Below, piece after piece: positions 1 through 61,313 of a DNA stretch of 61,313 nucleotides. The stretch lies in the NCBI GenBank assembly GCA_945861225.1, contig CAMATU010000002.1, forward strand, positions 1 through 61,313, in the 5' to 3' direction. Positions within the stretch are counted from its first letter, which is position 1. Every line of letters begins with the position of its first letter. The notes under the pieces were generated by a model. The model made no database searches and was not told the DNA's origin. It saw only the letters and a program-made list of their open reading frames with translations. Made by a program: the position numbers and the translations under genes. This stretch comes from Klebsiella pneumoniae. Its GTDB lineage: Bacteria; Pseudomonadota; Gammaproteobacteria; Ga0077536.

Positions 1-49
1 GAAGAGGGAGGTCCACTGATCTGGCCACGCATCACCGAGACCGCGCAAC

Positions 50-1441
50 GTGCTTTCGACGCAACCTGCCGAAAGCTATATCGATCCCTTCAGCAGCACA
101 AACAACGAAAATAACTCAGAATCTACCCACAGATTCCGCCGACGAGCCAAAAATTTAAACCAGCCCGTGCACGCGTACGCGATCAATCTGAACGATCTCT
201 CGGCGCAGCTGCCGTCAGCGAGCAGCGCTGCCGCGACGATTAGCGGGGTGCCAACGATTGCGGTGCTTCCGTTCGTTAATCTCTCAACGGACCCCGAGCA
301 CGAGTATCTCGTCGAGGGCATGACTGCTGATATTACGAGTGGGTTGTCCTGTGATTCTCGGTTTGCCGTCATTGCCCAAGGATCGGCGAATGCGTTCAAG
401 GGCGACACCCGCGATGTGACCGAGATCGGGAAATTACTTGCTACGAACTATGTTGTCACCGGCGCGGTGCGTCGACTTGGTGATCGTTTGCGAATAACCG
501 CAGCGTTGGTCGATGTCGCAACACGCAACGAAATCTGGAGTGCGCGCGAAGACCGCGAGTTGGCGGAAATTTTCGAGGTATTCGACGATGTAATTGAAGC
601 CCTGGTGACCGCGTTGGCTTCGCATCTGAAACTGGCCGAAGAGAAGCGGCATCGGCGTAAACCCCCCGAGCAGCTCGATGCGTGGGCGCTCACGGCACGC
701 GCTTCGCTGGCCTATTTCATCTCGGGATCAGTTTCGATCAAAGAGGGGCTGCCGATGGTTGCGCGCGCGCTTGAACTCGATCCCAATTATGCTTATGCGT
801 GGGCCGTTTATGGCTTCCTCACGGCATTGAAGTTCCCGATCGGTCTGAGTTCGGATCATGCCGCCGATGTCGAAACTTCGCTGGCCGCGACTCGCAAAGC
901 CTTGACCCTCGATCGCTACGATCCTTGGGTCCTCACGGCGCACGCCGCTGCGATGCAGTATGCCGGCCAGGCGCCAGAATCCCTTGGTTATCTCGAGCGA
1001 AGTTTGCGCGCGAATCCTAGCGAGGTGCTGACCCACTGCTACTACGGCAGGGGCTTAATGTTCTCCGGTGAGCCCGAACGTGCGCTCACCCATTTCGCAC
1101 GCTTCAAACGTCTCAATCCGACGGATCCAGGCGCACACATGGCCGCGATGTATCACGCGCTCGCGATAGTGTTCGCGCGCCGCTGGCCAGAGGCCGAAAG
1201 CATCGCGCGTGATGCGATTACGGCGGCGGGCGGCGGAAATCCTTGGTCGTGGACGGCACTCGCAATCGCGCTCGGTGCACTCGGGCGCGAAACAGAGGCG
1301 CGTGCCGCGATCGCCAACCTACTCCGACTCTCGCCACACTGGACCCGTCAGTTCGTAGAGACATTCTTTACGACCTGTCAGTCTGAGCAAAGCCTCGTGA
1401 CCCCCTTGCTCGACATTCTTCGCATCATCTGGCCGGACTAA
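50..1441 (+). CDS. TPR-repeat protein with N-terminal TolB-N-like domain (regulatory/periplasmic type)
   Basis: 463-aa ORF with a GTG start. The motif IAVLPFVNLSTDPEHEYLVEGMTADITSGLS is typical of the TolB-like domain found in front of TPR repeats, and the C-terminal half is TPR-like. Codon third positions are GC-rich. Confidence 0.6.
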   Translation: MLSTQPAESYIDPFSSTNNENNSESTHRFRRRAKNLNQPVHAYAINLNDLSAQLPSASSAAATISGVPTIAVLPFVNLSTDPEHEYLVEGMTADITSGLSCDSRFAVIAQGSANAFKGDTRDVTEIGKLLATNYVVTGAVRRLGDRLRITAALVDVATRNEIWSAREDRELAEIFEVFDDVIEALVTALASHLKLAEEKRHRRKPPEQLDAWALTARASLAYFISGSVSIKEGLPMVARALELDPNYAYAWAVYGFLTALKFPIGLSSDHAADVETSLAATRKALTLDRYDPWVLTAHAAAMQYAGQAPESLGYLERSLRANPSEVLTHCYYGRGLMFSGEPERALTHFARFKRLNPTDPGAHMAAMYHALAIVFARRWPEAESIARDAITAAGGGNPWSWTALAIALGALGRETEARAAIANLLRLSPHWTRQFVETFFTTCQSEQSLVTPLLDILRIIWPD

Positions 1442-1532
1442 CAATTGAGCGATCTGCTGCATGACTGTGTGGACCATTCATCACTAAATGTCCGTGTGCG
1501 ACGATTGCGATATTCAAATAAGCGATGCGTAA

Positions 1533-1577
1533 AAAAGGTGCCGGCGTGATTAAATTTTATCCACGCCGGCACCTTTT
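1533..1577. terminator. Bidirectional rho-independent terminator hairpin
   Basis: Perfect 16-bp inverted repeat aaaaggtgccggcgtg / cacgccggcacctttt with a 13-nt loop. It has an A-run on one side and a T-run on the other. Confidence 0.6.
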
Positions 1578-1663
1578 CGCCTTTTCGATATTCAGGTCAG
1601 CGATCCACCGGCGGCGGACTATCATTGATACACTGCTAGCAATTTGTTGAGCGCGCGTTGACG

Positions 1664-2974
1664 ATGCCTGTACCCGAAGTCCCAACCCGCATCCGCTGGC
1701 GCATCATCGCGCTGATTTTCTTCGTTTACGTGTTGATGTTCATTGATCGCATCAACATCTCCATCGCCGCGAAATACATCATTCCAGAGTATGGGCTTAG
1801 CCAGGTCGAATTCGGCGCGATTTTCAGCGCATTCGTGTTGGCTTATGCGCTCGCCCAGATCCCGGGCGGCTGGCTCGGTGATCGCTTCGGTCCGCGCCGG
1901 GTCATGACCTGGGCCATTTTGTGGTGGTCGGCGTTTACTGCCGTCACCGCGATCGCGGGCGAGTTGGTCTTAGCCTCGACCTTGGGAGTGGTTGGCTCGT
2001 TCGCGGTGGTGCGCGCACTGATCGGTGTCGGCGAAGCAGCGGCGCCACCGAACGGGAGTCGCATGATCGCCAACTGGTCGGCACCGGCGGAGCGCGGACT
2101 CGCCTCGGGCTTTGCCATTAGCGGGAGTTCAATTGGTGGGGCGCTGACGCCGCCGCTGATCGTCTGGATCATGATTCATTGGGGGTGGCGCGAGGCGTTC
2201 TATATCACTGGTATCGCCGGAATCGTGGTCGCAGTCATCTGGTATTGGTTGACGACGGACACCCCATTGACCCATCCTCGGGTCAATTCCGCAGAGCGTG
2301 AAATTATCGATCCGGCACACAGCCGGTCTGCAGGGGCTTACGAGGCTTCGCGCAAAGTGCCGTGGCGGCGTCTGTTCGGGAGTCGGGATCTGTGGTTTCT
2401 GACAGGTGCCTATGCCGTCCTCGGGTACATCGTCTACTTCTACTTCGCGTGGTTCTATCTTTATCTCGTGAATGAGCGGGGCTTTTCGCTGGAGCTTGGC
2501 GGCATCTTTACCATGGCGCCGTTCCTGACGATGGCGGTCGCGAGTCCGCTCGGCGGCTGGCTCAGCGATAGCATCGGCCGGCGTTACGGTAAACGCTGGG
2601 GCCGCTCCGGGGTGGGCTGCATGGCGATGGTGCTGACTGGGATTTTTATTCTTCTCGGTGCGGCGACGGACAATGCAATCCTCGCGGTTACGTTGTTGTC
2701 CGCGAGTACCGGCATCCTGATGTTGAGCGTCGCGGCATTTTGGGCGACGACGATCGATTTAGCCGCTCGTTATGCTGGTACTGTCGCTGGCATCATGAAT
2801 ATGGGCGGCAACTTGGGCGGTACGATTTCACCGTCACTCACGCCGTATCTCGCGGAACATTATGGGTGGAACAGTGCGCTCTATGTGATGGGTGCACTCA
2901 GTCTGCTGGGGGCCGCGTTATGGCTCGGCGTGCGGCCGGCGCAGGAAATCGATTTCGACGCGGCACAGCGCTGA
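1664..2974 (+). CDS. MFS transporter (anion:cation symporter / ACS-like)
   Basis: About 436 aa and polytopic. The motif FIDRINISIAAKYIIPEYGLSQVEFGAIFSAFVLAYALAQIPGGWLGDRFGPRRV is a typical ACS-family MFS signature. The track ORF starts at TTG 1658; the ATG is at 1664. Confidence 0.85.
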   Translation: MPVPEVPTRIRWRIIALIFFVYVLMFIDRINISIAAKYIIPEYGLSQVEFGAIFSAFVLAYALAQIPGGWLGDRFGPRRVMTWAILWWSAFTAVTAIAGELVLASTLGVVGSFAVVRALIGVGEAAAPPNGSRMIANWSAPAERGLASGFAISGSSIGGALTPPLIVWIMIHWGWREAFYITGIAGIVVAVIWYWLTTDTPLTHPRVNSAEREIIDPAHSRSAGAYEASRKVPWRRLFGSRDLWFLTGAYAVLGYIVYFYFAWFYLYLVNERGFSLELGGIFTMAPFLTMAVASPLGGWLSDSIGRRYGKRWGRSGVGCMAMVLTGIFILLGAATDNAILAVTLLSASTGILMLSVAAFWATTIDLAARYAGTVAGIMNMGGNLGGTISPSLTPYLAEHYGWNSALYVMGALSLLGAALWLGVRPAQEIDFDAAQR

Positions 2975-3007
2975 CGTCGGGAAATTTAACGCGATAGGAG
3001 CAAAGCA

Positions 3008-3904
3008 ATGTCCGGCACTACACACCGTACCTCCATTAGCTATATTGACCGCACACGCGAGTATTACCACGCGCTGGGCTATGCGAAGCCTTACGTGTGG
3101 GCGCGCCACACGGACGCCGCTTTCGCCGCGCTTGCGAAGCCGCTGGCGCAGAGCCGGCTCGCCCTGGTAACTACCGCGAGCCCGTGGCGCGAAGACCAAG
3201 CTGCAGACGGCGCTCCGCGTGGCAGCAAGCGAGTGTGGTCGGGAGCGACCGAAGTGCCACCCGCGCGCCTGCACACGGAAGATCTCGCGTGGGACAAGGT
3301 GACCACCCACACGCGCGATGTGGAATCCTTCCTGCCCATTCGCCGCCTGCAAGAGGCAGTGGCAGCGCGGCGCATCGGAAGTCTTGCCGCCCGCTTCCAT
3401 GGCGTCCCGACGGATTACTCACAGCGCCGCACCATTGAACAAGATGTGCCTGAAATCCTCGCACGCTGCCGCGAAGATGAAGTTGATATCGCGCTCCTCG
3501 TTCCGCTCTGACCCGTCTGCCACCAGACCGTGAGTCTGGTCAGTCGCCACCTCGAGGAGAACGGAATCGCGACTGTCGTGATCGGCTCGGCGCGCGATAT
3601 CGTCGAGGAATGTGGCGTTGCGCGCTTTCTCTTCAATGATTTTCCGCTCGGCAATCCGTGCGGGAAGCCGTACGACGTTGAAATGCAACGCGCGATCGTC
3701 GGTCTGGCGCTCGATCTGCTGGAGAGCGCGTGGCTACCCCGCACGACCGTGCAGACGCCGTTCCGTTTCAGCGAAGAGGAGAGCTGGAAGCAAAACTATG
3801 CGCGGGTTGATCCTGCGCAGAGTGCGGAGCTGCTGCGTTTGGGTGAGCAACGTCGGAAACTCAGGGACAGTTTACCGATTACACCTGCAGTCTCCGACTC
3901 CTAA
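3008..3904 (+). CDS. GrdB/PrdB-family (selenoprotein B-like) reductase subunit, in-frame UGA 3509-3511 read as Sec168
   Basis: Track ORFs 3008-3511 and 3530-3904 are in the same frame and are separated only by one TGA. Read-through gives ...DIALLVPL-U-PVCHQTVSLVSRHLEENGIATVVIGSARDIVEECG.... There is an AGGAG RBS 8 nt upstream of the ATG, a hairpin just after the TGA, and selD in the same window. Confidence 0.75.
3517..3543 (+). promoter_or_regulatory. Candidate bacterial SECIS hairpin
   Basis: The structure is CUG-(CC bulge)-ACCAGAC-cguga-GUCUGGU-CAG. It starts 6 nt after UGA 3509-3511, and the apical loop contains GU. Confidence 0.5.
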
Positions 3905-3938
3905 ATCGGTAAACTGCCCCGGATTTCTGGATTTCGTT

Positions 3939-4427
3939 TCAAGGCGGTAACAACAGGCGCAGCATGCCCAGGCCGGGGCCGAGCTCGGACCACCGCGCGA
4001 GATCCAACGCCACTTCGGCCAGGGTGCCCGCCTCGCACATGAGCGAGGCATCCATCTGCTGAGTGGTTAGTAAACTTATGAAGTCCGCGACCCCGGGCGC
4101 ATGCGCAACCAACAACAGTTGGGTGACGTCAGCCGACTGACTTCGCGCTGCGCTGAGGAGTTCGGCGGCGCTCGCCTGGTAAAGCCGATCAATGGAACAT
4201 ACCGGAGTGGTCCACGCGGCCGCCGCGACTACTGCCTCGGCAGTTTCCCGCGTACGCACCGCCGCCGAGCACACGATTTGATCGGGAAGGTAGCCGCGTT
4301 GCTGCAGCCAGGTACCCAGCGTTTGCGCCTGCGCACGCCCATAGGCGGTGAGGGGGCGCTGCACGTCGGGCAGTGCGCGGCTCTCTGGTGCGGCTTGTGC
4401 GTGACGCAGAATCAACAGAGATTTCAC
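3939..4427 (-). CDS. SixA-like phosphohistidine phosphatase (histidine phosphatase superfamily)
   Basis: VKSLLILRHAQAAPE...RPLTAYGRAQAQ...VCSAAVRTRETAE contains the RHG-type motif. GTG at 4427 avoids overlap with the upstream gene; the track ORF extends to 4583. Confidence 0.7.
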   Translation of the reverse strand: MKSLLILRHAQAAPESRALPDVQRPLTAYGRAQAQTLGTWLQQRGYLPDQIVCSAAVRTRETAEAVVAAAAWTTPVCSIDRLYQASAAELLSAARSQSADVTQLLLVAHAPGVADFISLLTTQQMDASLMCEAGTLAEVALDLARWSELGPGLGMLRLLLPP

Positions 4428-4441
4428 GCTCGCGACAAGCC

Positions 4442-5086
4442 TTACGCCGCACCCAGCGCGTACGCGCTGCTCGTGGGCGTCATTAGCGGGATCATTCGCC
4501 AGTGCGCACCGCTGCATTCGAACATCAAAGGTAGCGCGTTGGCGGTCAAGTCCACCGAAAGCTCGATGTCCAGCGCGCCACACAGCACGCGCAATACGCC
4601 CCCATGACTGACTAGCAGCGGCAGTGGCCCCGGCACCAGCAGCTCACCAACACCCACCAAGGTGCGATCAACAAAATCGACCAGGGTCTCGCCATTCACG
4701 GGATCTATCCGCCAGTCCAAGCCTTCGCTGGTGGTGCCGATGAGATCGCCAAAGTAGCGCTCGCGGAGCGCAGCGCACACGCTCACTGGTTTAGCGGTCG
4801 CGGCGGCCACGCGACCGGCAGTGAGCCATGCGCGAGCCATGTCGCTGGCATAGATGTGATCGAAGGGAATGTCGCATAGGCCGCTGGCAGCGGCGTCGGC
4901 ATCACCGAAACCTTCTGCGCACAGCGGAATATCTGGATGCTGAAAAACCCGCTGCAGATTGCCGGCAGTGCGGCCGTGCCGCAGGAACAGGAAGCGATCA
5001 CGATTGGCTTTCAGGCCCGTGGCGCGCGCGATGGCACGCAGTGCCAACTGGCCGGCCTGATTCTCAAGCGTTGCGGTAGTACTCAT
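4442..5086 (-). CDS. Histidine phosphatase family protein (phosphoglycerate mutase-like)
   Basis: Motifs FLFLRHGRTAGN ... LLVSHGGVLR; 214 aa. Confidence 0.8.
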   Translation of the reverse strand: MSTTATLENQAGQLALRAIARATGLKANRDRFLFLRHGRTAGNLQRVFQHPDIPLCAEGFGDADAAASGLCDIPFDHIYASDMARAWLTAGRVAAATAKPVSVCAALRERYFGDLIGTTSEGLDWRIDPVNGETLVDFVDRTLVGVGELLVPGPLPLLVSHGGVLRVLCGALDIELSVDLTANALPLMFECSGAHWRMIPLMTPTSSAYALGAA

Positions 5087-5182
5087 GGAAGATTCTCGGC
5101 CGTTGGATCACGCAGGGTTCAATTCTGGAGTGCGCACACCTCGCATGCAATCACGGCGGCGTCGAGGCGATGACGAGGCAGA

Positions 5183-6601
5183 CTAGTGACCGGCGACTTC
5201 GCGCACCAGTTCGTGCAGCAGGAGCGTGGCGTTGGTCAGTTCGTTAATCGAGATGCGCTCGTCACGGCCGTGCACGCGCGCGATTTCTGCCAGCGGCAGG
5301 CGCATGGGCATGAAGCCATAGCAGGTGATGCCCTTGGCGCGAAACGTATTGCAATCAGTAAAGCCGGCGATGAAGTTGGGTGTGACCTGCGCGCCAGCCG
5401 CGTGCCGTTGAATCACAGTCGTGATCGCACTGAACAAGTCGGTATCGAGCGGCGAGGAATGGGCAGTCGAAGACAGCAGAGTCTCGCTGCGCACTGTGGG
5501 CTCATGCATTACGCGCGCAAGCTCAGCGACCACCGCCAGTGGGTCCTGCCCCGGCAGCAGCCGCAAATCGAGCACGGCGGAAGCTTCGGCCGGATACACG
5601 TTCTCCTTGGTGCTGCCAGTCAACATGGTGATCGCCAGACTGTTACGCACCATGGCGGCGCGGTGTGGATCGTGTAGGAATTCGGTACGGAACGCCGGCT
5701 GCGTCAGTGATTTAGCGAGATCGCGATAGGCCGCACGCTGATCCAGCGGCAGCGTCTCGGCACGCCGGTCGAACACCCGCTGTACTTCCGGCACGACCAC
5801 CAGCGGAAATTCAAACTGCTCAAGACGCGCCAGTGCGCGTACCAGACGATGCGTGGCCGCTTCTGGCTTCGGCAGAGAAGCATGGCCCGCTGGCCCAGTC
5901 GCGATCACTTTTAACCATAGCGGCACCTTCTGCGCAAATTCGACAGCATAGAGCAGGTGTCCATCAGTCGACTGCAGCATGGCACCGCCTTCGTTCAGCG
6001 CGAACTCAACGTCCTGCAGCAGCGCAAAGTGTTCGGCCATCAGGTAACGCGCGCCACCGCCACCGCCTTGTTCTTCATCGGCCACCGCCAGCAGCACCAC
6101 GTCCCGCGCGAGTGGCACCTGGAGTCGCTTGAGCAGCACAAAGGACAGCAGTTCCATGATGCCTGGTCCTTTGTTGTCGAGCGTCCCGCGGCCCCACACA
6201 TAGCCGTCACGCAGCGCACCAGCGAACGGCGGCGTACTCCATTCATCGGCACTGGCCGGCACCACATCCATGTGATGCACGAGCATGAACGCCCTGCGCT
6301 TGCCGTTGCCCTTGAGACGCGCATATAGATTTGCGCGGCCTGGCGCACTTTCGAATATCTGCGACTCGATTCCCTCACGCTGCAGGAAGTCGGCCAAAAA
6401 TCGCGCGGTTGCGAGTTCGTTACCGGGCGGATTGGTGGTATCGATCTGCACGTATTGGCGCACCAGGCACACCGCTTCCGCCTGAACTGCGGCCGGCGCC
6501 AAGGTCATTGCGCGCGGACAAGCAGCCACCGAGTCTGGCTGCGGCGGACTCGCGCGGCTCTCCGCCGCGGTTACTGCCACGCTGAATATGATCGACAGCA
6601 A
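5183..6601 (-). CDS. M20 family metallopeptidase (secreted?)
   Basis: Motifs LVHHMDVVPA, GRGTLDNKG, AVADEEQGG; hydrophobic N-terminus. Confidence 0.85.
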   Translation of the reverse strand: MLSIIFSVAVTAAESRASPPQPDSVAACPRAMTLAPAAVQAEAVCLVRQYVQIDTTNPPGNELATARFLADFLQREGIESQIFESAPGRANLYARLKGNGKRRAFMLVHHMDVVPASADEWSTPPFAGALRDGYVWGRGTLDNKGPGIMELLSFVLLKRLQVPLARDVVLLAVADEEQGGGGGARYLMAEHFALLQDVEFALNEGGAMLQSTDGHLLYAVEFAQKVPLWLKVIATGPAGHASLPKPEAATHRLVRALARLEQFEFPLVVVPEVQRVFDRRAETLPLDQRAAYRDLAKSLTQPAFRTEFLHDPHRAAMVRNSLAITMLTGSTKENVYPAEASAVLDLRLLPGQDPLAVVAELARVMHEPTVRSETLLSSTAHSSPLDTDLFSAITTVIQRHAAGAQVTPNFIAGFTDCNTFRAKGITCYGFMPMRLPLAEIARVHGRDERISINELTNATLLLHELVREVAGH

Positions 6602-6749
6602 AATGCAAATTAATTTGATTCTCGGACCTCTGCTGCAGGGTGCGCTTGCCGGGATCGCGGCAAGCGATGCGCATAGATAGCGCTGGATTTCATTTCAATT
6701 TTTCCTGTGGACCAGCGCGAGAGGTGATCACAGCACGGACATCGATCGA

Positions 6750-7523
6750 CTACTGTGCCGTCCAACCGCCATCGACTGCCCAGGCCACGCCGCGCACGTT
6801 ATCCGCCGCACTCGTGCAGAGGAAGATTGCCAACTCACCGAGTTGTGCAGGGGTCGTGAACTGCAGTGAGGGTTGCTTCTCAGCCAGTAACTCGCGGCCA
6901 GCCTGTTCGATTGATATGCCCGCCTTTGCTGCCCGCGCATCAATCTGCTGCTGGACCAGCGGGGTTAGCACCCAGCCCGGGCAGATCGCGTTAACCGTGA
7001 CACCGGTGGCCGCGGTTTCGAGCGCGAGCGCTTTCGTCAAACCGACAATGCCGTGCTTTGCCGCGACATAGGCCGACTTACCGGCGGAGGCGACCAGCCC
7101 GTGAGTCGATGCAATGTTGATTATGCGGCCCCAGTTGCGCGCCTTCATGTGCGGCAGGGCCAGGCGCGAGGTGTGGAAGGCCGAACTTAGATTGATGGCG
7201 ATGATGGCGTCCCAGCGATCGACCGGAAAGTCCTCCACATTTGCGACATGCTGGATACCTGCGTTGTTCACCAATACATCAGCCCCACCGAATTTTTTCT
7301 CAGTGAAGGCCAGCAGGTCTGCGATCTCCGCAGGCTTGCTCATGTCCGCGCCGTGGTACTCAACCTGCACGCCGAGCGCAGTGACTTGGGCAATCGCAGC
7401 GGGGTAATCCCCGAAGCCGTTCAGCACGATATTCGCGCCTTGGCGAGCCAGGCACAACGCGATGCCGAGCCCAATTCCGCTGGTCGAGCCGGTGACCAGT
7501 GCCGTTTTATCTTTGAGTGTCAT
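6750..7523 (-). CDS. bdhA: 3-hydroxybutyrate dehydrogenase (SDR)
   Basis: LKDKTALVTGSTSGIGLGIA, YVAAKHG, and a C-terminal ...VRGVAWAVDGGWTAQ typical of BdhA. Confidence 0.85.
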   Translation of the reverse strand: MTLKDKTALVTGSTSGIGLGIALCLARQGANIVLNGFGDYPAAIAQVTALGVQVEYHGADMSKPAEIADLLAFTEKKFGGADVLVNNAGIQHVANVEDFPVDRWDAIIAINLSSAFHTSRLALPHMKARNWGRIINIASTHGLVASAGKSAYVAAKHGIVGLTKALALETAATGVTVNAICPGWVLTPLVQQQIDARAAKAGISIEQAGRELLAEKQPSLQFTTPAQLGELAIFLCTSAADNVRGVAWAVDGGWTAQ

Positions 7524-7622
7524 GAGTCGATCTCGTTAGGCGCCTGCGTGTCTTCGAAGTTGATGGTGAGGCTCGCGCGCGCGAGAAGATCGGGGACCCT
7601 AAAGATTCCCGATCGTACTCGC

Positions 7623-8759
7623 TCAGATCGGCGTGAACCCCGCCTCACGCGGAAATCCCGCAATATCCGGTGGCGGGTAGTAGCGATCCGCGCCCAGCGC
7701 ATCGACTCTCGCGAAGAACTCTTCGTTGGCCGCGAAACCCATGGGTCCCAGCTCGCGCAGGTTCATCGCCTGGCGGTAGAGATTCCACGATTCGGGGTGT
7801 AAATCGCTCGCAGTTTTCAGGCACGCATCGCCTTCCGCTTCTTTGCCGTGCTGGCGCAGATAGAAGCCTAAACGGAAGTTGGCATTGGCGAGTGCGACAT
7901 TATCCGCCGGGAGTTCAAGATGCGCGCGCGCCTGTTCTGGCGTGAAGGCGTGCTTGCTCTTGGCGCCGTTGATGGCCCAATCGCGGACTGCACTCACATA
8001 GGTCTGTTGTGCCTTGGCGACAAGCGCGGCGGAGCCTTCCGGCACGCTGCGATCTTCACGGTTCATTGCGCGCCAGCCGTCGTGCGAGCCGGCGGTCTCA
8101 GCCGGGCGCACGATGTGACCTTCCTCGTCGATCCACACCGCCTGCGGCACATTGACCATGTTGTACAAATCCGCGACATGATGTTCGCGATCGATCAATG
8201 TCACATAGCCTGGCTTGGCAAGATCAATCCACTCGCGTGCAGTTTCATTGCCGCGGCTCTCTTCGGCCACCGCGATGATCATGAAATTCTGGTCTTTGAC
8301 TTCGTCGTACAGAGCCTGCCACACGGACAGGTCATAACGACAGCCTCACCAGGACGACCAGGTCGTCAGCAATACGCGCTTGCCACGATAATCAGACAAG
8401 GCATGCGACTTGCCGTCGATATCCGGCAGCCGGAAGTCCGGTGCGTCCAGCGTCTTAAGCGCATTCGCGCGATCACTTGCGCCCACCCCAAACAGCCAGG
8501 TATCACGGGCTTGATCGTGCAGCACCGGGCGACCCAATAACTTCCAAAACGCGGCGGCGTTAACGTCGTCGCCCTGCACAAAGGTCTCAGGTTTTTCACG
8601 GGGTACCGGCACGCACAGGTCGCCCTGGCACAGGCCTTCGGGTTTCAGGGTCCAGCCGAGCGCGCGTTCGATGTCGGGCTTGTTCAGCCACAGATCGTCG
8701 CCGCTGGCGCGCCCCGCTGCCACCATCGTGGCGCCGGCCTCGGTAAGTACGGTGAGCAT
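7623..8759 (-). CDS. Thioredoxin-fold (TlpA/ResA-like) selenoprotein, in-frame UGA (8346-8348) read as Sec138, plus helical C-terminal domain
   Basis: Track ORFs 8346-8759 and 7623-8324 are in the same frame. Between them is one TGA followed by GGC TGT CGT. Read-through gives RVLLTTWSSW-U-GCRYDLSVWQALYDEVKDQNFMIIAV, a CxxC redox motif with U at the first position. A strong AAGGAG RBS precedes ATG 8759. Confidence 0.75.
8304..8341 (-). promoter_or_regulatory. Candidate SECIS-like extended hairpin
   Basis: Minus-strand RNA folds as GUCGU-UAU-GACCUG-uccgugugg-CAGG(C)UC-UGU-ACGAC, starting 7 nt after the UGA. It was folded by eye and is imperfect. Confidence 0.35.
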
Positions 8760-8821
8760 AAAGTTCTCCTTGAAAAGAGCGTGGGTAGATGAATCGGCTG
8801 TGCGAGCGAGAATAACGCAGA

Positions 8822-11044
8822 TCAGGTGGCGACCAACACAGTGCCGATAACCGTTGCCGCTTTACAGTCGGCCGCACGCAGCGCCGCAAGACATTGCGCG
8901 ACCTGCCGCGCCGGCACCGCGAGGAGCAACCCACCCGATGTCTGCGGATCAAACAACAACGGATAACGCAGCGGAAACTGCGCGTGGTCGCTAATGGTTA
9001 AATGCGCGTCCAAACGCTCGTTGTGTTGATGGAGCGTACTGCGGATACCCGCCTCGACCATTTCGCACGCGCCAGCCAGTACGGGCAGCGCGCCGAGCGT
9101 TATTTCCGCCCGCAAGCCCCCGCGCCGAAGCATCTCGCTGAGATGACCGGCCAATCCGAAGCCCGTCACATCCGTCATCGCATGCACTTCGAAGGCCTCG
9201 ACGGCGCGCGCGGCGGGGCCGTTGGTCGCGACCATGTGTTCGAGCGCGTAATCCAGCCAGGCGCTGTGCGCGAGCCGCCGCATGGCGCCAGCCAGGACGA
9301 CGCCGCTACCGAGGGGTTTGGTCAGGATCAGGCAATCTCCGGCGCACAGAGCGTCCTTAGCCCTTAACTGATCGCGCGCGACATGGCCGTTAATCGCGAA
9401 GGCCAGCGACAATTCAGCCCCTTCACTGGTGTGACCACCGACCAGTGCAGTCCCTTCTTGCGCGAAGACCGCACTGGCGCCGGCCAGCAGCAGCGCCAAA
9501 TCACGGCGCACCATGGCCGGCGCGGCGAGCGGCAAGGTGACATAGGCCAGTGCCGATTGCGGCTGCGCGCCCATCGCGAAAATATCGGACAGACAATGGG
9601 CGGCAGTAATCTGGCCGAAGACATAGGGATCGGACACGAACGCGCGAAAGCCATCGATGGTATGCACCGCAAGGCGCCCTCGCGGCAACTCGGTCACTGC
9701 CGCATCGTCGCGGCCGCCAAGGCCCACGATGATGTCCGCACGCGGCGCCGCCGGCAGTTCCCGCAAGGCCTCGGCGATGATTTCCGCGCCGACCTTGGCG
9801 CCGCAACCGCCGCAGCGCATTGCTTGCGGACCGAGCGCTGCAATCTCGCGCGCCAAGGCGGCCGGTACAGGCGTCGCGGCGTGCGTCATCACTGGCAGGT
9901 GTTGGTACTTGCGCATGAAGCGACGATCAATCCAGTCTTTCCAACGCCATACCCAGGCGCCGCTCAAGCGCCAATTGCCGCGTGAGGCGACGGCTGACTT
10001 CGCGCCGGTGGAAATCAGACTCAGCGCGTCGCGTTGTGGACGATGGTCGCGAAGTGCTTCTCCGCGACAGGCACGGCGCAGATTTTCCGCCAGCGCTGGC
10101 CCTTGGCGCACCGCATATACGCCAGACTTAGGCCGCGGCGCGCCATCAATCGTTGCGCAGTCACCTACCGCGAAAATCTGCGGATGGGAGACCGAACGCA
10201 GATTATTGCCGACGCGGATATAGCCCGCCGCATCGACCGCGAGACCCGCCTCCGCGAACCACGGGGCAGCAGCGGCGGTAGTCACCCACAACACTTCATC
10301 GAGCCAAAAGCGCGCGCCGCTTTGCGCGTGGACTGCGTCCGGCTCGACGCGCACGATGCGCTGTCCGGTGTGTACCAGGATGCCCTGCGCGGCAAGCACG
10401 CGGGCGAACGTGTCGCGGGTGCGGCGATTATGGGCCGGCAGTACCTCGGTGGTCGCAGTGAACAAGTGAAACTCAAGATGTGCGGCGCTGCGTCCAGTGG
10501 CCGCGAGTTCGCCAAGCAGACGATGGCGAACGGCGAGGATTAGCTCAACCCCCCCTGCGCCGCCACCCACCACTCCCACCTTAAGCGGGCTGTTGCTCGC
10601 CAATACGCGCGCGTGCAGCGCCAGCCAGCGCACATTGAACTCATCGATCGGCTTTACCGGTGTTACGTTCGGCGAGATCTCGGGCAGATCTGCGAGTGAT
10701 GGCGTGGAACCCGCATTGATCGAGAGCAGATCAAATTCGAGCGGTGGCCGACCGCGACACAGCACACGCCGTGCAAGGATATCGAAACCTACCACTTCGG
10801 CCTGGATGAAGCGGGCCTGGGCGAATTCGGCCAGTGCCCGTAAATCGAAATGCATTTCATCGGGTTGGTAATGACCGGCGATAAGCCCTGGCAGCATGCC
10901 GGAATAGGGCGATTGGCTGGCGCGGCTGAGCAAGGTCAAACGTACCCCGGGTAACGGTTGCATGCCAAAGCGCTTCAATACGGCTAGATGACTGTGGCCG
11001 CCGCCGATGAGGACGAGATCTTTAACGACGGGTTGGGTTAGCAC
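8822..11044 (-). CDS. selD: Bifunctional FAD-dependent pyridine nucleotide-disulfide oxidoreductase / selenide,water dikinase (SelD fusion, Cys-type)
   Basis: The N-terminal half has DLVLIGGGHSH and GVVGGGAGGVE Rossmann motifs. The C-terminal half has RCGGCGAKVG ... GRDDAAV ... HTIDGFRAFVSDPYVFGQITAAHCLSDIFAMGAQP, which are SelD signatures. GTG 11044 (MLTQPVVKDLVLIGGG) is the likely start; the track start 11215 overlaps the divergent gene. Confidence 0.85.
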   Translation of the reverse strand: MLTQPVVKDLVLIGGGHSHLAVLKRFGMQPLPGVRLTLLSRASQSPYSGMLPGLIAGHYQPDEMHFDLRALAEFAQARFIQAEVVGFDILARRVLCRGRPPLEFDLLSINAGSTPSLADLPEISPNVTPVKPIDEFNVRWLALHARVLASNSPLKVGVVGGGAGGVELILAVRHRLLGELAATGRSAAHLEFHLFTATTEVLPAHNRRTRDTFARVLAAQGILVHTGQRIVRVEPDAVHAQSGARFWLDEVLWVTTAAAAPWFAEAGLAVDAAGYIRVGNNLRSVSHPQIFAVGDCATIDGAPRPKSGVYAVRQGPALAENLRRACRGEALRDHRPQRDALSLISTGAKSAVASRGNWRLSGAWVWRWKDWIDRRFMRKYQHLPVMTHAATPVPAALAREIAALGPQAMRCGGCGAKVGAEIIAEALRELPAAPRADIIVGLGGRDDAAVTELPRGRLAVHTIDGFRAFVSDPYVFGQITAAHCLSDIFAMGAQPQSALAYVTLPLAAPAMVRRDLALLLAGASAVFAQEGTALVGGHTSEGAELSLAFAINGHVARDQLRAKDALCAGDCLILTKPLGSGVVLAGAMRRLAHSAWLDYALEHMVATNGPAARAVEAFEVHAMTDVTGFGLAGHLSEMLRRGGLRAEITLGALPVLAGACEMVEAGIRSTLHQHNERLDAHLTISDHAQFPLRYPLLFDPQTSGGLLLAVPARQVAQCLAALRAADCKAATVIGTVLVAT

Positions 11045-11177
11045 GCGTAGCCGACACTGATTACCGAAGGTGGACTGTAGCGGACCCGCGGCCCTGCCCC
11101 AACCCCTACATTTATCCCGGCACCTGACGCCCTCGGGTACACTGCGGGGCATCAGCCTGTTCAGTTGGAGACTACCG

Positions 11178-11837
11178 ATGGATCTCGCAAGCCTTACCCA
11201 CCGCCTCGCGGCCATCGAAACCTCTCACCTGGCGGATGCCAACAAAGCGATCCGCCTGATGGACCCTGGTCTGCGACCACTGCATGCAGGGCGCAAGCTT
11301 ATTGGACGTGCTTTTACGCTCACCTGTCACGAGGATTTCATGACCGTGATGGTGGCGCTCAAGGAGGCTGAAGCGGGTGATGTGCTGGTGATCGATACCC
11401 GTGGCAGCCGGCGTGCGGTACTCGGCGAGCTGTTCAGTCTGGAAGCGCAACGGCGCGGCTTGGCGGGCATTATTGTCGATGGCCCCGTGCGGGACACGGT
11501 GACACTCCGGACGCTCGAGATCCCAATTTACGCGCGCAGCACAACCCCGCTTGCGGGCACCATCCAACAGCTTTCCCCGGTGCAGCAACCCGTGCAGTGC
11601 GGTGGAGTCACCGTCAACCCAGGCGATATGGTGTTTGGCGATGAGGATGGGATTATTGTCGCGAGCGCCGCCGAGCTCGCAGCGCTGTTGCCAGCAGCCG
11701 AAGAAATCGAGGCGCGTGAACGGGCCGTGATTGCGCGCCTGCAAGCCGGTGAGAGCTTGTTATCGATGCTCAATTTCGAGGAGCATCGGGCTAATCTGAT
11801 GGCCGGGCGCGAGAGTGCTTTGCGTTTTCTGACTTGA
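11178..11837 (+). CDS. RraA family protein (RNase E regulator / HMG-aldolase-like)
   Basis: Motifs GDVLVIDTRGSRRAVLGELFSLEAQRRGLAGIIVDGPVRD. ATG 11178 has a GGAG RBS. Confidence 0.8.
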   Translation: MDLASLTHRLAAIETSHLADANKAIRLMDPGLRPLHAGRKLIGRAFTLTCHEDFMTVMVALKEAEAGDVLVIDTRGSRRAVLGELFSLEAQRRGLAGIIVDGPVRDTVTLRTLEIPIYARSTTPLAGTIQQLSPVQQPVQCGGVTVNPGDMVFGDEDGIIVASAAELAALLPAAEEIEARERAVIARLQAGESLLSMLNFEEHRANLMAGRESALRFLT

Positions 11838-11840
11838 GGC

Positions 11841-11990
11841 TGATTCTCGACGCCGTCATCCCGGGCGAAGACCCGGGATCCAGGGGCGATGGATGTTCAG
11901 CGTGGATCCCGGCTCACCGCTGCGCGGTGTCCGGGATGACGGGGTTAAGGGAGTTGCGTTGATTCTCAATTTCGTCATTCCGAGTCTTCT
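11841..11990. repeat. Family-C palindromic intergenic repeats (cgtcatcccggg..cccgggatcc type), about 3 units
   Basis: cgtcatcccgggcgaagacccgggatcc (11854-11881) and ggatcccggctcaccgctgcgcggtgtccgggatgacgg (11904-11942). The same sequences recur near 15.3, 19.8, 29.0 and 51.3-51.4 kb. Coordinates are approximate. Confidence 0.8.
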
Positions 11991-12034
11991 CGCGACCAAT
12001 CTTTAAAACGATTACAACCAAAGAGGATCAAACA

Positions 12035-13090
12035 ATGTCACTCGATATGGATAAGTTGAACACCCTGGTGTTCCGCATGATCGGCGAGGTGGGCGCAGCA
12101 GCGCAGGGCTCGCTGGTGTTGTTGGGCGATCGGCTGGGGATTTATCGCGGGATTGTCGAGCATGGCCCGCTGTCCGCCGCTGGCCTGGCGGAAAAACTTG
12201 GCTTTCATGAGCGCTACCTGCGCGAGTGGCTGCATGCGCAGGTCGCGGCACAGTACATCGATTACGATGCTACCAACGAGACCTTTTCCCTGTCGCCTGA
12301 GCAGGCCGCGGTGTTCGCGGATCCCAACAGCCCAGCCGCACTGACCGGCGGCTACTGGGGGATCTCGTCGCTGTATCAGGACGAGCCAAAAATTGCCGAA
12401 GCGTTCAAAACTGGCGAGGGCGTGCCGTGGGGCGCGCACAGTGCATGCTTGTTCTGCGGCACTGAGAAGTTCTTCGGGCCCGCGTATCGCGCAAATTTGG
12501 TCGAGAGCTGGCTGCCCTCGCTCGATGGCATGTTGGCGAAACTGCAACACGGCGCGCGCGTCGCGGATGTGGGTTGCGGACACGCGCTCTCGACGCGCTT
12601 GATGGCGAAGGCTTTTCCGAATTCGCAATTTGTCGGTATCGATTATCACCAGCCCTCAATCGATCACGCGCGCGAACTCGTGCGCCAGGAAGGTCTCGGC
12701 AACCTGACCTTCGAGCAAGGCACCGCGCAGGAGTTCGCCGGTGACAACTACGATTTGATTACCTTCTTCGATTGCCTGCACGACATGGGCGATCCCGAAG
12801 GCGCGGCACGCAATGTGCGGAAGCGTCTGAAGCCCGATGGCACCTGGATGATTGTGGAGCCACAGGCGGGTGACACCCTCAGCGAGAACATCAACCCGAT
12901 CGGGCGCGCTTTCCTCGCGTTTTCAACCATGGTGTGTGTGCCAGCCTCTTTAAGCCAAGCCGGACGCGCCGGGCTTGGCGCGCAAGCCGGTGAGAAGCGC
13001 TTAACGGCCGTGATCAAAGCCGGTGGCTTCACGCACGTGCGACGTGCCACCGAGACGCCGACCAACATGATTCTCGAAGCACGACCGTAG
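12035..13090 (+). CDS. Class I SAM-dependent methyltransferase with N-terminal winged-helix-like domain
   Basis: VADVGCGHALSTRLMAKAFPNSQFVGIDYH is SAM motif I; also DLITFFDCLHDMGDP. Confidence 0.8.
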   Translation: MSLDMDKLNTLVFRMIGEVGAAAQGSLVLLGDRLGIYRGIVEHGPLSAAGLAEKLGFHERYLREWLHAQVAAQYIDYDATNETFSLSPEQAAVFADPNSPAALTGGYWGISSLYQDEPKIAEAFKTGEGVPWGAHSACLFCGTEKFFGPAYRANLVESWLPSLDGMLAKLQHGARVADVGCGHALSTRLMAKAFPNSQFVGIDYHQPSIDHARELVRQEGLGNLTFEQGTAQEFAGDNYDLITFFDCLHDMGDPEGAARNVRKRLKPDGTWMIVEPQAGDTLSENINPIGRAFLAFSTMVCVPASLSQAGRAGLGAQAGEKRLTAVIKAGGFTHVRRATETPTNMILEARP

Positions 13091-13098
13091 AGGACGCC

Positions 13099-14073
13099 AT
13101 GACGCACGCAATTCGCCTACATCGCACAGGGGGTCCGGAAGTCCTGCAATGGGAAACGGTTGAGGTGCCAGTCCCGGGACCGAAAGAGATCAGGCTGCGG
13201 CATACCGCGGTGGGTCTGAACTATATCGATGTTTATTACCGCACCGGGTTGTACCCGGCGCCGCTGCCATTTTCGCCGGGGCTGGAAGCGGCCGGGGTGG
13301 TGGACGCGGTGGGTGCCGAAGTCACCACCCTCAAGGTGGGTGATCGTGTGGCCTATTCCACTGGTCCGCTCGGCGCCTACGCTGAAGCGCGCGTGATCGC
13401 GGCCGAACGGATGGTGAAGATCCCAGACGGGATTTCAGATCAGCAAGCCGCTGCCATGATGTTGCAGGGCATGACCGCCGAATATCTGGTGCGGCGGACT
13501 TATCCTATTAAGCGTGGTGACACGATTCTGATCCACGCGGCGGCCGGCGGCGTTGGCTTGATCGTGTGTCAATGGGCGAAGCACCTCGGCGCAACGGTGA
13601 TCGGCACTGTGGGATCGGATGAAAAAGCAGCGCTGGCGCGCGCTAATGGCTGCGATTATCCCATTGTCTACACCCGCGAAGATTTCCAAGCACGCGTGCT
13701 GGAGATTACGAATGGTGCAAAAGTGCCGGTGGTCTATGACTCAGTGGGGCGTGACACCTTCGCGAAGTCCCTGGATTGTTTGGCACCGCTCGGTCTGCTC
13801 GCGTTATTCGGGCAGGCGTCGGGGCCGGTGCCGCCGTTTGATCTCGGCCAACTCGCGGCCAAGGGTTCGCTCTACATCACGCGGCCTACTTTGTTCACCT
13901 ACACTGCGCAACGCGCCGATCTGGAGGCCAGCTCAAGCGCGTTATTTGATTTGGTGCAGCGCGGGGTCGTGAAAATTTCCGTCAACCAGACCTATCCGCT
14001 GCGCAATGCAGCGGATGCGCAGCGCGACCTTGAAGCACGCCGCACCACGGGCTCAACGGTGTTGGTCGTGTAA
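13099..14073 (+). CDS. qor: NADPH:quinone oxidoreductase (zeta-crystallin/MDR family)
   Basis: AVGLNYIDVYYRTGLYP, HAAAGGVGL, and the C-terminal TGSTVLV tail. Confidence 0.85.
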   Translation: MTHAIRLHRTGGPEVLQWETVEVPVPGPKEIRLRHTAVGLNYIDVYYRTGLYPAPLPFSPGLEAAGVVDAVGAEVTTLKVGDRVAYSTGPLGAYAEARVIAAERMVKIPDGISDQQAAAMMLQGMTAEYLVRRTYPIKRGDTILIHAAAGGVGLIVCQWAKHLGATVIGTVGSDEKAALARANGCDYPIVYTREDFQARVLEITNGAKVPVVYDSVGRDTFAKSLDCLAPLGLLALFGQASGPVPPFDLGQLAAKGSLYITRPTLFTYTAQRADLEASSSALFDLVQRGVVKISVNQTYPLRNAADAQRDLEARRTTGSTVLVV

Positions 14074-14102
14074 AACATCCGCCAAGAAGATCAAATACCA
14101 GT

Positions 14103-14199
14103 TGTAGGAGCGGCTTCAGCCGCGAATCGCTAGCCGCGAATCCCTAGCCGCGATGGGGCCTCGATACGATCCGAATCGCGCCTAAAGGCGCTCCTGCAG
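14103..14199. repeat. Family-A REP pair in inverted orientation (tgtaggagcggcttcagccgcga type)
   Basis: 14103-14127 tgtaggagcggcttcagccgcgaat, with an inverted copy at 14175-14199. The same unit occurs at 16646, 16696, 28846, 28902, 39001, 47371 and 47411. Confidence 0.85.
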
Positions 14200-14285
14200 T
14201 TTGCTTTAAGCCGCGCCGTACTTTGCCGCTAACCAGAGCGACTCATCCGAATCAATGCCGCGCTACGCGGCAGGGAGTAGCGCTT

Positions 14286-15216
14286 ATGGCGATCATAAAA
14301 GAGCCCCCAATCACCGCCCCCGCGTCGCTGGCGAGCGCACCAAAGCCGGTGACAGTGGCAGATCTGGTGCGTGAGGTTTCAGCCCTTGCGTCACTCCCCG
14401 GTGCCTGCCTGCGCGTGATGGAAATCGCGGACGATCAGCGCGCCTCCTCGCGCGACATGGCGGAAGTGATCAGCATCGATCCAGGCTTATCGGCCCGTCT
14501 GCTGCGCCTGGTAAATAGCGCCTACTACGGTTTGCCCGAGCCGCTCGACAATGTCGCTCAGGCGGTGCACGTGATCGGCACCAGCGCGCTGCGCAATCTT
14601 GCGCTGGCGACCGGTGCGGTGAGCGCCTTCAAAGAGATCCCAACGACCTTGGTCGATATGGATGCCTTCTGGAATGCGAGCGTGCATTGTGGCTTGCTCG
14701 CCCGTGCGCTCGCCCGCATCGCCCGCCATCAGCAACCCGAACGTCTGTTTGCGACCGGTCTGCTGCATGCAGTAGGTCAGCTGGTGATGTACACCCAGGC
14801 GCCAGCGCGCGCGTCTGGTGCTCGACCAGATCCGTGCACAACCGCAGACGCGGCCCGCCATCGAACAGCAGGTGTTCGGCTTCGACTACTGCGAGGTTGG
14901 TGCCGCGCTGCTGGAAGTATGGCGACTGCCGCCCAGCATGTGGATGCCGATTCGTCATCATCGCAATCCGGTCGCCGCCACCGACTACCGCACCGATACT
15001 GCCGTCCTCACGATTGCGCAAGCCGTCACTGCCGTTTTCGAGCCCGATGTAAAAACCGGCATGCCCCTCACGCGCAGCGCACCTGCGATCGACGCCGTGG
15101 CCTGGTTACAGAGCGGACTGGTGGCCGATGTCCTGCCACCGGCACTCGAAGAAGTGGATGCGCAATGGTTTGAAGTCATCGAAATAATCTCACCGGGCGG
15201 GACCTTGGTTTACTGA
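14286..15216 (+). pseudogene. HDOD domain protein, frameshifted in a (GC)n tract near 14805-14813
   Basis: The frame-A product ends in Arg/Cys-rich nonsense after ...GLLHAVGQLVMYTQAPARA. The frame-B ORF (14818-15216) continues with HDOD-like LVLDQIRAQ...QQVFGFDYCEVGAALLEVWRLPPSMWMPIRHH. Adding one CG unit restores ...APARARLVLDQI.... Confidence 0.7.
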
Positions 15217-15322
15217 GGGCGGTGCCCGCCGATTCCGTCACCCCGGAGCTTGCGGACACCGCCGAAGCCTCAGCGAAAGCTCGGAGAATATCCAGGGTCC
15301 ACCCAGAACATCACACGCCCCT

Positions 15323-15418
15323 GGATCCCGGGTCTGCGCCCGGGATGACGGATCTAAACGCCGCGCAGGCCAATAAGCTTCGTCATCCCGGATGCCGCGT
15401 AGCGGTGAGCCGGGATCC
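15323..15418. repeat. Family-C palindromic repeats (2 units)
   Basis: ggatcccgggtctgcgcccgggatgacgg (15323-15351) and cgtcatcccggatgccgcgtagcggtgagccgggatcc (15381-15418). Confidence 0.8.
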
Positions 15419-15516
15419 ATTCTGAACACCAGTTTGCCTTGGACCAAGGTTCTCCGTCCTGGATGACGATGTTGGCGTATGCTAAGCATCAACTTACGCA
15501 GAACCGCTGAAAAGGA

Positions 15517-16587
15517 ATGCCTATGAGTACGCCGCAAACCGACGATGTGCGGGTCATCGGCACGACGGATGTAATCGCCCCTGCGGTGCTCACGCAGGAT
15601 TTACCCCTCAGTCCGCGCGCGGCGGACACTGTGTTAGCCGCCCGCCGCACCTTGCGCGAGATTCTGTCCGGGCGCGATCCGCGCCTTATTTGCATCGTTG
15701 GTCCCTGTTCTATTCACGATCCGGCGGCGGCGCGCGATTACGCGACGCGCCTGCAGGCGTTGGCCACCCACCTCAGCGCCGAATTGTTCGTCGTGATGCG
15801 CTGCTACTTCGAGAAGCCGCGCACTACGGTTGGTTGGAAAGGGTTGGTCAATGATCCTGGCCTCGACAACAGCTTTCGCATTAACGACGGCCTGCACATC
15901 GCACGCGGACTGCTGCTCGCGATCAACGAGCTGGGCTTGCCTGTGGGCACCGAGTTTCTGGATCCGATCAGCCCCCAATACATCGCAGATCTCGTCGCGT
16001 GGGGCGCGATTGGCGCGCGCACCACCGAAAGCCAGGTGCACCGTGAACTCGCATCAGGCCTGTCGTGCCCGATCGGTTTCAAGAATGGCACCGACGGCAG
16101 CGTGCAAATTGCCATTGACGCCGCGCAGGCGGCCTCTCATCCCCATCACTTTCTGGGCGTGACCAAAGTCGGCACCGTGGCGGTGATCGCGACCGCCGGG
16201 AATCCTGATTGCCACGTGATTCTGCGCGGGGGATCGAAGGAACCGAATTACGGCGCAGCGGCGGTGAGTGCGGCGGTGGCACGCATGGTGGCGTCCGGGC
16301 TCCGGCCGAATTTGATTATCGATGTCAGTCACGCCAATAGCCGCAAGGATCACCAGCAGCAACTCGCTGTTAGTGCAGATGTCGCCCAGCAGATAGCGCT
16401 TGGTAATACCCAAATAGTCGGCGTAATGATTGAAAGTTTTTTGGTGGCCGGGCGCCAGGAGGCGCGACCGGGCCAACCGTTAACTTATGGGCAGAGCATT
16501 ACCGATGCCTGCATCCACTGGCACGATACAGAGATCGTATTGACGCAGTTGGCAGCGGCCGCTGCGCAGCGACGTGCACGCAACTGA
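15517..16587 (+). CDS. 3-deoxy-7-phosphoheptulonate (DAHP) synthase, class I
   Basis: IVGPCSIHDP, KPRTTVGWKGL and GFKNGTDG motifs; 356 aa. Confidence 0.9.
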   Translation: MPMSTPQTDDVRVIGTTDVIAPAVLTQDLPLSPRAADTVLAARRTLREILSGRDPRLICIVGPCSIHDPAAARDYATRLQALATHLSAELFVVMRCYFEKPRTTVGWKGLVNDPGLDNSFRINDGLHIARGLLLAINELGLPVGTEFLDPISPQYIADLVAWGAIGARTTESQVHRELASGLSCPIGFKNGTDGSVQIAIDAAQAASHPHHFLGVTKVGTVAVIATAGNPDCHVILRGGSKEPNYGAAAVSAAVARMVASGLRPNLIIDVSHANSRKDHQQQLAVSADVAQQIALGNTQIVGVMIESFLVAGRQEARPGQPLTYGQSITDACIHWHDTEIVLTQLAAAAAQRRARN

Positions 16588-16645
16588 GTGCTGCGCGCAT
16601 CGATTTGCGCATGCCCGCCGTGTGGCGCTGATATTCGAATTTTCG

Positions 16646-16769
16646 TGTAGGAGCGCCTTTAGGCGCGATGGGCGCCGGGGTTGAGCGCTCCACCGAATCG
16701 CGGCTGAAGCCGCTCCTACGGAAGAGGGGCAGTCATAGGGCGGAAAAGCACAGCGCCTTCCGCCGTATG
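16646..16769. repeat. Mosaic: family-A inverted pair plus family-B palindrome
   Basis: Family A at 16646-16672 and an inverted copy at 16696-16719. Family B catagggcggaaaagcacagcgccttccgccgtatg at 16734-16769. Confidence 0.85.
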
Positions 16770-16789
16770 CAACTCACGCCCGCAATTAA

Positions 16790-17968
16790 TCAGCAGACTT
16801 CAAACAAGCCCGCTGCACCCATCCCCATGCCGACGCACATGGTTACCACGACATACTTCACGCCGCGCCGCTTGCCTTCGATCAGTGCGTGACCGATGAG
16901 GCGGCTGCCGGTCATGCCGTAGGGATGGCCTACTGCAATTGCACCGCCGTTTACATTCAGGCGATCGCTCGGAATGCCGAGCTTGTCGCGGCAGTAAATG
17001 ACTTGCACGGCGAAGGCTTCGTTCAGTTCCCACAAGCCGACGTCCTGCATTTTGATGCCCGTGAGTTTGAGCAGCTTCGGCACCGCGAAGACCGGGCCGA
17101 TGCCCATCTCATCGGGCTCACACCCGGCGACGGCGAAGCCGCGGAAGATGCCCATCGGGGCTAGCCCCTTTTTCGCGGCAAGTTTGTCGCTCATGACCAC
17201 CTGCACGGCCGCGCCATCCGAGAATTGACTGGCATTACCGGCCGCTACACAGCCACCTTCCATCGCCGGTTTGATGACTGACACACCTTCGTAGGTCGTA
17301 TCCGGACGAATGCCTTCATCTTCGCTGGCAGTCACCTCTCGTACCGATTCCTGACCGGTGTTCTTATCAATGACCTTCATCTTGGTGGTGATCGGCACGA
17401 TTTCGTCTTTGAACTTACCCGCCGCGCGCGCCTTGCCGGCCTTTACCTGACTCTCGGCACCGTAGCGATCCTGGACTTCGCGCCCAATCTTGTAGCGTTG
17501 AGCGACGTTCTCGGCAGTCTGCAGCATCGACCAATAGACCGCTGGCTTGTTCGCGAGCAGCCATTCGTCTTCGAACATGTGCTTGTTCATTTCGTTCTGC
17601 ACGCAGGAGATCGATTCCACGCCGCCGGCGACATAGACCTCGGCCTCGCCAGTCATGATGCGCTGCGCGGCGAGTGCGACGGTTTGTAAGCCAGAGGAGC
17701 AGAAACGGTTAACCGTCATACCAGACACGGTGACTGGCATCCCGGCGCGGAGCGCGGCCTGGCGGGCGATATCCGAACCTGTCGCGCCTTCGGGATTCGC
17801 GCAGCCGAGAATCACGTCGTCGACTTCGCCGGCTTCAATGCCCGCGCGTTCGACCGCTGCCTTGATGACATGGCCTGCCATGGTCGCACCATGCGTGATG
17901 TTAAGGGCGCCGCGCCAGCTTTTGCAGAGCGGTGTGCGGGCGGTGGCAACGATTACGGCTTCAGTCAT
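16790..17968 (-). CDS. Acetyl-CoA C-acyltransferase (thiolase)
   Basis: [18 protein letters not shown] (active-site Cys), [22 protein letters not shown]. Confidence 0.9.
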
Positions 17969-18012
17969 GGGCTACTCCTCTCGGGCTGCTTAGAAAAATT
18001 AGGTTAGCCACT

Positions 18013-18687
18013 CTAGCCGAGCGTTGCATCCTCGTCACCTTGGGACGGCACGAGCCAATGCCAGAACCCGGTGGCGCAGAACGCGCCTAGCAACTGTGCA
18101 ATCACGAAGCCACCTACATCACCAGGCCGAATACCGGCAAAGGTATCGCTGGCGGCGCGGGCGAGGGTCACTGCTGGATTGGCGAAGGAAGTGGAGGCGG
18201 TAAACCAGTAGGCAGCGGTGATGTAAGCGGCGACCAGGTAAGGCAGCGCGGCGAGGCGTTGTCTGAGGCACGCCCAAATCACACTCAACAAACCGAAGGT
18301 CGCGACGAATTCGCTCCACCATTGCGCAGCGCCGCTGCGGATGTGCGTGGCGGCCAGGAACAGGGGTTCCTGAAACATTAAGTGGGCTGCCGCGACTCCG
18401 GCGAAGGCGCCGAGGAGTTGCGCCAGCAAGTAGGGGACTACCTCGCGCCAGTGATGTTGATTGCGGCTGGCGAGTGCCAGGGTGACCGCCGGATTGAAAT
18501 GCGCGCCGGACACCGGACCGAAGATTACGATTAACACCGTCAGCATGCAGCCGGTGGCGAGGCTGTTCGCAAGCAGGGCGAGCGCGACGTTACCTTCCGC
18601 CAGACGCTCACCCATGATGCCAGAGCCGATCACGGTGGCCAGCAGCAAGCCCGTACCCAGCGCTTCGGCCGCGAGGCGGCGCCTCAT
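18013..18687 (-). CDS. MIP-family channel (aquaglyceroporin-like, ars-associated)
   Basis: Two NPA boxes (HFNPAVTLA and FANPAVTLAR). ATG 18687 lies just downstream of the arsI stop; the track start 18810 overlaps arsI. Confidence 0.8.
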   Translation of the reverse strand: MRRRLAAEALGTGLLLATVIGSGIMGERLAEGNVALALLANSLATGCMLTVLIVIFGPVSGAHFNPAVTLALASRNQHHWREVVPYLLAQLLGAFAGVAAAHLMFQEPLFLAATHIRSGAAQWWSEFVATFGLLSVIWACLRQRLAALPYLVAAYITAAYWFTASTSFANPAVTLARAASDTFAGIRPGDVGGFVIAQLLGAFCATGFWHWLVPSQGDEDATLG

Positions 18688-18721
18688 AGGCGCCGCGACT
18701 GCGCTGCGCGAAGTGGTGTAC

Positions 18722-19264
18722 TTAACAGCAAGATTTAGTGGCCGGGGCAGCGACTTTAGTCTGCGGTCCGCAACAGGCAGCCGTGACTGGGATCGCAGCC
18801 AGGGTTTCATTCGCCTGGGTCGCCGCCATGCGCGGTGTGCAACAAGCGCCAGTACTCACGTCCTCGCCTGCGGTTTGGCGTTGATCGCCGCCAAACACCG
18901 GCACCGAGCCTAGAGTATGGAAGGTTTCCCACGCGATCCCGGTGGGATCGGTGACCCAGTATTTGTCGGAGCGAGCGTAGCAACAGGCAGTGTTCTCTTC
19001 CGTCAGCAGATTGGCATCGGCGGCCGACAATTGCGCCTGCATGCCCGACAAATCGCTCGCGGAGTCGACCTGGAAGCCCAGATGGTCGATCCCACTGCGC
19101 TTATCACCCTGGCGCGAAATCGCGAAATTGACGCGCGGATCTTCCAGCATCCACTTCGCGTAGTCGGGCTTTTCCACACTCGGCGCGTGGCCGAAAATAG
19201 TCGAGTAAAAGCGGATGCTTTGGGCAAGATCAGCGACCGCCACATGGACATGAAAACGTTTCAT
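18722..19264 (-). CDS. arsI: ArsI/CadI-family glyoxalase-fold metalloenzyme (C-As lyase-like)
   Basis: MKRFHVHVAVADLAQSIRFY... HLGFQV ... vicinal cysteines in NTACCYA. The C-terminal tail is Cys-rich. The start overlaps the arsR stop (ATGA). Confidence 0.7.
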   Translation of the reverse strand: MKRFHVHVAVADLAQSIRFYSTIFGHAPSVEKPDYAKWMLEDPRVNFAISRQGDKRSGIDHLGFQVDSASDLSGMQAQLSAADANLLTEENTACCYARSDKYWVTDPTGIAWETFHTLGSVPVFGGDQRQTAGEDVSTGACCTPRMAATQANETLAAIPVTAACCGPQTKVAAPATKSCC

Positions 19265-19590
19265 GAGAGGACTCCTTGAATAGACAGCGGGGGACAACAG
19301 GCGCCATCGCGCGCGCAGCAGTTTTCAGTCAGAAAGCCGATCAGGGCGTTCATCTGCGCAAAATTTGCCGCGTAGAAGATGAAGCGCCCGGCCTGGCGTG
19401 AGGTGATTAATTCCGCGCGTGCGAGTTCCTTGAGATGGAACGAAAGGGTTGCCGGGGAGGTCTGCAACGCACAGCCAATCTCGCCTACCACCCGCCCGGT
19501 GGGACCGGCCTCAATCAACATCCGGAAGATCTTGAGGCGGGTGTCCTGGGCCAGGGCGGCAAGAGCGACTAAGGCGTGATTCGATTCCAT
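19261..19590 (-). CDS. arsR: ArsR/SmtB family transcriptional repressor
   Basis: The wHTH region is LAQDTRLKIFRMLIEAGP...VGEIGCALQTSPATLSFHLKEL. C-terminal Cys cluster NCCARDGACC. Confidence 0.85.
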   Translation of the reverse strand: MESNHALVALAALAQDTRLKIFRMLIEAGPTGRVVGEIGCALQTSPATLSFHLKELARAELITSRQAGRFIFYAANFAQMNALIGFLTENCCARDGACCPPLSIQGVLS

Positions 19591-19610
19591 AATTCGAGAA
19601 TAGTCGAATT
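19591..19610. promoter_or_regulatory. Candidate ArsR operator (7-6-7 inverted repeat)
   Basis: AATTCGA-gaatag-TCGAATT lies immediately upstream of the arsR start codon, in an AT-rich stretch. Confidence 0.4.
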
Positions 19611-19706
19611 AATATCAAACGGCCAGTGTCACTTTGTTGCCTGCGTGTAACTGCGGGCGCACGGCTTGGCGTAGCGACGATCAGGAGCCGATGACTTACT
19701 GCAGAT

Positions 19707-19858
19707 CATAGGGTGGAAAAGCGCAGCGCCTTCCACCGTCCTTGGTTGGCCACCTCCTAAACCCCGTCATCCCGGAATTTGCAAAGCAAATATCCGGGGC
19801 GGGATCCATCCTCTACCTCAAGCGCCCACGGATCCCGGGTCTGCGCCCGGGATGCCGG
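19707..19858. repeat. Mosaic: family-B palindrome plus two family-C units
   Basis: catagggtggaaaagcgcagcgccttccaccgtc (19707-19740), cgtcatcccggaattt...ccggggcgggatcc, and ggatcccgggtctgcgcccgggatgccgg (19830-19858). Confidence 0.8.
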
Positions 19859-19951
19859 AATCTGATGTCGGTATTCCTAATCCTGCGTCCCCTTGTTCTT
19901 CTCCAGCGCTATCGAGATACTCGAGCCACCCTCGGTCAGAGCTGCGTTGAA

Positions 19952-21465
<1,514 letters not shown>

Positions 21466-21466
<1 letters not shown>

Positions 21467-22098
21467 TGGAAAAAATCCCAGTACGCTGGTACTTCGATGT
21501 GATCTCGCCCTATGCGTATCTGCATCTCAAGCGCTTCAATGAACTCTCTGCCGCGCTCGCGATCGAATTCGTGCCCGTGCTGTTTGCAGGTCTCCTGAAG
21601 GCATGGGACACGAAAGGTCCGGCCGAGCTACCGGCCAAGCGCTCGCACACCTATCGACAATGCGTATGGTTGGCAGCGCTTCACGGGATTCCTTTTACGA
21701 TGCCGCCCCGGCATCCCTTCAATCCGCTGGCGGTTTTGCGACTGTTGATCGCGCGCGGCGCCCAGCCTGCGGATATTCACACGGTGTTCGATTTCATCTG
21801 GGGTCAGGGTCGCGATCCAGAAGCCGAGTGGAGCGCGCTGCACGAAGCACTCCAAGTCGCCGATGCCGCACCGCTAATCGCGGACCCGGAAGTGAAAGCC
21901 AAGCTCGTCCAAAATACTGAGCGCGCCGTTGCGGCAGGCGTGTGGGGGGTGCCAACCTTTGAGATCCGGGGCCAGCTTTTCTGGGGTGGGGACACGCTTG
22001 AGTGGATGAACGCCTTCATCAACAACCCGGCCTTGTTCGATGCCCCCGGGATGCGCCGCGCGGACTCGACCGGCGCCGGCGTGGTACGGCGCAAGTAG
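21466..22098 (+). CDS. 2-hydroxychromene-2-carboxylate isomerase / DsbA-like family protein
   Basis: VRWYFDVISPYAYL ... VWGVPTFEI. The start overlaps the upstream stop (TGATG). Confidence 0.75.
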
Positions 22099-22106
22099 CG
22101 GCGACG

Positions 22107-23186
22107 TTACGTTTCCAACGGCACGCCATTATCCACCAGCACTCTGCGTAGCCCGCGGATCGCCGGAAAAATTTCCTGATTGCGATCTTCACCCTGGGCA
22201 TCGAACGCCGCCTGTTCGAGTTCGCAAATCCAACGGTCCTCACCGAAAATTCCATTCGTGAACCACACGATCGCCGGCCATAGCAGATTGATGAGACCAG
22301 GCATCGACGGCCGTTTAATCATCATCAGGCCGTAGGTGTGATTGGTACGTTGCGCCTGATCGAGCGGAATGTAGATATTCCACAAATCCAGTGCCGGCGT
22401 GGGGCTACCTGCCGTCCAGAACTTGAGCGTTTGGTAGGGATACTCAGTGCGAATCGTCATCAGATCGCGTTCATCGGGTTGCGACTCGGGACGTTTGCCG
22501 AGCATGAACTTTTCGCCCAGGGGTTGCTTACCTTCATTGCGCTTGAAGGTGTAGTCCGCTTCGATCCAGTTATCACCGCTGCGCACGCCGAGGAATATCG
22601 TCTTGATTCCGCCCATCAGCCGCCGATGCAGGAATTGATGATTCATGTCCATCAAGTTCTCGTGCATGAAGGTGTAATGGCAGTTGATACGGCGACTGAG
22701 ATAGCGCGTCTTGTAGTCTGGATTAGTCGCGGAGGGCACGTCCGGGAAGGCGACGATAGTGGCCTTGGCACTGTCACCCGGAAACACGAAAATGAGCCCA
22801 TAGGCTTCGCGGCAGGGATACGCCCGCACATTGTTCGGGCGCATGCTGGCGTGATCGAGATAGGGCACGCTGGTGCAGTGGCCTTGTTCATTGTAGGTCC
22901 AGCCGTGATAACCACACTTGATCCCATCCGCCAGGACTTCGCCGACGTGTAACGGCACTTGGCGGTGCGCGCAACGGTCTTCGAGTGCGAACACCCGTCC
23001 CGCCTTGCCACGCACCAGCACTATTGGCGCACCAGCGAAGGTCGCTGGATGCGCCTTGCCTGGTTTCACTTCCTTGCTATGGGCAATCGGATACCAGAAG
23101 TCGGGATCGATGCCGGTCTTGCGAATGTCTCGTTTCAGCGGTTGTGCGTCGCCGCTGGGCAGACGTGCTGTGTTATCGGCGGTCAT
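22107..23186 (-). CDS. Rieske [2Fe-2S] non-haem-iron oxygenase, alpha-subunit-like
   Basis: The Rieske motif is CAHRQVPLH...CGYHGW. The Fe motif is HENLMDMNHQFLH. ATG 23186 is preceded by AAGGAC; the track start is 23243. Confidence 0.8.
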   Translation of the reverse strand: MTADNTARLPSGDAQPLKRDIRKTGIDPDFWYPIAHSKEVKPGKAHPATFAGAPIVLVRGKAGRVFALEDRCAHRQVPLHVGEVLADGIKCGYHGWTYNEQGHCTSVPYLDHASMRPNNVRAYPCREAYGLIFVFPGDSAKATIVAFPDVPSATNPDYKTRYLSRRINCHYTFMHENLMDMNHQFLHRRLMGGIKTIFLGVRSGDNWIEADYTFKRNEGKQPLGEKFMLGKRPESQPDERDLMTIRTEYPYQTLKFWTAGSPTPALDLWNIYIPLDQAQRTNHTYGLMMIKRPSMPGLINLLWPAIVWFTNGIFGEDRWICELEQAAFDAQGEDRNQEIFPAIRGLRRVLVDNGVPLET

Positions 23187-23286
23187 GGACGTCCTTGCGC
23201 GATCAAGAGGGGGCTTCGACCGCATTATAGTGCTGGCCTGCACACAATCGCCTAGCGAAACCCCATTTTTGCTTGACCCAGCGCAA

Positions 23287-23751
23287 TCAGAACACGCCCG
23301 CTTCCAAGCCCGCCGCCAGCGTCTGGCCGAGCTCCGTGCAGGCCGCGAGATGGGCCTCGGTGAGTTCCCCTTTGGCGATTACAGGCGGTATCACCGCCCG
23401 CCAGCGCAAGCCGAGCGTCAGACGTTCGACCGCGGTTTGCGCGCCCAGGCCATCGTTGCCGGCACGAATGAACAGGCCATACGGCAGGCCTTGCGTGTGC
23501 TCAAGACAGGGATAGTAAATTTGATCGAAAAAATATTTGAGTGCGCCAGACATATAGCCGAAGTTCTCCGGCGTGCCGAGCAGGATCCCGGCCGCACTGT
23601 GGACCTCCGCCGCAGTGGCCACCAACGCCGCACGCACGCACACTTCGATACCGCGAATTTCCGGATCACGCGCGCCGGCCACCACCGCATCCAGCATGCG
23701 CTGGGTGCCGCCGGTCGCAGAGTGATAGACGATCAAAAGGCGCTTGGTCAT
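23287..23751 (-). CDS. Flavodoxin-like fold protein
   Basis: MTKRLLIVYHSATGGTQRM; 154 aa. Confidence 0.7.
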   Translation of the reverse strand: MTKRLLIVYHSATGGTQRMLDAVVAGARDPEIRGIEVCVRAALVATAAEVHSAAGILLGTPENFGYMSGALKYFFDQIYYPCLEHTQGLPYGLFIRAGNDGLGAQTAVERLTLGLRWRAVIPPVIAKGELTEAHLAACTELGQTLAAGLEAGVF

Positions 23752-23790
23752 AGTGTTAACTGTAAATAAAAACTTGCGAGGGGAGGGGCT

Positions 23791-24276
23791 ATGCGGCTAA
23801 AGGGATCCTGTCATTGCGGCAAGGTGCGCTTCACACTCGAAACCAATCATCCGTACCCATTCAACCTCTGCTATTGCTCAATCTGCCGTAAGACTGCCGG
23901 CGGTGGTGGATTTGCCATCAACCTCGGCGGTGAGGCGGCTTCGCTGAAGGTCAAAGGCGAGCAGCACCTCGCGGTCTATCAGGCGCGGATCGCGGGCGCC
24001 AACGGGCGCAAGAAGAAAAGTCCCGCGCGCCGTCAATTTTGTCAGCATTGTGGCAGTCCATTGTGGGTGTGGGATCCACGCTGGCCAGAACTGATTCACC
24101 CGTTCGCCTCCGCCATCGACACCCCGCTGCCCGTCCCCCCGGAAAGGGTACATCTTATGCTGGACTCAAAGGCCGAATGGGTAGTGCCGGTGGTGGCGAG
24201 GCGCGATCAGCGTTACGCGGAATATCCACGTGAATCGCTTGCCGAATGGCATCAGCGGTTAGGCTTGGAAGGCTAG
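23791..24276 (+). CDS. GFA (glutathione-dependent formaldehyde-activating / CENP-V) family protein
   Basis: GSCHCGKVRF ... CYCSICRK ... CQHCGSPLW zinc-cysteine pattern. Confidence 0.8.
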   Translation: MRLKGSCHCGKVRFTLETNHPYPFNLCYCSICRKTAGGGGFAINLGGEAASLKVKGEQHLAVYQARIAGANGRKKKSPARRQFCQHCGSPLWVWDPRWPELIHPFASAIDTPLPVPPERVHLMLDSKAEWVVPVVARRDQRYAEYPRESLAEWHQRLGLEG

Positions 24277-24725
24277 CGATAAAACTCGACATAGAAGCGC
24301 ACTGCGCCGAGCGGTGCGACATGATGCAGCATCTGCGGGACCACGATGCCGGGTACCTCAGGCGTTAATTCGAAACTCGTGTTGAGGGCATCGATCTGAT
24401 AGTGCAACTTGCCCTCAAGGATTACGATTCGCCCCCATACGCCCTGCTTCGTGGAATGATCTTTAAGCAGGCCAGCGGGGATCGTGTCGGCCGTAAACTC
24501 AGGGGTGCGTTTATAAGCTGCGAGGTGTGCTGGCCACTCGAAGCGATCACACAGTGGACATTCGAGCGCCTGCAGAAGATGCGCCGCGCGACCCTCCTCG
24601 GTGGTGATCCACGCGCGCTCGACGAATGGCGGATCGTGCCGCACATGCTGGCGGTGACTGCAATCGAGGAGTGCGACCCAGTCGCCAAGATCATCCTGCA
24701 CGAAGCCCTTAATGGTGCGTTGCAT
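24273..24725 (-). CDS. DUF3565 + DUF1971 (TehB-N-like) domain protein
   Basis: DWVALLDCSHRQHVRHDPPF ... CPLCDR, followed by the segment GLLKDHSTKQGVWGRIVILEGKL. The domain names are from memory. Confidence 0.55.
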   Translation of the reverse strand: MQRTIKGFVQDDLGDWVALLDCSHRQHVRHDPPFVERAWITTEEGRAAHLLQALECPLCDRFEWPAHLAAYKRTPEFTADTIPAGLLKDHSTKQGVWGRIVILEGKLHYQIDALNTSFELTPEVPGIVVPQMLHHVAPLGAVRFYVEFYR

Positions 24726-24730
24726 GGAAA

Positions 24731-25168
24731 TTACGCGGTTAACCAAAAGGTGACTGGGCCGTCGTTAATAAGCGCCACCTGCATGTCGACACCGAAACGA
24801 CCAGTGGCTACGCGCGGGTGCTGGGAGCGCGCAAGACGCACGCATTCTTCGAACAGCTTTGCGCCTTCAGTCGGATGTGCGGCGCTGGTAAAGCTAGCGC
24901 GCGTGCCCTTGGTGGTGTCAGCGGCCAAGGTAAATTGTGGCACCAGCAACAGACCGCCCGCGATATCGTGCAGACTCAGATTCATGCGGCCAGTCGCATC
25001 CGGAAATACGCGGTAACCTAACAGGCGTTCCACCAAGCGCGCGGCGTTCTTCACGCCGTCCTGTGGTTGCACACCGATGAAGACCAACAAGCCGCGCTCA
25101 ATCGCGCCGACCACAGAACCCTCTACCGTGACCGACGCCTGGGTAACCCGTTGGAGTAGCCCTATCAT
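24731..25168 (-). CDS. dtd: D-aminoacyl-tRNA deacylase
   Basis: MIGLLQRVTQASVTVEG...GLLVFIGV...SQFTLAADT.KG.R.SF pattern; ATG at 25168. Confidence 0.9.
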   Translation of the reverse strand: MIGLLQRVTQASVTVEGSVVGAIERGLLVFIGVQPQDGVKNAARLVERLLGYRVFPDATGRMNLSLHDIAGGLLLVPQFTLAADTTKGTRASFTSAAHPTEGAKLFEECVRLARSQHPRVATGRFGVDMQVALINDGPVTFWLTA

Positions 25169-25196
25169 CAAATTTCGACTTTTCGTTTAGTCGAAA

Positions 25197-25232
25197 CATA
25201 GGGCGGAAAAGCGCAGCGCCTTCCGCCGTAGG
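25197..25232. repeat. Family-B palindromic repeat
   Basis: catagggcggaaaagcgcagcgccttccgccgtagg. Confidence 0.8.
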
Positions 25233-25270
25233 CCGACGACCGTATTCGCAAAGCAATAAGCAGTGATTCC

Positions 25271-27124
25271 TCAGGCCGTCTTCTGGCGCTGTTCACGCTT
25301 GCGATCATGTTCCTTCAGCATGCGCTTACGAACCCGCACCGCAGTCGGTGTCACTTCGACCAATTCGTCATCCGCGATGAATTCCAGCGCCTGTTCGAGA
25401 TCAAACTTAATCGGCGGTGTGAGCAGCAGGTTCTCATCAGTGCCCGCGGCACGAATGTTGGTGAGCTGCTTGGCCTTCAACGGATTCACCACGAGATCGT
25501 TGTCGCGCGAATGAATCCCGATAATCATGCCTTCGTAAACTTCATCCGCATGACTCGCAAATAGCCGCCCACGTTCCTGCAGGCTGAACAGCGCATAGGC
25601 CAGCGCCTTGCCTTCGCCATTCGAAATCAACACCCCATTCACGCGGCCACCGAGGTTGCCCGGCTTGACTGGCGCGTATTTTTCAAAAGTGTGATAGAGC
25701 AGGCCTTCGCCAGATGTAATGGTCATGAACTCGGTGCGGAAACCGATTAGCCCACGCGACGGTATCGAATAGTCGAGCCGCACGCGGCCTTTGCCGTCCG
25801 GCACCATATCGAGGAGCGCGCCCTTGCGCGAACCGAGACGCTCCATGACCGCGCCCTGAGCGTCAGTCGGCACATCCACTGTGAGCTGTTCAAAGGGTTC
25901 GCACTGCACGCCATCAATTTCTTTCAAAATAACCTGCGGGCGACCCACTGCGAGTTCATAGCCTTCGCGGCGCATGTTCTCGATCAAAATCGCGAGATGC
26001 AATTCGCCGCGCCCGGAAACGTTGAAGACTTTGGGATCGTTGGTTAATTCAACGCGCAGCGCCACATTGTGAATGAGCTCGCGTTGCAGGCGCTCACCAA
26101 TTTGTCGACTGGTGACGAACTGACCTTCGCGGCCCACAAAGGGCGAATCAGAAACCTCGAAACTCATGCTGACCGTCGGCTCATCCACCAACAACGCCGG
26201 CAAGGCCTCCACCGCAGAAGGCAGGCATAGCGTATCGGAGATGCGCGGCGCATCGATGCCAGTCAGCGCGATGATATCGCCAGCGCTGGCTTCCGTACGT
26301 GCTTCGCGCGTGAGGCCGTGAAATCCTAGGACTTCGAGGATTCGGCCGGAACGCGTGGTGCCCGCTGCGTCCACAATCGTGACATTTGTATTGGGGCGGA
26401 TGGTGCCGCGCTTGATACGCCCGATGCAGATCGCACCCACGTAACTCGAATAGTCGAGTGAACTCACCTGCATCTGGAATGGACCATCGACATCGACATC
26501 GGGCGCCGCCACGTTTTCCACCACGGTCTCAAACAACACCGTCATGTCGGTTTCAGGGCCGTCCGGCGTACGCCGCGCAAAGCCCAACGTGGCGGAGGTG
26601 TAGATCACCGGGAAATCCAATTGCTCCTCGGTGGCGCCGAGGCGATCGAATAAATCAAAAGTTTGGTCGAGCACCCAGGCGGGGCGCGCGCCTGGCCGGT
26701 CAATCTTGTTAATCACGACAATCGGGCGCAGACCTTGCGCAAAAGCTTTGTGCGTGACGAAGCGGGTTTGTGGCATGGGGCCTTCGACGGCGTCTACTAA
26801 TAAGAGCACCGAATCCACCATCGACAAAATCCGTTCAACTTCACCGCCGAAATCGGCGTGTCCGGGGGTGTCGACAATATTGATGTGGTACTCGCGCCAA
26901 TTGAGTGCGGTGTTTTTGGCCAGAATGGTGATCCCACGCTCGCGCTCGAGATCGTTGCTGTCCATCACCCGCTCACCCGTATCCTTCCGCACATTGAGCG
27001 TGCCGGACTGCCGGAGTAACTGATCAACAAGGGTGGTTTTGCCATGATCGACGTGCGCGATGATGGCGATATTGCGAAGATTCTGAATCACGGGGGGAGT
27101 CCGGTCGGGCGAAAGGGGCGGCAT
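25271..27124 (-). CDS. typA: Translational GTPase TypA/BipA
   Basis: [41 protein letters not shown]. The start is uncertain: 27124 ATG, 27133 GTG or 27091 GTG. Confidence 0.9.
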
Positions 27125-27322
27125 TATACGCACGTGAATGTGTCAAGGCGTTAGCAGTAACCACGTGGCAAGTTAAAGTCAGTGCCGTTTAGCGACGCTA
27201 AAAAGCCCATAGACCTTCGCCCGGGACGCGGTTGAGCGATGCGAACCCTTGAACTTGATCGCTATAATTTGCGGCGCCGCGTTCCGTCGGCACCGCAACT
27301 CGCAAGGCCGGTCCTCTCGCTC

Positions 27323-28813
27323 ATGCCCCATTCAGCTCCCATCGCGGCCATTGATCTTGGCTCCAACAGTTTTCACTTGGTGGTGGCTGAACCCCAGAAC
27401 GGCCACTTCAAAGTGCTCGACCGTCTGCGGGAAGTAACCCGTCTGGCCTCCGGCATGGATGCTGACAGCCGCCTGACTGATGTTGCGATGGAGCGCGCAC
27501 TGGCCAGCATGCAACGTTTTGGTGAGCGAATTCGACACCTGCCACAGGAGGCAGTGCGCGCGGTCGGCACCAATGCACTGCGCCGTGCGCGTAATGGCCA
27601 ACCCTTCTTACGGCGCGCCGAAGCCGCGCTCGGGCATCCGATCGATGTAGTGTCCGGAATTGAAGAGGCCCGTTTGATCTACCTCGGGGTGTCGCACGGG
27701 CTTGCCGAAGACAGTGGCTTGCGGCTCGTAATGGATATCGGCGGCGGCAGTACCGAGCTCATCATCGGCCAACGGCATCAGCCAATCGCGATGGAAAGCC
27801 TGTATATGGGCTGCGTGAGCATGACCGAACGCTACTTCGGTGACGGACGGATTGATGCCAAGCGCCTGCGCACTGCCGAGATCGCCGCCCGGCAGGAATT
27901 TGAACCGATTGAAGAGGCCTTTCGAAGCCGTGGCTGGCAGGCTGCGATCGGCGCCTCGGGGAGTCTACTCGCGATTGCCGATGCGCTTGCCGCCCACGGG
28001 TGGAGTGAAGAGGGCATCACACGGGCCGGCTTACAGAAATTGCGCGCGGCGTTGATCGATCTGGGCCAGGTCAGCGAACTGGCGCGCTTTGGTGTGCGCG
28101 AAGATCGCTGTCCGGTGTTCGCCGGTGGTTGCGCGATTGCGCTCGGTGCGTTTGAAGAACTCGGCATCGAGCGCATGCAGGTTTCGGACAGCGCGTTGCG
28201 AGAAGGCGTGCTCTACGATCTCATGGGACGTATTCATCATGAGGATGTGCGCCAGCACACCGTCAACATGCTCGTGCAACGCTTGCAGGTTGATCGCGGA
28301 CAACTTGCGCGGGTCGCCGCGACGGCGAAGAATTTATTGGAGCAAGCGGCGGCGAATTGGGGTTTACATGGTGCGGAACATCTGCAGCTCCTGCATTGGG
28401 CTAGCTGCCTCCACGAAATCGGCTCGACGGTGTCGCATTCGCAGTACCACAAGCATGGCGCCTACCTGCTGCAGTACCTTGATATGCCGGGCTTCTCGCG
28501 CGGCGAGCAGCGCCAATTGGCCTTTCTGGTGCGCGGCCACCGCCGCAAGTTCCCGCTGGTTGAATTGACGGCGTTGACCGATGCCGAGCAGGCAATCTGT
28601 CGTCGACTGTGCGTGCTGTTGCGCTTGGCGGTGGTACTGCACCGTGCGCGTCGAGCGACTTCTCTGCCGAGATTCGAACTGACCGTGGAGGGCGATTTGC
28701 TTAGATTAGTGCTGCCGAAAGGCTGGCTCGACGAACATGCGCTAGTGGCGGCGGATCTTGCGCAGGAAGCGAGTTATTTAAAGGCCATTGGCCTGCGCTT
28801 GAAGTTTAAATAA
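27323..28813 (+). CDS. ppx: Exopolyphosphatase / pppGpp phosphohydrolase (Ppx/GppA family)
   Basis: IAAIDLGSNSFHLVV, DIGGGSTE, and a C-terminal HD-like region. ATG 27323; the track start is 27239. Confidence 0.85.
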   Translation: MPHSAPIAAIDLGSNSFHLVVAEPQNGHFKVLDRLREVTRLASGMDADSRLTDVAMERALASMQRFGERIRHLPQEAVRAVGTNALRRARNGQPFLRRAEAALGHPIDVVSGIEEARLIYLGVSHGLAEDSGLRLVMDIGGGSTELIIGQRHQPIAMESLYMGCVSMTERYFGDGRIDAKRLRTAEIAARQEFEPIEEAFRSRGWQAAIGASGSLLAIADALAAHGWSEEGITRAGLQKLRAALIDLGQVSELARFGVREDRCPVFAGGCAIALGAFEELGIERMQVSDSALREGVLYDLMGRIHHEDVRQHTVNMLVQRLQVDRGQLARVAATAKNLLEQAAANWGLHGAEHLQLLHWASCLHEIGSTVSHSQYHKHGAYLLQYLDMPGFSRGEQRQLAFLVRGHRRKFPLVELTALTDAEQAICRRLCVLLRLAVVLHRARRATSLPRFELTVEGDLLRLVLPKGWLDEHALVAADLAQEASYLKAIGLRLKFK

Positions 28814-28845
28814 GCACACAGCTTTCGCGCGCATTCGAGACCATG

Positions 28846-29109
28846 GTAGGAGCGGCTTCAGCCGCGATGGGATGCTTGATACGACGCATGCCTCTCACTT
28901 TCCATCGCGGCTAAAGCCGCTCCTACCGGCGGACTGGTCATAGAACTCATAGGGCGGAAAAGCGCAGCGCTTTTCCGCCGCATGCCGACATCAGATTCCG
29001 GCATCCCGGGCGAAGACCCGGGATCCATGTGTGCTTGGGGTAGAGGATGGATGACGAGGTTTAGGAGGTAGCCTCATGCGGCGGAAGGCGCTGCGCTTTT
29101 CCGCCCTAT
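28846..29109. repeat. Mosaic repeat array: A(+), A(-), B(+), C, B(-)
   Basis: Family A at 28846-28871 and 28902-28926, family B at 28948-28984, family C at 28998-29026, and an inverted family B at 29075-29109. The array fills the convergent ppx/ppk spacer. Confidence 0.85.
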
Positions 29110-29145
29110 TTGGGCTATTTAGACCGCACTTTCCCGCTTTTATCG

Positions 29146-31218
29146 TCACTCGCTGAGTTGCGCCAGCAACTGCAGTTGTGCGTCGCGCGTCTTCGCACCG
29201 GCTTTCAAGCGATGATAGCTACCATCGCTGTGCAGCGCCCACGCCCGGGTGTTGTCGCTCAGGTAAATTTCCAAGCCTTCTTTAATCACTCTTTCGCGCA
29301 ATCGCTTGTCTTCGAGCGGGAAGCACACTTCGATGCGATCAAAGAAATTGCGCCCCATCCAGTCCGCGCTTGAGAGATAGACTTCCTTGTCGTCATCGTT
29401 CTGAAAGAAGAACACTCGCGAATGTTCCAGAAAGCGCCCCACAATGGACCGCACGCGGATGTTATCGGACATCCCCTCGATTCCTGGGCGCAACGCACAC
29501 ACGCCGCGCACGATCAGATCAATTTTCACTCCGGCGCGGGACGCGTCGTAAAGCGCCTGAATGATCTTCACTTCAATTAGCGCGTTCATCTTGGCGATAA
29601 TCCGCGCCGGCCGACCCGCGCGTGCATGCGCGGCTTCCCGCGCGATTAAGGACAGCACGTGACTGTGCAACGTGAAGGGCGACTGCAGCAGTTTTTTGAG
29701 CTTGCCGGCGCGTCCAGGCGCGGTCAGCTGATGGAAGATTTTCTGGACGTCCATGCCGAGGGTGTTATCACAAGTGAATAAACCGAAATCGGTGTATTGC
29801 CGTGCGGTACGCGGATGGTAGTTGCCGGTCGCGAGGTGCACGTAGCGGCGCAGCTGTTTGCCTTCGCGGCGCAGCACCAGAATCATCTTGGCGTGGGTTT
29901 TAAAGCCCACCACACCGTACACCACATGCGCACCGGCTTCCTGCAGACGCGTCGCGAGTTCAATGTTTGCTTCTTCATCGAAGCGCGCTTTCAATTCAAC
30001 CACCACGGTGACTTCCTTGCCGGCGCGCGCCGCATCGACCAGAATTTTCGCAATCGGGGAATCCGGGCCGGTGCGATAAAGCGTTTGCCGAATCACCAGC
30101 ACGTCAGGATCTGCTGCGGCCTGGCGTAATAAATCGATGACGGGCGAGAAGGATTCAAAAGGATGGTGCAGCAGCAGATCGCCACGTCTGATGGCGGCGA
30201 AGACGTCCATGCCAAGCGGCAGGCGGCGCGGTCGGCTCGGGGTAAAGATTGGGAACTTGAGATCGGCGCGTTCGATCATGTCCGGCACTGCCATCAGGCG
30301 CGTTAAATTGACCGGGCCATGGCAGCGATAAATATCTTCAGGCGCCAGTTTGAACTCTTGCTGCAGCAGGCTAATCATCTCATTGGGGCAGTCATCCGCG
30401 ACCTCCAGGCGCACCGCATCACCAAAGCGGCGCTGATGCAGCTCACCCTCCAGCGCGTGCAATAAATCTTCGACATCTTCATCTTCCACGAATAGCTCGC
30501 TGTTGCGGGTCACGCGAAACTGATAACACCCGGTCACGCGCATGCCAGGAAAAAGATCTTCGACATGCGCGTGAATGATCGAGGACAGGAAAACGAACTC
30601 GTGCGGATCGGTGGCGAACTCAACTGGAATATTGATCACGCGGGGCAAGGCACGCGGCGCCTGGACAATTGCGATTGCGCTGTCGCGCCCGAAGGCATCG
30701 GTCCCTTCGAGGGAGACCAGGAAGTTCAAGCTCTTATTCAGGATGCGTGGAAACGGGTGTGAGGGATCGAGCCCAATGGGGCTCAGCACTGGCAGCAGTT
30801 CGCGATAGAAATGGCGTTTCACCCACTGGGCCTGCCGCGCGTTCCATTCCCCGCGCTTCAGAAAGTGAATACCAGCGGCCGCGAGCAGGGGGGTGAGTAC
30901 ACTGTTCAACACGTGGTACTGGTCCGTGACCAGCGCGTGGGTGATTTCACTGATGCGTTTCAACTGATCGCCGGGGCTCAGCTGATCAGGCCCCACCGGG
31001 GCGGATTGAAAGGCCACCTGTTCCTTCAGCCCGGCCACCCGAATCTCAAAAAACTCGTCTAAATTGCTGCTCGCAATGCACAGGAATCGCAAGCGCTCGA
31101 GCAGCGGGTTACTCTCATCCTTCGCTTGTTCGAGTACGCGCCGATTGAACTCGAGCAAAGACAGCTCGCGATTGATATAGAGCCGGGGGTCGGTGGCTTC
31201 TAAGGTTTTGGCATCCAT
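29146..31218 (-). CDS. ppk: Polyphosphate kinase 1
   Basis: 690 aa. INRELSLLEFNRRVLEQA, the autophosphorylation region GFKTHAKM, and PLD-like HSRVFFF. Confidence 0.95.
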   Translation of the reverse strand: MDAKTLEATDPRLYINRELSLLEFNRRVLEQAKDESNPLLERLRFLCIASSNLDEFFEIRVAGLKEQVAFQSAPVGPDQLSPGDQLKRISEITHALVTDQYHVLNSVLTPLLAAAGIHFLKRGEWNARQAQWVKRHFYRELLPVLSPIGLDPSHPFPRILNKSLNFLVSLEGTDAFGRDSAIAIVQAPRALPRVINIPVEFATDPHEFVFLSSIIHAHVEDLFPGMRVTGCYQFRVTRNSELFVEDEDVEDLLHALEGELHQRRFGDAVRLEVADDCPNEMISLLQQEFKLAPEDIYRCHGPVNLTRLMAVPDMIERADLKFPIFTPSRPRRLPLGMDVFAAIRRGDLLLHHPFESFSPVIDLLRQAAADPDVLVIRQTLYRTGPDSPIAKILVDAARAGKEVTVVVELKARFDEEANIELATRLQEAGAHVVYGVVGFKTHAKMILVLRREGKQLRRYVHLATGNYHPRTARQYTDFGLFTCDNTLGMDVQKIFHQLTAPGRAGKLKKLLQSPFTLHSHVLSLIAREAAHARAGRPARIIAKMNALIEVKIIQALYDASRAGVKIDLIVRGVCALRPGIEGMSDNIRVRSIVGRFLEHSRVFFFQNDDDKEVYLSSADWMGRNFFDRIEVCFPLEDKRLRERVIKEGLEIYLSDNTRAWALHSDGSYHRLKAGAKTRDAQLQLLAQLSE

Positions 31219-31320
31219 CTTCGATGAGACTCTTGCAACCTGACGGTGTTTCGCAGACTACGCAGACTGTTAAGATGCGCCGCCTGATTTCATTCAAGTA
31301 TAACGAGGAAAATCATTGAA

Positions 31321-32163
31321 ATGCGCGCTACTCGAACTGTCCCCGTCACGCCCCGTCGGCCAGCCACGCGTACGCAAGCAGAGCGCGCGGATCGCCACAA
31401 TTTGTACGAACGTTCGGTGCAGGATGCGGCGGCCGAAGTCGATTTCGTCACCCGCGAGTACCAACGGCTGCGTGGGCGCAATGCGCGTTTTCTGCGCGAG
31501 GATTTCTGCGGCACGGCCAGTGTCGCGACCACCTGGGTGCGCCGTCACCGCCAGCATCGCGCAATCGGCGTGGATCTCGATCCGTCGGTCCTGGCGTGGG
31601 GCGAGGCCCATCATGTAAGCAAGCTCTCGCGCGGCGAGCGCGGGCGTCTGACCCTGCTTAACGAAGATGTCATGCAGGCGAAGTCGCCACCGCAGGACGT
31701 ATTGCTCGCGATGAATTTCAGTTATTGGATCTTCAAAACACGCACCGCGCTGCGTGATTATTTTCGCGCCGCACACCGCGCCTTGGCCGCTGACGGCATG
31801 TTCATGCTCGATTGTTACGGCGGTTACGACGCTTTCCGTGTCCTTAAGGAGAAACGCGAGTTGCGCGGTTTCACCTATGTGTGGGATCAGGCGAGCTATA
31901 ACCCCGTAAACGGCGATCTGCGCTGCCACATCCATTTCCAAATGCCTGATCGCTCCTGGCTTAAGGAGGCATTTACCTATGATTGGCGGCTGTGGACGCT
32001 GCCGGAAATTCGCGAAGTGCTGGCAGAGGCGGGCTTTGCGCGTTCCATTGTGTACGGCCAGGGCTGGGATGCGGAGCAGCAGGATGGCGATGGTGATTAC
32101 CAGCCGATTGAAACGGCGGATCCGGACGCTGGCTGGATTGTGTATGTGGTGGCGCTCAAATAG
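31321..32163 (+). CDS. Class I SAM-dependent methyltransferase
   Basis: FLREDFCGTASV (motif I-like), AIGVDLD, DGMFMLDCYGG. The antisense 297-aa ORF is rejected. Confidence 0.75.
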   Translation: MRATRTVPVTPRRPATRTQAERADRHNLYERSVQDAAAEVDFVTREYQRLRGRNARFLREDFCGTASVATTWVRRHRQHRAIGVDLDPSVLAWGEAHHVSKLSRGERGRLTLLNEDVMQAKSPPQDVLLAMNFSYWIFKTRTALRDYFRAAHRALAADGMFMLDCYGGYDAFRVLKEKRELRGFTYVWDQASYNPVNGDLRCHIHFQMPDRSWLKEAFTYDWRLWTLPEIREVLAEAGFARSIVYGQGWDAEQQDGDGDYQPIETADPDAGWIVYVVALK

Positions 32164-32180
32164 GGTGGAGTGCAAGCGAA

Positions 32181-32198
32181 TCGTCATCTACTTGTCAC
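32181..32198 (+). promoter_or_regulatory. Pho box (PhoB site) upstream of pstS
   Basis: tCGTCATctacTTGTCAC is two 7-bp direct repeats with an 11-bp period, matching CTGTCAT-N4-CTGTCAY. It lies about 50 bp upstream of the pstS GTG, which has an AAGGAG RBS. Confidence 0.55.
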
Positions 32199-32246
32199 AA
32201 TTGGGACCAAGAATAGCCGGTGACATTCATATAAAGGAGAAGCAGT

Positions 32247-33260
32247 GTGCTGAGCTTGAAATTTAAGTTGAAACTCCAGCTGACGCAGTGGCTTGCCTTG
32301 CTCAGCGTCGCGTTGCTGCCCACCGCATGGGCCGCGTCACCGGGCGACGCGCTGGATGCTGGCTTGCGGGATTACGCCAAAACGAGTGGGGTTTCGGGCA
32401 ATCTTTCGAGCATCGGCTCGGATACGCTCGCCAATCTCATGACCCTGTGGGCCGAAGATTTCAAAAAGCTCTACCCGAATGTGAATGTGCAGATCCAGGC
32501 TGCGGGTTCGAGTACCGCGCCGCCGGCGCTCACCGAAGGCACGGCGAATCTGGGGCCAATGAGCCGGCAAATGAAGAGCGAAGAAGTCGCGGCCTTTGAA
32601 GGCAAGTATGGCTACAAGCCGACCGCCATCCCGGTGGCGGTCGATGCGTTGGCCGTGTTTGTCCATAAGGACAACCCCATTAAGGGGCTGTCGATTCCAG
32701 AAGTGGATGCGATTTTCTCCGCAACCCGGCTCTGTGGACACGACAAGTCACCCACCACCTGGGGTGATCTCGGCGTGCAGGGCGAACTGGCCAGCCAGGC
32801 GATTCAGCTGTTCGGACGCAATTCGGTTTCCGGCACCTATGGCTATTTCAAAGAATTTGCGCTGTGTAAGGGCGATTTCAAGAACACAGTGAATGAACAA
32901 CCGGGCTCGGCCTCAGTGGTACAAGGGGTGACCAAGTCGCTCAATGGCATCGGTTATTCGGGCGAAGGTTATCGCACCTCAGGGGTGAGAATGGTCTCGT
33001 TGGCGAAGAAAGCCGGCCAGGATTATGTCGAGCCGAGCAAGAAGAACGCCCTGTCTGGTAAGTACCCGCTCTCGCGTTTCCTTTTTGTTTATGTAAATAA
33101 GCAGCCGAATCAAGCGTTGCCGCCGCTGGAAACCGAATTCCTGCGCATGGTGCTCTCGAAGCTCGGCCAAACAACTGTAGTAAAGGATGGCTATATTCCG
33201 TTGCCCGCGAAGGTGGCCGACAAATACTTGAAATCAGTCCTGGGTGTTGATCCGAAATAG
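32247..33260 (+). CDS. pstS: Phosphate ABC transporter substrate-binding protein
   Basis: Signal peptide, then [39 protein letters not shown]. It is followed by pstCAB-phoU. Confidence 0.85.
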
Positions 33261-33410
33261 CGCCTTGGTCCGCGCGGCAGCGCGGGGCTGAACAACCGCG
33301 CGGCGGCTTCCTTTCAGTCGGCGCGCGGTCATAATGCACCGCAGTTCGCAAGGGCAGATGCGCCGCGCGAGATCCCTCGCTGACCCGAAAAGCCAGATGC
33401 CGGAAACCCA

Positions 33411-35663
33411 GTGACTGAACCCGCCCTCTCCGCCCTCGCCAAGTCTGAACTCAGCAACCGGGGTTTCCGGATGCTCAAAGACAAGGTGTTCGGCGCCACG
33501 ATGGCGATCGGTGGCGTGACGGTTATCGTCGCTATCCTCACTATTTTCGTTTTCCTGGTGATGGTTGTACTGCCGCTTTTCCGCTCGGCGGCGGTGACGC
33601 CGCGCGGGACAGTGCCCTGGCCGGTGACAGAGGTCGCCCAATTCTCACTGAACGAATATGCGGATATTGGTTTCGTGCTCGCCCCGGACGGCAGCTACAG
33701 TTTTGTGGAAATCGCGACCGGCACGCCACTCGTCCACGGCAGCCTGATCCCAGCGCACGCGGCGCTCACCGCCATTAATGGCACCACCCGCAGCGCGCAG
33801 ACAATTGCCCTCGGCTTAGCGTCCGGTGAGGTCTTGCTCGCTAAACCCCGCTATCAGGAACGCTTTGAAGAGAATCGGCGAATCTCCAGCCCCGAAATTG
33901 CCTATCCGCTGGGCCCGGATCCGGTGCGTGCCGTGCCTGCCGGAAAAACCATTATCGCGCTGGCCGCCGAAGCGAGCGACGAAGGTGCCACCATTGCGGC
34001 GCTTGCCAATGATCACACGCTCTATCTCACGAATTACGCAAAGGTTGAATCCCTGCTAGAGGAAGAGGTGAGTTTCGAGGCGACCCAGGTGGTGATCGGG
34101 AAAATTGTCGAAAATCCAACCGTCATTGCACTCGATGTCGATCAGCAAGAACTCTATGTCATGACCGCCAACGGACGGGCGCGCTTTTTTGATATTCGCG
34201 ACAAGGAAGCGCCGCAACTCAGGGAAGAACCGCAGGTAGTACCGGCTGGCACTACCGTCACCGCAGTCGAATTTCTGAGCGGTGGCACCTCGCTTTTGAT
34301 TGGGGACAGCCGTGGTCGCGTGACGCAATGGTTTCCCGTGCGCGATAACGAGAACAACTACCGGCTGACGCACGTGCGTAGCTTTGGCAGCTTCGAACAC
34401 CCGATTAAAGTCATCCTGCCGGAGTACTTTCGTAAGGGTTTTGCGGCGATTGACACCAAAGGCACCTTGGGGCTGTTTCATACTACTGCCGAACGCACCT
34501 TGCTGATGCAAAGCGGGCTACTGACAGCGGCACCATTGGCGGCTGCGATCGCACCGCGCGCTGATGCGCTCGCCGTTTTGACCGCCACTCAAACCTTAGC
34601 CACGTTCAAAGTCCGCAACCGGCACCCCGAAGTTTCCTGGCATTCGCTATGGGGCAAAGTCTGGTATGAAGGCCGCAGCCAGACGGAATATATCTGGCAG
34701 TCGTCGTCTGCGAGCAGTGATTTCGAGCCAAAATTCAGCCTGACGCCGCTGACCTTTGGCACTATCAAAGCGGCCGTCTACGCCATGTTGTTTGCGATCC
34801 CCATTGCGGTACTTGGCGCGATCTATACCGCGTATTTCATGCAGCCACGTGTGCGAATGTTGGTGAAACCTTCGATCGAAATCATGGCGGCGTTGCCGAC
34901 CGTCATCCTGGGTTTCCTCGCCGGGTTGTGGCTCGCCCCCTTAATCGAAACGCATTTGATTGGCGTGTTGAGTGCAACGGCGTTGATGCCGTTCGCGATA
35001 TTCTGGGCGGCGTGGGGTTGGACGCGCCTGCCGGGTAAGCTCCGTCACCGGGTGCCGGAAGGGACAGAAGCAATTCTGTTGATCCCGATTGTGTGCGGTG
35101 TGCTGTGGATCACCATGACGATAAGCCAACCACTTGAGCAGTTGTTCTTTGGCGGCAACCTGCCGCGCTGGCTAAGCCAAGTGCTTGGGATTACCTACGA
35201 CCAGCGAAATTCGCTGGTGGTGGGGATCGCGATGGGGTTTGCGGTGATTCCAAATATTTACTCAATCAGCGAGGACGCAGTATTCGGTGTGCCGCGCCAG
35301 CTGAGTACTGGTTCGCTTGCGCTCGGCGCGACGCCCTGGCAGACCGTCACGCGAGTGGTGCTGTTAACCGCGAGCCCCGGGATTTTCTCCGCCATCATGA
35401 TTGGTCTCGGGCGCGCGGTGGGTGAGACGATGATCGTGCTGATGTCGACCGGCAACACGCCGATTATGGATCTGAATATATTCCAGGGTTTCCGTGCGCT
35501 GTCCGCCAATATTGCGGTCGAAATGCCAGAGTCCGAAGTGAACAGCACGCATTATCGCGTGTTGTTTCTCGCCGCACTGGTGCTGTTTGGGGTGACCTTC
35601 ATGTTCAATACCGTGGCCGAGATCGTGCGCCAGCGCCTGCGCACCAAGTACGGTAACTTGTAA
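33411..35663 (+). CDS. pstC: Phosphate ABC transporter permease PstC (long form with about 440-aa N-terminal extension)
   Basis: The C-terminal core has the EAA-type loop [18 protein letters not shown]; 750 aa. Confidence 0.85.
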   Translation: MTEPALSALAKSELSNRGFRMLKDKVFGATMAIGGVTVIVAILTIFVFLVMVVLPLFRSAAVTPRGTVPWPVTEVAQFSLNEYADIGFVLAPDGSYSFVEIATGTPLVHGSLIPAHAALTAINGTTRSAQTIALGLASGEVLLAKPRYQERFEENRRISSPEIAYPLGPDPVRAVPAGKTIIALAAEASDEGATIAALANDHTLYLTNYAKVESLLEEEVSFEATQVVIGKIVENPTVIALDVDQQELYVMTANGRARFFDIRDKEAPQLREEPQVVPAGTTVTAVEFLSGGTSLLIGDSRGRVTQWFPVRDNENNYRLTHVRSFGSFEHPIKVILPEYFRKGFAAIDTKGTLGLFHTTAERTLLMQSGLLTAAPLAAAIAPRADALAVLTATQTLATFKVRNRHPEVSWHSLWGKVWYEGRSQTEYIWQSSSASSDFEPKFSLTPLTFGTIKAAVYAMLFAIPIAVLGAIYTAYFMQPRVRMLVKPSIEIMAALPTVILGFLAGLWLAPLIETHLIGVLSATALMPFAIFWAAWGWTRLPGKLRHRVPEGTEAILLIPIVCGVLWITMTISQPLEQLFFGGNLPRWLSQVLGITYDQRNSLVVGIAMGFAVIPNIYSISEDAVFGVPRQLSTGSLALGATPWQTVTRVVLLTASPGIFSAIMIGLGRAVGETMIVLMSTGNTPIMDLNIFQGFRALSANIAVEMPESEVNSTHYRVLFLAALVLFGVTFMFNTVAEIVRQRLRTKYGNL

Positions 35664-37318
35664 TGCAACCAACGCTTCGAGAATGGGTCGCCAGCGGTAA
35701 CCCCTGGGTGTGGCTGACGGCCGGTACTGTGAGTCTCAGTTTGGTGATGGTGTTCGGTCTGTTGTTCCTAATCGCATTCAACGGGCTCGCGCACTTCTGG
35801 CCCAGCAAGGTTGCCGCGATCACGCTGGTGAATGCCAACGGCGAGACCGAGCACCTGCTGGGGGAGCTTGTCGACGACGAAATCGTCTCAGCGACCCGGG
35901 TGCGCGAAGCCGGTGGCACGGTGCCCGACGGTATGACGGTGGTGCGGCGCTATCTCATCAAGGTCGGCAACCGCGATGTCGATGCCAACGATTTTCGCTG
36001 GATTGCCGAAACCGAACTGAAGCACTTGGAATATCCAACCGACGCAATGGTGGTGGAACGCACGGAGTGGGGCAATTTTTATGGCTATCTCACCGACGTG
36101 CGCGAAGGCGAGACCGCACTCGCGTCGCCGGCACCGTGGGATGAGCTGGTCGCGCGCCTGGCGCGCAGCAACACATTAAAGGCCGAGCTGAAACGCCTCG
36201 AACGCAGCGAAATCGGGCATATCAATGCCGCCATGGAACGTCTGCGTTTGCAGGAACGAACACTCACCAAGGCGCACGATGTCGCTGGACTGAAGATCCT
36301 CGCGACCACACGCGCTGGACTCGACGCCGATTTCGCCAAGCTCAGCGCACGTCTGGCTGATCTCCACGCTGACGTGAAACGCGACGCGCTGCTGGTGAAA
36401 ACCATCAGCGACGAACCGCGTGTGGTGTCCTTCGACCAGGTCGTGCGGGTATTTCGCCCGAACGCCATGTCGTGGGGTGCAAAAGTCTGGCATTACTGTG
36501 TGAAGGTGGGTGAGTTCACCAGCGATGAGCCGCGCGAAGCGAATACCGAAGGCGGCGTATTCCCCGCCATTTTCGGCACCGTGCTGATGGTGATCGTGAT
36601 GTCGATTGTGGCGACACCGTTCGGCGTTGTCGCCGCAGTCTACCTGCGCGAGTATGCCAAGGCGGGCCCGATCACCAGTGCGATCCGGATCGCGGTGAAC
36701 AATCTGGCTGGCGTGCCGTCCGTGGTTTATGGCGTGTTCGGCTTTGGCTTTTTCGTGTACTTCCTGGGCGGTTCGATTGATCGCGCGTTCTTTGCAGACA
36801 AACTGCCCGCGCCGACGTTCGGCACCCCGGGCCTGCTGTGGTCCTCACTAACTCTCGCGATTCTCACTGTGCCGGTGGTGATCGTCGCCACCGAAGAAGG
36901 ACTCACGCGGATTCCGCGCGCGATCCGCGAGGGCAGTCTGGCCTTGGGCGCGACCAAAGCCGAGACGCTTTGGCGCACCGTGCTGCCGATGGCGACCCCG
37001 GCGATGATGACCGGCCTGATTCTGGCGGTCGCGCGCGCCGCGGGCGAAGTCGCGCCGTTGATGATGGTGGGCGTGGTTAAACTCGCGCCCTCGCTGCCGC
37101 TCGACGGTGAGTTCCCGTTTCTGCATCTTGATCGAAAATTCATGCATCTCGGTTTTCACATTTATGACGTAGGATTTCAAAGTCCGAATGTCGAGGCAGC
37201 GCGGCCGCTGGTCTATGCCACCGCGCTGTTGTTGGTCATCATTATCATGTCGCTCAACCTTGCCGCGATTCAGATCCGTAATCGCCTGCGTGAGAAGTAC
37301 AATGCAGCAGACCATTGA
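35663..37318 (+). CDS. pstA: Phosphate ABC transporter permease PstA (long form)
   Basis: [22 protein letters not shown] large loop follows the first transmembrane helix. Confidence 0.85.
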
Positions 37319-38198
37319 AGTGCCCAAACCGAACGCTGCGCGAGGAGAGGCAGTGGCAACAGCCAGTTCAGCGTCGACGCCAACACCTGGCGTGGATTTC
37401 CGCGCAGCCCGCGGCCATGCGCCGGAGGCGGCGCCGACTGTTACGCCGGAATGCCTGCGGGTGGAGAACCTGTCGCTGTACTACAGCGAGAAGCGCGCCC
37501 TGAACAACATCAATCTCGTCATCCCCGAAAAACGAGTCACCGCCTTCATTGGCCCCAGCGGCTGTGGCAAGTCCACCTTGCTGCGCAGTTTTAACCGCCT
37601 TAATGAGTTGATCCTCGGCGTGCGCACGGAGGGTTCAATCAAACTCAAGGGCGAGAACATCCTCGATCCCCGGGTGAATGTCGCAAATTTGCGCCGCCGG
37701 GTCGGGATGGTGTTTCAGAAGCCCAATCCGTTTCCGAAATCGATTTACGAAAACGTGGCCTATGGTTTGCGCATTCAGGGCGTGAAGAATCGGCGAACCC
37801 TTGATCGTGCGGTGGAGGAAGCGCTGCGGGCGGCGGCGCTGTGGGAGGAGGTGCGTGATCGCGTGCACGACAACGCGCTTGGTCTGTCCGGCGGGCAGCA
37901 GCAGCGGCTGGTCATCGCACGTGCCATCGCCATCGAACCCGAGGTGTTATTGCTGGATGAGCCGGCCTCTGCACTCGATCCAATCTCAACGCTCAAAATT
38001 GAAGAACTGGTCTACGAGCTGAAGCAGAACTATACAATTGTGATCGTTACCCACAACATGCAACAAGCTGCACGCGTGTCTGATCACACCGCGTTCATGT
38101 ATATGGGCGATCTGATCGAATTTGGCGAAACCAAAACGCTGTTCACCACGCCGCGCCAGAAGAAGACCGAAGACTACATCACCGGACGCTACGGTTAG
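37302..38198 (+). CDS. pstB: Phosphate ABC transporter ATP-binding protein
   Basis: Walker [10 protein letters not shown], signature LSGGQQQRL, and a C-terminal [13 protein letters not shown] 37302 overlaps the end of pstA. Confidence 0.9.
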
Positions 38199-38214
38199 CA
38201 CAGGAATCCACCCC

Positions 38215-38937
38215 ATGGTTATGTCGCGCACTCATCACATTTCGCAGCAGTTTGACAAAGAACTGGAAGATATCCGCTCGAAAGTGCTCGCGATGGGTGG
38301 CTTGGTGGAAGACTCCCTGACCCAGGTGCTCGAAGCGCTGTCGAAGACGGATCTCGAACTCGCCGAACAGATTGCCTCAAGCGACTATCAGGTGAACGAC
38401 ATGGAAGTGGCGATCGACGGTGAATGTACCGCGATTCTGCTGCGCCGGCAGCCGGCCGCAGGTGATCTGCGGCTGGTGCTCGCGGTGAGCAAGATCATTA
38501 CTGATCTGGAGCGGGTGGGCGACGAAGTAAAAAAGGTTGCGCGAATCGTCACCAATTTTGCGAATACCGGCAGCCCGCGCACGTACTACGTGGGCGTGCT
38601 CGCCATGGGCTACCACGTACGCCGCATGCTGCGTGCAGCGCTCGATGCCTTTGCGCGCATGGATTCACATGCCGCGCTTGACGTCGCCCAGGAAGACATG
38701 GAGGTCGATAAAGAACTTGAGGCAGTGATGCGCCAGCTCATTACCTACATGATGGAAGATCCGCGCAGCATTCGCCCAGTATTGGATGCCGTGCTCGCGG
38801 CGCGCGCCTTTGAGCGTATTGGCGATCACGCCGACAACATCTGCGAGAACGCGATTTTTCTGGTCGAAGGCAAGGACGTGCGTCACGTGGCGCGCGAGGA
38901 AGTGCGGCAGCAGCTGGCGCTTGGCAGAGGTGAGTAA
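38215..38937 (+). CDS. phoU: Phosphate signalling complex protein PhoU
   Basis: HISQQFDKELEDIRSKVLAMGG ... two DLERVGD / FERIGDHA repeats. Confidence 0.9.
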   Translation: MVMSRTHHISQQFDKELEDIRSKVLAMGGLVEDSLTQVLEALSKTDLELAEQIASSDYQVNDMEVAIDGECTAILLRRQPAAGDLRLVLAVSKIITDLERVGDEVKKVARIVTNFANTGSPRTYYVGVLAMGYHVRRMLRAALDAFARMDSHAALDVAQEDMEVDKELEAVMRQLITYMMEDPRSIRPVLDAVLAARAFERIGDHADNICENAIFLVEGKDVRHVAREEVRQQLALGRGE

Positions 38938-39000
38938 ATTTCTTCCACGCAGGGCTGGCTAACACGACAAGGCTAAGCCACGTGCTTTGATTTTATTACC

Positions 39001-39094
39001 GTAGGAGCGGCTTTAGCCGCGATGGGTGATTCAGTCCGTAGGGCGCCATCCGTCGTCAATCGTCGGATGACGCTAACGCTTATCCGACCTACGG
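39001..39094. repeat. Family-A unit plus a fourth palindromic repeat type (ccgtaggg...cggatgacgctaacgcttatccgacctacgg)
   Basis: Family A at 39001-39026. A hairpin-forming element bounded by ccgtagg / cctacgg at 39036-39094. Confidence 0.7.
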
Positions 39095-39261
39095 GAGACT
39101 AATATCCCACCCACGCGAAAAGCCATAGGAAGCGTAGACCAGTCTCCTCTTCCTGTGGCTCTTCACGTGGGTGGGCTTTTAGCGCCGCAATTTTGGATCG
39201 TTCTTGTATTCTCAGTGTCCTCCGTGCCTCCGTGGTCGTTTTTAATTTGAAAGGACGCGAC

Positions 39262-39729
39262 ATGCCAACCCTTAGCTTCGAACTCAATGGCCAGCCGGTG
39301 ACCACTAAAGCCGATGCAGAAATGCCCCTGCTCTGGTATCTGCGCGATCACGCTCACCTCACCGGCACCAAATACGGCTGCGGCATCGCGCAGTGCGGGG
39401 CGTGCACGGTGCACGTGAACGGCACTGCCACTCGCGCCTGTGTAACCCCACTCGCGGGCCTTGCTGGCGCGAAGATCACCACCATCGAAGGCCTCAGTGA
39501 TCCGGCAGGCTTGGCCGCTCAGCAAGCCTGGCAGACGCTTGATGTCGTGCAATGCGGCTATTGTCAGTCCGGGCAGATCATGAGCGCCGCGGCCCTGCTC
39601 GCGCAGAACAAAATGCCGAGCGACCAGGACATCGACAGCGCGATGCGCGGCAATCTCTGTCGTTGTGCGACTTACCAGCGGATTCGTGCGGCGATTCATC
39701 GCGCCGCCGAGAACTTGCAGGAAGCGTGA
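39262..39729 (+). CDS. (2Fe-2S)-binding small subunit of molybdopterin oxidoreductase (IorA/aldehyde oxidase-like)
   Basis: [18 protein letters not shown] and [10 protein letters not shown] ... [19 protein letters not shown] before ATG 39262. Confidence 0.85.
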
Positions 39730-39730
39730 T

Positions 39731-41878
39731 ATGGATAATTCAATGCACGACATCCGTACCTTGGTTACGCGACGCGGCTTTTTGCAGATTATCGGCTTAG
39801 GTGCCGCCGGTTTTTCACTAGGATGGACACCGCGCGATAGCGTTGCTGCGCTGGCACAGTCGCCGCTCTTCAATCACTTCGTGCGCGTGAACGCAGACAA
39901 CACCGTGACGGTCGTGATCAAACATCTCGACAAAGGACAGGGCGTGACGACCGGGTTGACGACAATCGTGGCAGAGGAGATCGACGCAGCGTGGGCGCAA
40001 ATGCGGTGGGAATTCGCGCCGGCCGATGCCACGCGTTACAACAACTTGCAGTGGGGCCCGGTGCAGGGCACGGGTGGATCTTCCTCAATCGCGAACTCGT
40101 GGGAACAACTGCGCAGTGCTGGTGCCGGTGCGCGTGCGATGCTGGTCGCCGCCGCTGCTGACGCCTGGCAGGTACCGGCCGCGGAAATTTCGGTCAGTCA
40201 AGGTTTGCTCAAGCATGCCAGTGGTAAGCGAGCGACATTTGGCGAGCTGGCGGTGGCCGCCGCCACCCAGACGCCACCTGCCGATTTAACCTTGAAGGCG
40301 CTTGAGGATTTCACATTAATCGGCCAAGCCCTGCCACGCATCGACAGCCCCGAAAAAACACATGGCCGCGCGCAGTACACCATCGATGTCGTGCGGCCGG
40401 GCATGTTGCATGCGGTGGTCGCACACCCGCCGCGCTTCGGCGCGACTTTGAAACATTGGGATGCCGCTGCGACAAAACAGATCGCAGGGGTGGTTGAAGT
40501 GGTGGCGATTCCGCGCGGCGTCGCGGTGCTGGCCATGGATTTCTGGTCCGCCAAGCGCGGTCGCGACGCACTTGTGCTGGAATGGGACGAAGCACACGCG
40601 GAACGCCGCAGCAGCGCAGCGCTGTGGCAGACGTTTGCGACACTGGCCACACAGCCGGGCGCGATTGCGCGCAATGACGGTGAGGTCAAGCAAGCATTCG
40701 CGAGCGCGGCCAAGGTGGTCGAAGCGACCTATGAGTTCCCGTATCTCGCCCATGCCGCGATGGAACCGTTGAATGCCGTGTGCGAACTGCGCAGTGATGC
40801 CTGTGAAATCTGGAGTGGCGCGCAAGCGCTGACCACCGATCAGAGAATCGTCGCGCAGTTGACCGGCTTGCAACCTGAGCAGGTGATTATTCATACCCAG
40901 TTCGCGGGCGGCAGTTTCGGGCGCCGCGCGGCGTTGGATTCCGATTACATCGCCGAGGCGGTGATGGTAGCGCAGGCCATCAAGGGTCGCGCGCCCGTCA
41001 AACTGCAGTGGACCCGTGAAGACGATATGCAGAGCGGATGTTTTCGACCGATGGCCTATCACGCACTGCGCGCGGGACTCGATGCCAGCGGTAAGCTCAT
41101 CGCGTGGCAGCACCGAATTGTGGTGCAGAGCTTTCTTCAACGCACACCCTTAGCCGGCATGGTGAAGGACGGTGTCGATGCCACTGCCATCGAAGGCGCG
41201 CACAATCTGCCGTATCAGGTCGCGAATTGTCTGGTTGATATTCACCTGCCGGAGGTTGGTGTGCCCACCTTGTGGTGGCGTTCGGTCGGGCATTCTTTCA
41301 ATGGCTTCGCGACCGAAGCCTTCCTGGATGAAGTGGCAGCCGCGGCCGGGCGTGATCCCATTGCGCTACGGCGCGCGTTGCTGATCGATCATCCGCGGCA
41401 TCTCGGTGTACTTGAGCTCGCCGTCGCACAGGCGGGTCCAGCGCCAACCGGCAAGGGGCAAAGCCGCGGCGTCGCCGTGCACGAGTCGTTCAATTCCTAT
41501 GTCGCGCAAGTCGCAGACATCACCCAACACGCCGACGGCACTTTCAAAGTGGATCGCGTGGTATGCGCCGTCGATTGCGGAATTGCGATCAATCCAGACA
41601 TTGTACGGGCACAGATGGAAGGCGGGATCGGCATGGGCCTGGGTGCGGCGCTGCGTGAGGCCGTCACGCTCAAGGACGGCACTGTGGAACAGATCAATTT
41701 CGATCGCTATCAACCGCTGCGCATCGCTGAGATGCCGCAGGTTGAAGTGCACATCGTGGCCTCAAGAGAGGCACCCAGCGGTGTTGGCGAGCCCGGTGTG
41801 CCGCCGATCGCACCCGCCGTGGCCAACGCACTCTTTGCGCTGACGGGGAAGCCGGTGCGGCGACTGCCTTTTAGTTGA
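39731..41878 (+). CDS. Molybdopterin-binding large subunit (IorB/aldehyde oxidase-like), Tat signal
   Basis: Twin-arginine [30 protein letters not shown], and a C-terminal [17 protein letters not shown]. Confidence 0.85.
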
Positions 41879-41955
41879 GGGGCCCTTAGGCACCTTCATA
41901 AAGCCTTCATCTTTCAGTGCGACCATAGCGCCACTGAAATCTGGAGGACGCGCCG

Positions 41956-42177
41956 ATGCAAACGAGCACTCAAGCAGCATGTTCACCGCTGTTCCGCACA
42001 GCCGGCCGCGTTGGCGCACACACCCTGGCGCGCTGGGCACTGGTGCGGCAAATTGCCGATCTCGAAGAAGCGCTCGCCGATAGCTATCACTGCGCAGATC
42101 GCGATCCCGCTTTTACCTGGACCGAAGGCACCCGCAGCCTGCTCGCGGAAAAGCGCTTGGCGCTGCGCAATCTCTGA
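41956..42177 (+). CDS. Hypothetical protein (73 aa)
   Basis: GGAGGA RBS 8 nt upstream and coding-like third-position GC. I recognise no domain. Confidence 0.4.
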   Translation: MQTSTQAACSPLFRTAGRVGAHTLARWALVRQIADLEEALADSYHCADRDPAFTWTEGTRSLLAEKRLALRNL

Positions 42178-42199
42178 TTCCCGCCAGAAAGCATCGATA

Positions 42200-42412
42200 A
42201 TGTGCAGCGCAGACGATCTCGATCAGGCGCAAACTCTGATCGAGATTGGGACAGCGGCCACGATCGCGACTATCGTCGCGTGCGCTCGCAACGGGTGCGG
42301 TACCGCGAACTGTGTTGAATGTGGCGATCCGATTCCACGTCGGCGGCGCGAGATGGTGCCGAATGCGATCCGTTGCGTGGCGTGTCAGCAGTCCATCGAA
42401 ACGCCACGTTGA
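42200..42412 (+). CDS. TraR/DksA-family C4 zinc-finger protein
   Basis: DLDQAQ...CVECGDPIPRRRREMVPNAIRCVACQQ; 70 aa. Confidence 0.6.
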   Translation: MCSADDLDQAQTLIEIGTAATIATIVACARNGCGTANCVECGDPIPRRRREMVPNAIRCVACQQSIETPR

Positions 42413-42431
42413 TAGGGTTCAACTGCCTTTT

Positions 42432-43880
42432 CTAGCTTGAACCGACCCAACAACCGTGTAGCGGCGCCGGTAATAATTGATCGAACCAGATCTTGGCGAG
42501 CGGCGGGGCATCGGTCGCGAGCCCATCCCACACACCTAACCAACTCGCGCGCGCAGTGCGGTCCTGGATCAACGAAAGTACATACACATCGTTTTCAATT
42601 GCAGAGCGCGGCACCAAGGCGGGCTCGCTCACTTCGCATCCCGGACCAGGATTGATCATTTTTGCAGTCCCGCGTTCGAGGTCAATGCAGGCCAGGCGAT
42701 TAAATCCGCCTCGATTCGCCTCGCCCATGGCGTGAGCCGCCGCCCAGCTTTGGTGATGAAGACTGCCCTGGACTTCTTTATGCACGGCAGGAAACTCCAG
42801 CGGATGCGCCCAACGTTCCTCCCACTGGATGCGGCGAGCGTTCATATCAATTCGGCCACGCCACAAGCTACCGTTCAGGGGCTGCACTGGCGCGCCGTCT
42901 GATACCGCGTCCAGCGCACGTTTAACGCCCAGGAAATCGGGGTAACGGACCAAATCCAGCACGATCTCCCTGCCATTAGAAGCCTCATACGCATTGACCG
43001 AGTGAAAGAAGAAGAAAGGCTCAGTCTCCAATCGAATCGACTCGTCTGGGCGGTCGATGGGAATCACGATGACCGTCGTCGGCGCCGACGCATTCCACTG
43101 CAGTGATTCCACGAAGCTGCCATTGCGCAACATCGCGAGCGGCGAACACCACAACGGTGGCAGCACGAATACGAGGTGATTGTCGGTGACAAAGAAATCG
43201 TGCACTTCGCTCACCCCGGGAACAAGGACAGACGTTAATAAGCGCGGTTCGCCCTGGCTCGGCAATGCGAAGACATCCAGCCAGCAACGGGGCCCGATGC
43301 GCAGGCCAAACTGGTAAATCGTATGTCGACTCGCCACTCGGTGCGGGTGTGCGTTCCAGGCTTTCGGGATCAGGCCCTTGAGATCGGTCTCGCCTAACGA
43401 GGCCAGAGTCGCGGGATCAATCTCAAGCGGCAACGTGGTCTCGAACAACGCGAATAACCGGCCCTGCCAAGGCATTACATTGATGTTGGCGGCGTTACGC
43501 ACGGGACTCGCGCCGAATAGTGCGCGTAAGCGTTGGGCCACCGATGCGCGTTGGCGAAACGCGCCATAACGTGGACGATCGCGGCCAATGTCTGCGTCAT
43601 TACTGGGGCTATGAATAAGCTTGACCGCGCCCTGTGCGGACGCGCCATCAAGCCGCACGGCGGTGATGGCGCCGGTGCCATCAAACCAGTGCGGATTGAC
43701 CCCGATGTCGAAACGCGCAGGGCCATTACGATAAAACGTGCCGCGCAGATCCGCCGGGAGAGTTCCCTCCACGCGCAAGGCACGGAATTCCTGTTCTCGC
43801 TCCAGGCTAAGTAACGTGTGGGAGCGCAGTCGCGAAGGACCTGTCGCCGTTGTCAGCAAGGAATCGGTCAGGGCATGCAT
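42432..43880 (-). CDS. Carotenoid/stilbene cleavage oxygenase family protein
   Basis: FYRNGPARFD...HWFDGTGA, plus a conserved His pattern (WNAHPH, FHSVNAYE). Confidence 0.85.
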   Translation of the reverse strand: MHALTDSLLTTATGPSRLRSHTLLSLEREQEFRALRVEGTLPADLRGTFYRNGPARFDIGVNPHWFDGTGAITAVRLDGASAQGAVKLIHSPSNDADIGRDRPRYGAFRQRASVAQRLRALFGASPVRNAANINVMPWQGRLFALFETTLPLEIDPATLASLGETDLKGLIPKAWNAHPHRVASRHTIYQFGLRIGPRCWLDVFALPSQGEPRLLTSVLVPGVSEVHDFFVTDNHLVFVLPPLWCSPLAMLRNGSFVESLQWNASAPTTVIVIPIDRPDESIRLETEPFFFFHSVNAYEASNGREIVLDLVRYPDFLGVKRALDAVSDGAPVQPLNGSLWRGRIDMNARRIQWEERWAHPLEFPAVHKEVQGSLHHQSWAAAHAMGEANRGGFNRLACIDLERGTAKMINPGPGCEVSEPALVPRSAIENDVYVLSLIQDRTARASWLGVWDGLATDAPPLAKIWFDQLLPAPLHGCWVGSS

Positions 43881-43945
43881 CGCGAACCTCTGCTAAGGCT
43901 TGAAGATCTAATGGTGACACTGTAAACATAACGTAGACGCCGGAG

Positions 43946-44590
43946 TTGACGATGTCAACACGGTTCTGGAATATTCGTCGTATGCGTGCGCAATACCATC
44001 ATGGCGATCTCCGCGGCAGTTTGCTGGAAGCCGCCTTGGCCGGCCTCGACCAACACGGCGAACTCCCGTCCTGGCGCGCCCTCGCTCGCGCGTGCGCAGT
44101 CTCGCAAACGGCGCCCTACCGTCATTTTGAGAACCTGGAAGCGCTGCAGATCGCAGTGGCCACTGAATGCTTTGCGCGACTAACGCAGACCATTCGCGCG
44201 GCAACCGAGAAATTGCACGATCCCTTCGAACGTCTCGCGCGCGGCCTGCAGGCGTATGTCGCGTTCGGTCGCGCCCATCCAAGCTGGTATGAATTGATGT
44301 TCGGTCGCACCTTGGTGAAGTCGGGCGACGAAGCTCTCCAGGCGGCGGGTGCGACGGCCTACGGCACGCTCGTCGAGGCGATTGCCGCCTGCGAAGTTAC
44401 AACACCTGCAGAGGTGGCTTTCACGCTGTGGTGTGCGGTGCATGGGATCACCGATTTAGCGGCGAGCAATTTGCAGCCACCGCTACCGAAGCGCACCAGG
44501 CACAATCCAACTGATAGTGTGGTCACCATGTGCGTGAATCACGTGCGTGAAGTATTGCGCATGCAGCGCGCGAGTAGCGTGCGCGAGTAG
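43946..44590 (+). CDS. TetR/AcrR family transcriptional regulator
   Basis: The HTH is SWRALARACAVSQTAPYRHFENLEAL. It is divergent from the oxygenase. The start may be ATG 43952. Confidence 0.85.
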   Translation: MTMSTRFWNIRRMRAQYHHGDLRGSLLEAALAGLDQHGELPSWRALARACAVSQTAPYRHFENLEALQIAVATECFARLTQTIRAATEKLHDPFERLARGLQAYVAFGRAHPSWYELMFGRTLVKSGDEALQAAGATAYGTLVEAIAACEVTTPAEVAFTLWCAVHGITDLAASNLQPPLPKRTRHNPTDSVVTMCVNHVREVLRMQRASSVRE

Positions 44591-44659
44591 ACGTCGCCGC
44601 GCGTTGTTTCAACTTCTCTTCAAGTTGCTCATATTCACAGACCATGTGGTCTTTTCTTC

Positions 44660-45025
44660 CCGCGGCCGACATTTGCCGAGCTGGAGGCGATCAAGGCGCT
44701 GGTCTTCAACATTTTCGCGCCACCGATTTCGGCGCTGCTGGCCGTGAACGCCAGTGACGAGATTGTGCCCTCCCAATACGCGCTCGATATCAAAAGCGCG
44801 GGTCTCGACCTCATCACCGGGTCATTCGAGCGTTCAGATTTGCGCAAAGGCGCCTCTGCGGCCGCTTTCTACTGGGCCTTCGATCCCCAAGGCAAAGCCG
44901 TGAAGAAGGACAGCGACATGTACAAAGCGCTGCATGTACTCGCCAAGGATGTACGCGTCCTCGGCCTCTTCTCGGATTGGCCGGCGACCGTTAGCTACTA
45001 CGCGAGCTGCATGGGTTTGCAATAG
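44660..45025 (+). pseudogene. 3' remnant of a glycerophosphodiester phosphodiesterase gene
   Basis: The frame is open from the tetR stop. Only the C-terminal third is present: ...FAPPISALL...IVPSQYALDIKSAGLDLITGSFER...VLGLFSDWPATVSYYASCMGLQ. There is no N-terminal catalytic half and no signal peptide. Confidence 0.45.
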
Positions 45026-45031
45026 GGTTGG

Positions 45032-45064
45032 TCGATGAGTGGCGCGTTGCGCGTCACTCATCGA
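45032..45064 (+). terminator. Hairpin terminator candidate
   Basis: tcgatgagtg-(13 nt)-cactcatcga followed by ttt. Confidence 0.4.
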
Positions 45065-45273
45065 TTTACACGCTAGGCGCGGCAGGGTCGAGACCGGCGC
45101 GTTATCGGCCTTAGTCAGCAGCGTGCCGATCAGGTTGTAGTGTGGCGGGAGAGGGCAGGATACGCCGCAGGTGTGATGGCGCTGGGGCAGACTGATCGGC
45201 GGGAACGAACGACCGTGAGATAAGCACGGTGTGCAGCCGCCACGCGCTGTGCGGCTGCACTTGAGTGTGTCGT

Positions 45274-46062
45274 TTAAACCGTAATGCGACGGCGACGGCC
45301 GACCACGGCAAAACCTGCGAGCGCTGAAGCCAGCAGCGGCAACGCGGCTGGAGCCGGGACTGGGACAACTTCAAACAGGGTGTTGAAAGTCACCTTATCC
45401 TTGGCCGAGAGATTAAACGACAACGTTATCCCGATGTTGCTGTTCACACCCGGACCACCCGCGAGGAACGCGGGAAAACTCAGGCTGTCGTCAACGGCAT
45501 TGGCCGAACAGTTTGGATCGAGCGGTCCGCCGACGCACCCGAGGCTGATCCCAAACAGGTCAAGCAGCGTGACGCCGTCAATTTTGCCGGTGTACACGCC
45601 GGGCGATGCGCCTGGTGCCGACGACACATCAAGATCGGCCGTCACGTTCAGGTCGCCCAAATCGAATACGGTGGCAGCCAACTGCCCACGATACAAAGTT
45701 GGTCCCGTAACCACCGGCAGTACCGGCAGCAGAAGATTAACGGTGAAGTTCTGTGCCACGGCCGCAAGGTTGGTCAGGCTGATGGTGCCTGCGATCAGGG
45801 GATCCGGATCGAAGGTCAGATCCCAGGCGAACTCCCACTTGCCCGGATTGATCGTGCCAGCGCCCTGCGAGCGCCAGAGGTTGCCGGCCGCGCCATCGAG
45901 ATCCTCAAAGATTGCGCCATCGGTGATAGGAACGGTTTCAGCGTCGTTGCTGCCGACGACCGCCACTGTGAAATCAGGCTGTACCTGTACCACTGCCTGT
46001 GCCACGCCGGCCAGGCCCATCGAGGTCATCACTGCTAGTGAACGAATCCAGGTTCCACGCAT
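45274..46062 (-). CDS. Secreted protein of unknown family with VPxPA-CTERM-like sorting tail (paralog 1)
   Basis: Signal peptide MRGTWIRSLAVMTSMGLAGVAQA. The C-terminus is VPVPAPAALPLLASALAGFAVVGRRRR. GGGAGA RBS. Confidence 0.7.
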   Translation of the reverse strand: MRGTWIRSLAVMTSMGLAGVAQAVVQVQPDFTVAVVGSNDAETVPITDGAIFEDLDGAAGNLWRSQGAGTINPGKWEFAWDLTFDPDPLIAGTISLTNLAAVAQNFTVNLLLPVLPVVTGPTLYRGQLAATVFDLGDLNVTADLDVSSAPGASPGVYTGKIDGVTLLDLFGISLGCVGGPLDPNCSANAVDDSLSFPAFLAGGPGVNSNIGITLSFNLSAKDKVTFNTLFEVVPVPAPAALPLLASALAGFAVVGRRRRITV

Positions 46063-46338
46063 CGCTTCATTCTCCCTTGGTTGATTGCCGCGGATCTCCT
46101 ACGAGGGTTGTCCCGGACGGTTCTTTGACATGCTGGAAACAGTAACCCGGTGGTGTGACTGCTGAATGAAGACCGGATGAAGATTTGTGGTCAGCCGAAA
46201 GAAGTTGGATGAGGCAGGACAACCCGTCACAACTTTTTCACATTCGATGGTGGCCGGTATTTGCGCCCGGCATGCAGAACGGGGCGATCACAGCCCGAGC
46301 TATGGTCGCCCCGTATTCGAGAACCCGTGGGGCAGAGA

Positions 46339-47163
46339 TTAAGCGGCTTTGCGCCGCGCGCCGACAGCAATCAAGCCACCAAGTGCCGAGAACAGTAACG
46401 GCAATGCGGCGGGGACCGGCACCGGTACGACTTCGAACGTTGTATTGAACGTAACCTTGTCACCCGCCGACAGGCTGAAGCGCAACGTAGTGCCGATCGA
46501 CGAATTAACGGCTGGGCCCGGTGACAGGAAGCTCGGGTGGCCAAGGCTCGTTTCCGAAGTGCTGGCATTGCAGCCGACACCGCTGCAGTTCAGGGTCGTC
46601 GCGAGCAGATCGAGCAGATCGAGCAGATCGAGCAGATCGAGCAGCGAGAGCGCCATATTGCCGTCGGTGCGGCCCGCGTAAATCCCGGGTTGGGTTGCGC
46701 TGCTCGCCTCGCTGAACGTGGCGCTGCCGGAATTGTTGAAATCCTCAACCAGCGTGCTGATCGATCCGCGGTATGCGGTTGGCGCGGCAAGCGGGCTGAC
46801 GGGCAGCAGCAGATTAACCGAGAAATCACGGGTTGCAGCGGCCAGATTGCGAATGGAGAGGTTGCCGTTGATGAACGGATCCGGATCGAAGGTCAGGTCC
46901 CAGGTCATGAACCAGTTGGTGAAACCGGTCCCGCTACTGCCTGAGGTGCTGGTATCTCCCTTGAGCTTCCATACATTGCCGGCATCGCCATCGAGATCGA
47001 TCAACGTGGTGCCGGCTGAGGTGTACTGCGGAGCGGCGACGTTGTTAAAAGTGACCTGCAGATCGAACGCGGGTGGGTTCGGGTTAACCACCGCCGCAAG
47101 ACTCGGTCCCGCGCAACCTATCGCGGCAAGCGCCACGCAAGAACGCATTAGTTTTCCACGCAT
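46339..47163 (-). CDS. Secreted protein of unknown family with VPxPA-CTERM-like sorting tail (paralog 2)
   Basis: Signal peptide MRGKLMRSCVALAAIGCAGPSLA. It shares the blocks WDLTFDPDP, NLAA..(R/Q)(D/N)F(S/T)VNLLLPV and DKVTFNT.FEVVPVP with paralog 1. The C-terminus is VPVPVPAALPLLFSALGGLIAVGARRK. AAGGAG RBS. Confidence 0.7.
   Translation of the reverse strand: MRGKLMRSCVALAAIGCAGPSLAAVVNPNPPAFDLQVTFNNVAAPQYTSAGTTLIDLDGDAGNVWKLKGDTSTSGSSGTGFTNWFMTWDLTFDPDPFINGNLSIRNLAAATRDFSVNLLLPVSPLAAPTAYRGSISTLVEDFNNSGSATFSEASSATQPGIYAGRTDGNMALSLLDLLDLLDLLDLLATTLNCSGVGCNASTSETSLGHPSFLSPGPAVNSSIGTTLRFSLSAGDKVTFNTTFEVVPVPVPAALPLLFSALGGLIAVGARRKAA
46603..46644 (-). repeat. In-frame 9-bp tandem repeat (gagcagatc x 4.7) encoding (DLL)n
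   Basis: Direct reading gives gagcagatc repeated at 46603, 46612, 46621 and 46630, plus a partial copy. Paralog 1 has a single LLDL at the aligned position. Confidence 0.9.
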
Positions 47164-47370
47164 CTCTTTTTACTCCTTCTTGACTCCGGTAACGATGAAG
47201 GCGCGCGCTGCGACGCCTGTGTGGCTGTAGAGCTGGTGACCACGTTAAGTGCGGGGTGTTACTCAGGAGTGAAGATTCGATGAAGATTTCGATACAAAGG
47301 GACACACTTGGGAGCGTGCTGCGCGAAGAAAAAAAAATAGACCGGATTTGAAATATTTTCGCAGTCCTCG

Positions 47371-47432
47371 GTAGGCGCGGCTTTAGCCGCGAACAGCGCT
47401 GAATCGCCCCTCGCGGCTAAAGCCGCTCCTAC
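47371..47432. repeat. Family-A REP inverted pair
   Basis: gtaggcgcggctttagccgcgaacag at 47371-47396, and tcgcggctaaagccgctcctac at 47411-47432. Confidence 0.85.
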
Positions 47433-47574
47433 CGAAATGCCTGCTTGGCCTGGCCTGTCTCCCTAGCGACGCTTAAACCAATGCTTTTTCCCTTAAGTTA
47501 AATGCCACTCAGGCAATGCACCGTTGACACCTCGACTCGGATTATTTCAACCCCGGCCCGGATTTCAGCATGGG

Positions 47575-49212
47575 CTACAGCAGCTTATTCAGCCCCGGCT
47601 GCCCCACGATCAAACCGTATGCGGCCAGATCGAACAGCGCGAGCTCGGCCGACGGCACCGTGAAGACGGGGTCCGCCACGCGGGTCACCGCGCGGAAATC
47701 CGTGCGCCATTGATCGGGTGTGACAGTGCAGATCGCGTAACCCCGGTGCAGGCCATCGAAGTGACGGATATGGGGATTCGAAGGCAGCGTGAAATTCACC
47801 GCCGCCGCGTTGTTGTCGCCGAAGGAAGAGGAGATCCCGCTGCACACGAATTCCGCGCCGACGATTGGCGACTGCGCATCGCTGAAATCGCGCTTCAGAT
47901 TGGCAGCCCACGAGGAATGAATGTCGCCGCTCAGTACCACGGTGTTCGGAATTTGTGCGTCGTGCAGGAACTGCATGATCCGGTTTCGAGCGACCTGGTA
48001 ACCATCCCACGCATCGACATTGAAGAAGTTGACCGGCTGTCCGGTCAGCACGCCGAGATCCCACTGCATCATCATCACCTGCTGGGCGAGCACGTTCCAG
48101 GTCGCGTCACTGTGGCGCAGCTGATCAAACATCCAGGTCTCCTGCTCTGCACCGAGCAAGGTTGCTTCGGGATCGAGAATGGCCGGGCATTGCTGCAGGA
48201 TTTGCAGACCATCCGCACAGGGTTGGTCGCTGCGGAACTGTCGGGAATCGAGCACCAGGAACTGCGCGAGCCGGCCGTAACGTACGCGGCGGTACAGGCT
48301 GAGTTCACCCTGGCGCAGTCGCACCCCACGCTCAAGCGGCATGGTCTCGCGATAGACCTGATAGGCATTGGTGCGTCGTGCGAGAAAGGCCGCAGCCGTT
48401 TGATCGTCTTCGGGAATGAGGCCCGCATAGTTGTTATCGACCTCGTGATCGTCGCTCGTCACGATAAACGGAAACGCGGCGTGCGCATTCTGCAGATGCG
48501 GATCGAGACGATACAGTGCGTAGCGATTGCGGTAATCGCTGACTGAGTTGATCTCGGCACCGGTATGCCGTCGTGCGGCGGGGACTGCGGCATCCGCGCC
48601 GTATTCATAAATGTAATCCCCCACGTGCAGCACGAAATCGAGTTCCTGGGTGAGCATGTCGCGATAGGCGGCGTAGTAGCCCTGCTCATAGTGCTGGCAC
48701 GAAGCAAGTGCGAAGCGCAGATGCGGCACTCGCGCGCCAGCGCGGGGGAACGTGCGGGTGCGACCGATTCGACTGCGCGATCCGCGGTGCGAGAATTGAT
48801 AGTAGTACCACTGGTCGGGCTCGAGCCCGTTCACTGTCACATTCACCGCATGACCCTGTTCCGGTCGCGCGTCCACGTCGCCATCGCGCACGATGTGACG
48901 CATGGCCGGGTCGCGTGCCACGCGCCAGCGGAGCTCGTGCGAACGATTGCCCATGCCGCCCCCATTCAGGGGATCTGGCGCGAGGCGTGTCCATAACACC
49001 ACGCCGTGCGGGCTGGGGTCCCCCGAAGCGACGCCGAGCGTAAACAGCGAATCAGGTCGATCCTCGCCGTGCGCCCACGCGCTGCGCAGCGCACTCGGCA
49101 CGCAGGACGCGGCTGTGATGAGCGCTCCGCGCTGGATGAACTGGCGGCGCGGCTGATCAATTTCGCGCGTGTCGTCGGTTGGAATAGTGCGGTCCTCAAC
49201 AAGGTTGTCCAT
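47575..49212 (-). CDS. phoD: Alkaline phosphatase D family protein (PhoD), Tat signal
   Basis: Twin-arginine QPRRQFIQRGALITAAS, FTLGVASGDP, the metallophosphatase block HVGDYIYEY, and DDHEVDNNYA. Confidence 0.9.
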   Translation of the reverse strand: MDNLVEDRTIPTDDTREIDQPRRQFIQRGALITAASCVPSALRSAWAHGEDRPDSLFTLGVASGDPSPHGVVLWTRLAPDPLNGGGMGNRSHELRWRVARDPAMRHIVRDGDVDARPEQGHAVNVTVNGLEPDQWYYYQFSHRGSRSRIGRTRTFPRAGARVPHLRFALASCQHYEQGYYAAYRDMLTQELDFVLHVGDYIYEYGADAAVPAARRHTGAEINSVSDYRNRYALYRLDPHLQNAHAAFPFIVTSDDHEVDNNYAGLIPEDDQTAAAFLARRTNAYQVYRETMPLERGVRLRQGELSLYRRVRYGRLAQFLVLDSRQFRSDQPCADGLQILQQCPAILDPEATLLGAEQETWMFDQLRHSDATWNVLAQQVMMMQWDLGVLTGQPVNFFNVDAWDGYQVARNRIMQFLHDAQIPNTVVLSGDIHSSWAANLKRDFSDAQSPIVGAEFVCSGISSSFGDNNAAAVNFTLPSNPHIRHFDGLHRGYAICTVTPDQWRTDFRAVTRVADPVFTVPSAELALFDLAAYGLIVGQPGLNKLL

Positions 49213-49298
49213 GGCGATCTCCGGTGGCAGAAGAATTCGAGTGTTGATTACCTTAGAGGCTGCAGATGACTCCCTGAAGAACGGGGTGTTTCAGCTTC

Positions 49299-49316
49299 AT
49301 GACAAGTGGCTAACAG
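49299..49316 (-). promoter_or_regulatory. Pho-box candidate upstream of phoD (divergent region shared with 49406 gene)
   Basis: The minus strand reads CTGTTAGccacTTGTCAT with an 11-bp period. It lies about 90 nt upstream of ATG 49212. Confidence 0.45.
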
Positions 49317-49405
49317 TAGTCGTCTGCCAAGTGGTTCGCACGAATGTCACTATGCATCGGGTATGCTCCCAGCGGTCGTTCACACGGTTGTAGCGTTAAT
49401 CAGTC

Positions 49406-51262
49406 ATGGCTTGGCGCGCATGGATTACATTCCTGTTGGTTATCGCGCAGTGGATAGGCCTGGCGGGTGCGCACGCCGATTACCTCGATGACATCGGTTT
49501 TCGCGCGCTCGCAGTGGCGCTCGGCGCGAACCTTCCGAATGGGGTGAGCGTGCGCATTGATCAGGTCGAAGCACCGATCGGCGGTGGCGAGACGGACCCG
49601 ATCTATCGCGCCGATCCGGCCAATGCCGAATTCAGCGGCGTCACGTTTCACGATCAGTCGAGTGGCATCAATCCGTTGTTCTCCGGGCATGCCACGGGGG
49701 TCGCGGTATTGTTCGCCGGCACGAGTTCCATGACGCCTGGTGTGCAGCAGGTGGACAGTTACGAGGCGAACAGCTGGCTCACGCTCGTGCTGTTCAACGG
49801 CGGCGTGGGCTTGCAGCGACCCGTCACTGGCACCGGCTCACTCGCGAACCACAGCTGGGTGGGCGCGACGACCACCGCCGAACAGGCCGTCGATCTGCTG
49901 AATCGCCTGGACTGGTTGATCGACACTGACGACACTGCGCAGATCGTCGGCGTCAATAACAACGGCAACCCGTTGTTCTCGCATGCGTACAACGTGATTG
50001 GCGTCGCGCACACCGCCAACCTCACCACACAACTGACTGCCGCCCTCGATTCGTTCTATGTCGCTGGCCGGGCGCTCCCGCATCTCGTGGCGCCGCGTGG
50101 TTCGGTCAGCGCGGCGACCCCCGTGGTGACTGCTGCCGCCGCCTTTTTAATCGACAGCACAGCGGCCAACACACTCCCGGTCGAGGGCGTCAAAGCGCTG
50201 TTGATGGCGGGCGCCGATCGCGTCACCCGCAACACCGCAGCGGGCAACCTCGATCATTTTACCGGCACCACCGCCAATGGGCTCGATCCGCGTTATGGCG
50301 CGGGTCAGTTGAATGTGCTGCAGAGCTATACGCTGCTTGCGGCGGGTGAGAAGGCGAGTACTGAGGATGGCGGCGTGGGCGGCACTGCATCGGGATATGA
50401 CTACGACAATGCCTTCGGGGGTGCCTCAGGGGCGAATGCCACCGCAACGTATCCACTCGGCACCTTGATCCAGGCCGGAAAGTTGCAGGCGACGCTCGCG
50501 TGGCACGCGTTGATCGTGGATGACGCCGGCGCATTTGCGCCGACTTCGCGCGTGCTGCAGAACTTCAATCTGCAGCTCATCGACACCACAGCAGGTGGCA
50601 GCGCGCAGGTCGCGCTCTCGCAAAGTACACTGGACAATACCGAAACGCTGCACGTTGAAGTGCTCGCGGGCCGCAGTTACAGCCTCAAGGTGCTGAATGC
50701 CGGCGGCAATGTCAGCCGTGCTTACGCGCTCGCCTGGCGGCTTGAAGCGGATCGTGATCGCGATGGGGTGTTCGACAAGTTCGAGACCGGCACCTGCCCT
50801 GGTGTGAGCGATGCGGACAGTGATGACGACGGCCTGGCCGATGGCGCAGAAGACGTGAATTTCGATGGCCAGGTCAATCCCACGGAAACCAGCCCTTGCC
50901 TGCGCGATACCGATGGCGACGGCTTACAGGATGGGACGGAACGCGGCGTCACCACGCCGGTGCTCGATCCCGATGGCGCGGGGCCCCTGCTCGGCACGGA
51001 GATCAGCGTGTTCATCCCGGACGCGAATTCCGGCACTACCACCAATGCCACCAATGGCGATACCGATGCGGATGGGGCCAGCGACGGGAGCGAGGATCTG
51101 AATCGCAACGGCGCACTGGACGTCGGTGAATCCGATCCGAACGATGCCGGATCAACCCCCGCCACTGCGCACACCGTGCCGCTGTTGCCGCTGTGGATGT
51201 TCGGTGTACTCACTGTGCTGCTGTGGTTGATCGGTGCGCGTTGCGTGCGGATCAGGCGCTAA
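49406..51262 (+). CDS. Subtilisin-like (S8) domain protein with acidic Ca-binding (TSP3-like) repeats and CTERM sorting tail
   Basis: S8-like blocks are VRIDQVEA (Asp), SGHATGVAV (His), LANHSWVG (Asn) and GSVSAATPVVTAAAAFL (Ser). They are followed by repeats DADSDDDGLADGAED / DTDGDGLQDGTE / DTDADGASDGSED. The tail is VPLLPLWMFGVLTVLLWLIGARCVRIRR. Confidence 0.6.
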   Translation: MAWRAWITFLLVIAQWIGLAGAHADYLDDIGFRALAVALGANLPNGVSVRIDQVEAPIGGGETDPIYRADPANAEFSGVTFHDQSSGINPLFSGHATGVAVLFAGTSSMTPGVQQVDSYEANSWLTLVLFNGGVGLQRPVTGTGSLANHSWVGATTTAEQAVDLLNRLDWLIDTDDTAQIVGVNNNGNPLFSHAYNVIGVAHTANLTTQLTAALDSFYVAGRALPHLVAPRGSVSAATPVVTAAAAFLIDSTAANTLPVEGVKALLMAGADRVTRNTAAGNLDHFTGTTANGLDPRYGAGQLNVLQSYTLLAAGEKASTEDGGVGGTASGYDYDNAFGGASGANATATYPLGTLIQAGKLQATLAWHALIVDDAGAFAPTSRVLQNFNLQLIDTTAGGSAQVALSQSTLDNTETLHVEVLAGRSYSLKVLNAGGNVSRAYALAWRLEADRDRDGVFDKFETGTCPGVSDADSDDDGLADGAEDVNFDGQVNPTETSPCLRDTDGDGLQDGTERGVTTPVLDPDGAGPLLGTEISVFIPDANSGTTTNATNGDTDADGASDGSEDLNRNGALDVGESDPNDAGSTPATAHTVPLLPLWMFGVLTVLLWLIGARCVRIRR

Positions 51263-51495
51263 ATAGCCCGCACTGTAGGTGTGACAAACGCATGATTCGA
51301 CGCGGCATTAGGGATGCCGACAACTTCTATTCCCGTCATCCCGGAAAGTGCGTAGCACTTATCCGGGATCCATCTTGTCCTTCTGACGCCCTTGGATCCC
51401 GGGTCTGCGCGGCTAACGCCGCTTCGCCCGGGATGACGAGCCTAAAAATTTTCGTCACATCTCGCGCTTTGTTTTAATTGCAGTGCGGGCTATTT
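51261..51495. mobile_element. 235-bp MITE-like element bounded by perfect 15-bp terminal inverted repeats, internal family-C units
   Basis: aaatagcccgcactg (51261-51275) and cagtgcgggctattt (51481-51495). The interior holds family-C units at 51334-51371 and 51394-51438. It has no coding capacity. Confidence 0.4.
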
Positions 51496-51499
51496 AACG

Positions 51500-51685
51500 C
51501 TACGCCAGCGTTTCGTTCAGTTCATCGCAGATGTCGCGCGCGACCTGCTCGGTGATCCGGATGTAGTATTTCCCACCGACACCGTCGAGGAACGTCAACA
51601 GGAATGTGCCATCTTCCTCGCGACGAATGCCCGAGACGGCTTCAAAGGTTTCAGCGCTGACAATAGACGATCGATTACGCGGCAT
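51500..51685 (-). CDS. Small hypothetical protein (61 aa)
   Basis: ATG 51685 with a GGAG RBS 8 nt upstream. The track ORF's extended N-terminus overlaps the 3' end of phoD. I recognise no domain. Confidence 0.35.
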   Translation of the reverse strand: MPRNRSSIVSAETFEAVSGIRREEDGTFLLTFLDGVGGKYYIRITEQVARDICDELNETLA

Positions 51686-51765
51686 AGGGGCTACTCCGGG
51701 GTTATCTGCGCCCGACGATAGCCGCGTACTTTTGCATGCAGATGAAATGCGCCGGACAAAATTAT

Positions 51766-53316
51766 TTACGCGGGCACCGGACCAGGTCGCCCCGCTTCTA
51801 CTATCCACGTCGACAACGTACTGCACTTCGCGTCTAGCTGCTGCGGCTGATCCAGCACCCGCAGGTCGGTGCAGAGCCGCTGCGGGGTAACTTCGACCCG
51901 GCAATAACCACGATGCTGGCCGGTCGCGAGGTGAATGTGCGGCCCTTCAGCGAGCGCCGTCTGAATGCGATCTTCGGGCGGCGGATATGAGGTGATCGAG
52001 GTTGTGACGAATTCGGAGGCCACCGTCGGCGCGTTCTGCGCAGTGAAATCCTGTTTGAGATCGGCCACCCAGAAAGAATGCACATCGCCGCCGAACACGA
52101 CAGGGTTCGCGGCGCGCGTCGCGATCAACTGGTCGAGCAAACGCTGTCGCGCCGCCGGATAGCCATCCCAACCGTCGGAAAAAAACATTTCGCCGGCGCC
52201 GGCCTTGCCGTCGGACTGGGCCATCAACGTTGTCTGTGCGAGCAGATTCCACCGCGCTTTGCTCGTCGCGAGACCTGCTGCCAACCAATGTTCCTGACGT
52301 GTGCCCAGTAACGTGGCCGTCGGGTCCAGCCGCTGCGCGCAATTTTCAATCACCCGTGCGCCACCACGGCCAGGGGTCGGACACGGTTGCGGTGTCCGGT
52401 ACTGCCGCGTGTCGAGCAGATTCATTTCTGCGAGCTGGCCGAAGGTCGCACGCGCGTGCAGTCGCATGTCCGGCCCGAACGGCAGCATCGAACGGCGCAG
52501 TGGCATATGCTCGTAGTACGCCTGATACGCTGCCGCGCGACGGGCGCGGAACCAGCGCGGGTGATCGGCATTTTCCGAGCGATCATTCGCGTAATCGTTC
52601 TCGAACTCATGGTCGTCCCACATCAGGTACCACGGGTACGCCGCATGCGCACGTTGCAGATCAGGGTCTCCGCGATAGTGCGCAAAGCGGGCGCGGTAAT
52701 CCTCTAACGTGAACGGCTCACCCGCTTCGTGGCGACGCACCAGGTTGGCACCCCATGAAGTCTCATAGAGGTAGTCGCCGACATGCACGATGAAATCGAG
52801 ATCGTCGTCGAGCATGTGCCGGTAGGCCGAAAAATAACCGTGCTCGTAGTGCTGGCATGACGCGACGGCAAAGCGCAACAGCGCCACCTCGGCATTCGGT
52901 GCCGGCGCCGTGCGCGTGCGTCCCACCGGGCTCGTGGTGCTGCCGGCATGAAAGCGATACCAGTACGTGCGCGCTGGCAGCAGGGTGTCCACCTCGACAT
53001 GCACGCTGTGGCCCCAGTCAGGGGTGGCGTACGCCGTGCCGCTGGCAACGACACGCGCGAAACGCTCGTCTGCAGCGACTTCCCAAGTGACCGGCACAAT
53101 GATCGGGGGCATGCCACCGCCCGGCGCGCGCGGTTCGGGCGCAAGACGGGTCCAGAGCGCCACCCCCTGCGGAAGCGGGTAGCCGGAGGCGACACCGAGA
53201 CTGAAGGGATCTCCTGCGAAAGGCGGCGCCGCGTGCAGGCGCGGTACCGCCCCGGCCAGCAGCAGCCCACCGCATTGCGTCAGAAATGTGCGGCGGGATT
53301 TAATGCGCGTTGGCAT
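51766..53316 (-). CDS. phoD: Alkaline phosphatase D family protein (PhoD), Tat signal
   Basis: MPTRIKSRRTFLTQCGGLLLAGA, FSLGVASGYP, HVGDYLYE, WDDHEFENDYA. ATG 53316 overlaps the 3' end of the upstream gene by 17 nt. Confidence 0.9.
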   Translation of the reverse strand: MPTRIKSRRTFLTQCGGLLLAGAVPRLHAAPPFAGDPFSLGVASGYPLPQGVALWTRLAPEPRAPGGGMPPIIVPVTWEVAADERFARVVASGTAYATPDWGHSVHVEVDTLLPARTYWYRFHAGSTTSPVGRTRTAPAPNAEVALLRFAVASCQHYEHGYFSAYRHMLDDDLDFIVHVGDYLYETSWGANLVRRHEAGEPFTLEDYRARFAHYRGDPDLQRAHAAYPWYLMWDDHEFENDYANDRSENADHPRWFRARRAAAYQAYYEHMPLRRSMLPFGPDMRLHARATFGQLAEMNLLDTRQYRTPQPCPTPGRGGARVIENCAQRLDPTATLLGTRQEHWLAAGLATSKARWNLLAQTTLMAQSDGKAGAGEMFFSDGWDGYPAARQRLLDQLIATRAANPVVFGGDVHSFWVADLKQDFTAQNAPTVASEFVTTSITSYPPPEDRIQTALAEGPHIHLATGQHRGYCRVEVTPQRLCTDLRVLDQPQQLDAKCSTLSTWIVEAGRPGPVPA

Positions 53317-54730
53317 CTGAAAATCGTGGCCCCGAATTCGATTTCCGGAATCGCGTGAGACACACGCCGCCCAGCGCGAAGCCGATCCACGCTGCCGGCA
53401 GCGGCACTGGCGCAATCCGATAGACGATGCCGCCATTACCGTTCGCCGGGGTATTGGTCACCAGCGCATAGAGCTCACCTGTCGCATCTTCGCCAAAGCC
53501 GTGCACGGTGAGTCCATTGGGAAGCTTGCCATCGACGAACTGCGGCAACAGGAATTCATTGATCAAACCAGTGGTGAGATCGGCGTAGAACAGGCGACCG
53601 TCTACGCGCGGCGGCGCGTTGCGCAGCGCGAGATCGCCGAATACGTATTTGCCGTAGAGTTCGGGGATCGCGACACCGCGATAGACGAAGCCGCCGGTAA
53701 TGGAAATACCGTCGCCGTGATCGTATTCCAAGGCGCCGAGCGAACCGACGATGGGATCGATCAAATCCACGGAATCCCCTGGACTGCGTGCGCCGACATT
53801 GCCGGTCGCCCGATCAAACAGGAAATCCCCTTCCTTGATGGCCCAGCCATAGTTGCCGCCGAGCTCCACACGATTGATTTCCTCAACATTGCGCTGGCCG
53901 ACATCAGCGAGGATCAGATCGCCGGTGACCCGATCGAAGCTGAAGCGGTAGGGATTGCGGAAACCGTACGCGAAAGTCTCCGCCACCTGGCCCGCACCTT
54001 GAAACGGATTGGTGGTGGGGATTCGATACTGACCATTGGCACTGACGGGATTTGCGCTGCCCGCAGTCACTGCCGGATCGAGAGGATCGATGCGCAGCAT
54101 CTTGCCGAGCGGGGTACTCAGGTTCTGCGCATTGCCGCCGGGTTCGAGGTGACTCGGACCGACATCGTTCGCGTTGCCGCCATCGCCGAGTCCCAGATAC
54201 AGCAGGCCGTCGTGACCGAAGGCCAGGGTGCCGCCGTTCATCTTCCACTCTGTGACGACATTCTGGTAACCCTGGGTCGCATTATTCGGTGCTGCGTAAG
54301 TCGGTGTGCTGCCCACGGGGATCGGTTCACTGGTGTAGGTGTACAACGAGCGATAGCCCGCGCTGGTTGGTGTGCTGAAGCCGGGATGAAAAGCTAGACC
54401 TAGAAAACCGCGCTCATCATTTGCGTTGGCCGTGTTCAAAGGCGGCGCGACACGGCTGCGAATATCCAGCACCGTGGTTGGCGCGAGCTGGCCGTTTTGC
54501 AGCGCGAGTAACAGCCCATTCTGATCAACCACAAACAAGCGACCGGCATCGCCCGGCGCGCTGATCGCGTAATCCGGCGCGGCGAGGCCGGTTGCAATTG
54601 ATTCCAGATGAACGGCGATCGTGCCGCGCGTGATGGCCGGCAGCAACGGGCCGGCGAACGCGGCGTCAGGCAGCAAACACAAAATCGCGAGAGCGGAGCT
54701 AGGTAGGGATCGGCGTGTGTAGGTGGGCAT
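53300..54730 (-). CDS. PQQ-dependent sugar (glucose/sorbosone) dehydrogenase-like beta-propeller with CTERM sorting tail
   Basis: Signal peptide, ERGFLGLAFHPGF, GLGDGGNAND, LGGNYGW. The tail is APVPLPAAWIGFALGGVCLTRFRK. Confidence 0.8.
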   Translation of the reverse strand: MPTYTRRSLPSSALAILCLLPDAAFAGPLLPAITRGTIAVHLESIATGLAAPDYAISAPGDAGRLFVVDQNGLLLALQNGQLAPTTVLDIRSRVAPPLNTANANDERGFLGLAFHPGFSTPTSAGYRSLYTYTSEPIPVGSTPTYAAPNNATQGYQNVVTEWKMNGGTLAFGHDGLLYLGLGDGGNANDVGPSHLEPGGNAQNLSTPLGKMLRIDPLDPAVTAGSANPVSANGQYRIPTTNPFQGAGQVAETFAYGFRNPYRFSFDRVTGDLILADVGQRNVEEINRVELGGNYGWAIKEGDFLFDRATGNVGARSPGDSVDLIDPIVGSLGALEYDHGDGISITGGFVYRGVAIPELYGKYVFGDLALRNAPPRVDGRLFYADLTTGLINEFLLPQFVDGKLPNGLTVHGFGEDATGELYALVTNTPANGNGGIVYRIAPVPLPAAWIGFALGGVCLTRFRKSNSGPRFSDANAH

Positions 54731-54957
54731 GGTTTTGGACTCAGTGTCTTGGTTACGCTGGATATCAGGAACGGCGAGCCGGTTGCCGCCAGCGAATTGT
54801 ACGGCGCAGCGTACGGGTTTTAGTTTTCACTTGGATGACAGAGCGCAGGAACTTCAGGAAAGCGCGGGCCGGGGTATTTTCCGACATAGATTGAGAGACG
54901 CCGGCACTGCGGCCGGCGTGCCATCCCGACCTGGCAACGGTCCCGTCGCTCGCCAAG

Positions 54958-55278
54958 GTGACTCACGCGCTGGTCCCGTTAGTGATTTTCTTCTGCGTGG
55001 TGTGTGCGGCACCGGCGCGCGACTTACGCGAGCGTTTTTGGCAATTCACGCTTGCGTTGCCAGTGGCGCTGGTGGTCCTCACCCTGACCACCCCGTTTCA
55101 GTTAGTCGGCTTGATCGAGATGGCGATTCAGCAGCAAGCGGAGCAGCTCGGGATCGAACGCGTTCCATCGCTCGCGCTCATCTGGATGGTGGCAATGGAA
55201 GGCGGAAGTCGCAGGGTTTTTCCAATCGCAGCGGCGTGGTGCACGCCTGCGCAAACTCTTGCACAGACCTGTCGATAA
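54958..55278 (+). CDS. Hypothetical small membrane protein (106 aa)
   Basis: Coding-like third-position GC and two hydrophobic segments; GTG start. No recognisable domain, so confidence is low. Confidence 0.3.
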   Translation: MTHALVPLVIFFCVVCAAPARDLRERFWQFTLALPVALVVLTLTTPFQLVGLIEMAIQQQAEQLGIERVPSLALIWMVAMEGGSRRVFPIAAAWCTPAQTLAQTCR

Positions 55279-55377
55279 CCAGTAGACACAGGCAACGGTC
55301 GAGGTGGCAGGATGAAATGGACTGCGCTACTAATCGGACTCAGCATCGCGTGAAATTCCTCGGCGAAGGAGGATTGC

Positions 55378-55722
55378 GTGCAGCAGGCGGCGACCGAACT
55401 CGAGATCAATCTCTCGTCTGGGGTGTATACCGAACGCGCGCAGGTGAGCGCGCCGCTCAAGCTCCGCATTCCCACCGGCATTAACCCGAATGCCTACGGC
55501 GCGTGTCTGCAGATCCAGGGCAAGGATCCCTCGCGCAATCTGATCAACACGGTTGCCAGCATGCGAGAGTGCCAGCGGGCGGCGCGCACCACGCGCTTGG
55601 TGGCGGCGACCTCCGCCACCGCCAAGCACATCGCGAGCGAAGTCGATACCACGTTCTACGAGTCCTGTGTTAAGAACCAAATCGAGGTTGAGGTGTTTCT
55701 GCTTACTGCAGGACTCGATTAA
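55378..55722 (+). CDS. Hypothetical Cys-containing protein; possibly the mature part of an exported protein starting at 55312 (see findings)
   Basis: Strong coding-like codon bias. GTG 55378 is preceded by AAGGAGGA. An in-frame lipoprotein-like signal peptide (ATG 55312) lies upstream, separated by a single TGA. Confidence 0.45.
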   Translation: MQQAATELEINLSSGVYTERAQVSAPLKLRIPTGINPNAYGACLQIQGKDPSRNLINTVASMRECQRAARTTRLVAATSATAKHIASEVDTTFYESCVKNQIEVEVFLLTAGLD

Positions 55723-56184
55723 CGGACAGCTCCTCTTTGGCCGAAGGCGTTACGATCGACAAAGGCGGTGTGATTCGCACAGCCCACGGCGTGCACCTGC
55801 CAGACCCAGCAAGGCGGAGCTGTTGTCGAGAATATCCGTCATACGATCTGCGCTGCCGAAGTGATCAAAACTGAGGAGTTCTGCTGGGCTGGAGGCATTC
55901 CCGAGTACCGGCATCGTCGCACCATCCACAAGACGCATGAACGCGGTGCTGCTGTCGACGACCGACAAATAACAGACATCAAGTACGGCGATGCACTAAT
56001 TTTCAAGTGACCTCAAAGCAGGTGTCATTCGCAAATGAAGCAGACTAGCAAGGACAAGAAACTCCCGCTTTGAGCCCGAACAAATTTCCGAAGCACTTAA
56101 AATCACGACAAAAATGTGACGTGTAAGTGAAAATTTCCTAGCGCTCATCGTTTTGCGCGTTTCATACCCTGCGGAGCGCCGCTG

Positions 56185-56224
56185 CCGTCACGTCTTGGTC
56201 ACATAAGCGTCAATCGGGTGTCAC
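56185..56224 (+). promoter_or_regulatory. Double Pho box (four 7-bp repeats, 11-bp period) upstream of phoX
   Basis: CCGTCACgtctTGGTCACataaGCGTCAAtcggGTGTCAC. It ends about 160 nt upstream of ATG 56386. Confidence 0.6.
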
Positions 56225-56385
56225 TTTGCCCCGGCACAATCCTGCCCAGTACCTCGCCGACCTCACGATTTACCGTTATCCAACCGTAAGAGCGATAGCG
56301 CCGCGCTAACTGCGGGACGCTTGGGCCGGCGTGCAGGTCTGACGATCAATCATTCACTCACGAACTATAGAGATGAGGGTTCTCA

Positions 56386-58779
56386 ATGAAAGGCAATAAG
56401 CATCCGCAGAACGATGTCACGATCAATCCGTCAGGTAATCCCTCGATCCGCGATCTAATCTCGCAGATCGATCTGGATCGCCGACACTTTCTGAGTACCG
56501 CAGTTCACGCCTCGGCGCTGGCTGCGGTGAGTGGCCTGTCTACCGCCGGCTTACTGCTGCCTGGTACGGTGGAAGCTGCGCCAATTCTGCCGAGCAATGG
56601 TTTCGGCGGGATCGGTTTTGAGAGCATTGCAGCGAAGCTCGCACCAGTGGCGAATTCGGTAGAAGTGCCAGCCGGGTACACCGTTGAACTTCTCGCTGCA
56701 TGGGGACAACCGATCATGCCGGGCGCACCGGACTGGAATCCGGATGCGACGCAAACGGCCGCAGATCAGCTCAAGCAATTCGGCATGCATAACGATGGGA
56801 TGCATTTTTTCTCATTTCCGACGCGCGGCGGACTTTCCAATGTGCGTGGAATTCTGTGTGTGAACAATGAATACACCCACGAAGGAATTCTCCACGGTGC
56901 TGATGGGTTAGTCGGCACACTCGGTGTGACGATCGCGAAAGTGCGCAAGTCGCAAGCCGGCCACGGCGTTTCCATCATGGAAGTTCGCAAGAGCTTCGGC
57001 CCGGATGGGGACAAATGGGGAGTCGTGAAGACTTCACGCTATGGACGCCGCCTCTCCGCGAACACCCCGATGAGAATGTCCGGCCCCGCCGCCGGGCACG
57101 CGCTCTTAAAGTCCAAGAAGTTCTCGATCACGCCCACGGGTTCGACCGAGATCGGTTTCAACGATGGCTTCACTGCTTTCGGCACGCACAATAATTGCGC
57201 ACACGGCTATACGCCGTGGGGCACCTACCTCACCTGCGAAGAGAACTGGAACGGTAACTTCGGATCCAATGCCGGTGATCCTGCGCCGACAGATTCCTCA
57301 GTCGCGAACGGTCAGGTGCGTTACGGTGTTTCAGCGGCCGGATTCAACTATCAATGGCATGTCGCCGATCCGCGCTTCAATGCGCGCACCAATCCGCTCG
57401 AACCGCATCTCTACGGGTGGGTCGTCGAAGTCGATCCGTTTGATCCCAACAGCGTACCGGTCAAGCGTACTGCACTGGGGCGCATGAAAAAAGAAAGTGC
57501 GCATGTCGCGCTGAGCAAGGATGCAGAGAACACCCCAAAGAGAGTCGCGTTCTATATCGGCGACGACGAACGTAATGAGTATGTCTATAAGTTTGTCTGC
57601 GCTGGCGCATTCAATCCAACCAATCGCGCCGCGAATCGGGATCTGATGGATGCCGGTATTCTCTATGTCGCGAAATTCACGAATACCGCAGGCGCCAGTA
57701 ACGGGACTTTCCGAGGACAGTGGCTTGCGTTGGTGCCGGACACGCTCTCCGTGATTTCCAATGGCAATGGCGGCTTCTTCAAACTGGGCGAACTCACGCA
57801 GTTCGGTGCGCCGGTGCAAGGCACGGCCAATCCGAATGACGCGGAAGTCCAGGCATTGATTCTCATCAAGACCCGGCAGGCTGGCGACGCCGTCGGTGCG
57901 ACGATGATGGATCGTCCAGAATGGACTGCACTGCGCACTTACAACAATGGACATGGCAATGGTCCTTTAGGCTATGACGCGCAGCACCCGCTCGAACTTT
58001 ACTGCACGCTGACTAATAACAGCCGGCGCGGCGGTGGTGGGACTATCTCCGTGAACAACCCGAACGGTACGACCGGTGCCGGCACGGCGCGACCACCAGT
58101 CGATGTCGCGAATCCACGGCCGGACAACGACTATGGACACATCATCCGTTGGCGCGAAGACGGAAACTTCGTCACCGCCACCGGTTTTGAGTGGGATATC
58201 TTCACGATTTGTGGCGACACGCAGGTGCCGGTCACCAAGACGCTTGCCGCGAACTACCTGAAGGACAACTTCATCGGGGTGGCGACCGCTGACTCGGATT
58301 TCAACAAGAAGATCTACGAAGGCAGTATCAATGACGCGCCGAACGGCAGTGCCGACTTTGGGGCGCCTGATGGCCTGTGGTTCGACCAATTCGGTCGGCT
58401 ATGGATACAGACTGATCAAATTGGCGATGCCAGCGGCGATTTTGCCAACGTCGGTGCGAATGTCATGTGTTGCGCCGATCCGAACACCAAGGAAATTCGC
58501 CGTTTCCTGACCAGCCCACGGAACTGCGAAGTGACGGGCGTCATGAATACGCCAGATGGCAAGACCATGTTCGTCGGTATCCAGCATCCGGGTGAAGATT
58601 CACTGGCTGCGAATCCCACTGAGTTCAGCAATTGGCCACAAAGTCAGTTCGATAAGAACAGCGCGGGTGAACCATTGGCAGTGATCAACAAAGTGGTCCA
58701 GCCGATCGGTGCCAATATCCGCCCGCGCTCTTCGGTGCTGGTCATTACCCGCACCGACGGCGGGGTGATTGGCGCCTGA
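56386..58779 (+). CDS. phoX: PhoX-family alkaline phosphatase (DUF839), Tat signal
   Basis: DLDRRHFLSTAVHASALAAVSG. YTPWGTYLTCEEN is the hallmark motif. Also FDQFGRLWIQTD; 797 aa. Confidence 0.9.
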   Translation: MKGNKHPQNDVTINPSGNPSIRDLISQIDLDRRHFLSTAVHASALAAVSGLSTAGLLLPGTVEAAPILPSNGFGGIGFESIAAKLAPVANSVEVPAGYTVELLAAWGQPIMPGAPDWNPDATQTAADQLKQFGMHNDGMHFFSFPTRGGLSNVRGILCVNNEYTHEGILHGADGLVGTLGVTIAKVRKSQAGHGVSIMEVRKSFGPDGDKWGVVKTSRYGRRLSANTPMRMSGPAAGHALLKSKKFSITPTGSTEIGFNDGFTAFGTHNNCAHGYTPWGTYLTCEENWNGNFGSNAGDPAPTDSSVANGQVRYGVSAAGFNYQWHVADPRFNARTNPLEPHLYGWVVEVDPFDPNSVPVKRTALGRMKKESAHVALSKDAENTPKRVAFYIGDDERNEYVYKFVCAGAFNPTNRAANRDLMDAGILYVAKFTNTAGASNGTFRGQWLALVPDTLSVISNGNGGFFKLGELTQFGAPVQGTANPNDAEVQALILIKTRQAGDAVGATMMDRPEWTALRTYNNGHGNGPLGYDAQHPLELYCTLTNNSRRGGGGTISVNNPNGTTGAGTARPPVDVANPRPDNDYGHIIRWREDGNFVTATGFEWDIFTICGDTQVPVTKTLAANYLKDNFIGVATADSDFNKKIYEGSINDAPNGSADFGAPDGLWFDQFGRLWIQTDQIGDASGDFANVGANVMCCADPNTKEIRRFLTSPRNCEVTGVMNTPDGKTMFVGIQHPGEDSLAANPTEFSNWPQSQFDKNSAGEPLAVINKVVQPIGANIRPRSSVLVITRTDGGVIGA

Positions 58780-58889
58780 GGCAGGCGGCAATTCGGGCAG
58801 ACGCAACCACCTAAGCTCGGGACCGCTGCATTCGGCGGCGGTCCTCAATTGAATGAGAGGAAACCTAGATGAATATCAAGAATCTTATC

Positions 58890-58909
58890 GGCACGGCACG
58901 GCACGGCAC
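58890..58909 (+). repeat. Pentanucleotide tandem repeat (GGCAC)x4 inside a signal-peptide coding region
   Basis: Read directly as ggcacggcacggcacggcac. It lies between ATG 58869 (GAGGAA RBS) and the mature-domain frame that begins at 58924. Confidence 0.9.
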
Positions 58910-58923
58910 TGCTTGCCAGCGGC

Positions 58924-59544
58924 ATGATCACCGTGTCCGCACAGGCAGCCGTGGTGACCACCAATGCCGGCTTCGGCGTCTTTGAAGATTTCGAAGGCTT
59001 CGATGGCCTCGTCACCAAAGGACCACAGGCGTTGAATGCGGGAGCAGTCGTCACTTCCACGATCTTCTCGACGATCGGGGCTTTCGGCGTTGACTTAGTC
59101 AACAATGGAACGTGGGGCGCGGCGAACAATTTCGCCGGGATCGGCGATTTGTCGTCAATCCCGCTCACCGATGAAGGCTTCGTCGGCAGCATGACCTTTG
59201 ATCTCGACGTCGCGCGCAGTGGGGTGGGCGCAGATTTCAGCATCTATCACGACGGTTTGGAATCCGCCGTAATCACTATTGAAGCCCTCGGGGTGGGTGC
59301 CGAAGTTCTGGAGACCGCAACCTTCGCGGTGGACTTTAATGATCCACTCGGAACAAACACTGCGCTGTTCCGCGGCTTCGTCCATAACACGGCGGATATC
59401 GTTGCCCTGCGCGTCTCGGGAAATGGCTTCGTGGTGGATAACTTAAGTGCCGTGCCGGTGCCGGCAGCGCTGCCGCTGATGCTGGGCGGACTCGCGGCGT
59501 TGGGCGCCCATCGGCGTCGCCGTCACGCGGTCGTTTCCGTTTGA
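58924..59544 (+). CDS. Secreted protein of unknown family with CTERM sorting tail; 5' end out of frame with its signal-peptide start at 58869
   Basis: The ORF starts mid-signal-peptide (MITVSAQA-AVV). The tail is VPVPAALPLMLGGLAALGAHRRRR. See the repeat finding. Confidence 0.6.
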   Translation: MITVSAQAAVVTTNAGFGVFEDFEGFDGLVTKGPQALNAGAVVTSTIFSTIGAFGVDLVNNGTWGAANNFAGIGDLSSIPLTDEGFVGSMTFDLDVARSGVGADFSIYHDGLESAVITIEALGVGAEVLETATFAVDFNDPLGTNTALFRGFVHNTADIVALRVSGNGFVVDNLSAVPVPAALPLMLGGLAALGAHRRRRHAVVSV

Positions 59545-59583
59545 ATGAGTCCACGAAGTAATCGACTCGTGGAGACGTGCGTG

Positions 59584-59614
59584 AGCTGGGGGAACATTGA
59601 GGCATCCCCCAGCT
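59584..59614 (+). terminator. Hairpin (10-bp stem) after the 58924-59544 gene
   Basis: agctggggga-(11 nt)-tcccccagct. No clear T-tract follows. Confidence 0.3.
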
Positions 59615-59660
59615 TGAGCCGGTTCGACGGGCTGCATAATCTTTCTGCGCCCCGCTTGAT

Positions 59661-60503
59661 ATGACGTGCGTAAAACTGTCTGGATGGTCGCCAGCGCTTC
59701 TTTGGACAACGCTGGCGTTGACCCCCGTGGTGGTGTGCGCTGAACAGCTGACACTGACGCCGAGTAAAGACACCACGTTAAGTGAGGATGATTTCAACTA
59801 CTCAAACGGTGCAGGTCCTTCCGTTTTTATTGGAACGACGGCCGGCGGCCGGCGTCGCGCCTTATTGAAGTTCGATCTCTCGGGGTTGCCGGTCAGCGCC
59901 CAGATCACCAGCGCACAGCTGAGATTCTTTATCGATAGAAACGGCACAGGATCGGGCGCGGATTCCGCAACCCTGCACCGGATGCTCGCGGCATGGGACG
60001 AAGGGACTTCGTTTGCCACTGGCGGCACCGGCACGCAAGCTACCGAGATGGACGCGACATGGCAGTACCGTGTGTACGGCAACCCACCTGCTGTTCCCCG
60101 CATCGAATGGTCCAATCTCGGCAGTGATTTCGCATCGTCCGCGTCTGCAGCGATTTCGATTCTCAGTTTAGGCGCTTATACATTCTCAGCGACACCCACG
60201 CTCGTCGCGGATATTCAGGGCTGGGTTGTCGCGCCAGCCAATAATCATGGGTGGGTGTTTATTGGGCCGGAGGATGGTCGTTCACAAACCGTACGCCGCA
60301 TCCTGAGTCGAGAATCCAGTGACGTCGCGAATCGTCCGACCTTGACCATTGATTACATCGTCCCGCCAGTGACGATCCAGACGGTCCCCTTGCCAACCTG
60401 GGCGCTTTGGGTGCTCGGTGTGCTCGTATGCGCTGGAGGTGCTCGGGTGGCTCGACGCTCGATGAGACTCGGAAGTCTGAGTCACGAAAATCAGCCTGGA
60501 TAG
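59661..60503 (+). CDS. DNRLRE-domain protein with CTERM sorting tail
   Basis: Signal peptide. PSKDTTLSE...RRRALLKFDLSGLPVSAQITSAQLRF...WDEG matches the DNRLRE domain pattern. The tail is VPLPTWALWVLGVLVCAGGARVARR. Confidence 0.7.
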   Translation: MTCVKLSGWSPALLWTTLALTPVVVCAEQLTLTPSKDTTLSEDDFNYSNGAGPSVFIGTTAGGRRRALLKFDLSGLPVSAQITSAQLRFFIDRNGTGSGADSATLHRMLAAWDEGTSFATGGTGTQATEMDATWQYRVYGNPPAVPRIEWSNLGSDFASSASAAISILSLGAYTFSATPTLVADIQGWVVAPANNHGWVFIGPEDGRSQTVRRILSRESSDVANRPTLTIDYIVPPVTIQTVPLPTWALWVLGVLVCAGGARVARRSMRLGSLSHENQPG

Positions 60504-60602
60504 CGCGGCCAAGCGAAGTCAAGGTTAATCAACTCATTCCCGCGTAGCACTTTAGAGGCCTACCACGTGATTTTTATTTAGTCACTAAGACTGGTGTTTA
60601 GA

Positions 60603-60631
60603 CCGGCGTGGTCAAAAATAAGCCACGCCGG
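60603..60631. terminator. Bidirectional terminator hairpin between convergent genes
   Basis: ccggcgtgg-tcaaaaataag-ccacgccgg, flanked by a local AT-rich stretch. Confidence 0.45.
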
Positions 60632-60644
60632 CATCACTTTTGCC

Positions 60645-61076
60645 TCAAGCTGAATGAACCGACCTCCTGAGCAACTTGCGACGCGCGATCGTCGCGCATG
60701 CCACAGCGCTCGCGAGTACCGCGAACCGCGGGAGCATCGGTACTTTCTGCGCACTGACGACGGGTGCCGTTTGCACTTGAAAATCGCAGTCAAAGCCCAT
60801 GCCTGGTACCGCCGGCGAGGTATCTTGAATCCAGAAAGTGTAGGTGCCCGCAGCAAGTGGCGGGATGAACCCTGTGGCACCAAAGCCAGTGCCCATGGCG
60901 GCGAGGATCTCGGCACCCGCATCGACATGCGTGTACCCAAGCAATCCGACCGGGTTCTGAGTGTCGGAAGGAACGGTCATCTGCGCGCCCGCTCGGACGG
61001 CAATGAAAGACCGATTGCTGCCAGGGAAATTTTCCGCGCCCACGCGGATCGCCGCGAGGACATGCTGATTCGGCAC
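60645..61076 (-). pseudogene. 5'-truncated gene for a CTERM-tailed secreted protein
   Basis: The tail is VPMLPRFAVLASAVACATIARRKLLRR. There is no signal peptide. The reading frame is closed by a stop 5 codons upstream of the GTG, and sequence composition changes at about 61080. Confidence 0.45.
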
Positions 61077-61190
61077 CGTAAGCGTCTGCCGTCAGGGTCA
61101 GACCCCTCGTGCCCCCTCGTGCACAATACTCAAGCGGAGTACCACGCTACAATAAAACGACCAGTCCTGCCGAAGACTACCGAGGTCAAT

Positions 61191-61313
61191 ATGGGCTTGT
61201 CACATCGCGATAACGCTCATCATACCTATACCGACTACGTGACATGGCCTGAGGATGTGCGCTACGAGTTGATCGATGGTGTCGCCTATCTCATGGCGCC
61301 AGCGCCGACGCGA
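61191..61313 (+). CDS. Uma2 (DUF820) family endonuclease, 5' partial (runs off window)
   Basis: MGLSHRDNAHHTYTDYVTWPEDVRYELIDGVAYLMAPAPTR matches the N-terminal Uma2 pattern (Y-E-L-I-D-G...M-A/S-P-x-P). It is not in the ORF track because no stop lies inside the window. Confidence 0.55.
   Translation, partial: MGLSHRDNAHHTYTDYVTWPEDVRYELIDGVAYLMAPAPTR

Follow-up and report, generated by a model that had tools for sequence, protein, structure and literature searches.

Ndh-SelD fusions, in which a flavoprotein domain of family TIGR03169 precedes a Cys-type selenophosphate synthetase (TIGR00476), have been described with a CxxC in the SelD loop as their hallmark, and that the reductase half feeds SelD is already a hypothesis in that literature and not a new one (Zhang et al. 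2008, PMC2398784). A homologous fusion, SenC, is encoded in senA-senB-senC (Kayrouz et al. 2022; bioRxiv 10.1101/2022.04.13.486033). Selenocysteine (Sec) traits have been described as islands, with a selA-selB-selC operon and a flanking selenoprotein gene, usually fdhA, and acquisition of the trait as an island was proposed as a model (Zhang et al. 2006, PMC1794560). Among selenoproteins, the closest described relatives of those treated here are the NF041054 ‘ResA-like WAxxUGC motif-containing protein’, and PrdB (D-proline reductase, TIGR04483) and GrdB (glycine/sarcosine/betaine reductase protein B, TIGR01918).

We analyzed a stretch of 61,313 nucleotides (the window) from a metagenome-assembled genome (MAG) that is 88% complete in 354 contigs, and compared its selD neighborhood with genomes of the same family, of other families of the class, and with SelD-fusion loci from other taxa. 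The features of the neighborhood are collected in Table 1. An earlier note on this DNA had been made from its letters alone; all of its sequence observations hold.

Table 1. Features in and around the selD neighborhood of the window.
Feature	Position	Strand	Details
MFS transporter, upstream of the PrdB-like gene	1658..2974	+	
PrdB/GrdB-like orphan selenoprotein gene	3008..3904	+	298 aa; PL-U-PVC-HQT
UGA codon, Sec168 of the PrdB-like protein	3509..3511	+	context ...LVPL-U-PVCHQT
SECIS-like hairpin of the PrdB-like gene	3514..3546	+	apical stem ACCAGAC/GUCUGGU, loop CGUGA
Histidine phosphatase, SixA-like	3939..4583	-	His_Phos_1; true start probably internal, near 4440
Histidine phosphatase, CobC/GpmB-like	4442..5086	-	His_Phos_1
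M20 family metallopeptidase or deacylase	5183..6601	-	
3-hydroxybutyrate dehydrogenase (bdh)	6750..7523	-	SDR family; NF009093 365 bits, above cut-off 258
ResA/TlpA-like thioredoxin-fold selenoprotein gene	7623..8759	-	378 aa; W-S-S-W-U-G-C
SECIS-like hairpin of the ResA-like gene	8303..8342	-	apical stem CCUGUC/GGCAGG, loop CGUGU
UGA codon, Sec138 of the ResA-like protein	8346..8348	-	context ...TWSSW-U-GCRYD
selD fusion gene	8822..11044	-	740 aa; start GTG 11044
CxxC codons of the SelD glycine-rich loop	9803..9814	-	C411-G-G-C414, then GAK (Lys417)
RraA/aldolase-like gene, divergent from selD	11070..11837	+	true start probably Met near 11154
Methyltransferase	12035-13090		
Quinone oxidoreductase	13099-14073		

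The selD product belongs to the described family of Ndh-SelD fusions. Its N-terminus is an NDH-2-like FAD/NAD(P)H flavoprotein domain of the family TIGR03169 ‘Nterm_to_SelD’ (466.7 bits against a curated cut-off of 310) and its C-terminus a selenophosphate synthetase (TIGR00476 selD equivalog, 283 bits against 125); both scores bear out the fusion architecture described in the earlier note. Pfam returned Pyr_redox_2, AIRS and AIRS_C, and PDB relatives were E. coli SelD (3u0o) and the NDH-2 structures 9pxk and 4nwz. The active-site loop, MRCGGCGAK, identifies the SelD half as Cys-type and not itself a selenoprotein, as had been read before. C411 and C414 were present in 97/97 aligned fusion proteins and K417 in at least 97% of them, and both dinucleotide-binding motifs were conserved. 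The identity TIGR04369 ‘fusion_not_SelD’ was rejected, with a score of 490 under its cut-off of 700. We placed the start at the GTG on coding score and sequence: the extension in a longer ORF from an ATG at 11215 was non-coding by hexamer statistics (-0.61 bits/codon, with neighboring genes at 0.35–0.86), and homologue alignments begin at about residue 56–62 of that longer ORF. The protein has no architectural difference from the described Ndh-SelD fusions, sharing the two domains, the invariant CxxC and the Cys-type synthetase, but in this lineage it supplies the Sec trait and belongs to a clade apart from the sen-linked fusions. It remains plausible that the reductase half feeds SelD.

The fusion is the sole SelD found in the 88%-complete MAG. 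The window contained no tRNA genes, no selA and no selU, and the single match to the selB model was a sub-threshold one to a GTPase at 26690-27073, in line with the earlier observation that the decoding genes are absent here. A genome-wide search for selA, selB, selC and selU, suggested as a check at the time, located the first three on contig C26, with selA at 6385-7713 (566 bits), selB at 4424-6343 (427 bits) and tRNA-Sec at 4261-4355, which together with selD in the window complete the Sec-decoding trait. No selU/ybbB (TIGR03167) was found in the MAG, the top match having 21 bits against a cut-off of 220. With an 88%-complete MAG in 354 contigs, neither the lack of selU, senA and senB nor the true distance between selD and the selABC genes is certain. 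The genome encodes at least ten confident selenoprotein genes in four families. One of these, an AhpD/YciW-like gene, abuts selA on C26, so that the earlier description of selenoproteins clustering with selD ‘rather than with the decoding genes’ was incomplete.

Outside the family, the conserved partners of SelD fusions were selenoneine genes and a putative selenate ABC importer, and the fusion could accordingly be a SenC that makes selenophosphate for selenoneine or a different small selenium compound, with selenocysteine not the main use. Its closest non-family homologues (47–54% identity) are mostly sen-linked: of 80 loci, 44 had SenB, 29 the TIGR04553 binding protein and 24 SenA within 4 kb of the fusion gene. 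SenC itself is a homologous fusion of ~50% identity, with the same synthetase activity presumed. However, tblastn found no SenB in the window’s own genome and, for SenA, nothing but an EgtB-like match at 25% identity. None of 25 family genomes had SenB (TIGR04348) above cut-off, and neither SenB nor SenA (NF041186) occurred beside selD in the family loci, where selenoprotein genes are the neighbors instead. The family fusions also formed a separate, well-supported clade (97–98% SH-aLRT), and the complete Sec machinery is present with this fusion as its only SelD. We therefore consider a SenC role highly improbable.

The nearer of the two TGA-interrupted genes starts 62 nt downstream of selD behind the ribosome-binding site AAGGAGA, and its UGA is 0.5 kb away from the 3′ end of selD. 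Terminator prediction gave nothing between the two genes, and it is on this and the 62-nt gap that we judge them probably co-transcribed. The product has an AhpC-TSA domain at residues 105–217 and aligned with positions 9–352 of the 354 in NF041054 (WAxxUGC_long), scoring 284.2 bits against a cut-off of 300; a paralog on contig C6 passed that cut-off with 311 bits. Relative to the W-A-x-x-U-G-C of the model, W-S-S-W-U-G-C retains the TGA and GC and has Ser for Ala. Like the NF041054 protein, the window protein has Sec first in UGC and a TlpA/ResA-type thioredoxin fold, but it is a divergent paralogous branch that adjoins selD in three genomes. The TGA was kept in 6/6 orthologs (59–87% identity), and coding scores were 0.75 and 0.86 on its two sides. 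The hairpin loop begins 20 nt past the UGA; its 6-bp apical stem pairs in 10/10 orthologs and paralogs, two of its pairs having changed on both sides from C-G to U-A, and the covariation score was matched by just 2/500 shuffles.

The second gene, with its UGA 5.3 kb from the selD 3′ end, encodes a distant homologue of PrdB and GrdB. Like them it has Sec in UxxC at the corresponding active-site position, but it is a stand-alone form of ~290 aa, and aerobic proteobacteria, Bradyrhizobium among them, have Cys homologues by the thousand. The protein is not a true PrdB or GrdB: it scored 84.3 bits on TIGR04483 (cut-off 300) and 18.4 on TIGR01918 (cut-off 65.45), and had no Pfam match, GRDB included. 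Within the window, PrdA, GrdA, GrdC and GrdE were not found beside it, the neighbors being the MFS transporter and the histidine phosphatases; no MFS gene was found beside its orthologs, so the two are not a conserved pair. Over 3500 full-length homologues were detected; 13 of these were aligned and show an invariant Cys opposite Sec168, and the TGA was kept in 11 further genomes of the family (f1). The hairpin loop begins 17 nt past the UGA. Across 12 orthologs, 89.6% of cells in the hairpin were paired, with both-side changes at three pairs, and its score was matched by 0/500 shuffles.

With Cys at the Sec position of homologues or paralogs, TGA kept in all orthologs and paralogs, compensatory changes on both pair sides of the SECIS apical stems, which pair in every ortholog, and high coding potential on both sides of the TGA, both are by these sequence criteria genuine selenoprotein genes, and both lie within 7 kb of selD as the earlier note had them. 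Nothing beyond the in-frame stop codon itself speaks for pseudogenes or sequencing artefacts. That reading would have to accommodate a TGA whose codon position is shared by 6 and 12 orthologs (45–88% identity) with conserved downstream frames, homologues with Cys in place of Sec, covarying hairpins and Sec machinery in the same genome, and we give it virtually no credence.

The proximity of these genes had led to the proposal of a dedicated redox module, and selD, the ResA-like and PrdB-like genes, both histidine phosphatases and the M20 gene could form one selenium/redox pathway. They are physically close in the window, with the phosphatases and M20 gene on the minus strand between the two selenoprotein genes, as first noted. 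The M20-phosphatase-phosphatase-PrdB-like order also recurs in one further genome, G002. However, this is a very close relative (82–90% protein identity), and the shared order thus carries little weight. In G002, the only genome in which M20 was syntenic with both phosphatases and the PrdB-like gene, the block is not beside bdh, the Trx-like gene or selD, and is preceded by what we read as a citrate-synthase-like gene. PrdB-like, His-phosphatase and M20 genes occurred in 0/80 SelD-fusion loci from other taxa, where the ResA-like gene was seen in the nearest relative only, and about 20 family SelD loci likewise lacked the linkage. PrdB-like orthologs in other genomes do not have such neighbors, and in the window the PrdB-like gene is transcribed from the other strand. 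The neighborhood comparison that the earlier note had called for thus largely failed to find conserved linkage, and synteny largely refutes a module, which we regard as very unlikely.

The RraA-like, methyltransferase and quinone oxidoreductase genes form a conserved selD flank within the genus. The bdh gene, which also lies between the two selenoprotein genes and was missed by the earlier note, is downstream of the ResA-like gene, and a Trx-like-then-bdh order was also present on contig C686 of G002. In the SixA-like phosphatase the Pfam match begins at residue 56, and the G002 ortholog is 167 aa.

The sole recurring linkage was the adjacency of selD and the Trx-like gene, in three genomes of the genus. 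In the window genome (G000) selD precedes trx on the same strand at 62 nt, in G010 trx precedes selD on the same strand at 89–94 nt in a different genomic context, and in G005 the genes are 1.3 kb apart. That the adjacency persists despite differing order and flanks hints at selection for pairing and is not what one would expect if the genes were passengers only. The two could be a functional pair, a short electron and selenium relay with the fused flavoprotein, in which the Trx-fold selenoprotein would reduce selenium species (e.g. selenotrisulfide, perselenide) or re-reduce the SelD CxxC. The missing terminator in the window agrees with this, as do Cys- or Thr-type Trx-fold genes adjoining SelD fusions in two distant loci (L076, L077). 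However, in G019 and G015 the ortholog has no linkage to selD, in G005 the two genes have a repeat tract and a further gene between them, and other genus members with the RraA-selD flank have no WAxxUGC ortholog beside selD. In other family genomes the selD neighbor is a selenoprotein of an unrelated family, and no Trx-fold family was among the 14 commonest neighbor clusters of about 100 loci. We see a functional pair as a doubtful but not negligible prospect.

Across the family, 9 of ~19 usable genomes had a selenoprotein gene no more than 3 kb from selD, a modest lineage-level clustering pattern. The neighbor was WAxxUGC-like in G000, G005 and G010, PrdB-like in G009, G016 and G020, and a Prx-like WUPYC protein in G017, G019 and G021; G017 and G019 had a compact arrangement of selD beside the Prx-like gene, tRNA-Sec, selB and selA. 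With uniform placement and about 10–20 selenoprotein genes in 4.5 Mb, the chance of two falling within 7 kb of selD is about 1e-3 (~6e-4 to 2.5e-3), a post hoc estimate whose low value weighs against the passenger reading given below. As in the described Sec-trait islands, selenoprotein genes here abut Sec-machinery genes. They differ from the fdhA islands in that the flanking genes are of thiol-oxidoreductase type (Prx-like, PrdB-like, WAxxUGC-like, AhpD-like), and in that selD is the recurrent anchor while the neighboring family changes between genera. selA was present in 21/25 family genomes and in 0/16 genomes from other families of the class, and this confinement to one family is consistent with the Sec trait having been gained as an island (PMC1794560).

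We think it likely that the window holds the gene by which an uncultured proteobacterium rich in selenoproteins makes its selenophosphate, and two nearby members of its many selenoprotein genes, reflecting a habit of the lineage and no fixed module. The SelD half, from its equivalog-level match and invariant Cys-x-x-Cys...Lys loop, would make selenophosphate from reduced selenium and ATP. The NDH-2-like half would most likely draw on NAD(P)H and FAD to generate reduced selenium or hand it to the CxxC loop. Selenophosphate would then feed the SelA, SelB and tRNA-Sec encoded on C26, and the pathway is predicted to decode UGA at SECIS hairpins in at least ten genes, including both in the window. 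The PrdB-like, phosphatase, M20 and bdh genes are probably unrelated passengers brought near selD by recent rearrangement, in a lineage where Sec-machinery and assorted selenoprotein genes tend to gather in loose ‘Sec islands’.

A further reading, which we hold only tentatively and judge unlikely, is that selD is a genomic anchor for Sec-encoding thiol-oxidoreductase genes in this family, through selected co-regulation or a relay to its CxxC. If true, the anchor could mean that there is selection to co-regulate the supply of selenophosphate with the demand from selenoproteins. It could also be that a Trx-fold or UxxC protein of any kind, provided it contains Sec, relays selenium or electrons to the SelD CxxC, a part that the WSSWUGC protein would play in this window.

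The SelD fusion is best modeled as the 740-aa ORF from the GTG at 11044, because the 5' extension of the ORF (11045–11215) scored −0.61 bits per codon, vs 0.35–0.86 for neighboring genes, under a hexamer log-odds coding model trained on the 1547 long ORFs of the genome, and because homologue alignments to the longer ORF began at about residue 56–62. These results uphold the ORF proposed in the earlier note. The N-terminal half matched the NCBIfam model TIGR03169 "Nterm_to_SelD" (467 bits, cut-off 310) and the C-terminal half the SelD equivalog TIGR00476 (283 bits, cut-off 125). The look-alike TIGR04369 "fusion_not_SelD" was rejected at 490 bits, below its cut-off of 700. The SelD loop reads MRCGGCGAK, confirming the Cys type, and the CxxC...K loop was invariant in the fusion family. 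The FAD and NAD(P)H glycine motifs were conserved in the flavoprotein half, and the closest solved structures were E. coli and Aquifex SelD and NDH-2 enzymes. Since the flavoprotein half had no CxxxxC redox disulfide and only one mostly conserved cysteine (C96, in 88% of sequences), we consider it NDH-2/SQR-like, as opposed to a classical disulfide reductase. Ndh-SelD fusions, their CxxC motif, and their abundance were described as early as 2008: in the GOS ocean metagenomes, about 40% of the SelDs of Cys type were such fusions (PMC2398784).

Genes and domains in the selD region of the window, with the source of each assignment
Feature	Position	Strand	Source
MFS transporter	1658–2974	+	Pfam/NCBIfam
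PrdB-like gene (UGA at Sec168)	3008–3904	+	NCBIfam
Two His_Phos_1 genes	3939–4583 and 4442–5086	-	Pfam/NCBIfam
M20 peptidase	5183–6601	-	Pfam/NCBIfam
3-hydroxybutyrate dehydrogenase (bdh)	6750–7523	-	NCBIfam
Thioredoxin-fold gene, WSSWUGC (UGA at Sec138)	7623–8759	-	Pfam/NCBIfam
selD fusion, 740-aa model	8822–11044	-	NCBIfam
Pyr_redox_2 domain of selD fusion	residues 65–372 of 797-aa ATG ORF	-	Pfam
AIRS and AIRS_C domains of selD fusion	C-terminal to Pyr_redox_2	-	Pfam
RraA-like gene	divergent from selD		Pfam/NCBIfam

Pfam and NCBIfam searches recovered every gene previously named around selD and added bdh, which the earlier note lacked. selD and the WSSWUGC gene are probably co-transcribed, as only 62 nt separate them, the ribosome-binding site is good, and no terminator was predicted in between. 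A scan for promoters and terminators was uninformative, with terminator-like sites rarer than in shuffled sequence.

Both TGA-containing genes proved to be real selenoprotein genes, based on TGA codons kept in orthologs, Cys homologues of the PrdB-like protein, and covarying hairpins. The PrdB-like gene had >3500 full-length homologues of ~290 aa, the best at 55–62% identity, and when 13 of these were aligned, U168 fell on the invariant Cys of PL-C-PVCHQT. Eleven more genomes of the GTDB family (45–88% identity) also have TGA at this codon. The thioredoxin-fold protein matched the whole of NF041054, "ResA-like WAxxUGC motif-containing protein", at 284 bits (cut-off 300), and a paralog on contig C6 reached 311 bits; we refer to the group as WAxxUGC-like. 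TGA and the downstream frame were kept in six orthologs (59–87% identity) and all paralogs. A literature search for "WAxxUGC" found nothing. The WSSWUGC protein also carries a CxxxxC motif within residues 1–100 (GLCQGDLCVP; coding sequence 8759–7626) that is conserved in paralogs, and a ~150-aa C-terminal region (residues 230–378) without a Pfam domain. Unlike ResA and TlpA, it has no signal peptide or membrane anchor, and is therefore probably cytoplasmic.

A hairpin lay 3' of each UGA; the two have similar CGUG(A/U) loops, which begin 17 nt (PrdB-like) and 20 nt (WAxxUGC-like) from the UGA. Their single-sequence fold z-scores were unremarkable (−0.08 and −1.75), so support for SECIS hairpins comes from covariation. 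The apical stems paired in every ortholog, with both partners of a pair changed (C-G to U-A, A-U to G-C). The observed covariation score was reached by 2/500 shuffles for the WAxxUGC-like gene and 0/500 for the PrdB-like gene, and all slid controls scored far lower. An Rfam scan of window positions 1–14000 at permissive E-values returned no SECIS or other relevant family and only two chance hits.

Sec-decoding genes, which the earlier note proposed to seek genome-wide, were found outside the window in this metagenome-assembled genome (354 contigs, 88% complete): selA (566 bits), selB (427 bits), and tRNA-Sec sit side by side on contig C26. Within the same 88% complete assembly, the fusion was the only SelD above cut-off and selU was absent. 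We scanned for in-frame TGA with coding sequence on both sides, using the hexamer model in place of a GC3-based detector that failed because GC3 was only ~0.70. Most of the 258 candidates were adjacent in-frame genes or non-coding stretches. We accepted those with a redox motif plus paralog or model support, giving 10 confident selenoprotein genes in four families: two PrdB-like, three WAxxUGC-like, three AhpD/YciW-like (CxxU motif; one directly beside selA), and two Prx-like (WUP(F/Y)C motif). This is a lower bound, as the scan would miss fdhA-type or very short selenoproteins, and it makes the organism selenoprotein-rich. The AhpD/YciW-like gene on C26 (~7.7–8.5 kb, TGA at 8060 on the + strand, SCHY-U-IPTH) is divergent from the adjoining selA. 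It and its paralogs at C11:8268 and C16:35523 matched NF053654 "YciW-related (seleno)protein" weakly (56–70 bits, cut-off 310). The paralogous Prx-like genes (C54:8229 and C221:430; FRGHW-U-P(F/Y)C, 216 aa) matched no NCBIfam family at E ≤ 1e-8.

By a post hoc estimate, two of ~10–20 selenoprotein genes would fall within 7 kb of selD by chance about once in a thousand. The earlier note read this clustering as a possible dedicated redox module. Comparison among relatives spoke mostly against that reading and gave some support only to the pairing of selD with the WAxxUGC-like gene. The conserved flank of selD in the genus is the divergent RraA/methyltransferase/quinone-oxidoreductase side. On the opposite side, a WAxxUGC-like ortholog follows selD in our genome; in family member G005 one also follows selD, beyond a 1.3-kb insert that holds a GGTCACTC repeat and a DsbA-fold gene of Ser type. 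In G010 the ortholog lies ahead of selD in an entirely different context, and it has no linkage to selD in either G015 or G019. The closest relative, G002, has the WAxxUGC-like gene followed by bdh on one small contig, and on another an M20-phosphatase-phosphatase-PrdB-like block preceded, from our reading of the sequence, by a citrate-synthase-like gene and not by bdh. PrdB-like orthologs of ten other genomes had none of the window's PrdB neighbors within 1.5 kb. These locus comparisons indicate that recent rearrangement placed the PrdB-like, phosphatase, and M20 genes near selD.

In the G005 insert, the octamer GGTCACTC is repeated in tandem about nine times (4130–4210 of its locus, L012), and the DsbA-fold gene comes next. 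We discarded this gene as a second redox partner: its product has Ser for the active-site Cys (FDFGSPAAY) and appears to resemble the HCCA-isomerase/kappa-GST type. IS-type transposase ORFs (L012 8645–10175), assigned from translation, are located several kilobases 3' of the WAxxUGC-like gene and are consistent with local rearrangement.

Searching the 10-kb flanks of 80 SelD-fusion loci from other taxa with all window proteins gave no matches to the PrdB-like, phosphatase, M20, or MFS proteins, and the only WAxxUGC-like ortholog belonged to the nearest relative, G005. Trx-fold-type genes did occur ~0.1–1.3 kb from the fusion in a Vicinamibacterales locus (L076 12320–12622, Thr-type Prx-like) and an alphaproteobacterial one (L077 8394–8714, Cys-type TlpA-like). 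We also clustered neighbor genes over ~100 fusion loci. Outside the family, the recurrent neighbors of the fusion were SenB (TIGR04348), in 44/80 loci and usually within ~50 nt, SenA (NF041186), in 24/80, and the TIGR04553 binding protein of a putative selenate ABC importer, in 29/80. These sen-linked loci correspond to the selenoneine cluster already described (Kayrouz et al. 2022). SenB was absent from our genome and all 25 genomes of the family. The family's fusions were separated from the sen-linked fusions by a branch with 97–98% support in a maximum-likelihood tree, and selA occurred in 21/25 family genomes vs 0/16 from other families of the class.

Within the family, we searched the selD flanks of ~20 genomes with a panel of 10 selenoproteins and a TGA scan. 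In nine, a selenoprotein gene lay no more than 3 kb from selD: WAxxUGC-like in G000 (our genome), G005, and G010; PrdB-like, from two further subfamilies, in G009, G016, and G020; and Prx-like (WUPYC) in G017, G019, and G021. In the last three, orthologs of the C54/C221 Prx-like genes lie between selD and tRNA-Sec. A compact Prx-like(U)/tRNA-Sec/selB/selA string faces selD in both G017 and G019; in G021, selD has kept just two of these neighbors, the Prx-like(U) gene and tRNA-Sec. The selA-selB-selC genes of G009 are 9–11 kb from selD. This pattern is in line with a published model in which the Sec trait is transferred and retained as an island together with one or more selenoprotein genes (PMC1794560), except that here selD is inside the island and the accompanying selenoprotein varies. 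SelD type also varied: G003 and G013 matched the SelD half only (stand-alone SelD, 35% identity). In G022, which is 100% complete, selA was missing and the sole homologue was a 441-aa stand-alone protein corresponding to the N-terminal flavoprotein; this agrees with a comment in NCBIfam that TIGR03169 proteins are also found where selenium is not used.

Each of the three focal genes is a member of a described family or adjoins one; what is modestly new is the tendency, across this bacterial family, for selenoprotein genes of different kinds to be found next to a fused selD. The pathway-like neighborhood of one genome dissolved on comparison with relatives, leaving a weaker family-wide tendency for selenoprotein genes to lie next to selD or selABC, which can guide searches for new selenoproteins and gives a hint, open to testing, of co-regulation. 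A 2026 review (PMC13188914) still treats the delivery of reduced selenium to SelD in cells as an open question. Of the natural candidates for an enzyme with its own delivery step, the Ndh-SelD fusion is the most obvious. The flavoprotein half would pass reduced selenium to the CxxC loop of SelD, the resulting selenophosphate would supply SelA, and SelB would read both SECIS-like hairpins. The locus provides a clean case of the fusion as the sole SelD of a selenoprotein-rich organism, serving the Sec pathway and not selenoneine synthesis.

Follow-up and report, generated by a model that had tools for sequence, protein, structure and literature searches.

The open reading frames at positions 3008–3511 and 3530–3904 constitute one gene, not two short ones, within the window, the whole 61,313-nucleotide (61-kb) stretch of DNA analyzed here (Table 1). 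The explanation of this gene in which we place high confidence is that it encodes a single selenoprotein of the PrdB/GrdB superfamily, in which UGA168 would be read as selenocysteine (Sec) by means of a SECIS element, and which would represent an orphan clade other than the proline and glycine reductases.

Table 1. Features of the selenoprotein locus and of its surroundings in the window.
Feature	Position	Strand	Details and basis
TPR protein gene	50–1441		
MFS transporter gene	1658–2974	+	same strand as selenoprotein gene
Shine–Dalgarno-like AGGAG	2996–3000	+	ATG 7 nt downstream; read from sequence
PrdB-like selenoprotein CDS (predicted)	3008–3904	+	complete, 298 residues/codons; ATG 3008, TAA 3902–3904; translation, profile match, homologs
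UGA codon, residue 168, predicted Sec	3509–3511	+	first position of U-P-V-C redox motif; alignment with homologs
Cys171 codon TGC	3518–3520	+	probable resolving cysteine of UxxC, followed by His172; alignment
Predicted bacterial SECIS element	3517–3543	+	lower pairs 3517–3519/3541–3543; CC bulge 3520–3521; 7-bp upper stem 3522–3528/3534–3540
Apical loop CGUGA	3529–3533	+	G at position 2, then U; 17 nt past UGA; sequence and 116 Sec-forms
Second in-frame-TGA gene, ResA-like WAxxUGC	7623–8759	-	NF041054, 284 bits; TGA 8346
Ndh-SelD fusion gene	8822–11215	-	TIGR00476, 283 bits (cutoff 125)

One reading frame across an internal UGA

The two open reading frames lie in a common frame, their offset of 522 nt being equal to 174 × 3, and upon translation from 3008 the TGA at codon 168 is the sole in-frame stop ahead of the terminal TAA. 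Read-through yields the product ...DIALLVPL-U-PVCHQTVSLV..., which contains a U-x-x-C motif, and the peptide carrying U168 would be …LLVPL-U-PVCHQTVSLVSR. A preliminary description of this DNA had already joined the split pair into one gene with such a motif, and the frame, the single internal TGA, and the position of Sec168 were all reproduced by translation. The gene starts 33 nt past the stop of the MFS gene, a gap that makes co-transcription possible; a scan for promoters and terminators at the locus returned counts at the chance level. The same TGA is found in an independent assembly (L001), which argues against a sequencing error as its source.

More than 3500 full-length homologs of ~290 residues were retrieved. 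The preliminary description had proposed inspecting the column aligned with the TGA for Sec or Cys, and this column holds Cys without exception, in 24/24 and in 61/61 full-length homologs (PL-C-PVCHQT). Neither Cys171 nor His172 varies, whether within the orphan clade or in canonical PrdB. The same TGA occurs in at least 120 species-level genomes, which span many phyla, and all 120 loci with the TGA motif are true orthologs that align over both halves, with 120–139 open codons after the TGA in 103 of them.

Gene callers end the protein at the TGA (P0001), and among the best 150 representative clusters 66 end exactly there, being Sec-truncated, with 23 in the Cys-form. These endings fit a TGA that is a real stop, either in a pseudogene created by a TGY→TGA nonsense change or between split genes for products of 167 and 124 residues, the hairpin then being a by-product of the encoded peptide. 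Such a stop is nevertheless highly improbable. The TGA is kept across all of these genomes, and conservation among the TGA-bearing orthologs is stronger downstream than upstream (median identity of 62% for the post-UGA half versus 49% for the pre-UGA half). The GTG at 3530, from which the second open reading frame was taken to begin, is Val175; it falls within the hairpin loop and has no Shine–Dalgarno sequence of its own. In addition, each of the two fragments would be without an essential catalytic residue.

The hairpin downstream of the UGA

In the hairpin, ACCAGAC pairs with GUCUGGU to form the upper stem, and CUG pairs with CAG in a lower extension that begins at the sixth nucleotide after the UGA. 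The bSECIS model (PMC13188914) describes an apical loop of 3–9 nt, an upper stem of 4–16 bp, a G within the first two loop positions, a UGA spacing of 16–37 nt, and a minimum free energy of ≤ −7.5 kcal/mol. Every one of these ranges includes the hairpin, which has a 5-nt loop with G at position 2, a 7-bp stem, a spacing of 17 nt, and a minimum free energy of −14.2 kcal/mol upon folding of 3509–3550. Folding had been suggested as a check in the preliminary description, and its outcome is divided: the energy is within the bSECIS limit, but single-sequence folding against shuffles gives z-scores of −0.48 (71 nt) and −1.45 (42 nt), which are not significant. Because these z-scores are at the chance level, the proof of the hairpin was taken from comparative analysis. 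An Rfam search at gathering and permissive thresholds returned neither a SECIS nor any other family.

Across 116 TGA-bearing orthologs (Sec-forms), 96% of the stem cells are paired, compared with at most 33% when the partner is slid. All seven upper-stem pairs are intact in 88/116 Sec-forms versus 3/76 Cys-forms, where the Sec set derives from genomes and the Cys set from metagenomes, the 5′ arm of the stem is partly fixed by the search pattern (alike for both sets), and the statistics ignore phylogeny. Two of the lower pairs are kept in the family (112/116 and 99/116), and the third is paired in 25/116. Covariation in the Sec-forms is observed at two places: CAG→CAA accompanies CTG→UUG ([[95,4],[2,15]], p=1.8e-13), and CAC→CAU accompanies GUC→AUC ([[84,8],[5,14]], p=1.2e-8), the second of which forces Val to Ile. 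Neither covariation appears in 76 Cys-form controls, whose encoded peptide is the same (p=1.0). The loop reads CGUGA in 92/116 Sec-forms versus 15/76 Cys-forms. Where the Sec-forms have Ser at position 176, its codon is AGU in 98/98 cases, compared with AGC in 68/76 Cys-forms. Fixed synonymous sites (AGU, GUG, and ACC) are found in TGA-bearing genes only. Taken across the orthologs, structure and covariation bear out the SECIS-like hairpin of the preliminary description, including its loop and CUG/CAG extension, and point to a SECIS that is under selection specifically in UGA-bearing genes.

The Cys-forms retain six of the seven potential pairs in 50/76 cases, with Ser encoded by AGC and not TCN, which means that the codons for H-Q-T and S-L-V by themselves impose some of the complementarity. 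This retention and the weak z-scores would fit a true stop with a by-product hairpin; the stem covariation and the synonymous sites fixed in TGA-bearing genes only stand against it. A “fossil SECIS” in the Cys-forms was also considered and was set aside, since it is not separable from codon-family inertia and amino acid constraint.

Selenium-related genes in the window

The MFS and TPR genes had been described as the only neighbors of the PrdB-like gene. Both assignments are correct, but the Ndh-SelD fusion and the second in-frame-TGA gene, located 4–7 kb away, had been overlooked. The WAxxUGC gene has a hairpin of its own, with a CGUGU loop 20 nt past the UGA, and a scan of the window for further TGA-split genes gave two candidates only, at 3509 and 8346. 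The nearby Ndh-SelD fusion and WAxxUGC selenoprotein point to the host, an uncultured and probably myxobacterial organism, as a likely Sec user, and the host presumably contains the Sec-decoding machinery (SelA, SelB, and tRNA-Sec). Within the 61-kb window, tRNA, Rfam, and Pfam/NCBIfam scans located selD and found no selA, selB, or tRNA-Sec.

The lack of selA, selB, and selC in the window would suit a UGA that is read through without Sec, whether by a reassigned code (Trp or Gly) or by near-cognate suppression with Cys or Trp; a Trp does occupy the column in one canonical PrdB homolog (P0121), where it is a gene-caller artefact. This type of decoding is scarcely credible, given that TGA terminates 12 of the 30 well-supported genes in the window and that the neighborhood includes a SelD gene and a gene of a known selenoprotein family whose hairpin matches. 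The hairpin itself fits the SelB-type bSECIS model and appears to be under selection, and homologs have Cys without exception at the aligned position, the hallmark of Sec/Cys exchange.

Comparison with PrdB and GrdB

The window protein matches nearly the whole of the PrdB profile TIGR04483 (E=8.6e-24, positions 17–233 of 238), at 84.3 bits versus the 300-bit equivalog cutoff. A search with PF07355 (GRDB) gives no match at E≤1, although 120/120 authentic PrdB sequences retrieved carry this domain, and TIGR01918 scores 18.4 bits versus a cutoff of 65.45, over profile positions 267–422 only. The earlier assignment to a GrdB/PrdB family is thus sound at the level of the superfamily, but the two models that were named for it, PF07355 and TIGR01918, do not recover the protein.

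Similar to PrdB (for example, that of Clostridioides difficile), the window protein has a predicted UGA-encoded Sec with a SECIS just downstream, and the two share the motifs P-I-x-R-L-x-E, R-x-x-E-x-x-G-I-x-T, P-x-G, and E-M-Q. Sec168 aligns with C/U151 of authentic PrdB, followed by x-x-Cys-His, and U151 of C. difficile PrdB is catalytic (PMC11229817). By this alignment, Sec168 occupies the position of the catalytic Sec151 in the D-proline reductase subunit PrdB. The main differences between the two proteins are the identity of only 24–26%, the length (298 residues versus 241 in PrdB), an aromatic-rich N-terminal segment (Y12, Y20, Y29, and W31) and a C-terminal helix of ~45 residues in the window protein, and the replacement of the GFMGGGG motif of PrdB by VPT[E/D]YSQ. 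The window gene is monocistronic, in a variable context, and has no adjoining prdA, prdH, or prdC. Finally, the hosts of the clade are for the most part not Stickland fermenters but aerobic Proteobacteria, Acidimicrobiia, Myxococcota, and others. Sequence comparison accordingly places the window protein as a distant relative of PrdB in a separate, monocistronic orphan clade.

GrdB, GrdF, and GrdH (TIGR01918, TIGR01917, NF040794, and NF040795) show weak, consistent homology in the Sec-bearing C-terminal ~150 residues (profile positions ~267–423 of 431–435, E 2e-05 to 3e-03), and a UxxC redox motif is common to both. Unlike the ~430-residue architecture of GrdB, the window protein is without the ~260-residue N-terminal part, and it falls below every GrdB-type cutoff. 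The motif of GrdB is UxxCxxC (PMC13188914), compared with UxxCH-Q-T (U-P-V-C-H-Q-T) in the window protein, and no grdA, grdE, or grdC/D is near the window gene.

Profile scans for PrdA, PrdH, PrdC, GrdA, GrdE, and GrdC/D found none of them in the 61-kb window, in agreement with the preliminary description. The neighbors in the window were further searched against 240 loci, and the flanking open reading frames of 198 orthologous loci were grouped de novo, once with a strict and once with a loose threshold, the clusters being named by Pfam. Among the recurrent neighbor clusters of the 198 loci there is no conserved partner and none of Prd or Grd type. The top neighbor family is present in only 10–16 of the 198 loci, and 141/198 have no same-strand open reading frame within 100 bp. 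Guilt by association with neighbors was rejected as a route to function, there being no conserved partner across loci. An MFS-like neighbor occurs in at most 16/198 loci, mostly of one Cys-form group, and no ortholog of the window's own MFS transporter adjoins the orthologous loci; the suggestion that the protein acts on an MFS-imported substrate finds little comparative support.

A less likely possibility is that the protein is a canonical Stickland-type subunit (of D-proline, glycine, sarcosine, or betaine reductase) and that the genes for its pyruvoyl partner (PrdA/GrdE) and for its electron-transfer partners lie in other parts of the genome. The full-length homology to the PrdB profile and the retention of the catalytic Sec-x-x-Cys-His would agree with such a role, as would the names “D-proline reductase PrdB” and “glycine reductase” that the JGI and NCBI pipelines give to homologs. 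This role is judged unlikely, as the preliminary description had also concluded, because no Prd or Grd partner gene is present in the window; canonical prd and grd genes are operonic (PMC11229817, PMC13188914). In the prd cluster, PrdB is encoded together with PrdA, a pyruvoyl proprotein, and with PrdH and PrdC, and the active complex is built from these partners. The low profile score, the missing PF07355 match, the altered motif, and the extra terminal segments also weigh against it, and the hosts are largely of aerobic lineages, such as Bradyrhizobium, Reyranella, Pseudohongiella, and Acidimicrobiia. Given the distance to PrdB, the lack of Prd/Grd partners, and the lack of a conserved neighbor, the orphan selenoprotein encoded in the window is probably not a D-proline reductase.

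Predicted fold and chemistry

Structural information comes from an AlphaFold model (pLDDT 81.8, pTM 0.85) of the ~290-residue Cys homolog P0002, which is 60% identical to the window protein. The model is Rossmann-like with seven strands, and Cys167 caps the N terminus of helix 168–183 after strand 160–164. By extension from this homolog, the window protein is predicted to adopt a Rossmann-like α/β fold with Sec168-Pro-Val-Cys171-His172 at a helix N-cap directly after a β-strand. A PDB sequence search and a Foldseek search against the PDB yielded no relative at a significant level (best E 0.017, TM 0.30), and therefore no function was transferred on the basis of fold. Marginal local matches were obtained to Thioredoxin_3 (E=0.14) and to the DsbG-like PDB chain 3tdg (E=0.047). 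Similar to Trx-like, Prx-like, and DsbA-like selenoproteins, the protein would have a redox-active U/C-x-x-C at the N terminus of a helix that follows a β-strand, whereas its predicted overall fold, with seven strands and Rossmann-like, is not that of thioredoxin. Since the similarity is local and non-significant, it describes a possible working mode and not family membership; by analogy, selenenyl-sulfide cycling as in the Trx-fold UxxC/CxxC oxidoreductases is probable.

In the proposed mechanism, UGA 3509–3511 would be recoded as Sec during translation, the hairpin serving as bacterial SECIS and bringing in SelB-GTP-Sec-tRNA(Sec), and the Ndh-SelD fusion, whose gene is 5 kb away, would supply selenophosphate. 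The Sec168 selenolate may attack an electrophilic center of the substrate, and Cys171 may resolve the adduct to a selenenyl-sulfide that would be re-reduced by a cellular dithiol system. A relay of three residues, Sec168/Cys171/Cys218, was considered too, but no more than about 61/107 Sec-forms have Cys218 (GNPCG), so it was dismissed as a general mechanism. As a member of an orphan clade without a linked pyruvoyl-protein partner (PrdA/GrdE), PrdH/PrdC, or GrdA, the protein would work alone or with unlinked partners, and it is most probably neither a D-proline nor a glycine reductase.

Implications for the family

Selenoproteins with a UxxC motif that are labeled PrdB have been catalogued from aerobic environmental bacteria since 2005 and rank near the top in abundance among the selenoprotein families of the Sargasso Sea and GOS metagenomes (Zhang, Fomenko and Gladyshev 2005, PMC1088965; Zhang and Gladyshev 2008, PMC2398784). 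Sec-forms outnumber Cys-forms by 42:1 in the Sargasso Sea (PMC1088965) and by 235:110 in GOS (PMC2398784), and Sec-forms also predominate here (66:23 in the best 150 clusters). Many TGA-bearing orthologs belong to metagenome-assembled genomes (MAGs) of marine Gamma- and Alphaproteobacteria and Acidimicrobiia; with these hosts, the motif, and the family label in common, the Sargasso/GOS “PrdB” and the window clade are very probably the same clade. The window gene would then add one member to an already catalogued group of PrdB-type UxxC selenoproteins. In the passages cited here, the two papers handle the family as PrdB without setting apart an orphan clade lacking PrdA, and the GOS table lists the family with pfam07355 (PMC2398784), a domain whose current Pfam version leaves the window protein unmatched. 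Within the papers covered, a literature search for an orphan or PrdB-like clade found no dedicated paper, and the family has no dedicated Pfam or NCBIfam model, solved structure, or conserved operon.

For annotation, two hypothetical open reading frames become one selenoprotein gene, and in public databases at least 66 of the best 150 representative clusters contain this error as well. The current family names, “D-proline reductase PrdB” and “glycine reductase”, are probably wrong. The comparison of Sec-forms with Cys-forms amounts to a clean experiment done by nature on the constraints that a SECIS places on a coding sequence: synonymous sites are fixed, and a His codon is coupled to the choice between Val and Ile. 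The family is widespread, with the Sec-form in at least 120 species-level genomes, thousands of Cys-form proteins, and a high rank in ocean selenoproteomes.

Opinion is evenly balanced on a further claim drawn from these comparisons, that the clade is no subunit of a proline or glycine reductase but a stand-alone, partner-independent seleno-oxidoreductase with a distinct substrate, abundant in aerobic ocean and soil bacteria. If so, the clade would have been hidden because its Sec-forms are called as truncated open reading frames of ~165 residues and its Cys-forms are mislabeled. Activation of the substrate, which in Stickland reductases falls to the pyruvoyl protein PrdA, would be taken over by the aromatic-rich N terminus, the VPT[E/D]YSQ motif, and the C-terminal helix, and the protein would rank near the top in abundance among the selenoproteins of aerobic bacteria in the ocean and in soil.

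Conservation of the in-frame UGA

The two open reading frames at 3008-3511 and 3530-3904, joined in the preliminary description into a single selenoprotein gene, share a frame in the window sequence, and the TGA at 3509-3511 (codon 168) is the sole stop between the ATG at 3008 and the TAA at 3902-3904. On read-through, the product continues across this codon as DIALLVPL-U-PVCHQTVSLV. With U replaced by Cys, the 298-residue product matches the NCBIfam PrdB model TIGR04483 (E = 8.6e-24, profile positions 17-233 of 238), and homologs retrieved from the database number more than 3500; most have about 290 residues and 55-62% identity, and all span the TGA position. As anticipated for a Sec/Cys column, the residue aligned with the TGA is Cys, in the motif PL-C-PVCHQT, in every aligned homolog.

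A scan of one genome per species with a back-translated L-U-P-V-C-H-Q-T pattern yielded at least 120 matches versus the ~17 that we estimate would occur by chance. All 120 listed matches are true orthologs, with 33-79% identity and alignable on both sides of the TGA; their hosts belong to the Gamma-, Alpha-, Beta-, and Deltaproteobacteria, Myxococcota, Acidimicrobiia, Dehalococcoidia, Binatia, Tectomicrobia, Spirochaetales, and Anaerolineae. Median identity among these 120 is 62% in the half following the TGA versus 49% in the half preceding it, and 120-139 open codons lie 3' of the TGA in 103 of the loci. A pseudogene, a sequencing error, and reassignment of the code are excluded for practical purposes, since the TGA is conserved in at least 120 orthologs, TGA is the normal stop of 12 of the 30 well-supported genes in the window, and a second, independently made assembly from this organism (L001) has the TGA as well. 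These comparisons show that UGA168 is translated.

A bacterial SECIS element downstream of the UGA

The hairpin 3' of the UGA, earlier described as SECIS-like, has a minimum free energy of -14.2 kcal/mol (3509-3550). As a single sequence, it shows no significant advantage over shuffled sequences (z = -0.48 and -1.45), and the case for a bacterial SECIS (bSECIS) was therefore made comparatively. Because the hairpin region lacks indels, 116 Sec-forms (orthologs with TGA at the residue 168 position) could be stacked in codon register; Cys-forms (homologs with a Cys codon there), found by the same pattern with TGY replacing TGA, served as a control (78 confirmed homologs, 76 usable). The search pattern partly fixed the 5' arm of the stem, to the same extent in the two sets, which were drawn from different collections. 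Subject to this, the upper stem retains its full seven pairs in 88 of 116 Sec-forms versus 3 of 76 Cys-forms (Fisher p = 2e-25, kinship ignored), and the CGUGA loop is present in 92 versus 15. The codon at the Ser176 position is always NGU in Sec-forms, being AGU in all 98 that carry Ser and GGU or UGU in the remainder; it is AGC in 68 of 76 Cys-forms.

Two compensatory changes are observed in the Sec set, Gln CAG to CAA with Leu CUG to UUG ([[95,4],[2,15]], p = 1.8e-13) and His CAC to CAU with Val GUC to Ile AUC ([[84,8],[5,14]], p = 1.2e-8); the Cys-forms show neither association (p = 1.0 each). Because CAA/UUG is seen in Gammaproteobacteria, in several Alphaproteobacteria, and in Acidimicrobiia, this state arose more than once. 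The paired fraction in the Sec set is 0.96 in register versus at most 0.33 with the 3' partner slid by 1-3 nt. The bSECIS model comprises a 3-9-nt loop on a 4-16-bp upper stem, a spacing of 16-37 nt, a G within the first two nucleotides of the loop with G or U after it, and a minimum free energy of at most -7.5 kcal/mol (PMC13188914), and the element at 3517-3543 displays all four properties. In the three-pair lower extension proposed with it, two pairs are conserved (112 and 99 of 116 Sec-forms) and one is not (25 of 116). The comparative evidence shows the SECIS to be under selection.

In the Cys-forms (L122-L241), six of the seven potential stem pairs are kept in 50 of 76 sequences across the region equivalent to 3522-3540, and the Ser codon is AGY in 71 of 73 and TCN in 2 of 73, with AGC used. 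This pairing may be left over from an ancestral SECIS, or it could reflect codon-family inertia combined with amino acid constraint. Repeated exchange of Sec and Cys in the family is suggested by 6 of 107 Sec-forms, whose nearest neighbor is a Cys-form (~70% identity).

Relationship to PrdB and GrdB

A probe search recovered authentic proteins bearing the name PrdB, of 241 residues, from sources including Clostridium botulinum, C. sporogenes, and Sporolactobacillus, all with PF07355. In a joint alignment, U168 falls exactly in the C/U151 column of authentic PrdB and is followed by an invariant x-x-Cys-His. In Clostridioides difficile PrdB, U151 is the catalytic Sec, which attacks C-alpha of D-proline on the PrdA pyruvoyl group, and active D-proline reductase requires PrdA, PrdB, and PrdH (PMC11229817). 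The shared column thus shows that Sec168 is homologous to the catalytic Sec of Stickland reductases.

Membership in PrdB proper was rejected (84 bits versus the 300-bit cutoff of TIGR04483), and PF07355, the profile named earlier, has no match in the window protein. Identity to authentic PrdB is 24-26%; VPT[E/D]YSQ stands where PrdB has GFMGGGG, and the protein has an extra aromatic-rich N terminus and a C-terminal helix of ~45 residues. GrdB-type models give weak matches, confined to their C-terminal 150 residues, and the UxxCxxC motif of GrdB is absent.

Predicted fold and conserved residues

A Cys homolog with 60% identity was modeled confidently by AlphaFold (pLDDT 81.8, pTM 0.85) and adopts a seven-stranded alpha/beta fold. 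Its Sec-equivalent residue lies directly after strand 160-164 and caps the N terminus of helix 168-183, so that the Sec of UxxC occupies a helix N-cap. No solved structural relative was returned by sequence or fold searches. Near-invariant positions in 108 diverse Sec-forms are Y12, Y20, G24, Y29, W31, T56, D104, P110, Y137, S138, U168-T174, R180, E183, D197, R206, P213-G215, G219, Q227, W254, and W260, although the search pattern itself accounts for part of the invariance of the 167-174 block. A third Cys, in a GNPCG motif, was rejected as a universal catalytic residue because only ~61 of 107 Sec-forms have it.

Gene neighborhood and proposed mechanism

As stated in the preliminary description, the 61-kb window contains no Prd/Grd or thioredoxin reductase partner; PrdA, PrdH, PrdC, GrdA, GrdE, and thioredoxin reductase are all absent from it. 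No neighbor of the gene in the window recurs as an ortholog beside it at ~200 other loci (E < 1e-10), among them the genes for SelD, the Prx-like protein, the M20 peptidase, the His-phosphatase, and the MFS transporter; the TPR, SDR, and methyltransferase neighbors have scattered matches only. De novo clustering of flanking ORFs gave a top family at 10 of 198 loci (strict) or 16 of 198 (loose), the loose cluster being MFS-like and made up mostly of the window and a single group of Cys-form loci. The recurrent flanking clusters are mixed (alpha/beta-hydrolase, CoA-transferase III, TPR, MFS, AraC, VOC, HpcH aldolase, GST), and at 141 of 198 loci no ORF on the same strand lies within 100 bp. The context is thus variable and the gene in essence monocistronic, and the earlier idea of a substrate imported by the MFS neighbor finds at most weak support.

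Recoding of UGA168 would be SelB-dependent. The Sec168 selenolate would attack the substrate, Cys171 would resolve the adduct to an Se-S bond, and a dithiol system would recycle this bond. The enzyme would operate without a pyruvoyl partner, so that its substrate would differ from D-proline or glycine.

Other loci in the window

Features of the window
Feature	Position	Strand	Basis
AGGAG box	7 nt 5' of ATG 3008	+	Sequence
Lower extension CUG/CAG across CC bulge	3517-3519 / 3541-3543	+	Sequence
Upper stem, 7 bp, ACCAGAC/GUCUGGU	3522-3528 / 3534-3540	+	Sequence
Apical loop CGUGA	3529-3533	+	Sequence
Second split ORF pair, one gene, single in-frame TGA 8346-8348	7623-8759	-	Motif TTWSSW-U-GC
Pyridine-nucleotide-disulfide oxidoreductase-SelD fusion, 797 aa	8822-11215	-	NCBIfam profiles
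MIP/aquaglyceroporin	18013-18810	-	
Glyoxalase/VOC-family protein	18722-19297	-	
ArsR-type HTH regulator	19261-19590	-	
Rieske/VanA-like oxygenase and partial FMN-reductase ORF	22107-23751	-	
Ppx/GppA	27239-28813		
Polyphosphate kinase	29146-31218		
PstS-like binding protein	32247-33260		
Two PstC/PstA-type permeases, unusually long (750 and 551 aa)	33411-37318		
PhoU	38122-38937		
[2Fe-2S] and molybdopterin-binding subunits, xanthine-dehydrogenase/aldehyde-oxidase-type enzyme	39193-41878	+	
Two PhoD phosphatases	47575-49212 and 51766-53436		
PhoX	56386-58779		

The SelD fusion scores 467 bits with TIGR03169 "Nterm_to_SelD" (cutoff 310) and 283 bits with TIGR00476 selD (cutoff 125), scores under the cutoff of TIGR04369 "fusion_not_SelD," and has a SelD active site of the Cys-type CxxC form (RCGGCGAK). 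It is an Ndh-SelD fusion of the type reported as common in aquatic bacteria (PMC2398784). Located 5 kb from the PrdB-like gene, it directly adjoins the second split gene, which has AhpC/TSA matches on both halves, scores 284 bits with NF041054 "ResA-like WAxxUGC motif-containing protein" (just below the 300-bit cutoff), and carries, 20 nt past its UGA, a hairpin (z = -2.25) whose CGUGU apical loop is similar to CGUGA in the PrdB-like gene. This gene very probably encodes a second selenoprotein. A systematic scan of the window revealed no additional TGA-split genes, and selA, selB, and tRNA-Sec are not found within it.

The regions 27239-38937 and 47575-58779 form a dense phosphate-scavenging, Pho-regulon-like neighborhood. 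The ArsR, VOC, and MIP genes lie in tandem on one strand and may constitute a metalloid (arsenite/antimonite) response cluster; their start codons need revision, given overlaps of 37-89 nt between the ORFs as called. The Pfam match of the partial FMN-reductase ORF begins at profile position 63, and its N terminus may be mis-called.

The closest of the listed orthologs derive from MAGs labeled Deltaproteobacteria or Myxococcota (L005, 79%; L058, 75%; L044, 69%), and one window protein weakly matches the myxobacterial gliding protein CglD, which together suggest a Myxococcota origin for the host.

A known selenoprotein family and its annotation

A UxxC "proline reductase PrdB" was the third most abundant selenoprotein family in the Sargasso Sea (42 Sec, 1 Cys; PMC1088965) and among the top families in the GOS survey (235 Sec, 110 Cys; PMC2398784). 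The N-terminal half of the product matches 764 representative clusters; among the best 150, 66 stop exactly at the Sec position and 23 are full-length Cys-forms, in agreement with both surveys. The selenoprotein family is thus already known, and the window gene is an additional member. Recognition of the clade as distinct from true PrdB and lacking PrdA was not found in the literature searched, and neither Pfam-A nor NCBIfam has a model for it; this novelty is modest and concerns annotation.

In those 66 clusters (P0241-P0389 set), gene calling halted at the Sec-UGA, so that the ORFs end in ...[P/A]L; the Sec column reads W in one canonical PrdB entry (P0121) and R in one Spiroplasma PrdB (P0180). 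These entries point to systematic mis-annotation of the family in public protein databases.

Follow-up and report, generated by a model that had tools for sequence, protein, structure and literature searches.

A predicted UGC-motif ResA/TlpA-like selenoprotein gene recoded at UGA beside an Ndh-SelD fusion gene in a gammaproteobacterial contig

The stretch of DNA analysed in this study (referred to as the window) covers 61,313 nt of contig CAMATU010000002.1. On its minus strand, two open reading frames, 8346-8759 (137 codons and a TGA) and 7623-8324, lie one behind the other downstream of a gene for a SelD fusion protein. This arrangement raises the question whether the two ORFs are separate genes or whether they form one gene in which an in-frame UGA is decoded as selenocysteine (Sec), as was proposed in the original prediction. 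By translation, both ORFs were found to be in one frame with a single TGA between them. The 24 nt from 8348 to 8325 on the minus strand read TGA GGC TGT CGT TAT GAC CTG TCC, exactly as given before, but the TGA at 8346-8348 had been assigned to the interval between the ORFs and in fact falls inside the coordinates of the first one. The read-through protein has 378 aa and contains the sequence ...KRVLLTTWSSW-U-GCRYDLSVWQ... The following features describe the gene and its immediate upstream region.

7623 to 8759, minus strand: complete predicted selenoprotein gene of the UGC-motif ResA/TlpA-like family, 378 codons and a terminal TGA stop at 7623-7625
8346 to 8348, minus strand: in-frame TGA, predicted selenocysteine codon 138
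8766 to 8771, minus strand: Shine-Dalgarno sequence AAGGAG, read directly from the sequence, 6 nt 5' of the ATG at 8757-8759
8760 to 8821, minus strand: spacer of 62 nt between the fusion gene and the selenoprotein gene

The extent of the complete gene is based on the translation, on the match to the NCBIfam model NF041054 (E=1.7e-84) and on the collinear alignment with full-length Cys homologues. Homologues begin at the same aligned position as the start codon used here. The strong ribosome binding site that had been predicted was indeed found in front of this codon, and the distance of 62 nt between the stop of the SelD fusion gene and the selenoprotein gene on the same strand agrees with the coordinates. 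Automatic gene callers split the gene into products of 137 aa and 233 aa; this is so in the window and for the majority of related loci and protein entries examined in public data. A window-wide scan for further TGA-joined ORF pairs gave a redox-like context only for the pair at 7623-8759.

For comparison of the site with that of related proteins, a search covering 5.8 billion proteins was used, which returned two classes of match. The first class consists of fragments of 220-236 aa with 68-100% identity, which start just past the TGA column and include the window's own 233-aa C-terminal ORF (P0001). The second class comprises full-length proteins of 342-391 aa with 46-56% identity. They are collinear with the read-through protein across the site and have a Cys there (WASWCGCR), and for two of them genuine Cys codons (TGC) were confirmed. 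The original prediction had suggested looking for Cys or Sec at residue 138 of the homologues and had named homologues made of two separate ORFs as evidence against recoding. Residue 138 turned out to be Cys in these proteins, and the Cys-type homologues are single polypeptides.

In addition, one genome per GTDB species was scanned, which yielded 80 loci, mainly from uncultured bacteria. The closest loci belong to Gammaproteobacteria MAGs (66-87% identity), the remaining ones to Methylomirabilota/Rokubacteria, Alpha- and Betaproteobacteria, Binatia and others. With the sister contig counted in, 81 of 82 loci have a TGA at exactly the column of codon 138, and one has a TGC. An open frame of at least 125 aa precedes the TGA in 78 of 81 loci, and one of at least 215 aa follows it in 80 of 81. 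The mean protein identity to the window is similar in the two halves, with 54% upstream and 57% downstream. Among the aligned loci, this pattern of TGA conservation is far beyond chance. TGA is also the terminal stop of 34 genes of the family, of the gene in the window and of the adjacent selD gene, which shows that UGA has not been reassigned in these genomes. The conservation of the TGA column, the open and conserved flanks and the use of TGA as a stop therefore speak decisively against two genes, a pseudogene or a reassigned code.

If the TGA is decoded as Sec, a selenocysteine insertion sequence (SECIS) would be expected behind it. Two nested elements were delimited at this position.

8304 to 8341, minus strand: extended SECIS-like hairpin from the MFE fold, lower stem 8337-8341 with 8304-8308, kept in part of the family
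8315 to 8331, minus strand: conserved putative SECIS core with an upper stem of 5-6 bp and the apical loop CGUGU at 8321-8325

The upper stem of the core begins 12-14 nt past the UGA and the loop begins 20 nt past it. The extended hairpin, which was already noted in the original prediction, is the MFE structure of the region (-22.2 kcal/mol) and its core is kept in the family, but the prediction holds less well for the lower stem. Its helix is paired to only 66% across 80 sequences and thus lies outside the conserved element and is lineage-specific. Since the z-score of the single sequence is only -1.46, the hairpin is not convincing from this sequence by itself, and the support is carried by the comparative evidence.

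For this comparison, 80 distinct Sec-type sequences (TGG-TGA and the following 60 nt) were aligned without gaps. The pairs 22:36 to 26:32 (columns 22-26 with columns 32-36) are intact in all 80 Sec genes. The pair 21:37 is kept in 58 of them, with nine CG-to-UA double changes. At 22:36 the composition is CG in 56, UG in 21 and UA in 3 sequences, and the Gln codon CAA in the stem occurs only alongside the Leu codon UUG. Covariation is limited because the stem consists of constrained Leu, Ser/Pro, Trp and Gln codons. The loop of 5 nt has G28 without exception and U29 in more than 90% of the 80 Sec genes. As a Cys-type control we used 13 distinct family members, taken from three loci (L026, L083 and L084) and from a metagenome pattern scan. 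All 80 Sec genes have the five core pairs intact, compared to 3 of the 13 Cys-type genes (Fisher p=3.5e-11, with phylogeny ignored). The Leu codon of the stem ends in G in every one of the 80 Sec genes, whereas the Cys genes show a mix of CTG, CTC, CTT and CTA. The loop codon encodes Val in 79 of 80 Sec forms, compared to V, A, G, I, L or P in the Cys forms. These contrasts, in statistics that take no account of kinship, point to selection on the hairpin specifically where the UGA is present.

The spacing of the upper stem from the UGA and the loop G followed by U are as in the SECIS of E. coli fdhF. Like this element, the hairpin in the window is located in the coding sequence directly 3' of the UGA and has a small apical loop. 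A conserved loop G has been described for bacterial SECIS elements (PMC1794560). In contrast to the bacterial SECIS models, the sequence of the hairpin is family-specific, and neither a Rfam search at gathering threshold nor a permissive one around the site matched a SECIS family; binding of SelB to the hairpin is putative. The decoding machinery itself is assumed here, because selA, selB and tRNA-Sec were found neither in the window nor in related loci. A search for tRNA-Sec in the 61-kb window and 60 related loci gave no hit, and with Pfam no SelA or SelB was detected among the ten largest other ORFs of the window. The GTPase of 620 aa among them is BipA.

Taken as a real stop, the TGA would leave two separate genes or one gene inactivated by a nonsense codon. 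Such a reading would fit the products of 137 aa and 233 aa given by the gene callers and the lack of visible Sec machinery within the window, but it is hardly credible in view of a TGA that occupies the same column across phyla between two halves which are both conserved at the protein level. Furthermore, neither half would form a complete thioredoxin fold on its own, the Cys-type homologues are undivided, and the hairpin is conserved only in genes of the TGA type. It is also very improbable, if marginally less so, that the UGA is reassigned or read by a normal tRNA (near-cognate for Trp or Cys) and that selenium plays no part. What can be said for it is that selA, selB and selC are not seen within the window. 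Against it stand the TGA stops of the window gene, of the selD fusion and of the 34 family members, the adjoining selD gene, and the hairpin placed like a SECIS, whose loop G and U are conserved and which is missing from the Cys forms. In addition, the site is that of a redox Cys, where exchange between Sec and Cys is the rule (PMC1794560). The comparative evidence strongly supports the reading of the ORF pair as one gene in which UGA is recoded to Sec, and in this the original prediction is borne out by the TGA column, by the conserved flanks and by a hairpin that is kept in the Sec forms.

Which kind of protein the recoded gene would encode was analyzed by profile searches and structure models. 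Three domains were distinguished.

8469 to 8759, minus strand: N-terminal beta-rich domain, aa 1 to ~97, AF2 model with pLDDT 90.6, containing Cys44 and Cys49 (CxxxxC)
8088 to 8462, minus strand: ResA/TlpA-like thioredoxin-fold domain, aa ~100-224, from Pfam, PDB profile and Foldseek, with W-S-S-W-U138-G-C140-R
7626 to 8087, minus strand: C-terminal helical domain, aa 225-378, helices from AF2, one TPR-like repeat at aa ~287-329

In Pfam, the central domain matches AhpC-TSA with 62.7 bits (GA 26) over aa 105-217 and Redoxin with 38.8 bits, together with a weak match to GSHPx. PDB profile matches over aa 100-224 are 3kcm and structures of ResA, TlpA and DsbE. For a Cys homologue with 52% identity to the window protein an AF2 model was built (pLDDT 93.7, pTM 0.91), which was aligned by Foldseek to ResA (1st9) with a TM-score of 0.79 to the target, an rmsd of 1.5 A and 28% identity. 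Both the profile search of the protein and this superposition agree with the thioredoxin fold that had been predicted. In the model, residue 138 directly precedes the helix 139-157, which is the position of the nucleophile. It had further been predicted that the Sec takes the place of the first Cys of a CxxC motif. This is correct insofar as it follows the Trp at that position, but the motif is U-G-C and one residue shorter than CxxC, since WCG.CR of the family aligns to WCPpCR of 3kcm. The peroxiredoxin signature PxxxT/SxxC is absent, with Leu131 at position -7 and, at position -3, Ser135 in the window protein and Ala in the family consensus.

The window protein resembles ResA, TlpA and CcmG (DsbE) in the thioredoxin fold and in the placement of the nucleophile, behind a conserved Trp where helix 1 begins. 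It differs from ResA and TlpA proper in having W-U-G-C instead of W-C-x-x-C, and its scores are far below the cutoffs of the ResA/TlpA models (66.9 against 170 for NF002854 and 44 against 230 for the TlpA model). ResA, TlpA and CcmG are extracytoplasmic, whereas the window protein has additional N- and C-terminal domains and seems to have no membrane anchor or signal peptide, because the Kyte-Doolittle hydropathy over 19 residues peaks at 0.9 and residues 2-6 are a strand within the folded domain. A location in the cytoplasm is probable from the sequence and the model, in contrast to ResA and TlpA.

The N-terminal region of about 140 aa had been described as not explained by a plain thioredoxin fold. 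An N-terminal part does lie outside this fold, but it is only about 97 aa long because the fold begins near residue 100. This domain was modelled from the window's own sequence. Cys44 and Cys49 are invariant in the homologue alignments, and CxxxxC is present in 79 of 81 loci. Against solved structures, Foldseek found no match to the domain better than E=0.6. A phmmer search with the domain over 1.84 billion representatives gave 640 matches. In the best 150 of them it is nearly always N-terminal in proteins of about 100-150 aa, which are Sec-type fragments ending at the UGA, and a few are full-length; no other domain architecture was seen among these 150. The C-terminal region, likewise predicted to go beyond a plain thioredoxin fold, is indeed a separate helical domain, in which aa 287-329 match consensus TPR proteins in a profile search. 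Some of the homologues also have TPR matches in Pfam.

Assignment to a known family was possible. The window protein matches NF041054 ("ResA-like WAxxUGC motif-containing protein", long form) with 284.2 bits over positions 9-352 of the 354 in the profile, below the cutoff of 300. This cutoff is tight, since a member named by NCBI (P0120) reaches just 301 bits, and scores of 287-301 were obtained for the other homologues tested. The literal motif W-A-x-x-U-G-C is changed to W-S-S-W-U-G-C in the window clade, with Ala replaced by Ser and the rest identical. This WSSW variant was found in 13 close loci and in one further locus (L078). No literature match was obtained for "WAxxUGC". A corresponding family, "Prx-like (UGC-containing)", was listed by Zhang & Gladyshev 2008 under pfam00578 with the motif UGC, with 46 Sec and 855 Cys forms in the GOS data; it was commoner in non-marine samples (PMC2398784). 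The window protein has much in common with this UGC Prx-like/TlpA family (NF041054): the same three-domain length, U-G-C after WxxW, the occurrence of Sec and Cys forms, and a distribution mostly in non-marine bacteria of soil or freshwater. It differs from the rest of the family by WSSW in place of WASW, by 284 bits against 300 and by a linkage to Ndh-SelD that is restricted to the window clade. On motif and profile evidence, the gene is a new member, of the WSSWUGC subclade, of a catalogued and biochemically uncharacterised selenoprotein family.

Upstream of the 62-nt spacer lies the SelD fusion gene.

8822 to 11215, minus strand: Ndh-SelD fusion gene, 797 codons, with Pyr_redox_2 and with AIRS and AIRS_C (Pfam), Cys-type with C-G-G-C at the SelD active site

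The fusion scores 466.7 bits with TIGR03169 (cutoff 310) and 283 bits with the selD model TIGR00476 (cutoff 125), while TIGR04369, the model for non-SelD paralogues, stays below its cutoff (490 against 700). The sequence RCGGCGAK was found in the ORF. Translation of the fusion probably begins downstream of 11215, and its counterpart on the sister contig (L001) was called with a length of 776 aa. Fusions of Ndh and SelD have been described as common in aquatic bacteria and as Cys-type throughout, with CxxC in the SelD active site (PMC2398784). The fusion in the window has the same domain order (COG1252 NADH dehydrogenase-like, then SelD) and the Cys-type CxxC of those known, and shows no notable difference. 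The spacer at 8760-8821 shows neither a promoter-like nor a terminator-like site, so that, with both genes on the same strand only 62 nt apart, co-transcription of the selenoprotein gene with the selD fusion is plausible.

Linkage to selD was observed in 3 of about 80 loci, all of them from the closest relatives of the window. Both genes are on the same strand in the window and L001, whereas in L004 their order is reversed at a distance of about 90 nt, and in L003 one gene lies between them. The linkage has thus survived rearrangement in the window clade. The gene in between in L003 is DsbA-like and was considered as a redox partner; it was rejected, as it has no CxxC and reads FDFGSPAAY. Within 6 kb of the other approximately 77 loci no selD was found, and a relative with 73% identity on a MAG chromosome of 5.7 Mb is among those where the linkage is missing. 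Clustering of the neighbours of 79 loci revealed no conserved partner, the largest cluster being present in 13 of 79 and belonging to generic families. With no conserved neighbour and linkage to selD in so few loci, the gene context is silent on the substrate.

Taken together, the region 7623-8759 very probably constitutes one gene, whose product would be a soluble selenoprotein of the UGC-motif ResA/TlpA-like type with three domains, probably located in the cytoplasm. Its decoding, catalysis and selD context may be pictured as follows. SelB with Sec-tRNASec would be recruited by the SECIS core at 8315-8331 and would insert Sec at codon 138, as the conservation pattern suggests. Sec138, at the position of the attacking Cys in CxxC enzymes, would then attack an oxidised substrate, which may be a disulfide, a sulfenate or possibly a peroxide, and Cys140 would resolve the adduct as a strained U-G-C selenylsulfide. 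Thioredoxin might then return this bond to the reduced state, or the CxxxxC pair in the N-terminal domain of the same protein might do so. Selection of a protein partner is probably the role of the TPR-like C-terminal domain, and co-transcription with Ndh-SelD would couple the selenoprotein to the supply of selenophosphate.

Sec is a good nucleophile for peroxides, and a true selenoprotein of this kind might also be a peroxidase (peroxiredoxin- or GPx-like) rather than a protein thiol-disulfide oxidoreductase. The best Pfam match to AhpC-TSA, the weak GSHPx match and the literature label "Prx-like" lend themselves to this reading. We regard it as unlikely, though still a live alternative, because the signature PxxxT/SxxC is absent, the nearest relatives in sequence and structure are ResA, TlpA and DsbE, and the presence of the TPR-like domain suggests a protein as substrate. 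Clearly less probable than a peroxidase is a selenoprotein that serves as dedicated partner of Ndh-SelD in selenium handling, for example by reducing selenium species or carrying them toward selenophosphate, instead of being a general redox enzyme. The linkage kept in the window, L001, L004 and L003 despite rearrangement would be expected of such a partner, but about 77 other loci, including the 73%-identity relative, do not show it within 6 kb, and there are Cys-type members, of which L083 and L084 have no selD in their local neighbourhood. 

There is also a small chance that the UGC selenoprotein and Ndh-SelD form a module for selenium handling or redox reactions in this uncultured gammaproteobacterial clade, in which the family-specific N-terminal CxxxxC domain, with no relative among solved structures, would act as an internal relay of electrons or selenium to U-G-C. 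If true, this module would provide a first function for the Ndh domain of the fusion and for the uncharacterised UGC selenoprotein family.

The UGC selenoprotein family and the Ndh-SelD fusion are both catalogued already, and the current understanding of selenoproteins is unchanged by the locus. Its practical value lies in the correction of the annotation of a gene that is split into "hypothetical" fragments of 137 aa and 233 aa, in a family which is widespread in bacteria of soil and freshwater. As a natural experiment, the contrast between Sec and Cys forms in the hairpin is a clean one and shows that selection acts on a family-specific bacterial SECIS. Biochemical work on the family may repay the effort, with its strained U-G-C centre, its N-terminal domain with a Cys pair and its occasional linkage to Ndh-SelD.

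The selenophosphate synthetase fusion Ndh-SelD, encoded next to the UGC selenoprotein gene, and its divergent neighbour overlap by about 145 nt if the maximal open reading frame of the fusion is taken:

8822-11215, minus strand: Ndh-SelD fusion, maximal ORF of 797 codons
11070-11837, plus strand: RraA-like gene, divergent from Ndh-SelD

The gene call for the fusion on the sister contig L001 is 776 aa, and the match to the oxidoreductase model TIGR03169 begins only at residue 66. Together with the overlap, this places the true start of Ndh-SelD probably well downstream of 11215. In L003, the closest relative (87% identity), a further gene was found between the fusion and the UGC selenoprotein gene:

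L003:4209-4994: DsbA-like gene (PF01323)

The encoded protein carries FDFGSPAAY at the place expected for the CxxC motif.

The original prediction counted the UGC selenoprotein gene as the second recoded gene, implying an earlier first. The whole window was scanned for pairs of ORFs joined by a TGA and flanking it with 60 aa or more each; none besides this gene showed a redox-type Sec context. A Sec-type homologue from a gammaproteobacterial MAG (L010:4812 onward) contains a premature TAG 43 codons past the Sec codon, so that this copy is a pseudogene or its sequence was misassembled.

In the metagenome scan (L085-L204), W[AS]SWCGCR occurred at 123 sites with TGC or TGT as the Cys codon. Since the family motif NVP[QS]xVWI is missing from the next 90 residues in 109 of them, the CGC (CxC) active site seems to be present also in other, probably shorter, TlpA-like proteins; contig truncation may be the simple cause of some of these cases.

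Other genes in the window include:

29146-31218: polyphosphate kinase Ppk1
49406-51262, plus strand: 618-aa ORF, without Pfam families at E<=1e-4
51766-53436: PhoD-like phosphatase
56386-58779: PhoX alkaline phosphatase, 797 aa, coinciding in length with the SelD fusion ORF (also 797)

The presence of Ppk1, the PhoD-like phosphatase and PhoX suggests a phosphate-scavenging lifestyle.

Follow-up and report, generated by a model that had tools for sequence, protein, structure and literature searches.

The stretch of DNA analysed here (the window, 61,313 nucleotides) carries ppx, ppk1, pstSCAB-phoU, a remnant of a GDPD gene, two copies of phoD and one of phoX as members of a phosphate supercluster, together with seven ORFs that end in a VP..P motif, a hydrophobic helix and an Arg/Lys cluster (Table 1). 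When every stop-to-stop ORF of the window was scanned, this tail motif was found only in these seven, all at 45.3-61.1 kb, and was absent from the first 45 kb. The seven ORFs and C-termini listed in a preliminary description are all present in the sequence at their positions, and the three Tat-exported phosphatases without a tail that it named are confirmed by their Pfam matches and twin-arginine motifs (PRRQFI, SRRTFL and DRRHFL). Its view that all seven tail proteins are secreted holds for the five that are intact and exported, but not for ORF5, which is frameshifted within the signal peptide, nor for ORF7, which has neither a signal peptide nor its N-terminus.

Table 1. Genes and Pho-box-like sites at the phosphate locus, with positions in the window
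Feature	Position	Strand	Description	Match or remark
ppx	27239-28813	+	polyphosphate metabolism, upstream edge of phosphate cluster	Pfam Ppx-GppA
ppk1	29146-31218	-	polyphosphate metabolism, upstream edge of phosphate cluster	Pfam PP_kinase
Pho-box-like direct repeat	32183-32198	+	GTCATCTACTTGTCAC, 49 nt upstream of pstS	pattern KTCAY-N6-KTCAY
pstS-pstC-pstA-pstB-phoU	32247-38937	+	high-affinity phosphate transporter operon	Pfam PBP_like_2, BPD_transp_1 (two), ABC_tran, PhoU
GDPD gene	44666-45025	+	glycerophosphodiester phosphodiesterase, 3' remnant, about the last 119 codons left	
ORF1	45274-46062	-	262 aa, Sec signal peptide, passenger of unknown family, tail VPVPAPAALPLL...GRRRR	VPLPA-CTERM-like
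Pho-box-like repeats	46155-46181	-	three 11-bp-phased TTCAT/GTCAC repeats, 93-119 nt upstream of ORF1	
ORF2	46339-47163	-	274 aa, tail VPVPVPAALPLL...GARRK	
Pho-box-like repeats	47269-47293	-	11-bp-phased TCTTCAT/TCTTCAC repeats, ~106 nt upstream of ORF2	
phoD1	47575-49212	-	Tat-exported PhoD phosphodiesterase/alkaline phosphatase, no tail	Pfam PhoD E 4e-108, PhoD_N; RRQF motif
Weak Pho-box match	49299-49316	-	CTGTTAGCCACTTGTCAT, divergent phoD1/ORF3 promoter region	three mismatches to E. coli consensus; alone not significant
ORF3	49406-51262	+	618 aa, signal peptide, weakly S8-like N-domain, thrombospondin-3-type Ca-binding repeats, tail VPLLPLWMFGVL...RCVRIRR	
phoD2	51766-53316	-	Tat-exported PhoD, no tail, 516 aa from Met at 53316 (as in public gene call)	Pfam PhoD E 6e-108
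ORF4	53300-54730	-	476 aa, GSDH/PQQ-type sugar dehydrogenase, signal peptide, tail VPLPAAWIGFALGGVCLTRFRK	Pfam GSDH E 6e-24
Pho-box-like match	56116-56131	-	additional match near phoX array	
Pho-box-like array	56187-56224	+	four 11-bp-phased GTCAC/GTCAA repeats in tandem, ~160 nt upstream of phoX	
phoX	56386-58779	+	Tat-exported PhoX alkaline phosphatase, no tail	Pfam PhoX E 6e-144
ORF5	58869-59544	+	PhoX-partner family, VPLPA-CTERM tail	true ATG 58869, body frame from 58924
ORF6	59661-60503	+	280 aa, DNRLRE/CBM96 protein, signal peptide, tail VPLPTWALWVLGVLVC...RVARR	Pfam DNRLRE/CBM96
ORF7	60645-61076	-	143 aa, 5'-truncated remnant without signal peptide, tail VPMLPRFAVLASAV...RRKLLRR	
Uma2-family endonuclease gene	61192-61313	+	start of gene, right border of island	Pfam Uma2 E 2e-33 on L002 copy

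The passengers are varied. ORF2 is a paralogue of ORF1 (44% identity) with a perfect in-frame 9-nt repeat in 4.8 copies (46602-46644), and the ORF1 family is rare, with five homologues that all bear VPVP or VPLP tails and one of which adjoins a sulfate transporter gene. The earlier reading of ORF3 as an S8-like protease with calcium-binding repeats stands as far as the repeats are concerned (CglD-type, E 8.8e-21), but the protease similarity is weak (15.1 bits to Peptidase_S8, gathering score 21.8; E 0.001 to the dentilisin PrtP model). The C-terminal 140 residues of ORF3 share 57% identity with the stalk and tail of an ExeM/NucH nuclease from locus L015 that ends in VPMLPNWAM, and the NCBIfam model for the group of this nuclease is named exonuc_ExeM-GG (extracellular exonuclease), the members of which normally end in a GlyGly-CTERM anchor. 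A PQQ-dependent dehydrogenase in ORF4 and a DNRLRE domain in ORF6 had also been proposed, and both assignments proved right. The end of ORF4 and the start of phoD2 share 17 nt, which makes a common operon probable; a PhoD neighbour was never found beside ORF4 homologues in other genomes.

Directly downstream of phoX, a member of the ORF5 family is encoded in 61 of 80 genomes, and reciprocal look-ups returned the pair in four cases out of four; the pairing of phoX with a tail-protein gene is thus very widely conserved. The large ORF5 family has no Pfam or NCBIfam model and is a beta-sandwich that resembles a carbohydrate (sugar)-binding module. An ORF6 homologue follows the ORF5 homologue in 16 loci. 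Our literature search found no paper describing the phoX-ORF5-family pairing, nor one connecting PEP-CTERM to either PhoX or the Pho regulon.

The preliminary description had assumed one shared type of tail. Scoring against curated C-terminal sorting models, a check that it had suggested, bore this out in part, with ORF1, ORF2 and ORF5 resembling VPLPA-CTERM (TIGR03370, cut-off 25.35 bits), but the seven tails do not form one family. Only ORF5 is clearly above the cut-off (36-39.7 bits), ORF2 is borderline (20.9 bits for the full protein, 25.8 for the isolated tail), ORF1 falls just short (22.3-22.8 bits), and ORF3, ORF4, ORF6 and ORF7 exceed the cut-off of no curated sorting model, a failure that by the test proposed in the preliminary description counts in part against its own reading. 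The ORF1/ORF2 and ORF5 families commonly end in VPVP/VPLP-AALPLL, the counts among 213 ORF5-family members being 101 for xPVP, 66 for xPEP and 15 for xPLP, and betaproteobacterial members of the ORF5 family pass TIGR02595 (21-25 bits, cut-off 16). The VPLPA-CTERM domain is hardly mentioned in the literature searched, and then only incidentally; we know of no cognate enzyme for it.

This heterogeneity might reflect two sorting systems, a reading that we hold to be possible though somewhat unlikely, in which a VPLPA/PEP-CTERM-type exosortase would act on ORF1, ORF2, ORF5 and perhaps ORF4 (VPVPAALPLL / VPLPAAW) and a second enzyme, of the IPTL-CTERM type, on ORF3, ORF6 and ORF7 (VPLLPLW, VPLPTWAL and VPMLPRF). 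Exosortase H is the enzyme paired with IPTL-CTERM. An HMM made ad hoc from the tails of the ORF5 family separates ORF5, ORF2 and ORF1 (50.9, 36.3 and 19.2 bits) from ORF4, ORF7, ORF3 and ORF6 (5.7, 0.6, -2.9 and -8.3 bits), and the tails of ORF3, ORF6, ORF7 and the ORF6 homologues ((I/V)PLPxWAL...) resemble IPTL-CTERM (TIGR04174 / PF18203) in their "IP.L..W" pattern. Tails of this second class (ORF6 homologues and the L015 nuclease) gave repeated IPTL-CTERM matches of 14.5-19.8 bits, along with weak ones to the midcut-by-XrtH model, and four genomes (L016, L018, L052 and L080) each combine a PEP-CTERM-bearing ORF5 homologue with an ORF6 homologue ending in (I/V)PLPxWA(L/V). However, every IPTL-CTERM score, including that of ORF6 itself (14.9 bits), falls short of the model's cut-off (20.5), so that these tails are at most candidate members, and neither ad hoc class suits ORF3 or ORF4 well. 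Moreover, the ORF6 homologue bears a PEP-CTERM tail in other Burkholderiales (L021-L024), which indicates that tail classes interchange on one passenger domain.

Among known systems, a close one is the PEP-CTERM/exosortase (EpsH, XrtA) protein-sorting model (Haft et al. 2006, PMC1569441). The window tails share its three-part build (proline-containing motif, transmembrane helix, basic cluster) and likewise occur in several clustered copies on varied passengers with N-terminal signal peptides, but VPVP, VPLP, VPLLP or VPMLP replaces the near-invariant PEP-CTERM glutamate, which is missing in all seven. Canonical PEP-CTERM nevertheless occurs at the exact same junction in homologues of ORF5 (about 50 loci), ORF4 (46 of 77, as a VPEP tail at GGIVY.I), ORF6 (four loci) and ORF7 (one locus, the full-length L016 member), and therefore the window tails can be regarded as PEP-CTERM relatives without the glutamate. 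Other ORF4-family endings are of a VYF..L type, which looks like the C-terminal domains of type IX secretion, or are other C-terminal domains. In the ORF4, ORF5, ORF6 and ORF7 families, the passenger domain is constant, the tail differs by lineage and the junction is fixed, as in choice-of-anchor families. The L015 nuclease and a choice-of-anchor I protein of the same locus carry the tail types of the window, the latter protein and a phytase-like protein (L026) having VPVPA-type tails near phoX in these related genomes; unlike in choice-of-anchor families, the tails swapped in here lack the glutamate, and the swaps cluster in a phosphate locus.

These comparisons support a putative sorting role for the tails despite the failed models, and the proposal of sortase-type tails is to that extent upheld. 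A plainer view would take the seven as stop-transfer anchors of type I inner-membrane proteins, never cleaved or moved, whose periplasmic domains serve as helpers kept beside PhoD and PhoX. The order of signal peptide, passenger, helix and basic cluster suits a single-pass membrane protein equally, the PEP glutamate is missing, most tails fail the curated models, and, as the preliminary description had noted, the window has no exosortase gene, as judged from Pfam searches of the called genes and from a jackhmmer search of the ORFs in all six frames that started from a verified exosortase. We nonetheless consider this view improbable: Pro-x-Pro is conserved directly before the helix across unrelated passenger domains, ORF5 passes a curated sorting-domain model, and the same position elsewhere holds PEP-CTERM, type IX-like endings or other C-terminal domains, which fits an export and attachment signal rather than a generic anchor.

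The link of the island to phosphate is supported by its context downstream of ppx, ppk1 and pstSCAB-phoU, by the ORF4/phoD2 overlap and by Pho-box-like repeats, and the conserved phoX pair adds to it; however, only in this lineage are ORF1/ORF2 and ORF4 linked to phosphate genes. The Pho-box-like sites reported earlier were confirmed in part, as 11-bp repeats before pstS, phoX, ORF1 and ORF2 (including a period-11 tandem repeat at 47270-47293), but ORF3, ORF4 and ORF6 have half-sites at best upstream. The pattern KTCAY-N6-KTCAY occurs nine times in the window against 1.49 expected (at least nine in 0 of 100 shuffles), seven matches being intergenic and six of these upstream of pstS, phoX, ORF1 or ORF2, an enrichment that is partly circular because the pattern was designed after these sites had been seen. 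In 76 other genomes, the 300 nt preceding phoX show an enrichment of this pattern of about 22-fold. The E. coli Pho-box consensus, chosen a priori, is not enriched in the window (6 matches, 3.6 expected). The locus resembles known Pho-regulon loci in its transporter and enzymes (pstSCAB-phoU, PhoX, PhoD), the Tat signals of PhoX and PhoD and the 11-bp-phased direct repeats. What sets it apart is that genes for proteins with exosortase-type tails lie between those for the enzymes, and that phoX is accompanied by a conserved gene for a tail-anchored partner. The locus departs from PEP-CTERM/exosortase systems in having these repeats instead of a sigma-54/PrsR-type promoter motif, none of which was found upstream, and in that the window lacks exopolysaccharide genes as well as an exosortase.

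Taken together, the region at 44.6-61.1 kb is probably the outer part of a phosphate-acquisition supercluster of an uncultured gammaproteobacterium, in which Tat-exported phosphatases are interleaved with Sec-exported proteins bearing glutamate-less relatives of PEP-CTERM. As the window encodes no exosortase, we infer rather than observe tail processing and induction by phosphate starvation. Under phosphate limitation, PhoB would bind the 11-bp-phased (G/T)TCA(C/T) repeats and switch on pstS, phoX-ORF5-ORF6, ORF1, ORF2 and probably ORF4-phoD2. The tail proteins would cross the inner membrane via Sec and be retained there by the C-terminal helix and basic cluster until VP(V/L)P is recognized and the anchor cut off by an enzyme of the exosortase family, the gene for which would lie elsewhere in the genome, after which the released protein could be passed to the cell surface or an exopolysaccharide layer. 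Dechloromonas has the phoX and ORF5-family pair and encodes a verified exosortase (PMC2907700). The PQQ-type dehydrogenase ORF4 might form sugar acids that dissolve mineral phosphate near the surface, and ORF3 (S8-like) and the carbohydrate-binding-module-like ORF5 and ORF6 may serve in the capture or processing of substrates, or in keeping PhoX close to the cell.

In this contig, the locus shows partial decay. A (CGGCA)x4.2 tract at 58889-58909, a 10-nt insertion by repeat expansion relative to locus L093, throws the ORF5 body out of frame and is present in three independent assemblies; ORF7 is about 90 N-terminal residues shorter than its homologue; and the GDPD remnant corresponds to the C-terminus of a 460-aa ORF in locus L029 that matches PF03009 GDPD (blastx, 46% identity over 119 aa). 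With a possible second ORF7-like fragment containing an in-frame stop at ~55828-56100, such damage could mean that the whole is a remnant whose clustering reflects shared history (duplication, rearrangement) and not a working, phosphate-responsive surface set. We think this very improbable, as no damage is seen in five of the tail genes, in either phoD gene or in phoX, all of which have good signal peptides; the Pho-box-like repeats have been kept as well, and many other genomes hold this gene module in intact form. At the right border, public gene calls wrongly stretch the Uma2 gene across ORF7.

The seven tail-bearing ORFs (ORF1–ORF7), each ending in a proline motif, a hydrophobic helix and an Arg/Lys cluster, lie downstream of bipA, ppx, ppk1, pstS-pstC-pstA-pstB-phoU and genes for a Fer2/molybdopterin oxidoreductase, an RPE65-type oxygenase and a TetR regulator. 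Next to ORF1 remains the 3′ end of a gene for GDPD, a glycerophosphodiester phosphodiesterase involved in phosphate scavenging. Given this remnant and the upstream phosphate genes, the presumed "island" forms the outer portion of a large gene cluster for phosphate acquisition. The window makes up the complete contig record (61,313 bp). Its BipA is 83–90% identical to proteins of Gammaproteobacteria MAGs, which places the organism among the uncultured Gammaproteobacteria and no closer.

Coordinates of the features of the window and of comparison loci from other genomes
Feature	Position	Strand	Remark
Pho-box-like repeat	41895–41910		TTCATAAAGCCTTCAT
73-aa ORF	41956–42177		no family match
GDPD 3′ remnant	44666–45025		~119 codons, between TetR gene and ORF1
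ORF1	45274	−	
ORF2	46339	−	
9-nt repeat in ORF2	46602–46644	+	CGAGCAGAT x4.8, perfect, in frame
phoD1	47575–49212	−	
ORF3	49406	+	
phoD2	51766–53316	−	
ORF4	53300	−	overlaps phoD2 by 17 nt (53300–53316)
ORF7-like match	~55828–56100	−	in-frame stop
phoX	56386–58779	+	
ORF5, true start	58869	+	ATG, encoding MNIKNLIG...
(CGGCA)x4.2 tract	58889–58909		perfect; in signal-peptide codons of ORF5, shifts frame
ORF5, body	58924	+	
ORF6	59661	+	
ORF7	60645	−	
Called 368-aa ORF over ORF7	60654–61313	+	run-on of Uma2 gene
Uma2 endonuclease gene	starts ~61192		
REP-like palindromes	~39000–39025, ~47370–47435, ~51390–51430		intergenic
L002, called run-on ORF	4788–5891		as over ORF7
L015, ExeM/NucH nuclease with choice-of-anchor I protein	907–2511, 14508–17984		
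L026, phytase-like protein	6962–8407		
L079, Dechloromonas exosortase locus	3899–9651		only the exosortase model-checked
L050, Dechloromonas exosortase locus	4557–5705		only the exosortase model-checked

All seven ORFs and the C-termini quoted for them in the preliminary description were found in place. When all stop-to-stop ORFs of the window were scanned for a C-terminal region with a hydrophobic stretch and, after it, a basic cluster, the layout "VP..P, helix, Arg/Lys" was recovered in ORF1–ORF7 only (45.3–61.1 kb) and nowhere in the first 45 kb; a proline motif, transmembrane helix and basic cluster at the extreme C-terminus are present in seven of seven and in no other ORF of the window. 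The layout is thus common to all, but the idea of one shared tail did not survive scoring against HMMs and curated models. ORF5 passes the VPLPA-CTERM model TIGR03370 (36.0 bits for the full protein and 39.7 for the isolated tail; cut-off 25.35), ORF2 is borderline (20.9 and 25.8 bits), ORF1 falls below (22.3 and 22.8 bits), and ORF3, ORF4, ORF6 and ORF7 have no match to it. These last four show only weak matches to VPAMP-CTERM, IPTL-CTERM or PEP-CTERM, below the cut-off of every sorting model. As isolated tails, ORF1 and ORF5 exceed the cut-off of 16 bits for the PEP-CTERM model TIGR02595 (19.8 and 20.2 bits), and ORF5 exceeds that of 20.7 bits for PF07589 (23.7 bits); full-length proteins stay below both (13.9–15.2 and 13.6–20.3 bits, respectively), ORF4 reaches 14.3 bits with PF07589, and ORF3, ORF6 and ORF7 match neither.

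An ad hoc HMM built from ORF5-family tails scored ORF5 at 50.9, ORF2 at 36.3 and ORF1 at 19.2 bits, against 5.7 for ORF4, 0.6 for ORF7, −2.9 for ORF3 and −8.3 for ORF6. Two tail sub-classes are visible, the second having recurrent sub-threshold matches to the IPTL-CTERM and midcut-by-XrtH models. ORF6 gave 14.9 bits with the IPTL-CTERM model TIGR04174 (cut-off 20.5) and 13.9 bits with PF18203 (cut-off 20.8), related tails in other loci reached at most 19.8 bits, under the cut-off, and ORF3 and ORF7 matched neither IPTL-CTERM model. One processing enzyme for all tails and two separate enzymes are both possible. The literature searched mentions VPLPA-CTERM and IPTL-CTERM in one paper each, incidentally, and contains no joint mention of "exosortase" and "XrtH".

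The near-invariant Pro-Glu-Pro that is the hallmark of PEP-CTERM occurs in none of the seven tails, which have Val, Leu, Leu-Leu or Met-Leu in place of Glu. The same position varies between lineages. Among ORF5-family proteins, tails of the VPVP/VPLP-AALPLL type are found in gammaproteobacterial and in methanotroph-like genomes, and canonical VPEP tails in Betaproteobacteria, where they pass TIGR02595 (21–25 bits; cut-off 16); in 213 members xPVP was counted 101 times, xPEP 66 times and xPLP 15 times. Homologues of ORF4 from 80 metagenome loci (61–72% identical) were compared at the junction where ORF4 has "GGIVYRIAPVPLPAAW": of 77 complete C-termini, 46 have "GGIVY.I..VPEP" there and carry PEP-CTERM, and others end in different C-terminal domains, some of which we take to resemble those of type IX secretion. 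ORF6 homologues have either PEP-CTERM (L021–L024) or "(I/V)PLPxWAL" tails, and the ORF7 homologue of locus L016 carries "SPVPEPSMALLWALGL". The stalk and tail of ORF3 are 57% identical to the 140 C-terminal residues of an ExeM/NucH nuclease in locus L015, which ends in "VPMLPNWAMLL..RRR".

Since tails are exchanged at a fixed junction with validated sorting signals, we favor an export and attachment signal over a generic membrane anchor, and the tails are best described as putative glutamate-less relatives of PEP-CTERM. As both the principle of sorting and the VPLPA-CTERM model were known before, the tails as such count as variants within a known kind; what appears to be new is the replacement of VPEP by VP(V/L)P in this lineage on at least four unrelated passenger families. 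VPVPA-type tails also occur on the choice-of-anchor I protein of L015 and on a phytase-like protein of L026; in these two related genomes, the tails are borne by phosphate-releasing enzymes themselves. TatC, 5′-nucleotidase, metallophosphoesterase and PhoU genes lie near the tailed proteins of L015.

The phosphatases interleaved with the tail genes are as first described. Both PhoD proteins (PF09423; 362 and 361 bits, E ~1e-108) and PhoX (PF05787; 481 bits, E 6e-144) score above the Pfam gathering score, and they are of the Tat type and tail-less, with the twin-arginine motifs PRRQFI, SRRTFL and DRRHFL read from the sequence. Pfam likewise bore out ORF4 as a GSDH/PQQ-type dehydrogenase and ORF6 as a CBM96/DNRLRE protein. 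For ORF3, the Ca-binding repeats are solidly supported, but the "S8-like" label has weak support: Peptidase_S8 (PF00082) scored 15.1 bits (E 0.014), under its gathering score of 21.8, with a match that spans only the Ser region of the catalytic Asp-His-Ser triad. The dentilisin PrtP model matched with an E-value of 0.001, and a single-sequence AlphaFold2 model of the N-domain was unusable (pLDDT 37). Sequence comparison of ORF1, ORF3 and ORF5 with solved structures gave no meaningful match.

The 17-nt overlap of ORF4 and phoD2 suggests that the two may form an operon. A conserved ORF4-phoD2 pair was rejected, as PhoD is nearby in 0 of 80 loci with ORF4 homologues, and so was a general phosphate link of the ORF1/ORF2 family, which has only five homologues, one of them beside a sulfate ABC transporter. 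As for secretion, signal peptides were judged by eye to be present in ORF1–ORF4 and ORF6; of the "seven secreted proteins" proposed earlier, however, ORF5 has one only if a repeat frameshift within it is removed, and ORF7 is truncated and has none.

A link to phosphate starvation had been proposed, with Pho-box-like sites among the tail genes; such sites were borne out in part, upstream of pstS, phoX, ORF1 and ORF2. Repeats of (G/T)TCA(C/T) in 11-bp phase mark the promoters of pstS and of phoX, the latter with four in succession; three in phase precede ORF1 by 93–119 nt, and ORF2 has such repeats ~106 nt upstream. ORF3 and ORF4, by contrast, are preceded by half-sites only, and KTCAY-N6-KTCAY is missing upstream of ORF6. 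This pattern occurs nine times in the window against 1.49 expected, a count reached in 0 of 100 shuffles, for a pattern chosen after the sites were known. It was for that reason tried on 76 independent genomes, where the 300-nt regions before phoX contained 0.79 matches per kb and the remaining 1.42 Mb contained 0.035 per kb. The E. coli consensus (CTGTCAT-N4-CTGTCAT, up to three mismatches) is not significantly enriched in the window (6 versus 3.6 expected). Another Pho-box-like repeat lies just upstream of the 73-aa ORF, which is located downstream of the molybdopterin oxidoreductase gene.

A sigma-54 motif is typical of proteobacterial PEP-CTERM genes (PMC1569441). The tail-gene promoters of the window differ in having no match to such a sigma-54/PrsR-type element: TGGCAC-N5-TTGCW (up to two mismatches) was found 29 times in the window against 37 expected, and never in these promoters. 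An exosortase is also missing from the window, as had been noted, according to the Pfam tables of all called genes and a jackhmmer search of the six-frame ORFs that was seeded with an exosortase first verified by Pfam (237 bits). Dechloromonas agitata and Dechloromonas sp. ARDL1 each encode a verified exosortase (PF09721, ~235 bits) 4–5.5 kb from phoX. By our own reading of the translations, the D. agitata exosortase (L079) belongs to a cluster of exopolysaccharide genes oriented divergently from phoX, with PPIase-like, polysaccharide export, chain-length, ATPase-like and EpsI-like genes. With only these two of 80 loci, both from Dechloromonas, adjacency of exosortase and phoX was rejected as a general rule. 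For Dechloromonas aromatica, sixteen PEP-CTERM proteins have been reported alongside an epsH exosortase (PMC2907700).

We consider a phosphate cluster with exosortase-type tail cargo to be the probable overall explanation of the locus. Its genes would be induced in a PhoB-dependent manner, and the tail proteins would be exported by Sec, held by their tails, and cleaved and transferred by an exosortase whose gene would lie elsewhere in the genome. This would put the PQQ dehydrogenase, the S8-like protein and two binding-module proteins at the surface or in the matrix. There, as we suggest, acid made by the dehydrogenase could dissolve mineral phosphate, and capture of substrates or tethering of PhoX could be the task of the binding-module proteins. 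Many exosortase cargo proteins are known, most of them without an assigned function, and they usually come up in the context of sigma-54-controlled biofilm and floc formation. Such cargo inside a phosphate-scavenging locus with Pho-box-like promoters appears to be new, and phosphate-controlled cargo that includes nutrient-scavenging enzymes would, if the explanation is true, represent a second physiological role for the exosortase system.

A widely conserved association concerns phoX, whose product ranks among the main alkaline phosphatases of waters and soils. An ORF5-family homologue lies directly 3′ of phoX in 61 of 80 genomes, and four of four family members picked without reference to PhoX are located 24–115 nt downstream of a PF05787 gene, with a weak CBM96-type gene coming next in at least two of these loci. 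In the window phoX, ORF5 and ORF6 are co-directional, with gaps of 90 and 117 nt. At E ≤ 1e-10 the family comprises at least 479 cluster representatives (50% identity), and its members are ~210–240 aa long; every member named in its source is labelled "hypothetical", none has a Pfam passenger domain, and no NCBIfam family matches above its cut-off. An AlphaFold2 model (pLDDT 86, pTM 0.76) consists of a beta-sandwich followed by the C-terminal tail helix (residues 197–219). Foldseek matched it to CBM4, 6, 11, 22, 29 and 32, lectin domains, a Kgp adhesin domain and BtuJ1, a surface B12-capture protein, with E-values of 6e-5 to 3e-3; inclusion of the terminal helices made the TM-scores low. Cyanobacterial PEP-CTERM genes beside phoX were considered as well and showed no detectable membership of the family.

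ORF5 itself is frameshifted by the (CGGCA) tract. Close homologues begin with MNIKNLIGT(A/G)LLASSM...SAQA|AVV, and in a DNA alignment with the homologue in locus L093 the window has exactly 10 extra bases, i.e., two repeat units. In-frame copy numbers are two or five; the close homologue has two, and the 4-copy allele is common to the window and two other assemblies. The tract could be a slipped-strand on/off switch, or ORF5 could simply be a pseudogene.

The literature searched does not link PEP-CTERM to PhoX or the Pho regulon, and a widespread dedicated partner gene of phoX appears to be new. A more far-reaching reading, tentative and as a whole somewhat improbable, is that PhoX works with this partner, an exosortase-sorted, CBM-shaped protein often followed by a CBM96/DNRLRE protein, in hundreds of proteobacterial and some planctomycete and verrucomicrobial lineages. 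Together they would form an unrecognized branch of the Pho regulon that localizes the scavenging of phosphate to the exopolysaccharide or cell-surface layer; VP(V/L)P tails, lacking the glutamate, would reflect an exosortase system of shifted specificity, and (CGGCA)n slippage may switch the partner on and off in this organism. That phoX is near-obligately paired with a small tail-anchored binding protein gives a hint of the site and mode of action of PhoX, and the pairing is directly testable in cultured Dechloromonas, Aquabacterium, Roseateles and Methylomonas. The family, represented in neither Pfam nor NCBIfam, merits a model.

ORF7 is a remnant that begins directly after stop codons, and its alignment to the full-length L016 homologue starts at approximately residue 100. 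Public gene calls place a 368-aa ORF over it, as they do in locus L002; the first ~180 residues of this call are an Arg-rich antisense read-through. ORF4 and phoX are separated by a gap of 1.65 kb, empty except for a stretch with weak similarity (33% over 93 aa) to the N-terminal half of the L016 protein, which may be a second decayed copy. The 9-nt repeat makes ORF2 another tail gene with a tract prone to slippage; it encodes an (LLD)n run that is missing from the paralogue ORF1. Rfam and tRNA scans of the window found nothing, and sigma-70 promoter and terminator scans stayed at or below shuffle expectation. GC-rich REP-like palindromes (core GCGGCTTTAGCCGC / GCGGCTAAAGCCGCTCCTAC) occur at three intergenic sites, including that between ORF2 and phoD1.

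Follow-up and report, generated by a model that had tools for sequence, protein, structure and literature searches.

A frameshifting GGCAC repeat in the signal-peptide codons of a phoX-linked VPLPA/PEP-CTERM protein: probably a recent null allele and not an evolved switch

Does a pentanucleotide repeat at the 5' end of a gene for a surface protein turn that gene on and off, or has it simply broken the gene? This question is raised by a perfect (GGCAC)4 tract in a 61,313-nt stretch of DNA (the window, to which all positions refer unless a contig is named). The signal-peptide codons of a surface protein are the classic position for a repeat-number switch, as in the opa genes of Neisseria (PMC6803597). 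An earlier reading of the letters alone (hereafter the sequence-only reading) described the locus as a phase-variation-like OFF state, in which the number of repeats would switch a CTERM-tailed surface protein on and off; it named a pseudogene or a sequencing error as the alternative.

We confirmed the tract and its consequences for the reading frame. Four perfect GGCAC units are present, and TRF reported the same run as CGGCA x4.2 at 58889-58909 with 100% matches. The unit is not a triplet and lies within the 5' coding region, where the tract covers codons 8-14 of the ancestral ORF. The frame opened by ATG 58869 runs into TGA 58983-58985 after 38 aa, and the long downstream ORF (206 aa) lies in the +1 frame relative to it, with an ATG-to-ATG offset of 55 nt. 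Given that 55-5k is a multiple of 3 only after the loss of two copies or the gain of one (or four), the frame is restored only by 2, 5 or 8 units and is lost with 1, 3 or 4. Thus the sequence-only reading was correct in placing GAGGAA and ATG 58869 one base out of register with the downstream frame, and in its arithmetic of 2 and 5 copies in frame and 3 and 4 out. The frame of the 206-aa ORF is closed upstream by TGA 58870-58872, and between this stop and 58924 it contains no ATG, GTG or TTG. No further lesions were found within the ORF. The features of the locus are listed in Table 1.

Table 1. Positions of the features at the repeat locus and in its neighbourhood.
Feature	Position	Strand	Evidence and remarks
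phoX, Tat-type alkaline phosphatase PhoX, 797 aa	56386..58779	+	PF05787 E=6e-144; immediately upstream
GC-rich hairpin, 9-10 bp stem, 5-nt loop, in the gap between phoX and the gene	58820..58844	+	RNA fold; conserved in orthologues
Shine-Dalgarno GAGGAA for ATG 58869	58857..58862	+	sequence; GAGG and ATG kept in 7/7 orthologues
Ancestral start and first 10 signal-peptide codons (MNIKNLIGTA), now a 38-aa out-of-frame product	58869..58985	+	
(GGCAC)4 tract, frameshifting lesion	58890..58909	+	TRF; 10-nt gap in 7/7 orthologues; same in 3 other assemblies
Remaining gene: MITVSAQA (last 8 signal-peptide residues), beta-sandwich mature domain, C-terminal sorting tail	58924..59544	+	
VPLPA-CTERM / PEP-CTERM sorting tail (VPVPAALPLMLGGLAALGAHRRRR)	59452..59526	+	TIGR03370, PF07589
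DNRLRE/CBM96-domain protein, PEP-CTERM-like tail	59661..60503	+	NF033679 E=5e-19, PF24517 E=1e-10; downstream

The relatives of the encoded protein establish what has been lost. We searched 5.8 billion protein clusters, derived from about 15 billion proteins, and obtained 79 relatives besides the window's own protein. Nearly all of them are 206-238 aa long, and every relative that was read starts with a canonical Sec signal peptide. The 206-aa ORF is 90% identical to the intact 221-aa protein P0002, whose N-terminus is MNIKNLIGTGLLASSMITVSTQA/AVV (the slash marks the cleavage site), and P0003 (81% identical) begins with MNIKNLIGTALLASSMVTVSAQA/AVV. The orthologues are 217-225 aa long and share the N-terminus MNIKNLIGT(A/G)LLASS...SAQA/AVV. 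Met 58924 aligns with their Met16, inside the signal peptide, so that the downstream ORF does start in the middle of a signal peptide, as had been supposed. The two-copy product that the sequence-only reading had predicted, MNIKNLIGTALLAS...SAQA/AVV, is exactly what the orthologues encode; the tract therefore separates a genuine, conserved signal peptide from the mature domain behind it. The peptide is broken by the frameshift in the window and present in all orthologues and, on this comparison, is an ancestral feature of the family that was lost in the lineage of the window.

The remainder of the protein fits the same family. The C-terminal tail, also noted previously, scored 36 bits against the VPLPA-CTERM model TIGR03370 (38.7 in the genome scan; cut-off 25.35) and 20.3 against the PEP-CTERM model PF07589, just below the cut-off of 20.7. 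Apart from this tail, no Pfam or NCBIfam domain matched the 206-aa ORF. An AF2 model of moderate quality (28 sequences; pLDDT 64, pTM 0.66) was all-beta with a C-terminal helix, and Foldseek against the PDB gave only weak CBM6/CBM32/CBM22-like beta-sandwich matches (E >=2e-3, TM <=0.5). We take the gene to be this strain's copy of a conserved Sec-exported beta-sandwich protein of ~220 aa with a VPLPA/PEP-CTERM tail.

We also compared seven orthologues as DNA (P0002, G005, P0003, P0008, P0009, P0012 and P0006). All seven are intact, encode the N-terminus MNIKNLIGTALLASS... and retain the Shine-Dalgarno sequence and ATG, and all have exactly 10 nt fewer at the tract, which appears as a clean alignment gap. 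Their sequences at this position are ATCGGCACGGGGCTG (P0002 and G005), ATCGGCACGGCGCTG (P0003, P0008 and P0009), ATCGGAACGGCACTC (P0012) and ATCGGCGCAGCGCTG (P0006); none has more than two GGCAC units, and the second unit is mostly imperfect. JGI metagenome contigs, scanned with the conserved 5' end ATGAAYATCAARAAYCTYATCGG, gave 0 matches and so no further alleles. The gap shared by all seven indicates that the window carries a lineage-specific duplication of 10 nt. Since the orthologues have at most two units, the lineage of the window must earlier have had ATC GGC ACG GCA CTG, that is, a perfect GGCACGGCAC, and the alignment resolves (GGCAC)4 into this ancestral GGCACGGCAC plus a 10-nt tandem duplication. 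The abundance of such tracts points in the same direction: base composition predicts ~0.007 perfect pentamer tracts of at least four copies for the 4.53-Mb genome, whereas two were observed, which argues that (GGCAC)4 was produced by duplication and not by chance.

An error of assembly or sequencing, with the true tract in frame, would make the lesion disappear. The source genome is a fragmented MAG (354 contigs, N50 17 kb, 88% complete, 4.53 Mb), and short repeats are prone to mis-assembly. However, exact-sequence look-ups with the neighbouring proteins and the 206-aa product as queries recovered the same locus in three other public assemblies, Logan ERR5863107, ENA ERZ27280297 and ENA ERZ27280223, the latter two as MEGAHIT k141 contigs of 36 kb and 18 kb, respectively. 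All three were 100.000% identical to the window over 5.4-7.4 kb and had the same (GGCAC)4. Two different assemblers and at least three data sets thus agree, which makes an assembly error very unlikely; in addition, the 20-nt tract is shorter than the assembler k-mers, so that its copy number was read directly, and a 10-nt insertion is atypical of sequencing error. We therefore give the artefact scarcely any chance. Of the alternative named by the sequence-only reading, the pseudogene half probably holds, in the sense of a null allele, and the error half is very unlikely. The allele is real and is carried by the clone in several samples. Given the identity of 100.000%, the four assemblies represent the same clone, possibly from related samples, and their agreement accordingly says little about stability over time.

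Taken together, these observations are best explained by a recent null allele of a conserved phoX-linked VPLPA/PEP-CTERM protein, and this is probably what the locus is, rather than an evolved switch. In the proposed course of events, signal-peptide codons 8-11 (ATC GGC ACG GCA C) would have become a perfect two-unit direct repeat, GGCACGGCAC, in the lineage of the strain, and replication slippage or tandem duplication at this repeat would then have added 10 nt (two units) to give (GGCAC)4. Ribosomes starting at the conserved Shine-Dalgarno sequence and ATG 58869 would be out of frame beyond residue 10 and terminate at 58985. Translation of the mature domain would be possible only from ATG 58924, which has no Shine-Dalgarno sequence and is followed by only 8 of the 23 signal-peptide residues; we therefore infer that the allele yields no protein that can be exported and sorted. 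Slippage could bring the tract back into frame at 2 or 5 units, probably at the rate of ordinary mutation or at one only modestly above it.

We also considered the possibility that the four-copy allele is still exported, through an ATA 58873 or ATC 58882 start or through +1 frameshifting. The downstream frame is open from 58873, and translation from ATA or ATC would by accident give a plausible signal peptide, ...LSARHGTALLASGMITVSAQA (also given as ...SARHGTALLASGMITVSAQA), with a positive n-region (R, H), the native h-region and the AQA cleavage site; ATA 58873 is located 11-12 nt past the Shine-Dalgarno sequence. However, ATA and ATC are very weak initiators and would have to compete with a perfect Shine-Dalgarno-ATG combination whose ATG lies 4 nt upstream, and known +1 slippery motifs are absent. 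The orthologues need no such device, so that export of this kind would have to be accidental, and we see only a slim chance of it. Programmed frameshifting and transcriptional slippage were rejected: the sequence offers neither a slippery motif nor a homopolymer, and the orthologues stay in frame with no such help.

The remaining question is whether the null allele is the OFF state of a switch, that is, whether the phoX-linked surface protein is ON with 2, 5 or 8 units and OFF with 3 or 4, and the assemblies captured an OFF majority. Several features are consistent with this. The pentamer lies where the signal peptide of a surface or secreted protein is encoded and is formally analogous to CTCTT in the opa leader, the ORF behind it is otherwise undamaged, the tract is far above chance expectation, and the change from two to four units could perhaps have occurred by repeated slippage. 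This change needs one 10-nt event or two successive slips, and two slips, if they took place, would hint at some instability. Against switching, none of the seven orthologues is expanded beyond two, mostly imperfect, copies, and at the consensus level no copy-number difference was found between the four assemblies of the clone. The length of the tract is also short: PhasomeIt-type surveys use a cut-off of at least five units for phase-variable tracts of tetra- and pentanucleotides, and CTCTT tracts of 1-4 copies place an opa locus among the non-phase-variable ones (PMC5953494), so that (GGCAC)4 falls below the hypermutable range. The genome does not contain a set of such tracts either; in 4.53 Mb we counted two pentamer tracts of at least four copies, two tetramer tracts of at least four and a handful of 6-10-mer tracts. 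Finally, no in-frame version of this strain's protein occurs among the 5.8 billion protein clusters, where the best non-self match is 90% identical. We therefore regard phase variation at this locus as unlikely. What stands of the earlier proposal is that the assembled allele is OFF, in the sense of a null; the on/off control by repeat number is not supported. The sequence-only reading had itself suggested that orthologues without the repeat, starting at the downstream ATG, would speak against switching. All seven lack the repeat; they keep the upstream ATG.

A further variant is that a contingency locus has only just been born here, in an environmental proteobacterium that is free-living and non-pathogenic. 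The perfect GGCACGGCAC would have arisen by a synonymous change, slippage would have begun, and a phosphate-starvation-linked PEP-CTERM surface protein would now toggle between ON (2 or 5 units) and OFF (3 or 4). If this speculation is true, the birth of phase variation has been captured outside host-associated bacteria; we consider it quite improbable.

Other repeats in the same genome were also inspected. The only other pentamer tract of at least four units is (GCCGT)6.4 at 8379-8410 of contig C88 (L038:1880-1911), which belongs to the reverse-complement class of GGCAC and is found directly after a truncated ORF for a selenium-binding protein (SBP56), ~50 nt upstream of a fatty-acid-hydroxylase/rhodanese gene. 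We used it as a control for repeat drift between samples; the (GCCGT)6 tract is identical in ERZ27280223, and the control is therefore non-discriminating. On contig C172, (GGTCTCG) x6.7 (3670-3717; L039) lies in a gene whose N- and C-terminal halves are in different frames. By eye we take this gene to encode a ParE/RelE-type toxin, which may have been inactivated or switched by the heptanucleotide repeat. On contig C25, (TGCG)5 (17915-17934) is located inside an apparently intact open frame of 510 aa, which is unbroken although the unit is not a triplet.

Two other genes in the window are interrupted as well. In an HDOD-domain gene (14223-15216) the reading frame changes at a run of GCGCGCGCG (14806-14814), which divides the gene between two frames; this is the second frameshift of the 61-kb window to coincide with a repeat. 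A small, lipoprotein-like exported ORF (55312-55722) reads MKWTALLIGLSIA, then TGA at the position of the lipobox cysteine, and then continues in the same frame (NSSAKEDC...); this stretch is 100% identical in two other assemblies. These two lesions suggest that sporadic gene inactivation is not rare in this clone. A mutator background, in which loss of mismatch repair would lead to indels at repeats, was rejected: mutS is intact (an open frame of 854 aa) and mutL is present.

We then examined the age of the lesion through selection on the gene. Pairwise dN/dS values in the family are 0.06-0.24, which indicates purifying selection; the value between the window and P0002 is 0.37, although this is a very close pair (dS 0.14). 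Two replacements at conserved sites, G to A in WGAGN and D to N in SGDGF, are private to the protein of the window; close relatives have 0-3 such changes. There is no clear signal of long-standing decay, and given that the ORF is otherwise intact and has only two private changes, we take the lesion to be recent.

The neighbourhood of the gene gives an indication of its role. PhoX is encoded directly upstream of the orthologue in all 13 loci that were compared (L002-L004, L023, L025-L029 and L031-L034), and a DNRLRE/CBM96 PEP-CTERM gene follows downstream in eight of them. These loci come from MAGs labelled Methylobacter, Methylomonas, Proteobacteria ST_bin11 and Hydrogenophaga, from a same-genus MAG and from unclassified Pseudomonadota/Gammaproteobacteria MAGs. 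The conserved order of phoX, beta-sandwich PEP-CTERM gene and DNRLRE gene suggests that PhoX has a partner at the cell surface, so far uncharacterised. A search of 58600-59750 gave no sigma-70-like promoter, and the hairpin between phoX and the gene has no T-run and is thus not a canonical terminator; for these two reasons co-transcription with phoX is plausible, and the hairpin may be an RNA-stability or attenuation element. If the genes are co-transcribed, 560 nt of untranslated mRNA might lower the expression of the downstream DNRLRE gene by polarity.

The sorting system of the strain was also considered. Neither PF09721 and TIGR04178 nor tblastn with three same-genus exosortases gave an exosortase match in the 88%-complete assembly, in which the glycosyltransferases that neighbour exosortase were likewise undetected. 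Five relatives (G005, G009, G011, G017 and G029) have two exosortase genes each. About 11 CTERM tails (5 PEP-CTERM and 6 VPLPA) are still encoded in the genome. The absence of exosortase from the assembly could reflect either loss or the incompleteness of the MAG; loss, if real, would relax the selection that acts on every PEP-CTERM substrate.

In annotation, the 206-aa ORF is to be treated as what a frameshift has left of a conserved secreted protein of 221 aa, and not as a protein starting at Met 58924. A listing of the tract among phase-variable loci would be unwarranted without read-level evidence. On the reading of a null allele, the strain is a natural knockout of a candidate PhoX partner that is itself uncharacterised.

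Finally, we compared the locus with known systems. Like the PEP-CTERM and VPLPA-CTERM substrates of exosortase (TIGR02595, TIGR03370), the protein has an N-terminal Sec signal, here in its orthologues, and a C-terminus consisting of a VPxPA motif, a hydrophobic helix and an Arg-rich tail. Unlike these substrates, it is encoded in an assembly, that of the 88%-complete MAG, in which no exosortase gene is detectable. In Neisseria, the opa tracts are long, vary between loci and strains, and switch at ~1e-3 per generation. The present locus resembles opa in that the codons for the signal peptide of an exported surface protein contain a repeated 5-nt unit and in that the copy number sets the frame of the mature domain, with one copy number in three being ON (PMC6803597). 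It differs from opa in having only four units, with invariant assemblies and orthologues that lack the tract, and in the protein itself, which is an unrelated beta-sandwich with a PEP-CTERM tail and not an Opa outer-membrane beta-barrel, to which neither Pfam nor NCBIfam indicated homology. The closer likeness is to ordinary pseudogene formation through a spontaneous frameshift, by tandem duplication or slippage at a short direct repeat: a single lineage has doubled an existing pair of units (+10 nt), with a truncated product, an otherwise intact ORF and similar sporadic lesions nearby. Nothing essential sets the locus apart from such a frameshift; its one special feature is that the event has left a short microsatellite, so that reversion would be somewhat likelier than for a random indel.
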